Assembly: GCA_012295275.1 (NCBI GenBank)
Contig: CM022667.1
Span: 17,670,001 to 17,734,000, forward strand
Direction of reading: 5' to 3'
Length of the DNA: 64,000 bases
Source: Chrysomallon squamiferum
Lineage: Eukaryota > Animalia > Mollusca
This document shows positions 1 to 64,000 of the stretch, one piece after another. Below the pieces are notes generated by a model, which was not told where the DNA came from, did not search any database, and saw only the letters and a program-made list of their open reading frames with translations. A program made the translations under genes and the position numbers. The number at the start of each line of letters is the position of its first letter. Positions within the stretch are counted from its first letter, which is position 1.

Positions 1-1284
1 TGAGGAAGTGAATCTGCAGGCTGATGCAGACATTCTAAAGTCTGCATCGCTATTAATTCCTTTTAGGACTAACAAGAAATGTGTTTTACACCAGATACGT
101 CAATTTGAGACTGTCAGCAGATATAGGATGTCAGCTTGATTGAGCATCTACATGTCACTGCTTCCTGTGAGTAGACAGCCAAAGTAAGTGAAGATCAATT
201 ATGTAGCTCCATATGCCAAATATAGTAAGCAGACTTTACCTATGTGACTTTACCTAGAGCTTTGAGAAATGGTATTTACATGGCAATTGAATTATTTGCG
301 AGAAAAAAAACATTAAAGAATGGAAAAAAAACAAAAAAAAAATACCACAAAACCCACAAATAAATGATAATAATATTTTAAAAAGAATTAAAAAATAAAA
401 ATAATAATAAAAAAAGATCAAAAATTAAAAATTAATATATAAATAATAAAAAAAATATATATATAATATTTTTTATTTTAATTATTATTCTTATTATTAT
501 TTATTTAATTTCTTTTTTTTATTTTAAATAATAGATATTGTTAATTGTTTGAGTAGGCATCCAAAGCATATAAAATCCAAATGTCTTGCTCTGAATGCTA
601 AAAGCAGTTTGAAGACTTTAGCCCCATAGTTAGACTATGTTCTTAACTGAAGAAATCTTTAAAATAATTTTCAGATTGAGAGAATTCTTGCATAAATACA
701 GTCATTAAGTCCACGGAAGTTAAAAAAAAAAAGGTCATTAAGGAAAATATGAGTTTTTAATTCTATAATATTACAATTCTGAGAATATAATACTGCTTTG
801 TAACACTAATGACCAGATAAGATCCATTGAACAAATTATTTCTGAGCTTCAAATTCTCCAGGTGGGGTAAGAAGCATGCTGTAATCTGCTGTATGTGATG
901 TACAATGAAAACAGCAAATTATAACACTATTTGTCTTATATGACAAGGCAGGTCAGAGGTGTAATGATTATAGCATTTCCTGATTCTCACAACAAATCAT
1001 TAGCTCTCAGCCAATCAATACACAGTCTTGTTTGATGCCAAAAAAAAGTGATGTGATGTTACATATTTACTAGTTGGAAGGTTTTGTTTATGAAATGATT
1101 AGCTATTTTAAGTTATCATTAGATAAACCCATATTGATGAAAGTTTTAATTGAATTCTGCAGATGATACAATTATTTATATAATGTCTTTTTCCAGATAA
1201 AAGTAATGTGTGACAAGTTGTTTATGTGAATGATGCTCTTCATCAGTTGATAAATAATTTTTAAAACTGTTTTAATTTTATGTA

Positions 1285-1321
<37 letters not shown>

Positions 1322-2596
1322 ATTTATAATTTTTGCATTAAGTTCTTATTTACAGATGACTAATTCTACATTATTTTTGTCTAGCTCACTGATGTAAATA
1401 GTTCATCAAATGCCGTTTGATTTGCTATTTACTGACAGAAATCGGTGAGCATTTCCTAATGTGGTTTCAAAGAAGTTTAGAAGAGAACAAACTGTAACTG
1501 ACTACAGATCAGCAGAATTATATTCAAAATAACCATAGGCTGTTCACCTTTTAAGGAAGCCATAAACAAAAACAAATTGCAACAAATTACAAGCTTTGCT
1601 TCTGCCTTCCTAAAATTATGAACAGCATATGTTACACTGAATATAATGTCAATGATCTGTTGTCACTGGTCAGTTTATCCTAATTCTTTACTCAGATGAC
1701 AGGCAGCTTAGTCACACAGCTACATCTAAAGATTTTTTCTTCATTATTACTTTTACTATTATTTTCTTAATGAGTAAAATAAAGACAATCTAAACTGAAG
1801 GTCTGCATTAGTATTTTTTGACAATTATTAATTCTCAGAGATGATGGAAAAAAACAACCAATATTATATTAATGTTGCTTAAAGTAGAAAGGTGTTTGTA
1901 AACATGTTTAAGACTGATTTAAGAAAGATGACCATAACTGCAGCCATCAAGACTTTGACAACTGAACTCCAAGAATTCACTAAAAGAAGCTTTATAAATA
2001 AATGGATAAAGAAAGTAAGATGCCAGATACCCTTGTGTGTGTTTCATCGATGTAGGTATTTTAGGAGGTAAAAAATCTAGGTCAAACCTGATTGATTTCT
2101 CATGAATAAACAATGAATGTCAAAAATGATCTTTTGTCTCATTCTTTCGTTTTATTTAGATCCTTAAGCTTCCTATGTGAAATAATTTTTCCTGCTGTTG
2201 TGATATACATATATAATTATAAAAAACACACAAAATAAATTGTTTCCTTTTAAGTCGTCTCTTTTTATTTTCTATTTCTTTAGACCAAGTTTTTATATGA
2301 ACAAATTCATCAAGGATTACTTCTGACAAAATACTATAAAACTGAGACCTTCTCCAATTTCATTAATGAACAGTAATTTTCATGATATTGAATGATATTT
2401 TCAAAAAAAATAAAAAAAATGACTAGATGATGAGAACAATAACACTGACATAACCTTAGTTTCCTTCATAAGCCTCCCTGATCAAGATATTAAAAAAAAT
2501 GCACATGGGAAATAGAATTATTTTGCCTTATTCATGTATGTTTTTAAATATAATGCAATATCTAATATCATCAGAATACTCGTACACCTAAATATC

Positions 2597-3085
2597 ATGA
2601 TTCAGTTTCACTATCAAAGTTAATCAACAGTTAACTGTTAAGAAGGCAATTTTCTAACATTCCCAATTCTTGTCCAGTCTGAAGTACAATTAGTGTCAGA
2701 TTGTTGATTTGTGAACACTGGTACAAATGCAACAGCATACATATATATATATATATATGATATTTTTCATTTATAAATACATTTTTCTTATTTAATTTTT
2801 TTTTACAAAAAATGGTGTGGTTTTGGGGGCTGGAACCAATTAATTGTATTTCAATTAATTTCAGTCGGGAAAATTGATTTGATATATGAGCAAACATCTT
2901 CAGGATATTGGTAAACTCAAAAAACATAATGCAGTTTCATTATCAAAGTTAATTAGGCGATAGTTAATTATTATGAAGACAATTTTGTAACATCCCCAGT
3001 TTTGAACATCCTCAGTATGAAGTTCAAAGAGTACAGTTTGTGCCAGATAGATAATTTGTGAACATAGGTGCATGTAAGTACAAAT
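2597..3085. repeat. Old diverged direct duplication (~140-160 bp copies)
   Basis: cagtttcactatcaaagttaat...atttgtgaaca at ~2603-2721 and cagtttcattatcaaagttaat...atttgtgaaca at ~2932-3064. Confidence 0.75.
2832..2893. mobile_element. Internal fragment of the same MITE family
   Basis: ggaaccaattaattgtatttcaattaatttcagtcgggaaaattgatttgatatatgagcaaa closely matches 3788-3850. Confidence 0.65.
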
Positions 3086-3711
3086 ATCTTCAATTTTACA
3101 ACAATGACAACAACTACTGTAAAATAAAAGTACAAAAAATAATGGTTTTTCGTTCATCATTTATAATCTTGTGTCCTAAAATACCATATTTTGTTTTGTT
3201 GGTCAGTGTGCACCCATATGACATTGGAATAATAACTCAAAGAATACCATTAAAAGTATATCTATCTTACAACCAAATGATGTCTCCTTAACCCAGAACC
3301 ATTCACTTGTACTTTCATATTTCAAAAATAAAAATCATGCTTGAAAGAAGAAAGAGAAGAAAAATTGAACAACAAACAACATCTGGGTTTTTGGTCATTC
3401 TTTGATCTTTTTTAACACAAAATGATATGAAGTTAGTACAGAGGAGTTCAGTGAATTTTACAATCAGTCACAATTGTACCAAAGATTTGGGGAGTTGAAA
3501 AAAAACAAAAACATTATCTTTATTATTATTATTATTATTATTATAAAAGAAAATAATTAAGTATTACATCATTGCACCCATGTTCACAATTTATTAGGGT
3601 GAGTTTAAAAAAATAATAATAACAATAATAATAGAACAAGTGCAATTTTTTTTATTGTTATTATTATTATGATTATAATACACACTACACACATACATAC
3701 ATACATACATA

Positions 3712-3906
3712 CAGTGGTACCTTGACTTATGATGACCTAACTTATGAGTTTTTCGAGATATGAGTGAGCTTCAGATATGCTGCCGCTGGAACAGATTAAT
3801 CGTATTTCAATTAATTTCAGTTGGGAAAATTGATTTGATATACGAGCAAATTGAGTGACGAGCTCAGTCAGAGAACAAATTAAACTTGTAAGTTGAGGTG
3901 CCACTG
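3712..3906. mobile_element. Tigger/pogo-like MITE (Tc1/mariner superfamily), 195 bp
   Basis: Imperfect TIRs CAGTGGTACCTTGACTTA ... TAAGTTGAGGTGCCACTG flanked by TA on both sides; no coding capacity. Confidence 0.8.
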
Positions 3907-5998
3907 TATATATATATATACATTCACACACACACATATGTGTATTTGGTTTTTCTCCTTATTTAAAAACAAAAAATGACATCTTGTTTTTGCTGTTTAC
4001 AATAGGTGTTTTCAAAATTATGTGTAATTCTTTGAAAAGTTTTAATAATAATATTAAAACTGTGTCCTGCAATATACAGAATGAAACAAAGTAGAGAAAC
4101 ATTTACTTTTTGTCTGCCTCACAGACTAAAATTAACTGGCAGCAATCAGCTGTTAAAAATTCTGCAATTCATTTTGGCAAAGTTAGCAACCATTAGCACT
4201 AAAACAGCCATGAAATCTCTACCACTGGAGTCTGACTGTGCTAACAGAAGAGTTACTGAAAGGGAGATAAAACAGCAGTGAATATTATCAAAGAGAAATT
4301 GCAGACTGAAGAGAATGAAATTTGAGAGGTTACTGACACACATATAAGAAAAAAGAAACATTTAATTGCTTTTCATGCTGCTATTGTAATAATGGCAGTC
4401 AGTACATCAACAGATGATTTCAGTCTTTTAAAGTTCTTCCTAACAACTGGTTTAACTTGTGTTATAAGACAACTGACATATATACATATATACAATATGG
4501 GATTCACTAAAATAGATCTTCCTACACAGCAAAATACAGAGAAACAAAAACCATTCACATGTTGCTTCCAACAGAAAAAAGAAAAATGGAAATTAAATAA
4601 AAAGCAAAACAAACAAACTAAACAAAATTCACAATAAAAAACAATAAATAAATAAATAGATGAGAGATATATTTATAAATTCATTCTCCAGTCTTTGATC
4701 ATTAAAGGGGCTTCACAACTGGACTTTCTCACTCCTTTGATGTATATTAATTTCTTTAACAAAGAGGAAATTTTACAGAATATTGAATCTGTCCAATTCC
4801 CAGAGCCAACAATAAAACAAAGATGAAGAGTTTATGTAGCAGGGATTCAGATTTTAGGCAATTTTAATTAAGCTGTAATTTAATGTAAAAATAATCCATT
4901 GCTAGCTATATCAGTGATAGAAAGACATAAAAACAATTTCAAATTAATGTCAGTTGTTCATGAAGAAACCTTAAACAAAGAAATGGCAGGCAAATTTCAG
5001 TCTGACAGCATTACCTTTAGGCACTTCTCCTTCACAACTAACCCACACATTTCAAGTACTGAAAAGTAACTGAGATACTATTTATTATTTAAAAACATCA
5101 TTTGTAATACAATGGACTTCAAGTATACAATTTGTGGGAGGTGTCTGGAATGGAAAATGCTGTTGTTAGTATGATTAGTGCTCTGAGCTAGATGTATCCC
5201 ATTAAACTGTCCTTTAAAAAAGTGTCACTATTTGTTAATTAGCTTGCCAGTCATTTAAATCAGCATTTTTGTATGAGACTCTCAGAGCAGCACAGGCATT
5301 CTGTGGCTACAGCAGGACTCCACGGTATACCGACAGATCTGAATACAAATAGTTTCATCAAAATATGCATTTTCTTGCAAGATGCAATAAATGAAAAGGA
5401 TTTGTCTTGCCTGTCAAACTGATGTGATATCCTGCTTCCAGGTACTGGAGGTTATTTTACCAGAAAGAAAATATGCCCTGACTGGGCATTTCACATACAT
5501 CTTAAGTACAATTCTCAGACTTTTTCATTAATGTGAATTATTTATAACTGAGCTTATTTTCAGTGCCATTTAAAGCTGTTTAGAATTTAAAATACTTTGA
5601 TTGTTTTAATGATTGTTCCCTACAGGATATGTCAGTAGAATTCACTAACATTGGATTCACACCTATTAAACAGACAATCTAGGATTTTGTACTATATGGA
5701 ACTACATGCTTTCTCTTCTTCATTTTTAAATTTTTTGTTTCTCTTTCTATTGTGCTTGTTGTTAATAAAGTTTTTTTAACAGAAATCTAAGTTAAAATAT
5801 TATGCTAATCTCTATTTTTGTTTTATTATATTTTTTATTTTCTAATAGTGCTATATTTTCTTTCCTGTTTAAATTTTAATTTGTGGTAATTATCAATGAA
5901 CATCCATAATTTTATTATCATTATTATTTGTTTCATTTGTTTATATTCATCTACATATTAACCAGATTTAATTTTTCCCTCATATATTTATTAGTTAG

Positions 5999-5999
<1 letters not shown>

Positions 6000-6040
<41 letters not shown>

Positions 6041-6072
6041 TCACACACACAGACACACACACACAGAGACAC
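6000..6072. repeat. (CA)n microsatellite
   Basis: Directly visible. Similar (CA/GT)n tracts at ~6672, 8956, 9174, 14279, 18369, 41381, 54792, 59525, 60846 and 61741. Confidence 0.95.
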
Positions 6073-6671
6073 ACTTGTTTTTTGGTTGTTTTTTAACTCT
6101 GACAAACACAGATTTTTTTAAATCTAAAATTCTTGACATATTGGATGACTATGAATTTTCATAATAAGTACAGTTGTTCAAAACAATGCTTGTGGCAATA
6201 AGGATGTTAGGTGATGAGGAAGTGGGCTTGGTTAAAAACAAATTATAATGTGAAAGTCAATACGAGGACTGACGCAGATTTTCCTGTGTATTTGATAGAT
6301 TTTCAAGTGTGATTTTGTAACATATATCAGTTCCCTTTCTTTATAAAAATTTAGATACCTACTGACAGTTTATATATCTGGTTCTATGTGTATTAAAGGA
6401 TGTAATTTCTTGCACTGAGATAAAGATTTTAATTTATAGTGCTTTTACAATAAGCATGCAAATTCTTTTTTCTTTTTTTTATCATTCCAAAAGTAAACTT
6501 TCTAACGAGTACTTTCTTGTATTTAGCTTTTTTTTTTTTTTTTCAATTTTTTTAGTTTTTAAATAAAACCTTGGTACGTGTTCAGACAGATGAAATAACT
6601 TTATGCAAGTCTGTATAAGCACATTTAAAATCAGGTATTTCATCTTGTGTGCATCCGTGTGCATCCATGAT

Positions 6672-6720
<49 letters not shown>

Positions 6721-8952
6721 TATATACACATAAAAATGAAGAACATAAATATCAGTAATAATAATACCAAAATATTTAATTAAAAATATCATCTTTTCAA
6801 GTGACAAGATGTCTATGCCACTGCTCCCATAAGATATAGCCTTCAGCTGAATAATAAGAAAGTTCTAGACTAATATATCATAGTGAACGTTATGAGTTAT
6901 GATAGAGAACTAATATGTCTGATGCTAATAATTAAATCTGGTGTTGCCTTCTTACCAATTTAACATTAACTTATTCTGTTTTTAAAACTAGAAAATAAAT
7001 AAAAACAAAAATAAATATTTAAAGAACAGGGGAGAAAATTAATGATGAAATAAAATCAATTATTAATGAATCATATTAATATCTCTACCTACCTCCCTGC
7101 CAATCCCCTGCACACAGTGATCATATTTATATTGCCTGTAATGTTCATTATCATTCATAATTATCCTCTGAAGTAAGCCTGACAACAATTGATTTTATCA
7201 AGACAGGTATGACACATTTTGATGCTAATTGCAACACCCTTTAAAAAAAGTTATTAAATAAAAAAGGGAAAAAAAAGAAGAAAAGAAAAGAAGAAATAAA
7301 TTTAAAAACTGGCATGCACTTATTTCACACTTACATGAACAAAGATTTTTGACTTGAAAAGACCAGTATTTTTAGCAGATTATCACCTATCTGTCCCATT
7401 AATAAAAAAGAAAAAAAAAAGTTGATGGCCTATCTGTTCAGAGATTCATAGACATCATGGTTAGAAGACATTACCAAAAGATTTGTAAGCAAAACCATAA
7501 AATAGTAATAATAAAATAATCCTCTTTACACTCTTTTGTATCCTGTCAGCCCTATTTGTGTTGTGGAAAATTGTACACATTGTTTTATTGGCTTCATTCT
7601 TCTCAGCCACATTAACCAGTAATTCAAGGTCTGCAGTGTGAAGCTGTTTGTTAAGACCAACAATTAACTAACAAATGGGAAACATAAATTCACAGCCATC
7701 AGCATCAATAGATCTTTTTAACTTAAGAACGGAGGAAGAGATTTTATGATTTTAAGGCAAATTGTGTGGCTTTGTGATCATAATTTATGACAATATGGAG
7801 ACTTTTTACAAGTCAATGTCCCTATTTATTTCTGCTGAATTGTCTTTTGACAAAATGCAGAGCACAGAAATGATAGTGCTCTGATTTCTGTCCAGTACTG
7901 AAAAAGGATAAAAGATCTGTCCATTGAGACACGAAAAAACTGCAATGTTTTCTTTTTTTTTTTGGTTTTTGTTCTTTTTTTCAGACCTTTCATTTCTCAG
8001 TGTCTGGTTCTGAAATGTCAGTGTCTGGTTCTCAAATGTCAGTCATGTTCTTTTATACACCTAATCAGCTTGCACCAACTGAAGAAACACTGGAAACATT
8101 AAGCTAGAAAATGTATAGCAAAAAGATTACAAAGGAAAAAAAAAATGATGATGAACAAAAATATAGACAAAAATAAATAAAAAAGATTCAGGAAACAAAA
8201 TACTGGTTAAAATATGAGCATTTCAGGTGAGAAAATACTGGCCATTTATAGAACAATCTTTACAAATCAACAGCAGCATTAATAATAACCAGATCAAGAA
8301 ATTGGCCTTTTCAAATTAGATTTCAAAATCAGTTAAAACAAGAGCTATTTAAATTATCTTTTTATCTTTATTATTATTATTATTCAGCAGTGATGTATAT
8401 GTGCTTGTAATGATAGTGCATGTAAGTGTGCTTGTGCTCTATATGTGTATGGGAGTGTTAGTTAAAATTTATTTTTAAAAGTAGTGTATAGTTCTTAAAT
8501 GATGTATTTAAATTATTGTTAACACTAGTTTGTAACAAATTTCATCTTTTTTCTTTTATATCTAAAATAACAAAAAGAAAGAAAGAGAAAAAGAATACAT
8601 TTTTATAGAAAATAACAAGTTGTCACATTTATTTATTTATGAGCACTGTGATAAATTTAATTAATGATAAATATTCCTGGCTAGCAATAAAGTCTGACAA
8701 ATGATTAATTATTCAACTGAAATTAAATCATTAATCTTTCCGTTTTCTTTAGGTGGTGTTTGTTGAATTTATTTCAATTAACTTTTTTTTTTTCTTTTTT
8801 AAGTTACATTAGACATTAAAGACACAAAAAAATATACATTTATATTATTATATTCAAAATATAATTAATACAACTAATGCATGTTGTTAGTAAGAGGAAG
8901 AAACAGGAAAATTTAGTTAGTTTTTCTATATTATTTTCCATTTATGTGTGCA

Positions 8953-9007
<55 letters not shown>

Positions 9008-12000
9008 ATTTGTGTGTCTGTCTGTGTGTGTGTTTTGAAAATTTATTAGATTGTCAGAAAAGAGGTAATACTGTAATATAATTAATATTTCCAGTTTAGG
9101 ATTAGAAGAATCTATTTAGTACGATTTTAAAAATAATTTCCATAATCATTTAAACTATTTCTTAGAATGCTGACACACACACACACACACACACACACAA
9201 AACAATATACACAAGAATAAACTTTCACATGTACACATGTAAATTTTCATATCAAATTAATTGTTTATTGCATGAACAATTCCAAGCCATTTCTCTCAGT
9301 GATATAAAATACTCATTAGAACCAAACCTAGAGGTAGTTACTCCTGATACAAAGATCACAATATCATACCAAAAATGATTGCAGATGTCACAAACATAAT
9401 GAACAAATCACAGTTTCTGATTGTTCCTCAATTGAAAAGCTATGTAGCAATTATTTTCAACAAACAGTAACAGTAATTAAAAAAAGAATAATCCCATTGA
9501 TTGGGAAGTGACTGATGGTTACAAGAATTGTATGTTTGCTATTAAGAAAAAAAACAATTAATAAATCACATCTAATGCTTTCATCAAAAAATAATTTTCA
9601 CTCTTGAGGCAATTTTTGATGAAGTAAATAAAAAACATATAATGTAATTCACTTTACAAACTTTCAGACTGATTAATCTTATTAACGATGTGAGAATTTT
9701 TCATTTGTGTGATGGTCTCTTTCACAGACAGGAAGATTTTTTCTGAATAAATGTAAATAAAAGCTAGACTGTAATAAGTGCAGTAATAAGTCATATTCTC
9801 AATCCATTCAGTTGAAAGATATTGAGGGGAAAATCAAAAGGTTAGCTCAAATAACATCTTTAATATGAAATAAAAAAGTTTTATGTTCCAGCAAACAGAC
9901 AGTTAGAAAGACAGATGGACAAAGACACAAACAGATAGGACAGAATTAAGATTATACATTTGAAATGATCAAGGCAATGATTAACAAAGACACATATTAA
10001 TAAATTAATGAACTGAAAGATCGATGGATGCATGGACAGACTGATGCATAAACACAGGGGTATAGATTAATGGACAGGTGGGTCAATGGATGGATGGATG
10101 GATGGATGGGTGGATATTAAAAATGAAAGTATTTGATGATAATGGATAGTTAGGAGGTTAAAAAACAAAAGAAAAGTGTAATATATACTTTTAAATAGCA
10201 CAAACCTATTCAAAAGTCAGTATTTTATCTGTCACTTTAATGATTCTTCACTGTAAGGCTTAAAACATTGGGAAGTGGTTATGAGTGGTCAGTAAAAATC
10301 ACTAATGGTTACTCTGGGTCTCATGTTTAAAACAATTTTGAAGCAACAAGTTGTTCTCATCAGCAAAAGGTCAAACACTTTTCCAAAATGAATCTCAGCA
10401 TTCACACTGTATCTCAAAACTTAAGTTATTAAAATAAAACCTGAAAGCTAAATTTGTAGACATCGAATGAATCTCCAACTTGAATCTCAAGCTCAGTCAG
10501 TTTATTAACGTGTGATAAAGCACTGTCTGTAGAAGAACATATCAATGAAGAACTGTAAAGTATGGCATTAGACAGTGCTTCAAATAGCCAGAGATTATTG
10601 CAGTGAAGTTCAAAAAGTACATTTAGAGTTACAATTTCCAACACAGGAAATAGTCTGGAATCTGAATTTTTGTTTTAATTATTATTATTATTTTTTTATT
10701 CTAATTTGTTTGTACATTCAGTATTTTTATTATTATTATTATATTTTTTTTTCTGTAATGTTATTCATTACATGCCAGAAAATTAATAGAGTGAAATTAA
10801 AGAAAACAAAAAAATAATAGTAATGAACAGAAACAAATAAAAAATTCTGACAGAAAAGAAAAAAATGGAAAATAGTGTTTTGTCCAGTTTCATGAAAAAC
10901 TAAAAAAACTTTCACAGTGCCATTCAAAATGTGAAATATATGTTCAAAGACATATACATATCACTGAGTATCATTCACAAAGTGACCATAATCAATACCC
11001 ACCCAAAACTATGGAAGGTACATTGATGTTAAATTTAATACAAGTTCGGACAGATAAAAAAACTGCATGCAAATCTGTGTAAGCACACTCAAAATAAACT
11101 GAGATCAATAGAAAATCAGTAAAAATGACATCCATTCAATGTCATAGTAAATCAGACTCACTGCTGCAGGGTGGAAAAAGGGGGCCAAAAATTATTTATG
11201 TCTTTAATTTTTTTTTAAACACTCTTATCTAAATCTAATTGTAAAGATTGGGCAATTCCTGCCATCTCTCGTGCTTCAGCTAGGGCAATAAATGAAGGTA
11301 GACAGGCACTGATTAAAGGTTGGTGATCCTGTTTTGACCATATGTACCCACAGTCATTAACTGCCAAACATGATAGCAATTTTGAGAGTAATTCTCCCAT
11401 AGCTCTTCTTTTGGCACCAAGGGAATCCAGTAATTTCCTGCATTGCGATCCATGACCACAGGCTCTAGGATTAAACTCAATTTACCTAGTGCTTGTCTCT
11501 TTCGAACAAAAATGGAAAAATCATGTGTTCGAGGAATAATTTGGGATCAAATAATTGCCAGTAAACGGCCCCCCAGTATGCCAAATCTGTAAGAAAACAC
11601 ACTTGTGTGCATTGGTCTCGGATATGGTTTATGTTTTCTATCAATACATAATGCAAAAAATACCATACCTTCTTTCACAATATTTCACCATTTTTTTTTA
11701 CTCTATTGACCAATAATGGCTGCAAAGCTGCAAAAACCCTAGAATTTTGTTTTAAACTGCTCTCAGGCATTACTAAATTTAATCAGTTATTTTGTTTCCT
11801 CTATATAAAGATTGTTTAAACTGTGATCATTACAGCCAATTATAAAGGTTTTTATTGTAGACTAAAGCTGAAACACATTAAGCTTATGATTCATGATGAA
11901 AAAACCTTTGTACAAAATAAATAAAAAATAAGAATAAGAGAATCACAGACTAACAAGAATCTTGTAATATATATTGAACAAAGGCTCTGCAATGTTGCTT

Positions 12001-12034
12001 CTAATAAAGTTAGTATGTTGGAATATTAACAAGG

Positions 12035-12116
12035 TAGAAAAACCACTAGCAGGATGGAATCACACTGCCTAAAAACCTTCAGGTCAATCACTTAACCACT
12101 GTGTCAGAATGCTGTG
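12035..12116 (-). mobile_element. Degenerate tRNA-derived SINE head
   Basis: Minus strand shows A-box-like TGACACAGTGGTTAAG and B-box-like GATTCCATCC at tRNA-like spacing; no intact cloverleaf. Confidence 0.35.
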
Positions 12117-14276
12117 ATTTTATTCCAGCCAATATCAAAGTAAAACTAATGTGTCAGAATAGAGATATAACAGGATTACTGTTAGCAGAGATCTCTGCTC
12201 TCATGTTGCTGATGATAGCACCACAGTGTGTTTAATATGATTAACTGTGAGGGTTTCCGTCAATCAGTCAGCAAGAATTACCAGTGAAATAACAGAACAT
12301 TCCACTCCAAGCCTATATCATGTAGAACTCTTCATTGAAATCACAGTTGTACTCATGATGGCATGCTTTAACAGTCTTATGATGGAAGCATGTTAAAAAA
12401 AATATTGACTGAAGAACAATGCTTCATAAGAAACAGAATGCATTCCCTAACCTAAAAAAGAAAGATAGGTTAATTACATTTGTGATAATTATATTTTGAT
12501 AGTTAATGTTTTTGCAATTTTTTTTGGTATCTAGTAACTGCGTGAATATGTGTAAGAAAAAGAGTTGGAAATTAATAATTTTACCAGTATTTTTTTAAAT
12601 ATTTTATCTGCATTTTTAATACAAACCAAAACAATCTATTTTATTTGCTTGAATTACCTTTAAGATTGAAAATAAAATTATGTTTTTTACTGGTTTTTCA
12701 TTTCACTTTAACTCAATAACTGTTCTCCATTCTTTGTTTACTTTACCCTTAAACACAGTAATAAGTCAGTTATTTTGCATTCACAAATAATGCATGTCAT
12801 TCAATTTACATTTTTTTTTACATTTTGTTATAATTACTTTTCTTATCATTCTTTATAATCATTAATTTTGTTAGAGGAGAAAAAATAGAAGAAGCAATTT
12901 CTTCACACTGTTATAATTTTTCTTTTTTAATATAAATAAGAATTTGAAGGTTTAATGAGTAAGGGCTTTGTAACAGCAGATTCCCGTGGCTTACAATAAA
13001 ATATAACAAAGACGTAATTAATGTGTAGATTAGCAGTGCTGATAATGAGATTTCATGAAACAGATTTTCACAGCAGTCTCTTTTATTGGCATTATATCCT
13101 GCACAACAACATTCAACTGACAATTTCTTTACATGGATTTGGTGTTTATTTTAAACAGCATACACAGATTGAGAATTAGAATTCATAATATTTTATAATT
13201 CAATATACATATAACTTTCAAATGAAAATATCCATTAGGCTTTAATAACTGATGGGACTGACTATAGCCAACTGTCAGAAAACTTGCCAGTTTTTCTTAG
13301 TGCTCAACTTAGAATAGTTCTTAGTCCAACCAGAGCTAACCTATCAGAATATCAAAGGACATGATGTCTTGCCTATATAAACAATAAATATAAAGAACAT
13401 TTGCATCCAATCAGCTAATTAATGATGAAAGCTGGTTTCCTGACTTACTTAAATATCTTATAATAATGGTTAATATTAAAATGTGATCAGAAGCCATAAT
13501 TATTTTGGGCTTTTTGGTGTATGCTTTCCTGTCTATAGTTTACAGTTTCCTTGTAGCTAATCTAGTAAATGAAGTCTTTTGCAAATTTATTTTCATCAAT
13601 TTTTGTAATATTAACAATAAATACTGTCTACACAGTTCTAGAATTAAATGATTACAAATAAACACGAACACATACATAAACGTAAACACACATAAATATA
13701 TATTTTTTAAATTTCAATTGTTTTTTATAAAAAGTACACTAAAATGGTGGGAACAAGTAACCAAAATACTACCATGTAAATGTTGTATGTGTCCACAAAA
13801 CCAAACTCTGCTGATAAATAATTAAAAAAACACATATCTAAGGATACCTAAAGAGTGAAGAAACCACTATTTTCACTTATTTTATTACATTATTTCATTT
13901 TCATTAGACCACGGTAAATTATAGGCTGGTGGTTAGAAACAAATTAATCAATCTCTTAGATAATATGTATTAAAGCTAATAATAAACAGAGACTTATAAA
14001 GTTTTAAATTAATCTTAAGCTTTAGAAAAAAAACAGTATAAGGAAAATAAAAGATTGTTAAATACTGAAACATATTCAAGAATTAGTAACTCATGTCAGG
14101 TTATTTCTATGTGTGTTTAAATGTGACATCTGTTCAATGCAAAATAAGTTTACCTATAATTAAATTTATAGTGATTAAGAAATCAATAGCAATTTTTAGT
14201 ATATTATATGTAATATAATCTTGGCAGAATTTCACCTACTTATGTTTGCTAATACTCACATTATGTACATAATGTG

Positions 14277-14318
<42 letters not shown>

Positions 14319-17137
14319 GGTATGTGTATGTGTAAAGTATAATGTTCAAATTATGTGGGTTTTGGGTAAATTGTTTCCCTCTTTTCTTTGTAGAATAGTC
14401 ATATAAAATTTATATAGACATAATAATATTCAGTCTGGTCCATCTGTCTTCAAAAAACTGTTTGTGGAACCTTAATAAATTCATAAAGATTCTGTAGAGA
14501 TTTCAAGAAAAAGTTAATTTGAACAACAGAAAAAAACCAACAAAAAAAACCCCAACAAATAATAATAACAATAATAATAATCAACAATGATAGAGAAAAT
14601 GACTATACCAGTCAGAACAAATGGAAGCAGGTGAAAATTCAGGAGAGATGTATATAGCCTAGTAAAACAAAATAGGTCTATGATAACCTAAAAATAAAGT
14701 TCTGGAAAAAGAAATTTCAACAACTGGACTCATTAGAATCTTGGAGATTATATTGACAACCTATAAATAATTAAACAAAGATACAGAAAAGAGCTTGAAC
14801 CATGGAGGGTCTATAATGAGGATACCAACAAGGTCAAGTTTAGAAAATAAGTGTATCCACCAGTTTAATTTGTAATTACAATCTCATCTATGACCTTTGG
14901 AAACTTCTATCTTATCTTGCAGTGTTTATGACATGGAACACTAATAAATATTCCACACAACATTTTCACAGTTTCCTTTATACAGATTTAGAGGATTGGT
15001 CTTGCCCATGCAAGAGGAGAAAAACAAGTTGTCAGAAGAAGAAAGACTTATTAGTGGATCTGTCATTAGCCTGAAGCATGAACTTAAAAAAAAAAAGAAA
15101 ATGAAAAAAAGAAAACAAAACACATTTATTCCTTTCTTATACTTATTTTATGAAAAAATCATTAAAGCAATGTTTATCCTTAACAAAAGTAAATGCCTTG
15201 CTTTGAGTTTATAATTTTGACATTTTAACTGGTCAACAATATCTACTTGACCTCAAACTGAAACATTTATTTTTATATCAGGATAGCTTTGATTTATAGG
15301 AAGTCTAGTAGCTGTTTGTTAAATTATAATCAGTGCTAACTATAATAATACAAAAATATTATAAATTTCAATCATACTGCAATATAATTTACATGTTTCT
15401 ATCAACAGGAAATTCAATATATCAGTAAAATTTTCTTTCTTTTATTTAAATAACAATAACAAAAACAACGATGTCCATAAAATATGAATTACAAGAAAAC
15501 ATTCTTAAAACTGATGTCAAAATATAACTGAACTTAAATGTCTTTTTATGGTTAGCTAGATACAATGAACTTTAATTAGACAGAACACTGAATGACAAGT
15601 CATTTAGTTCCTTGTCATAAAGCTTGCAAAGAAAGCATTTCTTAAAAGAAGAATTAAATGTATATTAAATTTAGAATTACAATAAATTCACAGGAATAAA
15701 GAAAAAATGGTTAATCTATTTTGAAGTCTAATAATAAATAAATAAAAGATAAAAATTATTTAAAAATAAAAATAAATAAATATTAATAATAAGACAATTT
15801 TAGATATAAAAAAAGAAAAGAAAAAAGAAATGAAAACTGAAAATGCTATTGGCCAGTTCCTTTTTATTCTTTTCTGCTTTGTGAAGAATTTTTATTTGTT
15901 TAAAAAAGCATTACCATTTAAATACCAGACATGAATTAATGCAAAAAAAATAACAGTGCATATGTATCAATGGCATCAGTGTGTGCATGTGCATGTATTT
16001 AATAAATCACACTGTCTATATGTAAAGAGTATTAAATTACCAGGAAAAAAGATAAAAGTAATGGTAACAATTCCAAAGCAACCATAATTAACCACTAAAA
16101 AAATATTTAATGTTTCTCACATTAAACATGAAATTACTATATATTATCCATTCAGTACAGAATAACCCAAACCTGTATAATAAGCAGTTACAGAAAAATG
16201 TGTAAGTAGTATACTAAGCTGCTGATATAATTTTGAAAGGGAAACAAGAAATTTATTTTTCAGATTTAACTCAATGTGTTTTAATATCTTCTGTAAGTTA
16301 TATTATATCAGTTCCACTGACTGGCTGAAGTAATTAGGTGCATACAAATCAAATAAAATCCTATTTATAAACACTTGTTATTCTTTTGAGAAAAAAGTAT
16401 ATGAAAAAACTAAGAAAATTTTATATTTTGCTTATATAAGAATCTGTTGGTTAACAATTACTTTCCATCTGTACTACGTAACCTGTCAGATATACAAAAA
16501 ATGAAAAAAAAAAACCCATATATATATATATGAAAATAAATGAATAAATAAAAATTATAATAATAGATAAATAAAATAAAAAAGAATTAAAAAAAAAATA
16601 AAATAAACAAATAAAAAAGAATTTTATAAACATAACCCACATTTCCACATTCATTTAAAGTAAAAGTAAAGAACAGCAAAAATTTTAGGAAATTAAGGAA
16701 AGAAAATTAATAAATAACAAATTAATTCAAATTAACAAGATGAAAAAAAAAAAAATAAATAAAGAGGATAGACATATAGAAAATAAAGGATGAAAAAAAA
16801 AAAAAAACATGTTTCCACACTCAGGATTTCATGCCATTATTTAGCATATTAAGACTCAGTATTAATGACAGCATATGCAAATATTTAATTTATTGTTTAT
16901 GAACAATTTTAATATAACATATTTAAATCAAAAAGTCTATGACATTAAACTCCACCAGGCAGCTAAATAAATAGACAGTAATATAAATCAAGAAATGCTT
17001 TTTTAAAAATATTTTTATAAGCATCAGAAAAACAATATTCAATAGCAAACACACATACATACATACATATTAACTGATATTTAATTTTTTTTGAATATTG
17101 AATTTGAAAGTTACTTAAAATTAGTGTGACTAATTAC

Positions 17138-17261
17138 CACATATGTAGACTCAACTTCATCTCTCTTGGCATTGTCAGCTTTATCACTGGATACCTGAAT
17201 GACAGAAGGGCCTTCAGGGCAACCATTTTGTGTTGATTTTACTGGACTGTTTTTTGTAACA
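17138..17261 (-). CDS. LRRCC1: LRRCC1-like coding exon 9, separated from exon 8 by a 27.4-kb intron
   Basis: Strong acceptor ttcactttttctatttcag|; 124 nt open in phase 2, matching the exon 8 donor: (G)VTKNSPVKSTQNGCPEGPSVIQVSSDKADNAKRDEVESTYV; donor TG|GTAATT. The E-x-T-Y ending resembles, from memory, the motif just before the LRRCC1 coiled coil. Confidence 0.72.
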
Positions 17262-17436
17262 CTGAAATAGAAAAAGTGAAAATGTTAAGTACTAATGAAG
17301 GCCACCTACAATTTTAACATAAAAAAAAAAAGAAAAAATCAAAAAGAAAAAAAAGATCAAGGATTTTTCTGATCGATATTATCGTTGTTGCTGTAAGGTT
17401 ATGTTTAACAGTGGTGGTGGTGATGGTCATGGCAAT

Positions 17437-18130
17437 GGTTGTAGTGGTATGGTAATAATAACAGTGGTTGTAGTGGTATGGTAATAATAACAGTGGTTGT
17501 AGTGGTATGTTAATAATAACAGTGGTAGTAGTGGTATGGTAATAATAACAGTGGTAGCAGTGGTATGGTAATAACAACAGTGGTTGTAGTGGTATGGTAA
17601 TAATAACAGTGGTTGTACTGGTATGGTAATAACAGTGGTAGTAGTGGTATGGTAATAACAGTGGTAGTAGTGGTATGGTAATAATAACAGTGGTTGTAGT
17701 GGTATGGTAATAATAACAGTGGTTGTAGTGGTATGGTAATAATAATAGTGGTTGTAGTGGTATGGTAATAATAACAGTGGTTGTAGTGGTATGGTAATAA
17801 TAATAGTGGTAGTAGTGGTATGGTAATAATGGCAGTGGTTGTAGTGGTATGGTAATAATAACAGTGGTAGTAGTGGTATGGTAATAATAACAGTGGTTGT
17901 AGTGGTATGGTAATAATAACAGTGGTTGTAGTGGTATGGTAATAATAACAGTGGTAGTAGTGGTATGGTAATAATAACAGTGGTTGTAGTGGTATGGTAA
18001 TAATAACAGTGGTTGTAGTGGTATGGTAATTATAACAGTGGTTGTAGTGGTATGGTAATAACAGTGGTAGCAGTGGTATGGTAATAATAACAGTGGTTGT
18101 AGTGGTATGGTAATAATAATAGTGGTAGCA
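17437..18130. repeat. 29-bp minisatellite, about 24 copies
   Basis: Unit AATAATAACAGTGGTTGTAGTGGTATGGT with occasional 26-bp variants. Confidence 0.95.
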
Positions 18131-18372
18131 GTATCTGTTATTATTAATAAAAGGTGAAACATCAAATGATATTTAAATAATTATTTCAACTATAAAGGTT
18201 TTATATGATATCACTGCATTCAGTTTGTTATAAAATTTCATCTAATGACAAAAGTAAAACCTATTTGTCAGTCACGTACATCCTGATCCAGTGTGATGGG
18301 GTAAAACAGTAACATCATTATTTTAATGTTATAATGTTAAAATTCCCACCACTGCATCAGCTGACGACTGTT

Positions 18373-18405
<33 letters not shown>

Positions 18406-18407
18406 GT

Positions 18408-18467
<60 letters not shown>

Positions 18468-19182
18468 AGTGCATGCACATGAACATGTGTTTATAGACAA
18501 AGAAACAGACAGATAGATAAAGAAAGAAAGAAAGAATCCTGAATTAAAAATAGTAACAGACCAAAGACAGATTTTTGTAAATTGACCACTGTATATTGTT
18601 ACTATACTATGATAAATGTACAGTATGACAAGTATACTGTACAAAAAACCCACTAAAACATGTCTCATATTATAACTTTATCACATGATATTCTGAATAA
18701 ATTCTGTAACTATATCAATCTGTTAAAATAGCAGATGAAATAAGAGCAAATGTATGTTTGTTTTTATATACTGACTCTTCAGAATATTGGTAAATGTAGT
18801 ATACAGTTTGTGTCTTATCATACAGACATACATTCACAGATAACATGTAAACTATTTCTAATGAAAACATTACAGTATTAACGAATTTTAATAATATTTT
18901 AGTTTTAATTTGTAAAGAATTTCTATGTAGTTTATTTTAAATATATTTTTAAAGGAGGAATTTATTTATTATTTAGCTAACTTTACTGACTGATGTAAAT
19001 CAGCTGTATATAAAGGGTCTTATTATACTATCAAACAAATGGTTTAACCATATGAATTACATTTTGGGGCATCTGTATACATGGCATTCTTTGTATGTTT
19101 TTATATCTGTTGAATAATTATATAATTATATAATTTTTATTTTTTGAAGTAAAAATTACAGCAATTACAGCAACTATGAAAG

Positions 19183-19184
<2 letters not shown>

Positions 19185-19257
<73 letters not shown>
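19185..19257. repeat. (GA)n microsatellite
   Basis: Directly visible. Others at ~56064, 59256-59317 and (CT)n 62022-62092. Confidence 0.95.
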
Positions 19258-19260
<3 letters not shown>

Positions 19261-19696
19261 CTTAAGTTATAATGCTTGTTTTTATATTTTATTTATGTAA
19301 CATTATTTATATTTAAATAAAAACAGTGTGGGAGTACAGATGTATTTACAATCTAAGTAATGTTTTTGACATTGTACTGCAGAGTTACAGTAATCAAGAG
19401 ATCAAATACCATACAAGTTGTCGAGTTATTCTGAGAATAATCAGTGTCTGGGAACATTTCACTGAGAAACAGATTTAAGAAGAAACACTAACCTAGTAAA
19501 TAAAACACTTTGTGAGATTTCTGTCACCATACTTTTGTTAACCCGTGTGTCAGCAAAAGGGTTAATATAATTAAGAAGGTACAGATTTCTATAAGTATGG
19601 AATAAAAAACTAAAACTAAAACCCCCAAATTTCACATAGTTTTGAATTAATAATTAAATTATAGTTAGTGTATTCTTTTTTTAAAATTCAGGCTCT

Positions 19697-19739
<43 letters not shown>

Positions 19740-21506
19740 CATGCTCAATCCAAATAAGATGAATAGCCGCCATCTGTAATGATGGTAAGAATCTGCAAAG
19801 ATTGATCAATAAACTTACACTGTGTCGCAGACAGTAAGGAAATGTGTTAAAGACTGATGAAAAAAGAACTAATTAACAAAAGGAAATTGTATTCACAAAG
19901 TGAAAGCTGTCTGCTTATATGTGATGTGCACAAAGGAAGGAAATGTTTGAACTGTTTGTTAATTTAGTCAGCTGAGGTAACAATTAATATAAATCTAATC
20001 TGCAACTTAAGAAACAGTGTAATTGTTTTGGTGGTTGTTTTTGTTTTGATTTTTTGATTTTGGTTTTGTTGTTTGTATTTTTTTGGTGTTTTTTTTCTTT
20101 TGTTTTTTGTTTGTTTTTAAAGGTTAGAAAAAAAAATGTCTAGGCAGTTTAAAAATGTTGACGACAAAAGTAATAAAAAATAATGACATAAAAAAGTTGA
20201 TAATAATAACAACAAAAAAAAAAAAAATTGAAAAAAGGTGATGAGGTTAAGAAAAAGGGAAAGAAAAAATACAAAACAATAATGTTTTTTATTATTTTAT
20301 TTTATGTGTCTATGTCTAATTAAAAACATAAAAATTTAAATAAAAGCTGTTGTATTAGTATTTTTTCCTTCTTTTTCAAGTATAATAGCAAAAATGAACT
20401 GAGAAGCATCATCAGCTTTTAAAAATATAAAATTAACAATATTAAATTTAAAAAAAAAATAATAATAAATAATACAAATTTATAGAAAGACAAACAAATA
20501 ACAATTATAATTACTTGGGGGAAAAAAATAAAGATATAAAATTTAAACAAAAATATGAAAGAAGGAATGAAATAAACCTATTAATATATATATAGAAACA
20601 AGAAAATTAAAAAAGTTCACACCATCATTCTGTTAATATAAGTGAATCTCCTATAAAGTTTCAAAACATTTTGTTAAAACATTTACATTTGATTCTCATT
20701 TAGATGACTTACAAAAATCAGTTTTCCACTTAACCAAAACCTTAAAAGCCAGGCTGAGCTAAAAATCCATAGTAAATAATCCATGCTAGACCAAGTCACT
20801 TAGCAAAGTGTCACCAACATACAACAATATGGTCAAGTGCTTGATTCCAGCTATAACAGAGAGAAATATTGTAAGAAACCATCAGCAACTTTAACCTAAA
20901 TAAAAATTATATTGGTAAAGAGGTTGCTAGCTTTGAGACTTAAATCACTTACAACAGCAACAAAAAATAAATGTTTCAAAAAAGAAATTAAAATTATGGT
21001 TTATTTACTTTGTCTACATGATGTCTGTTAGAACTGTCTATAATACACGTAAATTAGAAAATCTGGGTCATAAACAAAGTAAATTCTAGATAATATCTGA
21101 CATATATCCAGTCAGTCAGAATGTAGTCCACCATAAGTAGAAGACCATCTGAATATATTCATTTGTTTATTTTGTATGTTAAAGTTGTTTTAAGTACAAC
21201 ATACAAAGATTAATAAGTTGAGATCATAACCTTTCACTAATTAATAGGAAAGGATTTATTTTATTCAGATAAACATGAACTCTTCCTGTACATAATATGC
21301 AATTATTTGTTACCAGATACAATGTTTTTCAAAAATACAAAAGATAACAATCTAACAGGTGGGTTTGAAGAAGCATGAGTATCTATTTAAAAAGCATTTT
21401 CTTGAAAATAATGACTGTTTCACATCTCTTACATAAAATAATAATTTTTTACGTTTTTATTTTTTTTTATTTCAGGTTCTAATAGGAGAATCAAAAATAT
21501 AAAGCA

Positions 21507-22625
21507 ATGGTGGAATACATAACAAATATATCAAACTTTGAGAATCAAAATGAATCCGGATATCTACAGATGAACAGCAGTTTTCAGACAGATGGCAGCA
21601 CCATCAGAACTTTCAATTTTTATATACTTGGAATTCTGGGAAATACACTAGCAGCTTTTGGATTAGTTGCTAACACCTTGTCCATTATTGTACTAAGACA
21701 TCGGCGCATGCAGTCATCAACATCACTTTATCTCATTACTTTGGCCATATATGACAACATCATCCTCATTACAATGATAATATTTTTTGGTCTGCCTAAT
21801 CTTTATCCTGAAACACCATTCTTAGAAGACTACTACTTCAACTACAATCATGCTGTGCCATTTGGTTATCCTATCGGCCTTGCTGCTCAAATGGGATCCA
21901 TCTATACATGTGTTGCCTTCACTGTAGAGAGATACATTGCTGTTTGTAAACCATTACATGCTGCTAATATGTGCACCAAATCACGAGCCAAGAAAGCCAT
22001 GATGTTAATATTTCTCTGGGTTGTCATCTACAATGTACCTCGCTATTTCCACTACCATATCCAGATACATCCAGTTGAGGGCAAGAACAAGACGCAAGCC
22101 ATTCCCAACACAACAGAGTTTGGTGATCATAAAGTCTTCAAACAGGTTTACCTTATTTATCTTCAGCTCTTCTTCATGTTTGTCATCCCCTTCTGCATCC
22201 TTCTCATCCTCAACACTGCCTTAATTCGAGCCCTCAACCGATCTCGTTTCATGCGTCAACAGATATCAACATCAGCACAGCGGGAGCACAATTTGACTGT
22301 CATGCTCATTGCTGTCATAGTTGTTTTTCTTGTCTGTCAGTTTCCATCAATAATTGACAACATTCTACTGGCATCAGTGGAGTCACATTACCTTAGAATA
22401 AACAATCACTATTCTCGGTTCTATACAATGTGTACACTGATGGTTGAAGTGAATTCTGCAGTTAACTTTGTAATGTACTGTGTGTTTGGAAAGAAGTTCA
22501 GAATGATTTTTCTGCACATATTTGGTTTTAAAAAAATTCACAAGCAGCTACAGTATAGAAGTACTTTGTATAATACAAGAACAAATGGAATTAGAACTTA
22601 TGATATGGAGGTTTCTCTTGTATAA
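21507..22625 (+). CDS. FMRFamide-receptor-like class A neuropeptide GPCR, 372 aa, intronless CDS
   Basis: Seven hydrophobic segments; FGLVAN, SSTSLYLITLAIYD, TVERYIAVCKP, YNVPRYF, FVIPF, FLVCQFP, VNSAVNFVMYC; N-terminal N-glycosylation sequons; splice acceptor (poly-T...cag|) at 21475 just upstream of the ATG. Confidence 0.93.
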   Translation: MVEYITNISNFENQNESGYLQMNSSFQTDGSTIRTFNFYILGILGNTLAAFGLVANTLSIIVLRHRRMQSSTSLYLITLAIYDNIILITMIIFFGLPNLYPETPFLEDYYFNYNHAVPFGYPIGLAAQMGSIYTCVAFTVERYIAVCKPLHAANMCTKSRAKKAMMLIFLWVVIYNVPRYFHYHIQIHPVEGKNKTQAIPNTTEFGDHKVFKQVYLIYLQLFFMFVIPFCILLILNTALIRALNRSRFMRQQISTSAQREHNLTVMLIAVIVVFLVCQFPSIIDNILLASVESHYLRINNHYSRFYTMCTLMVEVNSAVNFVMYCVFGKKFRMIFLHIFGFKKIHKQLQYRSTLYNTRTNGIRTYDMEVSLV

Positions 22626-25600
22626 AAAGAAAAAAGAAACATTATTAATATTTGTTTTTAAATCAAAGAAACATTCTGTATTTATCTGAGCAGCATGGTG
22701 ATAACATTAACTGGTTTAAGTTAATAATAATTAGATTATATTTATATTAAGTCAATTTTATTTAACAAGAAAAATTCTGGTGTTAAAATCAATAAATTTG
22801 AAATTTGAGGAAATACAAATAAACTAAAGAATATTGAAAATTATAACAAAGTAATATCAAGTTGATTAATGAAAAACAATAAGTGATTTGTTCTTAAAAA
22901 CAAAAGATAATGTAGTTGCCTAGAGAATGATTTTGAATAAACAATTTAAATTATAAAAATGTGCCTAAATGAGAATAAGAAAGCTGTGAATAAGAAACAT
23001 AAATATGTGCTGTTTGTGCCTGGTAAAGATTTGAGTTCATTTTCCCTTGACAGACTTATAGTGTTCTTTGTTGTTATTGTTCTTTAATATTGTTGTTTTC
23101 TTAAATGCAGTAAAAATAAATACTTTAAATATGAAAAATAATTAAACACTGCATAACTGACAATAAAAACATATTTATAAAATATATATATATATATATA
23201 TTTTTTGATATCTACACGGCTGAAATTTTAACTTTGGTCTTGTATAAGGTGTGCATAGTTTTTAGAATGCTTTCATATAAGAAACTACTTGTGCATGCCA
23301 AAGACAGATGAAAAACTTATGTTAGACATACGCACACCCATTTGCCTTCAGAACTGTAACTAACCAAGAAGTAAATAATTATTTTCATCCTTATTATGTT
23401 TTAAATTCACTTATAAATATTTTTTCTTTTCATTTCAAGCTGTGAATTTTAAATGTAAAATGGGAATAAAATTTACATGTTGTTAATACAAATTTGAAAT
23501 ATGTTGTTCTTTGACACAATTTTTTTTTTGCCTCATATGACGATCAATATTTTGATAAGTTGCAGTATTATATCATCATCAATTTCATGTTTTCCACTTT
23601 CCATCATTTTACATGAGTGACTAAATAAGTAAGACTGAACAACTAGTTCACTTATACAGAGGAAATGAAAATGTTTGGATAATGGAAAGATAAAGTTCTA
23701 CTCCATATTGTCATTAGACATGCGTGTATGTATCATGTAAACTGATTATTTCACTGTCTGGATATGACTCATGTTCATTTTATTTTATTATTATTGTTTT
23801 TTGTTTTGCTTTTTTATGTTGTTGGTTTTTTTTGTTCTTCTTTTGTTATTATTATTATTATTTGTTGTTGTTTTCTGATTTTTTCCTTCTTTCTATATAG
23901 TTTTTAAACTTGTTTAGCTTGTTTTAATGTGTTGTCTGCAGTAGTAGGTATATTATGAGAAGTATCAAATGTCAATAAATGTGCATGTGAGTGTTTGTGT
24001 ATGTGTTTGTTAAAATGTTATTTATTTATCCTATTCATGTATTCAGTGATTATGTATTGTTTGTATGGTGTCCTTTTTTTCTTCTCTTTTCTTCTTCATA
24101 ATCTGACTGATTTTCAGACTCACAGTCAATGAATAAAATCATATTGTAACTATATTTTCAAAACAATCAGAGGAACCTGAAATATTAACTATTAGACCAC
24201 ACATGTTTTAATCACAGCAAGTAATGAATGTTTAGTTATGTTTATCAGTATATTGAAACACTTTCCATAGGTGCACTTCAATCATGCAGTACATACATAT
24301 AACCATTTCACATGGCTGATATACTTTACTATTTCTGTAAACTCTTATTTGACTTCCCCTACTTTTTGAAGACTATATTTCAAGCAAAACAACTCATTTC
24401 ATTGAAATTTCTATGTATGTTAATGATATTAATGGAAAAAGAAAAAAGCAGCTAGTTAAAGAATGAATTATAACTGGATACTTAGGAGTTTATTTCTTCT
24501 TTTTTTTTCTTCTTTTTACTTAAGAAAGTATTGATTTCAAAATAAAATAAAAAACTAATAAATTATTTAATTAATTTTCTTTTAATACAGTAATATTAAG
24601 TTAATTATAATGAACAAACATCAACACAAATAATCTACTTTGAAAGAACTTAATACATATATCTTCTAATGGCATTTATTATAACAATTATGGAATAATG
24701 GCATGAAAGGAAAATAGTGTAATTATATTCTGGGTCATAGCAACATCTCCTTTTTAAAATTAGTACCAGAAAGGTGCCTGGTGGGACCCTTTCTTGTCTA
24801 TGTCATTATTTTGTATGTTGATACTGGGATCTGAAATAAGGGGTCATGTAAAATGTTAACTGAATTAATGTAATCAATGTTCATACATATGAAATAAAGT
24901 ATATTCATCATGAGTTATCTTCAATTAATTAAGATGTTTATAAAATACTGAGTAAATGCCACCAATGTTATTATAAATATGAAAGTATGAACTTACAAAA
25001 ATTGTTTTTTTGACATGATTAAGGCACAGACGTAAAATTCTTACCAACTTTCAAACAGTATTGTATAGGTTCAGATATTTATGTACAGGACCAGCATGAT
25101 GAAAATGATGGCATTATTTGGAATGTATAGAACTGAGATGTCTGAGATATGGCAATACGAACAACAACTTTCTGAAAATGTATTCTAACTGTAGGTTTTA
25201 TTTTTGTCTTAAAACTGAGACAGCCCTGTTCAATAATACAACTGGGTGTGATTAGGTCCAATGATCAAATTAACAAATGTAGCAGGACATCTACATCTTG
25301 TTTATAGAACTAGAAAGAAGTGTTCTGCTATGAACTGTTATATTCATCATGAAATGCTCCATCTCTAAATACAGTTCACTTCATCTTAGTAACAAAGTTA
25401 TAAGAAAAGAAACTTTTAAATGAACTCCCGTACTTCTTTTTATTTAGTTTCGGTCTTATTTTAATTAATAAAGAAGTATAAGAATAAAAAATACATTTAA
25501 AATTATTTAGGCAGTCCAATGACATCATTGTGAACAGATCAGATTAATTTAATCTGGTTTCTTCTAGTGTGAGCAGAAAAATATGGATGCCAATGAACCT

Positions 25601-27397
25601 GTATGTGATCAGACCAAATCTAAATGGCATAATGTGATAAAATGGTGACAGCACTCATATGTTTTTTAAAACTATTATTCTGTTGTCATACTTTGTTATC
25701 AATGTTTACTGGCCACAAAAAAGTCAAATAAAATATTAATTTAAATATAAACAATTATATTTTTTACACAATTCATTTATACCACCACTACTTCTTCTCC
25801 ATCAAATGCTAGATAATTCCAGTGTACACAGAACTGTCTAAGTTTATTTAAGAGAAAGCTGGAGATTTGAAGTGAAAAAAGCTAAAGATTTTATTTATTG
25901 AACAAATATGGAGATTTTCTTGCATTCATTGTAATAAAATGCAAAAACTGTTGAATGGTTAATCTTGCTCTATCTGTGGATTGCAGTGTCTATTTTTATA
26001 AGAATGCAGATCATGTAACACACTGGTCCAGTCTTTGTTTTCTTACTACCATTTATTGTTCTGCAGATCATTTTGTAAGTAATTCTACATTAACCTGACT
26101 GCTGTAAAACTGAATTTTTTTTCTCTCATTTCTTATTATTTTTTTAATTTTTAATTTTTTTTTAATTTTTTAATTTTTTTTGTTAAAGGTAAATTTGGAA
26201 GATTTTTTGGTTATTATTTTTTAAATAATTTTTTTAAATTAAAATGTTTCAGTTATTTATTGTTTTATCAAAAGGTTGTAAAAAATCATCTTTTACTTGT
26301 AAACTGAGAAGTTTGACAACACTGTGTACTAGAAATATCAAACCAAAGCTTTAAAAAAAAAAACAGTTGAAAGCTGGTATAGGAAATAATTCATTAGTAC
26401 TAAAAAAGATTGATTCTAAACACCATTAAAACCAAAACATAAAATATACAACTAAAAAAATTAGATGATTAAGTATTTATTTTAGTCTTTGGTATTAATT
26501 AATCTATTAGTTAGGTATAGCAATTCATTTTACTGGAAAAATTACTATAAAATGTTAATGGAGTATTTCCAGTTGACATATTAATGATACTATTTCATGA
26601 CGTGTCACATGGTTATACCTATATGATGCTACCTAACAGAAACAAGAATTATTCTGTTGATATCGTTCTTCATATGCTATTACACAAAATCCAACAATTA
26701 ATATATAAAAAAAATATATACTGTTTTACATTTATTCTTTCAATGTAAATCTTGTTACAGATTTGTAAATAAATCATGTCTGAAGTTTTTAATTTGGTAT
26801 CAAGTTGAAAATCCAATAAAAATCATATCAAATTTAGTCTAATTAAAAGTGGCAGATGTAATCTAGAATATAAAGTAACAAAATCCTTAGAGAGTCCAAT
26901 GTAATAAACCTGTCAGATAATGTTATGTTAAATTTTCAAACTGTAAATGCTTAGATGTACTTGCAATACAATTTGTTATCAAACAGTGTTTTACAAATAT
27001 CATTTATTTATTTTTATTTAATTATTTATTCAATTATTTATTTATTTATTAATTATAATTTTGTTTTTTGATCCTGATATATAAATAGTAGTTGCAAAAC
27101 AACATAAAATATATAAATCCACAAAATAAAAAAACAATAAAAAAAACAAAAACAAAAACTGAAACAATGAAAATACAAAAAAAAATTAAGAAAATAAATC
27201 AGAACTATAATAATAATAATACTAATAAATGTATTAAAATACCTGGACAAAAATTTCAATGATTTTATTTTTATGTAAAAAGCTTGCTACTGGTGGTAGT
27301 TATTCTGTTGTTTGTTGGCTGTGGATATGGCAAAGTGTTTTAAATTTTTCCTTGAGATCACAAAGAATGGATATACCATAATTTATTTCAATTTTAT

Positions 27398-27570
27398 TTA
27401 TTATTATAGGTTGTTTGTACCATCAGAAAGTGTAAAATACATCATTAAAATGGCATGACTAGTTTAGGCAGAAATATTATTATTATTATAGGTTGTTTGT
27501 ACCATCAGAAAGTGTAAAATACATCATTAAAATGGCATGACTAGTTTAGGCAGAAATATTATTATTATTA
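27398..27570. repeat. Perfect 82-bp tandem duplication
   Basis: taggttgtttgtaccatcagaaagtg...gcagaaatattattattatta occurs twice (27407, 27489), bounded by (TTA)n microhomology. Confidence 0.95.
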
Positions 27571-28335
27571 GATGTAAAGAAAATTTAAGTTTAATACAAG
27601 GTAGCATTACAAATTGTTATTAAAGACTAAGCTGCTATGAGTTTGTATGTGATAACTCTCTTTTCCTGTTCTTTAGTTCAACTAGAAGCAACAAAATAGA
27701 AGTCTATGTAGCAGATCAGTCTGTAGTGATGTTTTGTTTCAAGACATTAATTTGTTTTGTTTTGTTTTGGTGGTAAAAAAGAAATTTCAAAAGTATGAAA
27801 AAGAAAAGAAATAATAATAATATAAAATAGATAAAATAAATAAAATAAAATATAAATAAAAATCTTAACATTACACACACATACTTAACTGATTAGCAAC
27901 ATTTTGTTTTAACTTTTCTTGTTTTTATATGAAAAAAGAGATGAAATAATAAATAAAAAAAATTATAAAATATATTGAAGTATCATTTACAAGTATTCAT
28001 TTTTTTAATTTAATGAATATATAATAGAAAAAAGTGATAATAAAGCAAAGTAAATCTGTTGTATTATTATTATTATTATAATTTCTTTTTTTTTGAAAAA
28101 TGAGGTAGCCAGTAAAAAAAAAAAAAAAAAAAAAAAAAAATAAAAAATGAAAGGTTAAATGTAGCCTTAACATATTATCATTTGCTTAGTATTTTATTAC
28201 CAGTTTATTATCAGCAAACATCAACTGTTACAACAACAAAATAAATATAAACATAACTATTTATACAATTTAAGGCACTCACAGACTCACTCATAAACAC
28301 ACACACAAAATACACATCTTAAACCTTAATATTAT

Positions 28336-28389
<54 letters not shown>

Positions 28390-29954
28390 GATGCACAAAA
28401 TCAAGTCATAATGGGTTTTTTTAAAGTTACCATCAACCATTTTATTATCAGCTTATTTTATCACCATGTTATTATTAGCAACAATCAAACATCACCATAA
28501 ATAAAACAAATATAAATATAACTATTGATACAAGATACAGGCAGACACTACATATTTAAATTTTATAATTATGTAAACAGATAGATGTACAGATATCCCT
28601 GAAGAGAACAACATGCACATATATAAGAAAGAAAATGCTTTAAGTACAAAATACAGCAAGACAGAAACATATTTTCTGTAAAGGAATAAAAAGGTAATTC
28701 AGGTAATGTTCACCTGTAGCTGAAAGGTTAAAATTACTGGTTATTAACTGCCACCCAGTAACTGAATATTGTTATCTTGATAATGTAAAAATAAAAAGGA
28801 AAGATGTCATTTCAATAAAGGAATGGGTTAATTCCTTTTGATAAACACATTTACTTAATTATTTACTTAACTGAACTGACAAACAAAAAAGATGAAAAGA
28901 GTCAATAAATGAATGTTTAATGACACCACAGCACAAAAAACATGTTGGCTACTTTTGTGTGTCAGAAGAGGAACCATGCAGTGACAGACAACAAACACTC
29001 CGAGAAACAAATTACATAAAAAGAGAGACAACACATGAAAATAAACACTTGAAAGGAAATTACATTTTAAATATATTAGAATATCCCAAAGCCATTGTAA
29101 GTCTCAGAAGAAAAAAACAAAAAAGAAAGTAGATAAATAATAAAGAAAATTAAAAAAGAAGAAGACAAAAGCATAATAAATTACGGAATTAATTTTCATT
29201 TAATAAAGTTCATAATAATGCACAAAATTAATAAAAATCTACTTTTAAATAATTTAATAAATACTGTAAAAGATGAAATTAATGCATGCATAAAATAATG
29301 CACCTTCACAACACGCAAGAAATGTATGTACTAATTAATGGGACAAACATAATATATTCTTTTCTTCCTTTGTTTCCCAATTGCATAATATTCACACTGT
29401 TCAGTCTGTGGTTTACATGTTACAACTGTGAGTCAGGTTTCAGTAGATGTTGTGTAATAAAATGTTTTGATATTGCTCTTATTGATAATTAGCTGTTATT
29501 CCAATGTCAGCTTATCCATAACAATTAAATGGGTTACAGTTATTCAGAGGAAAGTTGAGTTAACTGTCTACTTACACTTTAACTCAATGAATTACCAACA
29601 TATTCAAACTGAAAATATGTATATAAAAAAAATACTAATAACCAAGTAAGCCAAACAAAAAATAATAATAAAAATAAAAAAGAGATATCAAAATAATGTG
29701 TTGATGCCATTAACACTTTTTTTTACATTAATTTCATATTTGATCTTCTCATGGCCTTTGATATGTTAGTTTGGGAATAATAGTTGGAACTAATGTAGAA
29801 GCAGGAAGATAACAGGTAATTCCAAGCACAAAATATACAACAAAAAAAAGAAAGAAGAATAAAAATGATCTCTATTGGTTCGGTATAGTTTAGTCTTTGG
29901 TATTAATTAATTATTAACTAGACTGTAACATTCATTTCACTGGCAAAGAGAAAT

Positions 29955-30095
29955 TTAACCCTTAATAGCTGTGGTCGATGCAGATCACTTTTAAATTGCC
30001 AGAGGAGTTATTTTAATTTAGAGATTTTTATCATGTTTCACAGAAGCCATTTAGGTTGCCACTATCACACAATGGCATTTCTAATTTAAGGTTAA
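29955..30095. mobile_element. Possible piggyBac-like MITE
   Basis: TTAACCCTTAATAG ... CTAATTTAAGGTTAA imperfect inverted ends with TTAA at both termini. Confidence 0.4.
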
Positions 30096-30359
30096 GACAA
30101 TAGAAATATCTCACCAATATATTACTGACCATGTTTTATCAAAATTCATGTGATTATGTAAATATCACTGATGTCTCTCCTAATTTTTAAGTGGATATTT
30201 CTTTATATTTTAAATATGCAAAAGAAAAAGAAATTTTTTTAACATGAGAATAAAAATATGGATACTTATTTCTTTCACTGCTTTCTGAACAATCATAAAA
30301 CATGTTATGTTTCTGATTTGTTTTAATCCTGATGAATAATAATAATAAAGATGATGATG

Positions 30360-30421
<62 letters not shown>

Positions 30422-31299
30422 CAGTAATGGTATTAATAAAAAGTAAAATATTTTAAAACTGCATTTAAAAAGTCAATTAAAAAATAAAAAGAACCTCAAT
30501 TTTTAATTAAACTGCAAACTGAAAACCTTTTCAGTGATTGTGTATGAGCTTCTTGTGTTTTTTATCCAAACTAACAAATGACTACATTTTCAAGTTACAG
30601 TGTTAGTAACAGCCTTGGAGTCATGAAAAGCTGAAAAAGATTCACTAAGTGAAGATGACAAGCTAACCAACCAAAAGAAATTGGATTTTCTTCCCAGGAG
30701 AGGTGATGTGATTAACATAAAAAAAATTCTTTTAAGGACTGATTTGTGGATACCTGCAATCTTTCCACTTGGTCGTAATATGACACTGTCAGCATTAACC
30801 ATAGATGATTATAATTTGAAGACAGCACTGTTGAAGATGATGTCAACGATGTAGGTGATAGGCTAATTAAGCAGCTTGTCCAGCTAAATCAAGTCATTTG
30901 TCTTACACTCAGTCTTTGAATGAACATCAGTGATAATCAGTGGTAAAAGTATGTGATAATATTAGTTAAAAAACCCAGCAAAATAAGATATTTGGAAAAA
31001 GCTTTCTATAATGCAACTGTAAAGCTTTTAAAAAAAATATTCTGAAGGAATGTACTGAAAATAATACAACAAGGAAGATAGAGGTAAATATATATCTTGA
31101 TTTTATTTCAAATTTCTTTTAAATTTTAATTGGGTGTATATTGGCTGGGTGTGCATTATTTTAATTTTTAATATTTGAAAATAATAAGTATTAGTAGGTA
31201 GTAATAATGCTTTAAAATGATAACATTTACCAACTAAAACAAACACCAAAACATATCCAATTTTTATAAAATTTACTAATGGAATTTAAATATTGACAT

Positions 31300-31331
<32 letters not shown>

Positions 31332-32234
31332 ACCCTTTCCCACCCAATAACAACAAAAAAATAATAAATAATAGAAGAAACTATAGATGGGATTTTATTT
31401 GCTGTTTTCTTTTAGAAAAAGGAGTTGGTTCAGATTTTTCTTTTACTCAAGAAATTTAAAAACCTAAATTATTTTTGTTATTCTTATTTTTCGTATTGTT
31501 TTTTTTTTAATTTTGTTCTTTTTAATTATTTATTCAAATTTTTTTGAATTCATCATTATTTCTTTACATCAGGGATGTTATTAAACATCCAATAGAAAAT
31601 CGTTATGTATAAAAATAAAATAAAAAAGTATTTATTTACCTCTAAATGACCAGAATGATATGCTGAAACATCAGATGAGAAGTTAAAAATACACTACCTC
31701 AAAAATAAAAGCTTTTAAGTTTTTAGCTCAGTTTTCACAGCATATAGAAAAATATAACTATCAGAAAGAAACAATTTTATTACTAAAATATATTTTGATA
31801 ATAGTAAATAAAATAATAAAATAATTCAATAGAGAAAATTTTATAATAAAAAAAATATATATAGATATATTTTCCAAGATTTCATATTCTTTAGTAGTAT
31901 TAGCATTTCTTTATAAAACAACAATAAAGTCACTACCATAGTCAAAAAAATGAAACCAATTATAATAATAGTTTTAATTGTTTTCTTTATTGTTTTTTTG
32001 TTGCTTTTTATAATTTTTCCTTTCAGTAATTAATTAACATGATTTTATTATTTGTCCTAGATACAACAGCAATATCATCTAATGGTATGAAATGCTGCTT
32101 TACTTTACAATTATTTACTGTTATTATGATTATAATTATTGCGGTTTTTTCTTTGTCTATTCATTGTTCTTATCGTCATTCTTTGTGTTTTTATTATTAT
32201 TATTTTTACTTATGTTGTAAAATAACAATTATTA

Positions 32235-32286
<52 letters not shown>

Positions 32287-32857
32287 GGTTTTGTTATCAC
32301 TATTATTCTTATTTCTTATTATCATCATCATTATTTTACATTATTATTATAGTTATTTTGTCATCTCACTGCTCATTCATTAAAAAACTAAACATGTGAC
32401 TAATACTGTTAAACATAAAATGTAACACAAAAATAAAACTTTCAGTACAGTTTGAACCACGCTGATTTACATTTTAATATCATTCTGCAAATACAACTTC
32501 CAGTAAAATTCAAACATGCCAACTTATATTTTGATACCATAAATTCTGCAGATAAAGTTTACTGCAGAGCTGGTCGTGCTGACTTGCGAGAGGAGATGTT
32601 AACAACCACATTCACAGTGAGCCCAAGTGCTAATGTTTCATTAGTTTAAGAGCACTCCTTTCAATCACCATTCTTCAAACCTAGACTTGGACAACTGTTA
32701 TTAATTGCTGTCATACAATGACATACCATTGCATCAAGTTAGGAGCCAACTATTACAGGAATTTCTACCATATATTACTGAGAAATACTATTATCCTCTA
32801 AATATTTTGTAAAAAAATTAAAAATTAAAAATTAAAAAGTTTCTGAATTTTCTTATG

Positions 32858-32940
32858 TAGTAAGACTTCAATAACTTGAGATTGAAGGGGTCAACAAAAA
32901 CAGCTTGAGTTTCAGGGTGCTTGAGTATTTGAATTTTTGA
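32858..32940. mobile_element. Decayed Tigger/pogo-like terminal remnant
   Basis: agtaagacttcaataacttgagattgaagggg...cttgagt...cttgagt resembles pogo-type termini after CpG decay; no partner TIR found. Confidence 0.35.
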
Positions 32941-35716
32941 CAGACAAGTAATGGACATTTAATATTTCAAAAAACACACTTTTTCTTATTTAATAAACTA
33001 AGTAAAGCACAAAATAAATAAAAGACACAGCAAATTTAATTTGACATAATGCACACACACACACACAAAATTATGTTTCCTATATATGAAAATGTATTTA
33101 TTGAGATATAAAACAGCATAAACAGATGACATGTACTCATATGTTCATTATCAAAAACATAAACTGAAACTCATATCTGGAAATAAATATCAAGTTCATG
33201 TATTTTCAAATTTCTAAACTTGGCTGAATGAAATCAATCAATACAGATGTTTTAGTGGCACTTGATAATATTCCATACATGACAAAAGTATTTTAAATTG
33301 CAAACAGTCTACAAAAAGAAAAAACTATGACTAAATTATTGATACATCTATTTATAAATATTATTTCTGCCATAAAAAAAAGTTAGTAATAAAAGACTGT
33401 TTGCATGGTTTTTTTGAAAAAATCATCTTTCATTACAGCAGCCATAATTCCACACAATCTCTTTAATATTTCCTGAGAATATCAATAAAAGAATTGTTGT
33501 TAGTGTTTAACACTGTTATGGTAAACATGTTATTAATTGCAAACATCATTTTGGCCATAAAAAGACAACATAACAATAATTTACTTACAACTGTTTTTAA
33601 TAAAACAAAATCAATTTCTGTTTCCTATTTTTTTATTACATGTTAACATGTTTTTAAAGTGCAATTTAAGTAAAATGTTTTTTTCATGAATATCAATCAG
33701 TGAAGGGGTGAATAAAAGTGTTGCTATCAGTGATCCAAATGAACAGTCCCAAAAAATCCAGTGTATTATCCTATATATATATATAAAACATATATGGATG
33801 TATATAAAATCAGAGGTAGAGAAAAATATTTATGCTAGTCAGTAATGCCATATCATTCACATTTATCACTTCCTAAAAATGTTGGGTTATAATTTCATCC
33901 CCAATTGTCCTCCTTATAAATAAAAAAATTAAATAAATAGAATAATCTTTGTTTTGCCCTCATGGATATTAATTATACATTTGTTAATAATAATAAATCA
34001 TATTTAGCATGTATAATTTTGATGTTGTTTATAAAAATACAGTAATCTTGTCAGAGATCGATTCATACAATTGTCTTAATGTACAAAACAAGAACCCCAA
34101 AAACAGTTCAACTAGTACTATAATAAAAACTGTTTAATAGCTGATTTTTATTCTGATGACAAGTAGGACTAGTGTTAATCTTATTGATGATTATTCCATG
34201 GCTATATCAGCTTTTGCAGGCTTGAAGTCATAATACTACCAAATACCTGACAGTGTTCATTTATCTCTGTTAAACAGCTGGATCATGTACAAGACACCTT
34301 GTTTCCAGTTGAAGCTGATTAAAAAAACTAACTGCTATTGAAAAATGTAGTATTTTATTTGCATTTTTACAGCAAATTAAAAACTGTTTCAAATAAAAAA
34401 ATATAAGATCAACAAATATCGATTTTTCAGTAATAATTTTTATCCCAAAGATCAAAAACACGTCTTCAACTGGCAAAAAAAAGGAATTTAATCCATACCT
34501 GAAATGTGTATGTGAGTGTGTGTGTTTATACAGATGTGATTAAAAATAGCAGCAGTGATTAAGTATTCCATCTCTCATCTTTCTAAATATCAAGTGTCAG
34601 ATATTATTTACATACGGTAATGTGTTACTTTTGCCTGCATTTTCTTTCTGTCTTACTCAAAATAATTTTGAGCCTGTAAATTCATTTATAAATATCAAAC
34701 AAACAGAATTCGTGCCAGACTTGAGGAAGCTAATAAAGTGAGAACCTAATTAATTATATTAACCCATCCGAATGAAAACCCTCTTCATGAAATGGCAATA
34801 ATTATGCAGCACTTAGCAAGTATGTAAGTTATTCTTGCTCCCGGTATGGAACACAAGTGGTCAAAGCAGACAAAAGCCATTTGGTAACAGACGAGTGTAG
34901 GCCAGAGAACTAATGAAGTAATTTCAGCATCTTTGTGCTCATGTTAAGAGACCTCTACAAACATGACAGATTTGACTTGGGGCTGATGAGGAATACAAAA
35001 ACTAATGCTGATGTCGATGTTAGATAGAAAATACTGCCAAAGAAAAGCATAGAAAATATAAAGAAATAAAAAAATGTTTTAATTTTGTTTGAAGTATCTA
35101 CTAATTAGTTATAATAGGAAAGGTTAATATATATACATTATATATAAATGCAGATATGTAATTAAAATATAGGTCCAATTCACAGACTGATGAGAAGAGT
35201 TTGATTTTTGTAACAGTTGGTAAAGAATAATAATTTAGAAAATAAAAGTTTACTGATGGTTCAAAGATTCAAAATGAAGTACTTCCAGTGAAATTACAAG
35301 CAATATTATGCAAAGGATTTTATTTCTTGTTAATGGCTTGACTGTGTATTTTAGGTACTTGAGGAAATTCAAAAGTTAATTGAAATCAATATAATATTAA
35401 TGTGTCAGATACAAACTACAATGCTAAATTATTAAAAATAAACTATGGAATCCTTTTTTCCTTGTTGTCAGTAAATAAATTCTTCTGTATTACATTATTT
35501 ATATGTGTTACAGTGAGCTCTGAATTCAGAATTAGTTTAATATCAGATCGGTAAATAACATAAAGCAATCTTTCAATATTATACAGTATAAAGTATTTCT
35601 TTTCTATTAAATATATCTGAAAATATTTTATTTTATTTTATATATTTTATTATTATTTATTTATTTTTATTTGTTTATTATTTGTTTATATATATATATA
35701 TATATATATATGTGTA

Positions 35717-35769
<53 letters not shown>

Positions 35770-36508
35770 GTATATGTATATAATCTTCTTTTTTTCCATC
35801 CACCAGATACAAAGCAACAAAATTATTATCTGAAAGTGATTATTTCACTAATGGATACAAACCGAAGAATCTTTAAAACAAAGAAAATAGAAACATGAAC
35901 TGACATCTATCTTCTACAGTGGATTATATGTACAGCAGCCTGGATTTGCTGGATTACTGGATTACAACTTTACTAAAGCTATATGGATTTTTGTGGTTTC
36001 TAGTTGATTACCAAGATATTAAAAGTGTATGGGTTTTGGTGATCTACAGTGGATTACACAGAAATCATTACAGCTGTTTTGGATATTTGGATAAAAGCGC
36101 AAAAATTAAAATACAGTAACTAAAATAACAATTTACTCTGTAAAAATACTGCAATGCTGGGAATATACAAGAAGTCCAAAACTATTATCCTTACATAATA
36201 AAGAACTAATTGAATTGTCATTTGTTACCTTGTAACTAATATTAATCTAATATATCTAAACATTTATAAGTAATATTACTTGTAGAATTAACAGCTTCAT
36301 AACAAACTAACTGAATATACAGTCTCAACAAAAACAAACTAATTTATACCAACAAATATTTATAACTGACATTATTTTCTTAAAAAATCAAAAACATATT
36401 TAATACCTCAATTAAAAATGTTATGTTTAAAATGCTAACTTGCCTAAGTTTCATTTCATTAAAATTTTGAATGTATATAATCAAGCCAAATAAAAGAAAA
36501 AGGTAAAC

Positions 36509-37558
36509 ATGCTTTCAGAAAATACTGTATACAACATGTCTCAACTGAACACAAGTTATGACAACCTGAATTACATCATGGAAATCTGGTATTATGTTCA
36601 TGGGATATGTGGTACAAGCATTGCTCTCTTTGGACTTTTTGGAAACAGCATTGCCATATTTGTACTTTCAGGAAAACGGATGCGGTCATCAACAACTCTT
36701 TTCCTTATTGTCTTGGCAATCTTTGACAATGTTCTCTTGCTTTTTGTTATTCTGCTACAAACACTGCCAATAATCTGTCAACATGATGACATTCTTATTG
36801 AATATATATTTGTGAGGGAAACAGCCTATATTGTGCTCTATCCAATTGTACACATTTGTCACACAGGTACCATTTATACCACTATTGCTGTTACTGGTGA
36901 ACGATGTATTGCTATAGTCAAGCCACTGGGTGCTCGATCTATATGCACTAGATCTCGTGCAGGAAAGATTCTTATTGGAATTACTTTGTGGTCAATTTTT
37001 TACAATATTCCAAGGTGTCTGGAAAATGGTTTAGAAGAAGTATGGGATCCATTATTCAACAACACGATATATATCACAAATGTTTCAACATTTGGAAGTT
37101 CGTGGTTATATAATTTTGTTTACCTTGTCTGTATAAATTGCTGTTTTCATTTCCTTATGCCATTTTTGGCACTGTCACTAATGAATTATTTCATTCTAAA
37201 AACACTGTGGCAGAGGAAACAAGGCATTCTTCAACAACAGAGAGCAGTTTCTTTAGAAAATGATTATCGTTTAACAGCAGTTGTTCTAGCAATAACAACA
37301 GTATTTTTTATTTGTCAGTTATTCGGTGCCACCCAGCTGGTAATACTACAGGCTGTGGGGATACATTCAGTGAGAATAGGCAAATGTACTCCATCCTGTG
37401 AAATCTTCAATGCCATAGCAGAAACTGTGGTCATAGTAAATTCTGCCATCAATTTCATTCTGTTTTGTGCATTTGGAAACAAATTTAGACAGATGTTTCT
37501 GCGATGTATTTGTGCACCTAAGGAAAGAAGCTTCATTGGAATGAACCCAAGGGACTGA
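36509..37558 (+). CDS. Divergent FMRFamide-receptor-like class A GPCR paralog, 349 aa, intronless CDS
   Basis: 7TM; FGLFGN, LAIFD, TGERCIAIVKP, YNIPRC, FLMPF, FFICQLF, VNSAINFILFC; collinear with the 21507 receptor. Confidence 0.92.
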   Translation: MLSENTVYNMSQLNTSYDNLNYIMEIWYYVHGICGTSIALFGLFGNSIAIFVLSGKRMRSSTTLFLIVLAIFDNVLLLFVILLQTLPIICQHDDILIEYIFVRETAYIVLYPIVHICHTGTIYTTIAVTGERCIAIVKPLGARSICTRSRAGKILIGITLWSIFYNIPRCLENGLEEVWDPLFNNTIYITNVSTFGSSWLYNFVYLVCINCCFHFLMPFLALSLMNYFILKTLWQRKQGILQQQRAVSLENDYRLTAVVLAITTVFFICQLFGATQLVILQAVGIHSVRIGKCTPSCEIFNAIAETVVIVNSAINFILFCAFGNKFRQMFLRCICAPKERSFIGMNPRD

Positions 37559-38844
37559 AATAGAGTCAGTCCAGTCAATTTTGATTTATCAGCTATACTA
37601 TAATTAATTATAAATATTTAATTAAGTATTTAAATAAATACACTTGTTACCAAATTACATTTCCCTATTAATGATCAGTGATAAATTTCCATGATTCAAA
37701 ACATTTGATAAACACAGAAATGAATTATGATGTGGTGGAATTATTTTTAAATGTGATAAACTGAGTTATAAAGATAAAAAACGTATGTTGGAAGATTTTA
37801 TTTATTTATTAGTCAGAAGAAAAAAGCAGATAATATTCTGTAGAAAGAAGAAAATTTCATATTTTGTGTAAATTTCAAGGACTTCTGACAATAGTATTCC
37901 ATGTCATAGTTGTCTTTATGAAATGCTGTATGATGAAACAAAGGATCAGAAAGACAAATGGATTTAACAGATAAATTATTTACATATTAACACTGAATGT
38001 GTAATATTTAGATTTATTAAAAAAAGAAGAATATTAAACATTGTTATAAATCTGGTTATTGTTTTGAAACTCAATTAGAAATTTTAAAATTTACTTCTAT
38101 TTAATCAGCTTTCTTTCTATGCACTTCTGTAATTACTGAACAGTTTGAAAAATCAGTGTCATGTGCTGACTGATATCAGTTTACAGTGTACTTTGACAAC
38201 AGTCTGATGTGTTTTGTTTACTTATTTTTATTGTTATTATTATTTTAAATTAAGAATCTTAGCTAATATCAAAGTATGGCAACAGAAGAGTGTTATTATG
38301 AAACTAGAGTCTTTCATTGTAATAATAATGGATTAGTCAGTTATATAAGTTTCTAAAGAAAATGTTTCTTCAAATTATCTGTATCCCAATTTACAGTTAT
38401 CTGTATCCAAATGAAAACAAGCACTTTGTAAAAGAAATTTCAGAATGGATATATATATAAAAGTTTCATAACACCTCTCCACACACCACCAAAAATAAAT
38501 TAGAATACAAAGACAGTTTCCTCAAGTCTGTGATGTCTGTACAGTAAAGAATAGGTGAAAACAATGACTGACAAATGATTGTGAAGAGTAAATAATGAAA
38601 ACCAATGATGACGAGATATCCTGACATAACACAGAAGTTTAAGTTAAGCCTAATATTTAATTCTGGTAATTTTTTCAAAAGTGCCACAATTTGATGCCAA
38701 AAGTATTAATCTGTTTTTACCAATATAACTATATCCCAGACCTCTTCTTATGAAGACTATGTAAATAAATAGATTTCACTTTACACAGCATGTTATCGTT
38801 AAAATCTGAAGTGATGAACTTTTAAAAATTTACCAAGATTTACA

Positions 38845-41275
38845 TCTTTTGCATGAAATGTACAGGTTTGCAGAATAATTTAACAAACAATCCAACAAAA
38901 ATTAGTTTGCATAGGCAATTCAATAAACTGGTCTAAATAATTTTAGTTAATTGTTGCATTTTTAAAGACAAATCTGAACTAATTTGTAATAATAAAATAA
39001 CAGTTAGATCTAATAAAACAATCACATTCAACAGACCATCCCATTTGCTGATATTTCACATGTATGTATGTGTGAGAAATCTACTAAATAGAAACAAATA
39101 TAAACAGCGAAATAAAAACAGCGAAATGAACAAAATGTAATAAAATATGTGTATATAAAGGACTGCTTTTGAAATATTGCCAATAATGAGATAACAAAAA
39201 TAACATTAACTCATGCTGTATCTTCCATGCAAAGAAGCAGCATAGGTCATCATATGGTGTTCACAACTCAAATTAGAGATTTCCTGCAGGATGTAAAGAG
39301 TAAATTATTAACGAATATTTCTGAAGCTGGTTGTCTTTTTGTAACATTATTCCATGGTGAGTTATAGAGAAAAAAAACAAATTAATTCCAAAAATATATT
39401 AAGGTAAGAATATGTATGTTTCACTAATGATAAGGATATTAATAATATTAGCTATTTATAGCAATATTTTTACATTATTAGATAATTATTTAGTAAATTA
39501 AAAAATACTATAATTATCAAGGTATATTAATTCTGTTGCTTAATAAATCTGAATACTTTCAATGAACATGATAATTATAACAATAATAACATAATTTTAA
39601 AAAATAAAAATAAAAAATAAACATTTTCTTTGTATTGATTTTGATATTTCATTTATTATTTTTTTTTTTTTAAAGTTATGTTATTATTGTTATAATATAT
39701 ATATATATTATTTAAACTTAATTGTGCAAATAACAAGTAAATTATCAAAGTAAATACAGTTTAGTACCCCAAAACAGAAGTGTATTAATCATCATATATT
39801 ACCATTATGTAGAGTGATTACAACATATACATATATATATATGATGACTAGATACATTTCTATAATTTTATATTTTATATATGTGCGTGCGCACCCATGT
39901 ATGTGTGTTTGAATGCATGTTTCTGTTTCTTCTTTTTACAGAAAATCATGCTTTTTGCATCTATTCTTCTAATTAAACAAGATTACTAATAAATGCTGGT
40001 AAACCATGAATGGAAGCATGAAAATAAACATTACAAATAATTGAAGGATCTATGTAACAAAACTAAGAAAGACAAAAACAGTAAGACAAGGGGAAAAAAA
40101 AAAGAAACATACAAACAAACAACACAAATACATAAAAATGATGTTTGAATCAACTTTCAAAAATGTTCCAATTAATAGCATTCATTTAACATTTTTAACG
40201 CCAACAAGTAATTCATCAAAAATCTGGTAAGACAGGAGAGGAAAGAAAGTTAATCTTGCTTTCAGAAAACATGGTCTGTAACATATCCCAGATGAATGCA
40301 AGCCAAGATTATAAACATAACAAGAGATATGAAATGTTGTGCAATATTTATTTCCCTATCCTTTTTACTTTTAAAAAGTTATAAGACCTTTTTTCCTGAA
40401 CTGTACGGAATAATTTAACAAACAATACAACAATAATGTATTTGCCTATGGTGGCAGTTCCTTCTTTCAACTAATTTCATCTAATATTATGACAATAAAA
40501 TAACCGTTACATCTAACAACTCATTAACATTTAACAGATTGTGCCATTTCCCTTGTTTCATATGCATATATATGAATATACTGTGTACACATCCTGTTAA
40601 ACAGAAACAAAAACAAGAAAAATTCCATGCAAACAACAAAAAACCCCACATTAAATAAGATGTGTTTATATAGTCCTTTTTCTGAAATATTTCCAAGAAT
40701 AATGGATAAAAATAACCTAGTCATGCTGTTCTGGTCCATGTAATTAGATGGAAAGAAGCAGCACTTTTCGTCATGTGGTGTTCAGAACTGAAACTGGATC
40801 TTTCATGCAGGAAGTACTGAGTAAATCATTAATGAATATTTCTACTGCTGTTTATTCTTTTAAAACATTATTCTAAGGTGAGTTTTAAAGAAAGAAAAAA
40901 GTAATAATAATAAAATAATAATAATAATAATTATTATTATTATGTTATCCTTCAAAAAAAAAAAATTAAAAGAGAAATTATTAATGCAAGCAGGTGCAAT
41001 ATTCTTCTTAATATTAATATTCATTGCAATAATTACAAAATGTTTGGTATTATATTATATTAACCCTTACTATGAAAAAAAATATAAAGATCAACACTAT
41101 AATAATAGTAATAATATAATTAAAAAATAAACAACTACATTGAATATTGTTTTCCTTTTTATTTTAAATTTTAGAATTTTGTTCTTTGTCAAATAGTTTT
41201 GTTTGAAGACCTAACCACATTTATTTTATTTATCTACTTCTTTCTTATTTGAATCAACTTTCAAAAATGTTCTAA
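38845..41275. repeat. Diverged local segmental duplication (copies ~38845-40170 and ~40395-41275)
   Basis: Shared blocks gaataatttaacaaacaat, aaagaagcagca, gagtaaat.attaa.gaatattt, aacattattc...GGTGAGTT, and an identical 25-mer tttgaatcaactttcaaaaatgttc (40144, 41248). Confidence 0.8.
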
Positions 41276-41378
41276 TTTATAATTTATGAATTATTTTAAT
41301 CTGTTATTATTGCAGTTATTTTGATTTGAAGAATGTAAATACATCAGACAAACAATCAACTCATTTTTATATGTATGT

Positions 41379-41435
<57 letters not shown>

Positions 41436-41689
41436 CAAATAACTTTTTAAAATATATATGACCCAAAAAGCTATATTTATGGTCAGTGTCTCAAAATAGA
41501 AATGTATCAACTCACCACATCTTACATACACTGATTGTAACACAGCTATAGATGTTTTCTTTTTCTTTTTTTTTAAGAAATATACTGAACAATTTATGCA
41601 ACTGAGTAAGTACAGAAAAACAAAAAAACTGAACATTCCCCCCTCCCTGAAAAAAGAAAAAGAAAAATTAAAAAAGGAAAGAAAAGAAG

Positions 41690-42611
41690 TATATAAATGC
41701 AAGCCAATATTATGAAGATAGCACTACAGAGGAAAAATTCATATTAAATTACATTTTCTTAATTTGTGGAATAACAATTGCCCTCTTTGGGCTTGTTGGA
41801 AACATCACTGCCATATTTGTGCTTTGTGGGAAACAGATGAATCCTGCATGAGTCTTCTTATTGTTCTAGAAATATTTGATAGTGGATTATTACTTTCTTT
41901 TTTGATAATTGAATACGTGCAAATATATTATTATGTAAATTTTTTTAAGCCCAATATTCTCAAGTCCAGCAAACAAATATTCCTAATTCCTGTTGCTGTT
42001 ACCAGTGAATGATACATTGCAGTTGTCAAACCTTTTCTTGTACATTCTTTATTTACAAAGTCTAACAGTGTAAAAATTATTGCTGGAATTACTTTATGGT
42101 CAATTTTTTACAATATTCCAAGATATATGGAATTCAGATTAGAAGAATCTTGGATTCCTGAAAATAATTTTACAATATATCAAGTTGCTGCAACAGCATT
42201 TGAAGATTCTCAGTTTTATACTCTTTACTACCTTGTTTGCATAAATAGTATATTTCATGATTTTTTTTTACCACTTTCATTACTCTTCCTAATGAGTTAC
42301 TCAATCATGAAAACTTTATGGCAAAGGAAACAAGACATTCTTGACACAGAGCAGTTCCTTCAGAAAATGACAGCAGTAGTAGCAGTGGTTTTTTATCTGT
42401 CAGTTATTTGGCATTGTTGAATTGTTTCTCCATGGGTAGCTGAAGAATGGATATTGTGTATGTACCCTATTCTGTAAAACTGTCTGTCTTTGAAATAAGT
42501 AGCTTAATAATCATGACAAATTCAGCTAGTAACTTTATAATGTTCTGTTTATTCAGAAAAAGATTCAGAAAAAACTTCATGGATTGTATTTGTAGGAAAT
42601 GCAGACATTAA
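41690..42611 (+). pseudogene. Pseudogene of the 36509 GPCR
   Basis: Fragments in shifting frames: ICGITIALFGLVGNITAIFVLCGKQM; VAVTSE*YIAVVKP (TGA at 42010-42012); GITLWSIFYNIPRY; KTLWQRKQ; FFICQLFG; TNSASNFIMFCLFRKRFR. It has stops, frameshifts, a deletion in the TM2-TM3 region and no start codon. Confidence 0.9.
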
Positions 42612-44623
42612 CTTAAACAATGTATTTTTTAATATTTATATGCTCAGATTGAGTTCCAGAAGAATGCAGAAGGAATATTTGAAAAGTACAGGTTTGGAGT
42701 AGATTCAGTTAGCAGTTAAGAGAAAATAAGTTAATGATGAAACTAACAATGGTTGATTACTACTTCATTAGTTAATAAAAACTATATATATTATATATAT
42801 TTCATTTTTCATTTAGCATCCTTGTAAATGTTGTACTTTGTAAGATTTTGTAAATAAGTGTGTTTTCCTCTGCACAGAATTTTGTATATTAACGTGACAT
42901 GAAGTTATTTTCAAATATATAATGGCATCATCCTCAATATTAGATGCAAAATAGTGTTTACTGTAGAAGAATGGAAAGGAAGTTTAGTAAAACCCATTAA
43001 TCATAAAAAGGTTTGAAAACATGATGAATTATTTCCCTTGTGAGTTTCCAGATTCTTGTGAGCACAGCCCACCAGTGTTTCAACAAGTTATGAATTATTT
43101 GGAAAATGGAAATGGAAAATGAATATCTTATATCACTGTGAATTAGCAGAGTCTATGGTTCAGTTTAGGTAAGGTGGTTACAAAACAAGTATTTGTTATG
43201 ATTCATCTTAATTTGTTGCCATTGCTGATCACAGAGTACTTCTAGTGTGAGCCTGCTTTGATCACTTGTATATGCAGTGTTTCATCAGAGGCCTTCTTTA
43301 AAGACTCCAAGACTTGGTAATGCAAATTGCAAATTAATGTGAATAATAATTAGATGCAAAAAACCAGTGATTAGAAATGTTGGTCATAAAGGCAATTATT
43401 TCAAATATTACTTATTTATTTTTTTGTCAAACATATACAATGTAATATTTAATACTCAAAATTGGCACATTTATCTGCCACACATTTAGATACAGAATTG
43501 ATATGTCAATTTAACCAGAGGTCTCACTACATATTATAAGAGATGGCAGGCCCGTTTATTTAATGAACTTTGTTTTCTATAATATATTAAAAAGACACTT
43601 TGATTTTATTTAATTGCAACAACAATAAACTTGTTAATAGTTAATGCATGTGATGCATTTATTTACAGGAATATATATGACAAACAACTAATTTGAACAT
43701 TGTTCAAAGTTCTTGTACCCTGAACATTTTCTGTACTATCCCTTTGTTTAACTTGCAACAGTTATGCCGATTTCTGCCATCCCTTTCACAAATGCTGGAC
43801 AGACCACTGTTTTAACATTTCATTTTATCATTATCTAACTTCACCTTTTGCTCTGAAACTCACTATATATCATTTTAAGCAAAATGTCAGTTTACTTATG
43901 GTATATTTGTAAATTAACATTATATTGTAAAAATATTTAATGGTGAGACAATAAACAGTGGAAAAATCCTCAACCATTTTATTGTTTATTTTTAATTGAT
44001 CTAAAACACCAATAAAATATAAAATTACAGAGTTTTAGTAATGAAATTTTCTTAATTATAATTAATTAGGTCAGACAGAATTGACAGACAAGAATACATT
44101 TGAAAGAAATTTAATTCTATTATTGAGCTCAATTTGTGCATGACCTATTGTTGCTAATACTAAAATGAGTTTTCTTTAACTTATTTAAGTAAATTACATA
44201 TCCATTATTCAATTATTATTTTTGTAACATTTACTTAATATAGGACAAGAATGTTAAATACCATGATGTTCTGTAATAAAAGAAATAATAATAACTGATC
44301 ATTTTCTGATTTCATTTTAAAACAATTTTTGGATTGGGTCATTTGATACCATGCAGTACTGATTGTTCTGTCAACTCAAAGTTATTTCTTACAAACACCT
44401 CAAGGAAAAATGTTAATATTTTCAAACAGAGCTAAATTTAGTTGAGTTCCCTTTAATGATCTCCGTCAGGTCATACTGTTAAACAGAAGTAAATGTAGTG
44501 TATGAGATGAGCTGATGTATGTACTGGCAGATGATATACATGGCTTACATACAGGGATGACATACATGGTCAAAAACATTTTTTGAACTACAATATCTAG
44601 TATAACAGAAAGGAAAAGCTTAC

Positions 44624-44777
44624 CCTGAAAACTGCTTTTCCTTTCTGGAATCCTTTTTATCATGAGATGATGAAGTAATCTGTCTACTGCTGGGCAGCTT
44701 TGACCTCTTTGTACGTCTTGACAAAGGTTTCCTCTTCTTAGATGAATCTGAACCACTTTCTTCAGTTTCATCCACAT
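44624..44777 (-). CDS. LRRCC1: LRRCC1-like coding exon 8 (low-complexity Ser/Lys/Arg linker)
   Basis: Acceptor tactacag|; DVDETEESGSDSSKKRKPLSRRTKRSKLPSSRQ...KEKQFS; donor GG|GTAAGC; 154 nt, phase 1 to 2. Confidence 0.75.
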
Positions 44778-45220
44778 CTGTAGTATACGTAGAAAGAACC
44801 ACTTACTTAATTACATTTGGTAAATAGTTGAACTGTATTTAATCTTAAAATATAGTAATCATACTTATTATAATGACATAAAATAGAACATTTACTAATT
44901 TAGAGAAAATTTATGTAATAATAACAAAAATATTCATCATCATCATTTCAAAGTACTGAAATAAGCATAATTGTGATATTTTAGTTAAATAATAGGATAG
45001 ATGATAATAAGAAATTAATTTTGTTAGATTATTTACATAGCCAATTATATTTACATAAAATCAATATTTTGTATTTATCAATGATGCCAGTTTAGCATCT
45101 AGCATTAGTTTATTTTTAAACAGGATTCAAAGGTCAGTGAACAAATTAAAACTATTTTTGACATAAATTTACTTGTTATTCTAACCATGATTATGGCTGT
45201 TTTGTTTGACAAGAAAGTAC

Positions 45221-45314
45221 CTCGTTTGGCAATGTCTTTTAACACTGGTTTAGAACACACTGCTGAATCTGACGAATGTTCTGTGCCTTCCAACTCCAAA
45301 TTCATTAGTCGTTG
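45221..45314 (-). CDS. LRRCC1: LRRCC1-like coding exon 7
   Basis: QRLMNLELEGTEHSSDSAVCSKPVLKDIAKR; acceptor tttaaatag| is weak; donor AG|GTACTT; 94 nt, phase 0 to 1. Confidence 0.68.
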
Positions 45315-45743
45315 CTATTTAAACATTTTTAAGAAATAATTGAAAATTAGTATTAAATATACGTTATTAAGCAGGAAGTCTACATATACAACTAAAAATA
45401 TAAAGTACAGGTCTTAGAAATGCAGATCATATGAGTTAGTTCTCATATCAGCTAGTTTCTGAAAAACATTCTCCCAAATCTATAAATGTGTGTGTGTGTG
45501 AGTGTGTGTTTGTGTGTGTATAACATATTTAAAACTGAAGTTTCCAGTTCATTTATAAACTCATGATTCATTCAATAATCAGAAAAAGACGTGTAAGTGA
45601 AAAATCCAAATTTATTAAAAAATAAGAATTACATGACAATGTTATATACACAAAAGACCCCCCCCCCAATAAACAAAGATTAAAAAAAAAAAATATGATG
45701 GATTTTCATATAATATAATCTATACATTATATTAATAATAAAA

Positions 45744-45746
<3 letters not shown>

Positions 45747-45819
<73 letters not shown>
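45747..45819. repeat. (AAT)n microsatellite
   Basis: Directly visible. Others at ~30361-30420, 32237-32286, 52635 and 58021; (TA)n at ~28340 and 51263; (TAG)n at ~62993-63036. Confidence 0.95.
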
Positions 45820-47458
45820 TACCAGCTAATTTAATTATTCTCAAAATAAGATAAATCAATGAATGATATTGTTTATAAAACAGATTACTGTTGTGATCAT
45901 AAAGAACATTCTGACATGAAACTATAGCCAGTGTCAAGAAACATTTCTATCAGAGAAGCAAGAATAACAGTACCTAAAATTATGAATAAGTTTGACCTCC
46001 ATATATTACATTTTCTTTGGGAAATATCTTAAGGACAAATTTTTAATAAGTTTGGGTTTCATCTTTCTGATTTTTGTCAAATGCAGAGTTGCCCTGCAGG
46101 CTTATTAATAATGTGATGTGTAATTTTAATCATAACAGAAAGAGATACATTTAAATAATAATAATAATAATAATAAAGTAATTTTACTGGATCCTTCATT
46201 TCAGAAGATGTCACCAGTGTGATATGGCAAATAGAAAACAATGGAAATAAGATTATTGCCACTGATATTAAAAATAAAAAATAAAAAATAGAACTCTGAG
46301 AAATGCATAATTTGATACATTTTCAAATTTTAAACAATATCTTTTTATTTCTTTAAAGAATTTTGTTGATCACTTAAAATTGTAATTAATTTTATATTTT
46401 GTTTTTCTCATTTTTAATTTTTTTAATATTATTATGTTTCATAATAGAATTATGACAGTTAATATAAAAAAAATAACACCTGTTGATTTTTTTAAATTAC
46501 ATCAGTTAGAAGGTAATTACAAAAATCATATGTTATGCCCAGAAGACAAACTATTAATTTCAAATTACAGGAATTTATAATTGATTTTTATAAAATAGCC
46601 TAATTCTTTTTCGAAGCATGCTGGTTTTTTTTTTTTTCAGGGGGGGGGTTTCACTTTGAATTCTCATTTTCTATCCAAATGGCTAATAAAATATCTGTGC
46701 TCAATAATAAAAATAATTCTAAAGTATAAAAAGTTTTATGCATCAGGTAGTTTACATTCTATTCCATCTACTTAAACATTATGGAAACAGTAACCAAAGC
46801 TTTATTTTTTTTATTTAAAATCACAAAATTATATAATATATATAAATAGAATATAATATTTATGCTGTAAATGATATATTTAACATCACACAGTGTCAAG
46901 TTATTTTTCTCTAAATAAAATGATAATTTTAAAAAGTAATATTTAAACTAACATACATATTAAGCTGGGAAATAAGCATTTGAATATATCTTACAGAAAA
47001 TATCTGAATGATATTTATTGATGTCAGAATAAAATAATTAAAATGACAGAATTACTTCCTCAAATCTACAGCAATTTTTAATATGATTGTATTCTGTAAG
47101 TTTTTAAAACACTAATTGGAAAGCAACACTGTCAGTTTATAACAGATATGCAATATGTGCTTTAATAAAAAAAAAAAATCAATTTTTTAATTACTTTAAT
47201 TCATGAGCTGAAGTTATAATGGGAAAATAAAAAACATTATCTGTGTGTGTGTGTGTGTGTAAATGGTCAGCAAACTACAAATTACTAAACCTGTAACAAG
47301 TACATGTCTGTTAATTTGCTTCAGTTTAACAATTTTTGTTATTGTTTTAAAAACTTAAAATGTTTTCACATGAATTAAAATCAACTGTATTTGTTTATGA
47401 CCAATCAATTTTATAAATTTATGTATATTAAAAACAAAAAAGAAGAGACATGAATTAC

Positions 47459-47545
47459 CTGCTGTTTCAGGACAAGTCCTGATAACTGGTTTTCTAAAAA
47501 CTGAAGTCGCACATCATAATCTTCAGATACTTTAATATCTACTTT
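47459..47545 (-). CDS. LRRCC1: LRRCC1-like coding exon 6 (short coiled-coil segment)
   Basis: Acceptor ttcttctttcag|; KVDIKVSEDYDVRLQFLENQLSGLVLKQQ; donor CAG|GTAATT; 87 nt, phase 0 to 0. Confidence 0.8.
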
Positions 47546-47954
47546 CTGAAAGAAGAATGTACATGTGTATTCAGTTATGTGCATACATATACACATACAG
47601 ATGTACAACATGCATAAATACTCATAAACTGTTGTTATGTAACTGGTGCAACAACAAAAAAGAAGAAAAATGGAACAGAACACATGTAATTTCAATATTT
47701 ACTTTTCTTTACAAACACTTTATCATGAATTGTTTTGAAGAGAGGTAACTACTTCAAAAAGTTTTGAATAAAAGCTCAGGGAGATTTTGAGGTGATTTAC
47801 TGTTATTTTGTGACGTTTATTTTAACTTTATTTATTAAGTTTTCTAATCAACAATCACATCTATACAGATAAATAAAAACTCTGCAACAATGGTATAAAT
47901 AAGACAAGAGTAAATTATAAATATACAAGTTTCAGAAATATAATGACAAACTTT

Positions 47955-48330
47955 CAACAAATTCAATGACTGTGATTCATGAGTATCATTAATAACTAAT
48001 TTTAATAATTTGAGAAGGACTTGACTCACTCAGTTATCTAGGTAACGAATATCTTGAGAAGGATGCATGTCACTATGTTGGCTAGACAATTAATTAAATG
48101 ATTAAGATTCATTAGTGCCTGTTATAACTTACCTTAATATTTTGATAAGGATGCATGTCACTAGAGTGTCTATGCAAGAAATTTGGTGATAAAGATTCAT
48201 TAGTACCTGTAATAACTAGCTATAATACTTTGAGAAGGATGCATGTCACTATGTTATACAGACAACTAATTCAATGACCAATTCATGAGTAGCTATAGTA
48301 ACTAACCTTAACACTGTGACATCCAGACAA
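47955..48330. repeat. Diverged ~88-bp tandem repeat (3-4 copies) at the LRRCC1 exon 5 donor
   Basis: AAGGATGCATGTCACTA recurs at ~48059, ~48147 and ~48235, with GATTCATTAGT/ATTCATGAGT...TAACT in each unit. Confidence 0.8.
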
Positions 48331-48456
48331 TTGGCTCTGTTCAGGGTCAGTTGATGAAGCAGTATTACTTCTTTCTATTGACTGAGCACAGCGATGTTTA
48401 AAAGCTGCAATTGCTTCATCTATTTTGGGTGTAATTACCTTTTCAAAATTCACATC
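48307..48456 (-). CDS. LRRCC1: LRRCC1-like coding exon 5
   Basis: 150 nt open; DVNFEKVITPKIDEAIAAFKHRCAQSIERSNTASSTDPEQSQLSGCHSVK; donor AG|GTTAGT; phase 0 to 0. Confidence 0.78.
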
Positions 48457-48902
48457 CTATCCATAAACAAAGGAAAACTCACATAAGACAATCCTAGCTT
48501 ACATCTTAACACTGGCAAAAAATATTGCAGAACACAAAAATGAATGTTGAAAATTTAACAACTGATAAGTTTTTTTTATAAATTTATATATTTTTTACTC
48601 ATTTTGGCTATATATATACAAAATACCAGTTATGTCAAAATTGTTGAGTGGTTTTGTATCATGAGTGCTTTATTTTTCTCTTTTGTAGACAATTCTTGAT
48701 AATTCAACAAGGCATTATTAAAAAGCAGCCTGTAAAGTTAACTTTAACACAAATATTACTCAATATTACTAAAAATCCTCATTTTGAAAAATATAGGCAG
48801 GTTTGATTATTGATTGAAAGTCATCATTTACTTTGCTTTAATAAAAAATATAATAAATGGTGTAGTTTCACTGCTATGTTAAAAACATTATGCTATACTT
48901 AC

Positions 48903-48946
48903 TGAACTTCCATTTGATATGAGGTAATCCACATATTCCTCTAAAC
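48903..48946 (-). CDS. LRRCC1: LRRCC1-like coding exon 4 (44-nt small exon)
   Basis: Acceptor ttttattgtag|; GLEEYVDYLISNGSS; donor CA|GTAAGT; phase 1 to 0, which is needed to keep the frame. Confidence 0.8.
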
Positions 48947-49107
48947 CTACAATAAAAAGTTATTTTCTCAATTAAATTTTTATAATTAAAGACCTATATA
49001 ACCAACTAACACAGAATATTATAATTTTCAAACATTTTCTCTTATCAATATGTTTGATAAATTAAATATATTTCCTTCAAAATTAAAACTGAGATATTAA
49101 TTCTTAC

Positions 49108-49215
49108 CTGGAATATCAGCTAAAATATCTGAAGAAGATAACGGTTGACCAATGCGATCTCTTCCATCTAGATACTGAAGTTGTGGTAATCCAGTTATAA
49201 TTATTTTGTCATAGT
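49108..49215 (-). CDS. LRRCC1: LRRCC1-like coding exon 3 (LRRcap)
   Basis: Acceptor ttttcag|; DYDKIIITGLPQLQYLDGRDRIGQPLSSSDILADIP (LRRcap motif Y...LPQL..LD); donor AG|GTAAGA; 108 nt, phase 1 to 1. Confidence 0.88.
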
Positions 49216-49436
49216 CTGAAAAATACAGATAAATAGATATAATAACAACAACAACAACAATGAAATAATCTAATACAATATCTGATAGTTAATTATAGAA
49301 AAAATACCAAAATATCAAATATAACCAACTGTTATTATTCTAAGTGTAATGGTGGAAATAATTCAGTAGATTTTTTTAATCTTACAATAAGACTGTTAAG
49401 TATTACATTATTTCAAATTTATTTTAACATTCAAAC

Positions 49437-49654
49437 CTTTCTGTCGACACACTGGATTTACTGATCCATCCTGCTTCAGAATAAGTTTCCTCAGATTGAC
49501 GCAGCCTGACAGGGCCTGGATTACATTATCTGTTGATTTGATCTTATTGCCATGAACTTCTAAATGTGAAAGTCTGTACACTGATCCAGAGAGACACTGA
49601 AGCCCTCTCAAATCTTCTATCTGATTGTAACTCAGATTAAGCTTGACTAGTGAT
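49437..49654 (-). CDS. LRRCC1: LRRCC1-like coding exon 2
   Basis: Acceptor ttttcattcag|; RSLVKLNLSYNQIEDLRGL...LEVHGNKI...LRKLILKQDGSVNPVCRQK; donor AG|GTTTGA; phase 2 in, phase 1 out, matching both neighbours. Confidence 0.88.
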
Positions 49655-49947
49655 CTGAATGAAAAGGTTAATAAAATTTTATATATACACATACAGACTA
49701 TTTCAACCATAAATCTGCTACACAGCAAAACTAAAACTATGTAGTTGTGGCTTAAAAACTATTTAACACTAGAATTTTTCAGTCTAGCATTTTAAATTCA
49801 TTAAATATATTTTTGTTATTTAAACAGGGTTAACACAAGCAAAACAGTTAAGACATAAACAATTTGACAGCAATCAGTTTTTATATTATTTACCAATGTT
49901 ATTATTTGTTTATATATTTTTTTTAAATTAAAATACAATATGCTGAC

Positions 49948-50231
49948 CTGAGTGACAATCCCCTGATATGGACAATAAGATTACATGATAGATTTAGTGT
50001 ACGCAGAGATGTCAAATTATCAAGGCCTTCTATCTGTGATATTTGGTTGGATGATAAGTCAAGGTGATGAAGCTGTCTCAGATGGTCGAGATTCTCTATT
50101 TTCTTAATGTAATTGCTGTGAAGATTCAGTGTTACTAGATGAGGCCGCAGTGGCACATCTTTCAGAGAACATATTCCAGAGTCAATTAAACACAGCTCTG
50201 TAGACTCAAGGTCTATTATTCCTGATGCCAT
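49948..50231 (-). CDS. LRRCC1: LRRCC1-like (leucine-rich repeat and coiled-coil protein 1), coding exon 1
   Basis: MASGIIDLESTELCLIDSGICSL... with SDS22-type LRRs (LNLHSNYIKKIENL, LDLSSNQISQIEGL, LNLSCNLI). Acceptor ttttatag| opens the exon at 50265, upstream of the ATG; donor AG|GTCAGC; phase 2. Confidence 0.88.
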
Positions 50232-50349
50232 CTCATATCTTCAAATTAAACACCTCTATCTAGTCCTATAAAAATTAGATAATAATTATCATTATGCTTT
50301 ATTATAAAGTTTATATTATTTTACACTGTATAATTTATTTAAAATATGG

Positions 50350-51210
50350 AACGTCAAATTCCGTTAATAATCATACTTCATATTATTAGGTATATTATAA
50401 TAACAATAAATTTACGTCAATTTTTGATATTATAACTGTAGTATGAATGTATAACTTTCAGGAACTGATGCGAATGATGATGCAGACGTCATAACATTAA
50501 TTAAGTTTAACTCGTATACTACGGTGTAGTATGATTAGTTCAATATAAAAGAAAGTGACAGGGTCATGGAATATTTGGGACAAGTTAGCTGATAGTTAAC
50601 TGTCATTTAATTAACCTATATCGTAATAAAATATTTACCATGCAAATAAAAAATCATGTTGATCATGTTTTCGCTACTCCGAGTGCTGCAAGTTTACACT
50701 TGCCGCGGTTGAAAAGAAAGTTGTTACCGTAAATGAAACTCAAAGTTTACCTGCCAGCATTTAGGTGGCGGGAACAAAATATCAATAATATATTCTATTT
50801 TGATATTTATAGATCATTTAAAGCGACATATTTCTTTTTAACAATTGGTATCGTAGAAGAAATGTTGATTAAACATAATAAATTGTAAATATTACGACAA
50901 ACAAAACATCACCTAGACTGATAGCTAGTTCACAGTTAATTTAGTTGTTCGATTCTCTTTACTGCAGCGTAGCAACAAATAATAATATTATGTCAAAATT
51001 CTATTTCCTTATTTTTCACATAGGTATGCAGATTGATCAGACGTAGAAAACTGCCACGCCTTTCGAAGCAAAGGAAGTGCATAATGTTGTAATAATACAA
51101 GGTGAAATAATTCAAGTATTTCTTAAAAAACAAATTTTATGCATAATATAAATTGTCAAAACGACTTAACAGTGATTGACAGTCTGTATGAATATTTATA
51201 ATTATTACGA
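50350..51210. promoter_or_regulatory. CpG-retaining bidirectional promoter region between LRRCC1-like (-) and the PY-motif gene (+)
   Basis: Local CpG cluster in CpG-poor surroundings; divergent genes; minus-strand donor TG|GTAAAT at 50638 for an LRRCC1 5' UTR exon; candidate plus-strand UTR exon 51024-51101; E2F-like GGCGGGA at 50767-50773. Confidence 0.6.
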
Positions 51211-51259
51211 AAATTGTAACAAAGTGAAAATAAAATTATTTCTTCATTTCTTTATTAAA

Positions 51260-51308
<49 letters not shown>

Positions 51309-51381
51309 CTTAATTTATTTATTTCCATTGACTAGGGTATAGCAAACAATTAGTTGGTGAACTGTTTTAGTGAATACAGCA

Positions 51382-51927
51382 ATGAATGAACAGTCAATCT
51401 GGAACAAACTGACATCAAAATTTCAGAAATGGTACAATGTTACCAAAAATGTGCTGGAACCTCCCATGGAATACTCTTCAAACTCTGAGGAATTTACAAA
51501 CATACCATTTGTTTTTCACCCGTTTGGTCGCTTTGCTTCTTCATATCGGCCAAACTGTCTTCCAGAATACAACTACAGTGCTATATTGAATGGAGATGAA
51601 GGACCAGAAAATTATTCTTCAGAATGCTGGTTAGAAGAACGCTTAGACTGGTTTTCTCCCCATATTGACTACAACAGAAGTGAAACTCTCTGTGCTGATG
51701 AACCAGACAGTTACAGTGTGGATGAAAATATTTTCTCAGCTCCGTGTTTAACAAGTTCTGATTATATAAATTTCTACCAGAATGAAATAGAACAGCCACC
51801 ACCATACATAGATGAACCCCCACCGACGTATGAAGAGGCTACAAGAATATGTCAAGCAGTTTCCAGAAAGTTTTCTTCTACTTGCTGTTTGACACAAGTG
51901 GACCATGTTTCAGAATGGATGTGGTGA
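51382..51927 (+). CDS. Uncharacterised 181-aa protein with PY motifs (LPEY, PPPY, PPTY)
   Basis: Long non-repetitive ORF with raised GC. First ATG at 51382, with an in-frame TGA at 51358. Acceptor tttccattgactag| at 51334. C-terminal PPPYIDEPPPTYEEA. No family recognised. Confidence 0.75.
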   Translation: MNEQSIWNKLTSKFQKWYNVTKNVLEPPMEYSSNSEEFTNIPFVFHPFGRFASSYRPNCLPEYNYSAILNGDEGPENYSSECWLEERLDWFSPHIDYNRSETLCADEPDSYSVDENIFSAPCLTSSDYINFYQNEIEQPPPYIDEPPPTYEEATRICQAVSRKFSSTCCLTQVDHVSEWMW

Positions 51928-54786
51928 AAAACTGAAAAAAAGACAGTTAAGAAATTAAAAATAATCAAACATGAAAATATATTCTGAATGCATTATAGGC
52001 TCTACAGATTTTTTTGTTCCTACTTTAACAGATTTTTATTAATTGATTTTATTTATTTATTTATTAATAGAAAATTATCTTCAATTTTTCCTGTAAATTA
52101 ATCAGTTCGAAAAAAGTAATACAAATATATTTGTATCTGTACAAAAGTCTTGTCCAGACTGAGTCCGAGGCTATTTGTTTCTACTGTTGTTATTTTATTT
52201 CCTTTCCCTTTAACGTGCAGCATACTTTGTCCAGTTTGAAGATTATGTCCACAACAAGCATGTTTGATCACCTTTCTAAAGGTAGAATTGAGTAGGACCC
52301 TCATGCCACTATAATGAAGGCACTTTTTATTATTATTATTATTTTTTTAATAATGATATTATTTGTTTTGGTTGAATCTGCACTTATTATAATATTTTGT
52401 CTAAATATTATTTTGTAAGTCAAAACAGTTTTGGAATGTTAAATAAAAACAGAAAAAATCTCCAGTTGGTTTTCCATTCTTAAATAAAAGTGTAATAATA
52501 ATAATTTTGACAAAATTATAAAAATTGTAAAGAAATATTAGAAATTCTACCTAAAGTGCCTTTGTACATCATGAATAAACATCTCGCTAATTGTATATAT
52601 GAATGTATTCATGTTGTGTTTTTATATATATTCCAATAATAATAATAATAAATAATAATAATAATAATCTTAGAAGTGAATATTTGTTATATTTACTTAT
52701 AATATATGTGTGTGAATGTGTGTTGTATGTGATACATAAAATATGCCTTTGTAATTGAAAAAATGTATTATATACTTTCTAATTTCATATTAGAAGTGTG
52801 TGAGACAAAGTAATATAATGATATATAATAATTCAGAGATAAATCTGTATATATACACAAAAGAAACTTTATCATTAACTCAAAAGCACCTGTATAACAC
52901 CACAGTAAAAAACAACCTAACACATGCTGAATGAAAGAATTTCTGTGATAACAAATTATATTAACATTTCATTCCTGTTTAATTTAATTTTAATTTTTTA
53001 ATTTTTTTTTTGTTATGTGATTCAAATATTGGCATATTGGTACAGTTTTTCATCAAAGTGTCTTTAAGATACATGTTTTGTTTATATTTATATTTGTGAA
53101 TTTTGTATTTTTTGCTTGTGTAACAAGAAACATGTAAACAATGTTTGGCATAATTTTATTTTCTAAAAGATTTACAGCATTTTTAAAACTAATATCAAAA
53201 TTTCAGAAATGGTACAATGTTACCAAAAATGTAATTTATTGCTTAAAGATTGTGCCTTGCTCTGTGTGGTACAAATTATGAACAAAAGTAAAATTTATTT
53301 ATAAATGTTTTTTGTGTACTTGTAATAAGTACTGTTTATAAATGATATTTTATATTATGTAGATATATATATATATATATATATAAATATATATTTTTTT
53401 TTTTTTTAAAGAAAGCTATTATTGTCTCCAGTTTAATATTACTGTCTTTTTTGTTGTGAATGTTGTGGAATGTTAGTGCTGAAATGAGTAAATTGTAAAC
53501 ATTTATTAATATATATATTTGATTTATGTATTTACAATGTATACAGGTGGATGGTTTACATACAGTTATGGTATTTTATATCAGATATCTATTTTAAATA
53601 AATCTGTATAGTTACATTTATAATGTTTGTTTTTGTTATGAATGTTATTAATGAATAAAAAATATATTTCTCAGTTAGGTATCCATTATAAGAATGTTTA
53701 ATGACACCCTACAGAAAAGAAAAAAAACATCAGCTATAGGTGTCAGTTAGGGAAAAGAACAAAAAGGTGTATCCATTATAAAATGAAATTGTTTTAAATA
53801 TAGCTTGAAATTAACAATCTGAATGCATATAAATTACCAAATCATTTAATGATTGTTAATTATGTTGTTACAGTTTTTATCATTGTTATTATTATAAGTA
53901 GTATAAATATTACTGGTAATACACAGTAAGTTAAATATTGTCACATTACATCAGAAGAAAGAATGTTTGGTATGACAAAACATGGCTAAATTTTATTGTC
54001 AGTCATAACAATATGTATTTATTAGTTTATTATTGTTATTAAGATTCTTATCATTATTATTAATTTGTTATAATTTTGGTTAATGCCATTATTATTATTA
54101 CTATTATTATTATTATATATTATTATTTCATACTTAATTATTATAATTATTTTTAAACTCAGCAGATCCCTTTTTTAATTTTCTATTTATAATTTATTTA
54201 TTTATGTATTTATTATTGTTTTGTTGTAGTTATTGTCAATATCACTGAAGTGAGAATGGTTTTATATAGCTATACACTCACACCACTTACGACTGACAGT
54301 TATGTTTATTATATGCACAGAAAAGACAAGACAAAAAATGAAATATGAAATCTGCATCTGCCAATTAATTACAGATCATTTTGCATTTGAATTTTAACCA
54401 GATTAATATCAAGAAAAAAGTAATGTAAAATAAAGTCCCAATTCATATCCAATAAATTTTCAATTGCTTTTCAGATTTCCTTCTATAATTACAATAGCAT
54501 ATGTGGAGCCTATTGGAGATGACTTAATTTTACCTCCTACTGAACCTTAAAAAATTAATAAAAAGGAAAAATGTCAATAAATAATAACAATTTGTGAATA
54601 TAATTTTAAAGCAGTTTGAAGCTGTTAGAGTATAATTATTATTTAGTCCATCATAATATCTGTATATCTTAAGTCATTACCTCTTTGTACATTTGTAAAT
54701 GTATGTAAGAACTAATGAATCTTTTACAAAAATCCTTCACAGAGAACAGATACTGAGTTCAGAAGATTACTTATGAAGTATTGTTG

Positions 54787-54836
<50 letters not shown>

Positions 54837-54846
54837 AACACAAACA

Positions 54847-54891
<45 letters not shown>

Positions 54892-56379
54892 ACAAACACA
54901 CACACAGGATAAACACTGGCCTGAACTGGTTATTCTATTTATGTGACAGTTCTCTGAAAACAAAAAAGAAGTGGCATTGTTAAAATATAATGTAAACACA
55001 CAACCATCACAACTGGCTTTCTCTGTAGCCACTTGACTATCTAGCTTATCTAGACGCATTCCTGAATTAGATCACAACTCTTTAATTTAATCTTGCTTTA
55101 GAAATGAGTACAAAACCCATTATACTTTTGTTTTAAAGATTTCAGGCACTTAAGAAGATGTACACCTGTTTGTATATATAACAAGCAATTGGAAGACTAT
55201 TTCTCCTACATGTTACTACACAAGAGGCTAAGAAAACAAGTGTTTCAATGTTCCAAATAGAATGATTAAGAATAAAGATAGTCAGAATAGGTAATCATTT
55301 ATTTATGACTTCTTCATTACAGATTATTAAAAATTAAAATAATGTGCTTGACATAATAATAAAGTTCTAGGATTTATTGATCTATTGTATCTTTGTTATG
55401 GTCAAAAAAATCTCATGATTATGTACATCTAAAGCTAGAATACTTGAACGAATGAATATATTATTGAAAATTTGTTAAACACTTTCTGAACACATTTTGA
55501 TTATTTTTATTTTTTATATTTATAATTGAAAGAGAGGAAACATACTGCCACCATTTCTTTCAATTAGTAATAATGGATATTTTACAAAAGCCTTCCCAGA
55601 GAAGACCTGTTCACCAAGAACAGGAAGCACACTGAATATTGCTTCAGTAATAGATACTCTGTACATATGTAACATGAAATTTATTCATTTTCAGCCATAC
55701 AGCTATTAAATATATATATTTTTTTAAATCTAGCTAATGACTTTATGCCAGCAGGAAAATATTTATATAGTTGTCATTTTCTAATTATGGTTTCTAAAAA
55801 TAATATTTCTTTGTCCAGATATGAAATAATTGTGAAAAAGTATGATTTGTGAGATCATATTCCTAATGATTTTGTACTACTGTCAACAAACCACTGCTAT
55901 TTGTAATTAATCAATGGTTTTCAAGAATCAACTGCTTTTGCAGAGTAAAACTTTATTAATAGCTGCAATTAATACACGTTATACTGAACTCACAAAAACA
56001 GACTGTTTATAAAATAATATGCAGACTAGTGAATATATATATTTTTTACTGATGCTTTGTTGCAGAGAGAGAGAGAGAGAGAGAGAGAGTAATACAGATA
56101 GAATGAGAGAATGAGTTAAACAGAGATAGAAAGAGATACAGAGGAATGGTGAGAGAAGAAGTGAGAGGTCTGCATTAATGAAGCCCGAGATGTATTTTGT
56201 CACTCCACAGTTGTACAAAATCTTTTTTTTTTTTTAATGGCTGTAGATGTGCTTTCCTCTGTTTTCTACTAATCAATAAAACATATTTTTCTCTTCCACA
56301 TGATAGCTATCACCTAGTAACTGCTAATACTAAGTTTAGATGAGTTTCATTTCATAGATGGTGGTTGTAAATGACATTT

Positions 56380-56900
56380 CAGTAATGTACTCCCAGCTCG
56401 GTTTGTTTATTTATTTATTAAAATGTTTCTAGGACACTGAACTTCTAGCGTTTTATTTGAGATAATACGAATTAAATTAATACTTATTATTAAATAAATA
56501 ACTGTGAAGCCTAACTACTGGCTTTTCTAAGTAGGGCGCGCCACGCAAAGGCAGCGCACCGACCAGTTTCTGTTTCGGTAAGCTACCTGAAAGGTGGTGT
56601 TAGATATTTCGATACAGACACAGTGCTTGTCATAGGAGCAGTTTTCCGTAAATAACACTCTTGTACATAGCTGGATGCCTGTATAAGTCATACGTGGGTG
56701 CTACTGTAGCGGGTGATTTATGCGTCATGAAACTACTTTGGCGATAAACAATGTCTATGAAATTTCTGTAATATAAGAGGAAGATCTTAAAATCCTTAAA
56801 GATCAATGCATGACACATATATAAGAACATCTAGGCAAAATTAATTTCTGATTAGATATGCGATTTTTTATTCACTCCGACATATAGCCAGCGTACTCCA
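56380..56900 (+). promoter_or_regulatory. Candidate promoter/first non-coding exon of the opsin-like GPCR
   Basis: Abrupt onset of CpG-rich sequence (GGGCGCGCCACGC...GCGCACCG) followed by donor-like CG|GTAAGC at 56578. Confidence 0.4.
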
Positions 56901-58020
56901 ATTTAATTCGTTTAAATTTCCAATACTCAAACAATTCAAAGAATTGGATTCGAAAATTCGTATTTTGAATAAGATGAGAAGAGTGAACCAAACAACCTTC
57001 CAATCACACCTTGATTATTTCTGTTGGCTACAGATGATGAAGAATGCTGAAGATCTTTTTCTTGCGTTTCTAGCAGGGGTTCGCTCAATTCATCGATAAA
57101 ATTATTCAAATCTGTGTACTTTTTAGCCCTTGTTCCTATTATAAATATATATTAAAAGGAAAACTTGTTTTATTTATGCCGTGAAAAATAATAATAAAAA
57201 CCCCCAATAATAAACAAACTTATAATTGAACTAAGCGCATAGATCACACACCAAAGTAGCACCCATACGTGCGCGCGGATGCACGCAAACGCACACATAC
57301 TTAAACATATTTATGCATGCATGCATTAACGAAAGCAGGCACCTGCATACAATACATACACAGACATATCTACGGTACTCTTTCGTTTTGTTCTTGTTAT
57401 GATTACTGACGTTGTTATTTTTATTTATTTATTTATTTATTTATTACACGTTGTATTGTATAAATTTTATTATTTAAAAATTTTGATATTATTATAGAAG
57501 TCGCTTGTCATTCTGAAGATATCGTTTTTAATTTTAAACATTAAGTAGCTAATTCTTTATCAATTAACATACAAATATTATCTATCTACCTGTACAATAA
57601 AAGACTGGCTCTGTTATATCCGTGTATATCCAAACGACTTAATGCTGAGCTATGATTGGTGCTTCGATTTTCTCATCGATTTCTTCCGCTCTTTGCTAAG
57701 TAACCCTATGTCTAATCATTTGTCAAAATATACGAAACCATCTCAACATCACACGACACATTAACTGCTGTTATATATTGTTAATTAATTTCTGCTGCGA
57801 CGTTCTTTCAAACATTTCTTATTACTCTGTGACAACGGATTGAATTCATTTGATCTTTTTATTTATAAAAGAAGAAGTCGAAGAAGCTAAAAGGAAAAGT
57901 GGTTTACACAACTTGGCTATCAGAAATATCGAAATAAGATGGTCTGTAATATATTTTATTAAGAAGGATTTAACATTTTTTATTTTTAATATTATTTTTG
58001 TTTTATTTTATTATTAAAAC

Positions 58021-58056
<36 letters not shown>

Positions 58057-58749
58057 TTTCTGATCTGTCTGAATTAAACTATCTGAACTTAAGATAATTA
58101 AACTAGTTTAGAAATTATCATTATTCTAGTCAAAAACAATAATTGCTTTCTATGACATTTATACGGGAAATTTAAATTTTTTCAAACTATTTTTAAAAAC
58201 ATTTTTTGTATCATTGATGTTAAATATTATATAACTGGTTCAAAGCTAAGTATGTATATTTTTCAATTCTTCATCTGTTTTTTTGTTTCCTGTTATTGAC
58301 ATAAGTACATTATCGTGTGAACTTAGTAACCTACATCAAGCTCGATTTATTTATTTATTTATTAAAATATTTATTTATTTGCTTCTTTCTTTCTTTGGTT
58401 TTGCATTTTTGTTTTGTTTGTTTTCTAAATTATTTTAAGTTTGTGAGTGTTTGTATAATGATCAATTTTAATATAATTTCTGCTAAATGATCCCTCTATT
58501 TAAATAAATAAAACTTAGAATATAAAGAAAAATCGTGAGAAAGAAAGGAATAAAGAAACAGTTCTGTATCTACAACATCTTTTTTGGTTCGCTAACGCAT
58601 TTTTTCTAAACCACTTACCAAACTGAAACTTTTTATCTTTCTAATTACAGATAAACTCGAAAATAAATACATTTTTATAAACACGCTCAAAACAGAAGAT
58701 AAAGCATATATTTGCCAGAAGGAAGGTGAAATTCAAAAATTATTCAGAA

Positions 58750-59025
58750 ATGGAAAACGAAACGATGGAGACGACGACAGAAAAAATCCTCCAAGCAACT
58801 ACCTTGGCTGTAATCCAAGTACTGGGATTAATTCTCAACATCACCGTTCTTGTCGTCTTCGTCAACAGCAAATCACTGCGAGCATCAGGCCACAACGTCT
58901 TCGTAATGAATCTTATTGCTTGCGACTTTATCTTCCTCGTCTCAGTTATGCCCATCTCACTCGTAGACGTCATTTGTCCCGAAGAGGTCTGTGCTTCCGT
59001 TCTTAGAAACGGATTTCTTTGTCAG
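58750..59025 (+). CDS. Opsin-like/orphan class A GPCR, coding exon 1 (TM1-TM2)
   Basis: MENETMETTTEK...GLILNITV...NVFVMNLIACD...LCQ; acceptor at 58650; donor CAG|GTGAGT; phase 0. Confidence 0.9.
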
Positions 59026-59083
59026 GTGAGTCATTTGTTTTAGTTTTATAATTTATTATTATTGTTAGCTGTCATAATTTTCA

Positions 59084-59115
<32 letters not shown>

Positions 59116-59251
59116 AGTAATTACCTCTAAGTGGTGCTAGTAGTAGTAGTAATAGCAGTTACAAAACGCACACACACACACTCATACACATATATGAGAG
59201 CGATTTGTACGAGTAATTCGTTCCTATTAAGAGAAAACTATGGAATAGTAT

Positions 59252-59320
<69 letters not shown>

Positions 59321-59365
59321 ATACAGTAAACACCTATTAACAAATATTTATCTATATTTATTCAG

Positions 59366-59498
59366 ATAACTGGTTACATAACAACATTTCACTGCATGAT
59401 GGCGGCTTATACACTGGCAGTCATAGCAATAGACCGATACGTAGCCGTGGTCCGCAGCGGAAAGCAACAATATAGTGACAACAAAAAGCCTTGGATAA
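59366..59498 (+). CDS. Opsin-like/orphan GPCR, coding exon 2 (TM3, DRY)
   Basis: Acceptor ttattcag|; ITGYITTFHCMMAAYTLAVIAIDRYVAVV...KKPWI; donor AA|GTCAGT; phase 0 to 1. Confidence 0.88.
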
Positions 59499-59960
59499 GT
59501 CAGTGCACACATATATATATATTATGTGTGTGTGTGTGTGTGTGTATGTGTATATATTATGTGTGTGTGTGTGTGTGTATGTATGTATATATATATGTGT
59601 GTGTATGTGTATATATGATAAGAACCAGCAAGGTCTCATCCAGAAAAAAACACATTTAGGAGATAACTAACACTGAAGTAATTTATGTAGAAACAAAAAA
59701 GAAAATTATAAGTGATATTGATAAACTTGTTCATGCTGTGGTTCATACGTTTATAGGAAATCATAAAAATGTTCATGGTTACATTTAAATGTGACTGCTG
59801 TGGGTTGTTAGACTAGTTGGACACTGATGAAGCCTATTAACATTTATCATTAAATTATTTAAACTGATTTCTGATTTCTTGTGACCTCTTGTTTTCATTT
59901 ATGTCGTATTTACTCCTCTCTCTCTGTATTGTTCTCGTTATTTCTCTCTTCCTCTAAAAT

Positions 59961-59998
<38 letters not shown>

Positions 59999-60252
59999 AT
60001 ACATCTGTACTTTTCTTTGCTTTATTGTCGATCCTACTATAGCTTTGTTTAAACTGTCTGTGTTAACAGAAACATACAATACGAGGTCATACCGAAAAAG
60101 ATATGCACCTTTTGGGCTCTAATAATAATTATTTGTTTGCATGCGTGTATGCATGTGTGTATGTATGTGTGTGTGTGTGTGTGTTAAAATCTTTTGATCT
60201 ATCATTATCCTGTATTTGGCTGGTTCATTACTGACTGAATAATCTATTTCAG

Positions 60253-60663
60253 TATCATTGTGTTTTGTCTGGATGTTGGCTGCACTCACAGCTTCGCCTC
60301 CATTGCTGTTTCCTGACAATGCACAGTACAAATACGACTCCGGAACCAAACACTGTTCTCCACTACTCAAAAGCAATTGTTGGTTTTTCTGGTTCGCTGC
60401 CACTAACGGCATCGGCGCAGTTACCCCCACCATGACATTCTGTTACATCGGCATCGTGAGGGAGGTCAGACGCCAACGACGTAAAGTGCTCGGCATTAAC
60501 AATGTGAGTAAACAGCAGACGTCAACGACGGATGTGACATCGCCGTACATTATTGCAGAGGGGCTCAAATCACGTGACCAAAGTGAGATTATCGTGGAGA
60601 ACAAACAGAAGACGCAATCGCAAAGTTCGAGAAATAAATTAGATCGAGAAGTAGCCAAACGAG
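60253..60663 (+). CDS. Opsin-like/orphan GPCR, coding exon 3 (TM4-TM5, ICL3)
   Basis: Acceptor ctatttcag|; ISLCFVWMLAALTASPPLL...HCSP...PTMTFCY...DREVAKR; donor AG|GTAAGA; phase 1 to 1. Confidence 0.9.
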
Positions 60664-60825
60664 GTAAGATATTTTAAGTTAATTTTTATTTATACATTTA
60701 TTTATTTGTTTATTGTGTTTATTGTTGTTGTTGATGTTGATGTTGTTATTATAATTATGATTAAATTTGTTATTCTTCTTATTCGGCTTCTGGAAATATT
60801 AAATTATTTATTATTAATTTATCTT

Positions 60826-60891
<66 letters not shown>

Positions 60892-61026
60892 TAGATAGAC
60901 AGACAGAGAGATAGATAGATAAATAGACAGACAGATAGATAGATTATTATTATTATTATTAAAATTTAAATTAGTTATTCAAAATATTTAATTATTTAAT
61001 TTATTTATTATTATTTTTTTTTTTAG

Positions 61027-61247
61027 GTGCTGTCATGGTTATGGCCTATTTATTATGCTGGAGTCCTTATACGTTGGTTCACGCATGCCCAGTACGGCTC
61101 CTCGGTCCTTTGTGGATGGAAGTGACATCAATGTGGATCGCCTATACCCTAACAATATGGAATCCGATTATCTACGTATTCAACAATAGACAATTCAAAG
61201 AGGAATTGAAAAAGTTACTGAAAAGAAAAAAACAGCTTTGCTGCTGA
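61027..61247 (+). CDS. Opsin-like/orphan GPCR, coding exon 4 (TM6-TM7, helix 8)
   Basis: Poly-T acceptor; GAVMVMAYLLCWSPY...MWIAYTLTIWNPIIYVFNNRQFKEEL...QLCC*. Spliced CDS is 1041 nt (346 aa). Confidence 0.9.
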
Positions 61248-62017
61248 CAAAATATTTACAGTATAGATATAGTTTCAAAAAAAGACTATTTAAATGATGG
61301 TTATGTTGGGATAGAGGAAAACAAATGAAATATTTTCTGTTATCTATCCCAGTTGCGGACAGCCATTTTGTTTCCAAAATTCGAAGTGGTTAACTAACAT
61401 TCCCGCGTATTTTAATGTTCCAAAATTCGTTAACCAATAATTTTAATAATAAAGTTTATTACATGCAGTTCTGTGGAATACACCTACGTTCGGCTATCTG
61501 ACACAGTAAATACAAACATTCGACTGTTATTCTTTATAGATAGAAAATCGTATTCCCGAGATTATGAAATAGAATGCTTTTAGGGTATCAACAGATTATC
61601 CAACCAGTGAGTACACTGAATGAATAATTAGCAGTAAACATTTAAAGTAACTAGCACATATCTGTGGTCCAGATGTAGCCCACCTCTGGGACAAATAAAT
61701 GTTCTTGCTGGGTAATATCAGATTACTGTGAACAAAATATCACACACACACACACACACACACACACTTACTCACAAAATAAGGAAAAATATATGAATTT
61801 AACAAACATAAATGATGCTTTACCAAAAGGTATTTATTTTTTTGTTTAGATTTCGTAATTAGACGTAATGGATTGTTGACATTTCACTGAAAAACTTCAC
61901 ATTGCTCATTATTTTGATGGGTTATTTTATTTATTTTCTAAAATGTTTTGCACATAAAATGCATCAAAGAAAACAGATAATATATATATAAAAAAAGCCT
62001 TAAGCATATTAGTATCA

Positions 62018-62094
<77 letters not shown>

Positions 62095-62993
62095 GCAACA
62101 TTATAAAAAATGTATTATATCGTAAATACTCTGTTTTGTTGTTGTCGTTGTTATTATGTTTTGTTATTAAGACATTTGTATGCATTCGATATATCTACAT
62201 TGTGTACATTGTGTGAGGTTTTTTCGCTGGTCACGTTTTATATTCAACTGATTTGAAACCCAGGGAATTTGACACTAATCGCTTGTCCTTGTCAAGCAGT
62301 AATTGTTTATCTGTTAAGGGTTAATCTCTTTCTTAATATCGTATTTTCGTGTTTTATGTTACTATCTTTATACAGGTGATTAAACAAAATATTAACTTTC
62401 TTTATTCCTCCAGTCTTTTTTTAGGGGTTTATCGTTGACACAGAGTAGAATAATACGCAGTTTATGTTGACTGATCCAAGCCGATGACTATAGTAGTAGA
62501 AATGGCAAACACTGAACTGACAGAAATCGGGCGCTGCTTCTGACTTACCCTATGTATCAGATAAATACATACACGCATAGACATGTATGTTAGAATATAC
62601 ATGTCTATGCGTGTGGGCGTATCTGTATGTGAATGTGTGCATTTTTCTGTTGTTAATTATTCTTTATATATATATAGATATATAATGTCCTGTTGTTTAT
62701 TGTACTGTTCATAATTGTTGATGTGCGCATAGTTACTGAAAAAAATCGTTTATTTTATTTTATTTTATTTTATTTTGATTTGATTTGATTATTATTTTTC
62801 TTAATTATGTTTAATTTAAGTTCTAATTTTAAGCGATGCATTATTTCATATGTCATTACTACAAACGTATGTTTGTACAAATATACGGCATTTTTATTAT
62901 TGCCAGTCGGTCAACATCTTGTGAAATAATAATATTTTAAACTGAAAATGTACTGTAAATTAATATACAGCAATTTATTATTATTATTATTAT

Positions 62994-63037
<44 letters not shown>

Positions 63038-63408
63038 TTACTGAGAATTGCGAAAAAACGTCAGCATTTTAGGCATGATCAAATGACGTCATATCAGAAA
63101 CCATTCGTTACTTACATTGCTCTCGTTCTTCAGCATGAATTGTTGAGATGAAACGAATAACAAGAGGTTTGACTGATGGAGAAGTACAAAGTGATCATTC
63201 TAATTTTTAATACTTCCAGATAGGAACTGATTTTGAAACGAGGCCTAGAAAACTGATTTCATAACAGGGGCAGATTATGCATTAGGTAAGGGAAGGGAAT
63301 TTCCTAAATGTATTATATATATATTGTTTGTTTGTTTATTTTTGTTTTATTTATTAACTTTTTATTTTATTTAATTTATTTATGGTGATAGATTTAATTT
63401 AAATACCT

Positions 63409-63652
63409 TAACATTATTTAGCAGTATTATCAGATTGTGGTATAACTAAATGACTAAATCGATTTGAGAAGAGAAATGTAAAATGCACATAGCTTTCATT
63501 AGTCCATTAAAAGATAGCACAATTAATTTAATACACTAACATTATTTAGCAGTTTACCAAATTGTGGTATGACTAAATAACTGAATAACTAAATCGATTT
63601 GAGAAGAGGTGTGAAATGCACATAGCTATCATTAGTCCATTAAAAGATAGCA
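63409..63652. repeat. ~128-bp diverged tandem duplication
   Basis: taacattatttagcagt...actaaatcgatttgagaagag...tcattagtccattaaaagatagca at 63409 and 63537. Confidence 0.9.
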
Positions 63653-64000
63653 TGCACAACCTATTTTTTGTTATGGATCAGTATCTTATGTATTAGTCAT
63701 CAGTGCATTTTCCTACATTTTCACAGTGTAGAATTTACATTTTTGTGCATGCCAGGTCATTGTTATACGCAACAAATGAGAAATCAAATTTAAAATGGCT
63801 GCTACGGATAATTAATACTGTCAATATTTAAAATATTAATCAGTATAAAAACGAGAAACTTGATACTGAGGTTTGTTTCTGTGTTTTCATAAGCAGGATT
63901 CTGCTGAAAGCTCTTGTGGTAATCCAAACCATTGTTATGTGCATAAACTGAGAAAGCGCCTAAATCGAAATTAACTTTACTTTTTTATGTTCAAGTTTTT

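What the first reader, a model, noticed from the sequence alone, without database searches (positions are those of the whole stretch)
17262..44623. Birth-and-death cluster of neuropeptide-type GPCRs nested antisense inside one 27-kb intron of LRRCC1
Seen: LRRCC1-like exon 8 ends in phase 2 at 44624, and the convincing phase-2 continuation I found is the 124-nt exon at 17261-17138. The other LRRCC1 introns are 0.16-2.1 kb; this one is 27,362 nt. It holds, all on the opposite strand, a canonical FMRFamide-receptor-like gene, a strongly diverged paralog and a pseudogene of that paralog. Known: LRRCC1 is a centriole/ciliogenesis protein with a long C-terminal coiled coil, and this GPCR family (FMRFaR/srw-like) expands by tandem duplication in invertebrates. 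Inference: the host intron works as a nursery for receptor duplicates, with three evolutionary stages side by side and possible transcriptional interference between host and receptors.
Basis: partly seen in the sequence, partly recalled or inferred. Interest (0 to 1): 0.8.

Follow-up and report, generated by a model that had tools for sequence, protein, structure and literature searches.

The report
Ancient receptor nest inside cilia gene
In this snail a 27-kb intron of the cilia gene LRRCC1 holds two intact neuropeptide-type receptor genes and two dead copies on the opposite strand, and the main receptor has likely sat there since before molluscs and annelids split, so this is an old conserved nesting with some local duplication rather than a fresh gene nursery.

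Summary
The nesting is real. RNA contigs join LRRCC1 exon 8 (44624) to exon 9 (17261). The 'nursery' reading is only partly right. A is a conserved receptor: its orthologue lies within 7 accession numbers of LRRCC1 in 13 of 18 species checked (gastropods, bivalves and the annelid Paralvinella). Seven of 14 truncated LRRCC1 models break at this same intron. B is old too, since abalones have it beside A and LRRCC1. Only the two B copies are younger and dead. The next intron is also over 17 kb, so intron 8 is not a lone giant. Best reading: an orphan spiralian receptor related to insect FMRFamide receptors was trapped in LRRCC1 intron 8 early, and tandem duplication inside the intron is tolerated. 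Nesting in other species is inferred, not read from their DNA. Ligand, expression of A and B, and transcriptional interference are untested. This is a new member of a known kind (TIMP-in-synapsin-like conserved nesting), and I did not find it in the library searched.

The parts
49948..50231 (-). LRRCC1 coding exon 1 (ATG at 50231; LRRs)
   Evidence: 86% identical to G. aegis LRRCC1
45221..49654 (-). LRRCC1 coding exons 2-7 (49654-49437, 49215-49108, 48946-48903, 48456-48307, 47545-47459, 45314-45221), introns 161-2,144 nt
   Evidence: exon 7-8 joint in 3 of 3 RNA runs laid
44624..44777 (-). LRRCC1 coding exon 8, ends in phase 2 at a GTAAG donor
17262..44623 (-). LRRCC1 intron 8, 27,362 nt, host of the receptor genes
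   Evidence: RNA contig loose ends in X1 and X4 join 44624 to 17261
17138..17261 (-). LRRCC1 coding exon 9 (124 nt, ends phase 0 at ...ESTYV)
   Evidence: aligns to G. aegis aa 374-410
1..17137 (-). Start of LRRCC1 intron 9, over 17.1 kb; exon 10 lies outside the window
   Evidence: no tblastn or HMM match to later exons
21476..22625 (+). Receptor A: intronless CDS 21507-22625 (372 aa), preceded by a strong splice acceptor (AG ends 21475), so a 5' UTR exon likely lies upstream
   Evidence: 87% identical to G. aegis XP_041375168
36509..37558 (+). Receptor B: intronless intact paralogue (349 aa), predicted 7TM fold
   Evidence: pLDDT 80.8; 83% identical to G. aegis XP_041375169, 62% to Haliotis
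40100..40934 (+). Relic B copy: upstream region and first codons of B without the ATG, then B's non-coding 3' flank; coding body missing
41672..42600 (+). Pseudogene of B: nonsense codon at 42010-42012, at least 3 frame changes, indels that differ between runs

Best explanation
LRRCC1 intron 8 carries two intact antisense receptor genes and two dead copies, and receptor A was likely trapped in this intron before molluscs and annelids split, with later duplicates probably arising by tandem copying inside the intron. Shown: the splice across 27 kb, the four units in one orientation, the shared non-coding flank between B and the relic (DNA-level tandem duplication), and orthologues of A and B in other species. 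Inferred: A sits inside the same intron in other species. It persists because a gene inside an essential host cannot be moved by ordinary rearrangement, and its 5' UTR exon and regulatory DNA probably lie in host introns. Duplication there only lengthens an intron, and the antisense orientation avoids mis-splicing (Lee and Chang 2013, abstract). B split from A at the latest before abalones and vent snails parted and has been kept since; two later B copies died. A and B are predicted to be peptide receptors of the protostome RFamide/Wamide group; their ligands are unknown.
For: Junction. Accessions of LRRCC1 and the best A-type receptor lie within 7 numbers in 13 of 18 species with both accessions read: G. 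aegis 166-167|168 (B 169); H. asinina 613|616-619 (B 620); H. cracherodii 655|656; Patella caerulea 288-289|286; Batillaria 777|771; Babylonia 668-671|676; Saccostrea cucullata 364-366|367-368; Mya 378|379; three Mytilus species; Mizuhopecten 009|002; Paralvinella KAK2149746|745. These fall in 10 genera. Four more (H. rufescens, Liolophura, Argopecten, Ostrea) are far apart in accession but share a contig length. Small shared scaffolds (294 kb S. cucullata, 329 kb Paralvinella, 597 kb Mizuhopecten, 604 kb H. rubra, 886 kb Lottia) make chance unlikely. Of 14 truncated mollusc or annelid LRRCC1 models, 7 stop at the exon 8/9 boundary, and 6 of those continue with Arg at or within 2 residues of the break, as reading through a phase-2 AG|GT would give. 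The A tree follows the species tree, and B forms its own clade (100/99) inside the A-type group (99/99). Relic and pseudogene. The crude pseudogene-B comparison gives dS about 1.3 and dN about 0.35 over 198 codons.
Against: No genomic DNA of another species spanning both genes was read. The 80 metagenome loci held no LRRCC1 exon, and the A-type ones were only 1.8-8.3 kb long. Accession adjacency shows neighbourhood, not nesting. Gene models may break at exon 8/9 merely because that region is poorly conserved, and the Paralvinella break is placed only roughly. In Owenia the best A-type receptor and LRRCC1 are on different contigs, so annelid support is 1 of 2 species. The age of the A/B split is unresolved: a tree joining B with gastropod A is not rejected (AU p = 0.4). 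Batillaria has five gene models between LRRCC1-5' and A that I could not identify; they could be a larger local expansion.
Confidence: 0.75

Rival explanations
1. Neighbours, not nest, elsewhere: A and LRRCC1 are an ancient linked pair, but A lies inside intron 8 only in some lineages (for example vent snails).
For: All cross-species evidence is indirect; Owenia is unlinked; 7 of 14 truncated models break elsewhere.
Against: Break points cluster at the exon 8/9 boundary with the phase-2 Arg signature in 6 genera. In P. caerulea the 5' LRRCC1 piece ends there and A follows two locus tags away.
Confidence: 0.1
2. Functional coupling: the nesting is kept by selection because A (or B) shares regulatory DNA with LRRCC1 and is expressed in ciliated cells, where an RFamide-type peptide would tune ciliary or sensory activity. 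This can coexist with the best explanation.
For: Persistence in 10 genera, whereas nested genes are typically young duplicates (Assis 2016, passages). Both introns flanking exon 9 are long. LRRCC1 is an effector of multiciliated cell function (title and abstract start).
Against: No expression data for A or B. An RFX X-box pattern (recalled consensus) is not enriched: 10 matches against 11.0 expected, none beside the A or B start. Drosophila nested pairs are less co-expressed than neighbours (Lee and Chang, abstract). Trapping alone explains persistence.
Confidence: 0.15
3. Nursery: the intron is a hotspot of ongoing receptor birth and death, driven by transcriptional interference that favours diverging duplicates.
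For: Two dead B copies; long branches in the B clade; Assis 2016 proposes such 'hotbeds'; five unidentified genes in Batillaria.
Against: A and B are both old and conserved (87% and 83% to G. aegis; B in abalones). The pseudogene is itself far diverged (dS about 1.3) and may predate the split from G. aegis. The look-ups found one A and one B beside LRRCC1 in G. aegis and H. asinina, although my searches would miss dead copies.
Confidence: 0.12

Closest known systems
TIMP nested in a synapsin intron (Drosophila to human; Pohar et al. 1999 as cited in PMC4860685, passages seen)
   Same: A small gene kept inside one intron of a conserved host across phyla.
   Different: Here the host is a centriole/cilia gene, the guest is an orphan class A GPCR, evidence covers only molluscs and one annelid, and the guest has duplicated in place.
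[quoted passage not shown]
   Same: Opposite strand, intronless CDS, long host intron, several guests in one host.
   Different: Typical guests are young, fast-evolving duplicates; A is old and conserved.
Spiralian receptors related to type 1 (arthropod) FMRFamide receptors (Thiel et al. 2021, PMC8557429, passages and supplement searches)
   Same: Sources name A orthologues 'FMRFamide receptor-like'. My tree shows two spiralian paralogue groups, as the paper describes. A's QFPSIIDNI motif occurs in two phoronid receptors of their data set.
   Different: The paper says the ligands of this group are unknown. I did not place their sequences in my tree. B is a further, more divergent clade.
FMRFamide-receptor-like expansion of Lymnaea and other heterobranchs (Koene et al. 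2024, PMC11589774, passages)
   Same: Same broad annotation; tandem duplication is invoked.
   Different: That expansion has about 450 genes. A behaves like a small, non-expanded orthogroup; the paper has no occurrence of 'nested'.

Membership tests
LRRCC1 (host) | N-terminal LRRs with orthology to named LRRCC1 proteins | tested here: met
   64% over 438 columns to G. aegis LRRCC1
LRRCC1 (host) | Long C-terminal coiled coil | tested here: inconclusive
   Those exons are not in the window; an X4 RNA contig continues 2,238 letters beyond exon 8, but only 30 were shown
Nested gene | Guest lies wholly within a host intron that is spliced out | tested here: met
   for the coding sequences; UTR exons of A and B not mapped
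Conserved ancient nesting (TIMP/synapsin kind) | Same guest in the same host intron in distant species | tested here: inconclusive
   Linkage in 13 of 18 species by accession and shared break point; no direct genomic read
Class A (rhodopsin) GPCR | 7tm_1 above cut-off, seven helices, E/DRY-type motif | tested here: met
   A 95.8 bits, B 55.4 bits (cut-off 30.5); ERY in A, ERC in B; 7-helix model of B, pLDDT 80.8
Type 1 FMRFamide-related spiralian receptors | Falls in the clade with arthropod FMRFamide receptors in a reference tree | tested here: inconclusive
   Names and motif likeness only; no deorphanized reference sequence was in my trees
Type 1 FMRFamide-related spiralian receptors | Activation by FMRFamide | not testable with these tools
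   Thiel et al. 2021 state the lophotrochozoan ligands are unknown
Birth-and-death gene cluster | Tandem duplicates with pseudogenes | tested here: met
   Pseudogene and relic of B
Birth-and-death gene cluster | Lineage-specific turnover of the functional copies | tested here: not met
   A and B each group with orthologues of other species, not with each other

The most novel reading that the evidence does not exclude
A pan-spiralian regulatory unit, over 500 million years old, couples the basal-body gene LRRCC1 to an orphan RFamide-type receptor pair, so that ciliated cells switch on the peptide receptor that controls them together with their ciliary machinery; the locus would point to the cell type and help find the missing ligand.
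Probability: 0.15. Interest if true: 0.7.

Novelty: new member of a known kind. Interest (0 to 1): 0.4.

Why it matters
It adds an apparently unreported case to the short list of nestings kept across phyla. It gives a synteny marker that picks out one true orthologue (and its paralogue B) among the dozens to hundreds of 'FMRFamide receptor-like' genes in mollusc genomes, a group whose ligands are still unknown. It also offers a reason why LRRCC1 is split in many mollusc annotations. Nested genes and small receptor duplications are common in themselves (about 10% of Drosophila genes are in nested structures), so surprise is moderate unless co-regulation with cilia is shown.

Tried and rejected
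No whole genome is held for this window, so exon 10 and copies elsewhere in the genome could not be sought. Expression of A and B was not measured: reads were laid only on 41620-45450. Short, low-depth RNA contigs over the pseudogene (depth 2.8-6) occur equally over neighbouring intronic DNA, so they are no evidence of its transcription. A metagenome scan with an A alignment gave 80 loci, none with an LRRCC1 exon by tblastn or HMM; the contigs are too short to decide (searches failed script, 39). An alternative exon inside intron 8 was not found (best E 0.45). 46 short ORFs (45 in introns 8-9, one at 56.8 kb) had no Pfam hit above cut-off. No flank homology between A and B, or between B's 3' flank and the pseudogene's, beyond shuffles. 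X-box scan at chance level. A single-sequence fold of B failed (pLDDT 41). The AU test of pseudogene plus window B as a pair was not rejected (p 0.13), so its date relative to G. aegis is open. The dN/dS figure is crude (NG86, hand-chosen blocks, AT-rich) and is not relied on. Literature searches found no paper with LRRCC1 plus FMRFamide (0 papers), nested gene plus GPCR plus mollusc, LRRCC1 plus synteny (2 unrelated) or microsynteny terms (1 unrelated). Earlier scan findings: none. The tree file in the Thiel supplement could not be read for clade placement.

Full report
Setting. The window is AT-rich animal DNA. Its genes are closest to those of the vent snail Gigantopelta aegis: 86% for LRRCC1 exon 1, 87% for receptor A, 83% for receptor B. 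No whole genome was held.

Host gene. Nine minus-strand coding exons splice into an open 421-aa frame that aligns to G. aegis LRRCC1 aa 1-408 at 64%. Introns 1-7 are 161-2,144 nt. Exon 8 ends in phase 2 at 44624. I laid 3 of the 4 listed RNA runs plus run X5 on 41620-45450. All three RNA runs show the exon 7-8 joint. X1 and X4 show a loose end at 44624 whose 30 letters occur once in the window, at 17232-17261, the start of the proposed exon 9. The X4 contig continues 2,238 letters beyond exon 8. All RNA runs are from one study. The 27,362-nt intron is therefore real. Exon 9 ends at ...ESTYV, directly before the conserved QLM...ERERRW block of orthologues, and that block and all later sequence are absent from 1-17137 (9 orthologues, best E 0.75; HMM).

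Guests. A (21507-22625) and B (36509-37558) are intact intronless 7tm_1 ORFs on the plus strand, 35% identical. B folds as a seven-helix bundle when given an alignment (pLDDT 80.8). A has a strong acceptor 31 nt before its ATG, so an upstream UTR exon is inferred. The pseudogene at about 41700-42600 matches B better than A (42% against 30% in the main segment), has TGA at the E-R-Y arginine and at least three frame changes, and carries indels that differ among runs (one is in a contig under depth 5). A fourth unit at about 40100-40934 repeats B's start region (score 70 against shuffle maximum 50) and B's non-coding 3' flank (76% over 540 nt; 352 against 47) without the coding body. Shared flank and orientation show DNA-level tandem duplication.

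Age of A. A's homologues form a tree that follows the species tree: gastropods 100/100, bivalves 100/98, chiton, annelids (35 homologues hand-picked from the 94, plus A and B). For 18 species I read accessions of both LRRCC1 and the best A-type receptor. In 13 they lie within 7 numbers, across 10 genera of gastropods, bivalves and the annelid Paralvinella. In 4 they are far apart but share a contig length. In Owenia they are on different contigs. That accession order tracks gene position is my recalled knowledge of annotation practice, supported here by the small shared scaffolds. For position within the gene: of 14 truncated mollusc or annelid LRRCC1 models compared with a full-length relative, 7 end at the exon 8/9 boundary, and 6 of these continue with Arg at or within 2 residues of the break, as expected from reading through a phase-2 AG|GT. 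The region is poorly conserved, so this is suggestive only. A direct test failed because metagenome contigs were too short. The mollusc-annelid split being over 500 million years old is recalled knowledge.

Age of B and the dead copies. B has orthologues in G. aegis (accession next to A) and in H. asinina and H. cracherodii (62%; next to A in H. asinina). With seven unnamed proteins it forms a long-branched clade (100/99) inside the A-type group (99/99). An origin from gastropod-stem A is not rejected (AU p 0.4), so B is at least as old as the abalone-vent snail split and may be older. The pseudogene joins window B and G. aegis B (94/93) to the exclusion of abalone B; whether it predates the split from G. 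aegis is open.

What the receptors are. Sources name them FMRFamide receptor-like. Thiel et al. 2021 (PMC8557429; passages and supplement searches) describe at least two spiralian paralogue groups related to type 1 FMRFamide receptors, with unknown ligands. My tree shows two such groups, and A shares a TM6 motif with phoronid receptors in their data set, but I did not test membership in their tree. A GenBank record names the H. discus hannai A orthologue 'FMRFamide receptor' (WKU84470.1); I found no paper testing it. The nearest solved structures are distant peptide receptors (ghrelin receptor, E 5e-20).

Mechanism. Most likely (0.75) an early spiralian receptor gene became trapped antisense in LRRCC1 intron 8 and has stayed because it cannot be separated from an essential host by ordinary rearrangement. 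Tandem duplications inside the intron are tolerated; one gave the lasting paralogue B and two later B copies died. Rivals are linkage without nesting elsewhere (0.10), selection for co-expression in ciliated cells (0.15, compatible with the best reading; X-box scan at chance), and an active nursery (0.12). Interference between host and guests is untested.

Comparison and novelty. Antisense nesting is common (Lee and Chang 2013, PMC3814207, abstract and opening text; Assis 2016, PMC5174743, passages), and cross-phylum nesting is known for TIMP in synapsin (PMC4860685, passages). LRRCC1's centriole and multiciliated-cell role comes from a search listing with abstract starts only. Koene et al. 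2024 (PMC11589774, passages) describe the large FMRFamide-receptor-like expansion without nesting. Searches found no report of this arrangement. The library lacks most subscription papers, and bioRxiv supplements are closed, so a mention in a synteny table could be missed; public annotations may already show it implicitly. Verdict: real, a new member of a known kind, interest 0.4.

Noticed in passing
window 58681-61244 (+): A separate multi-exon class A GPCR gene outside LRRCC1 (7tm_1 hits in two exons); not related closely to A or B.
   Followed up: no
window 51385-51924 (+): 180-aa ORF with PPxY-like motifs about 1.1 kb upstream of the LRRCC1 ATG on the opposite strand; only a sub-threshold Pfam hit and no Atlas hit above 0.80.
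   Followed up: partly
window 17436-18126: 29-bp minisatellite, 24 copies, just upstream of the exon 9 acceptor; it causes the long spurious minus-strand ORFs.
   Followed up: partly
window 43540-43800: Short high-copy repeat in intron 8 (summed contig depth up to 4,600 in X5 against about 55 nearby).
   Followed up: no
window 50640-50760 (-): GC-richer stretch ending in a GT donor-like site, with an AG directly before the ATG at 50231; possibly a 5' UTR exon of LRRCC1.
   Followed up: no
P0128/P0137 and P0127/P0131: Babylonia and Nucella each have two A-type receptors; the Babylonia pair is on contigs of different length, suggesting a separate large-scale duplication in neogastropods.
   Followed up: no
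P0018/P0125 and P0010/P0124: Five unidentified gene models lie between LRRCC1-5' and A in Batillaria, and one in Patella caerulea; they may be B or further copies.
   Followed up: no
P0003: The Haliotis rubra LRRCC1 model breaks at the exon 9/10 boundary, hinting that intron 9 is long there too.
   Followed up: partly
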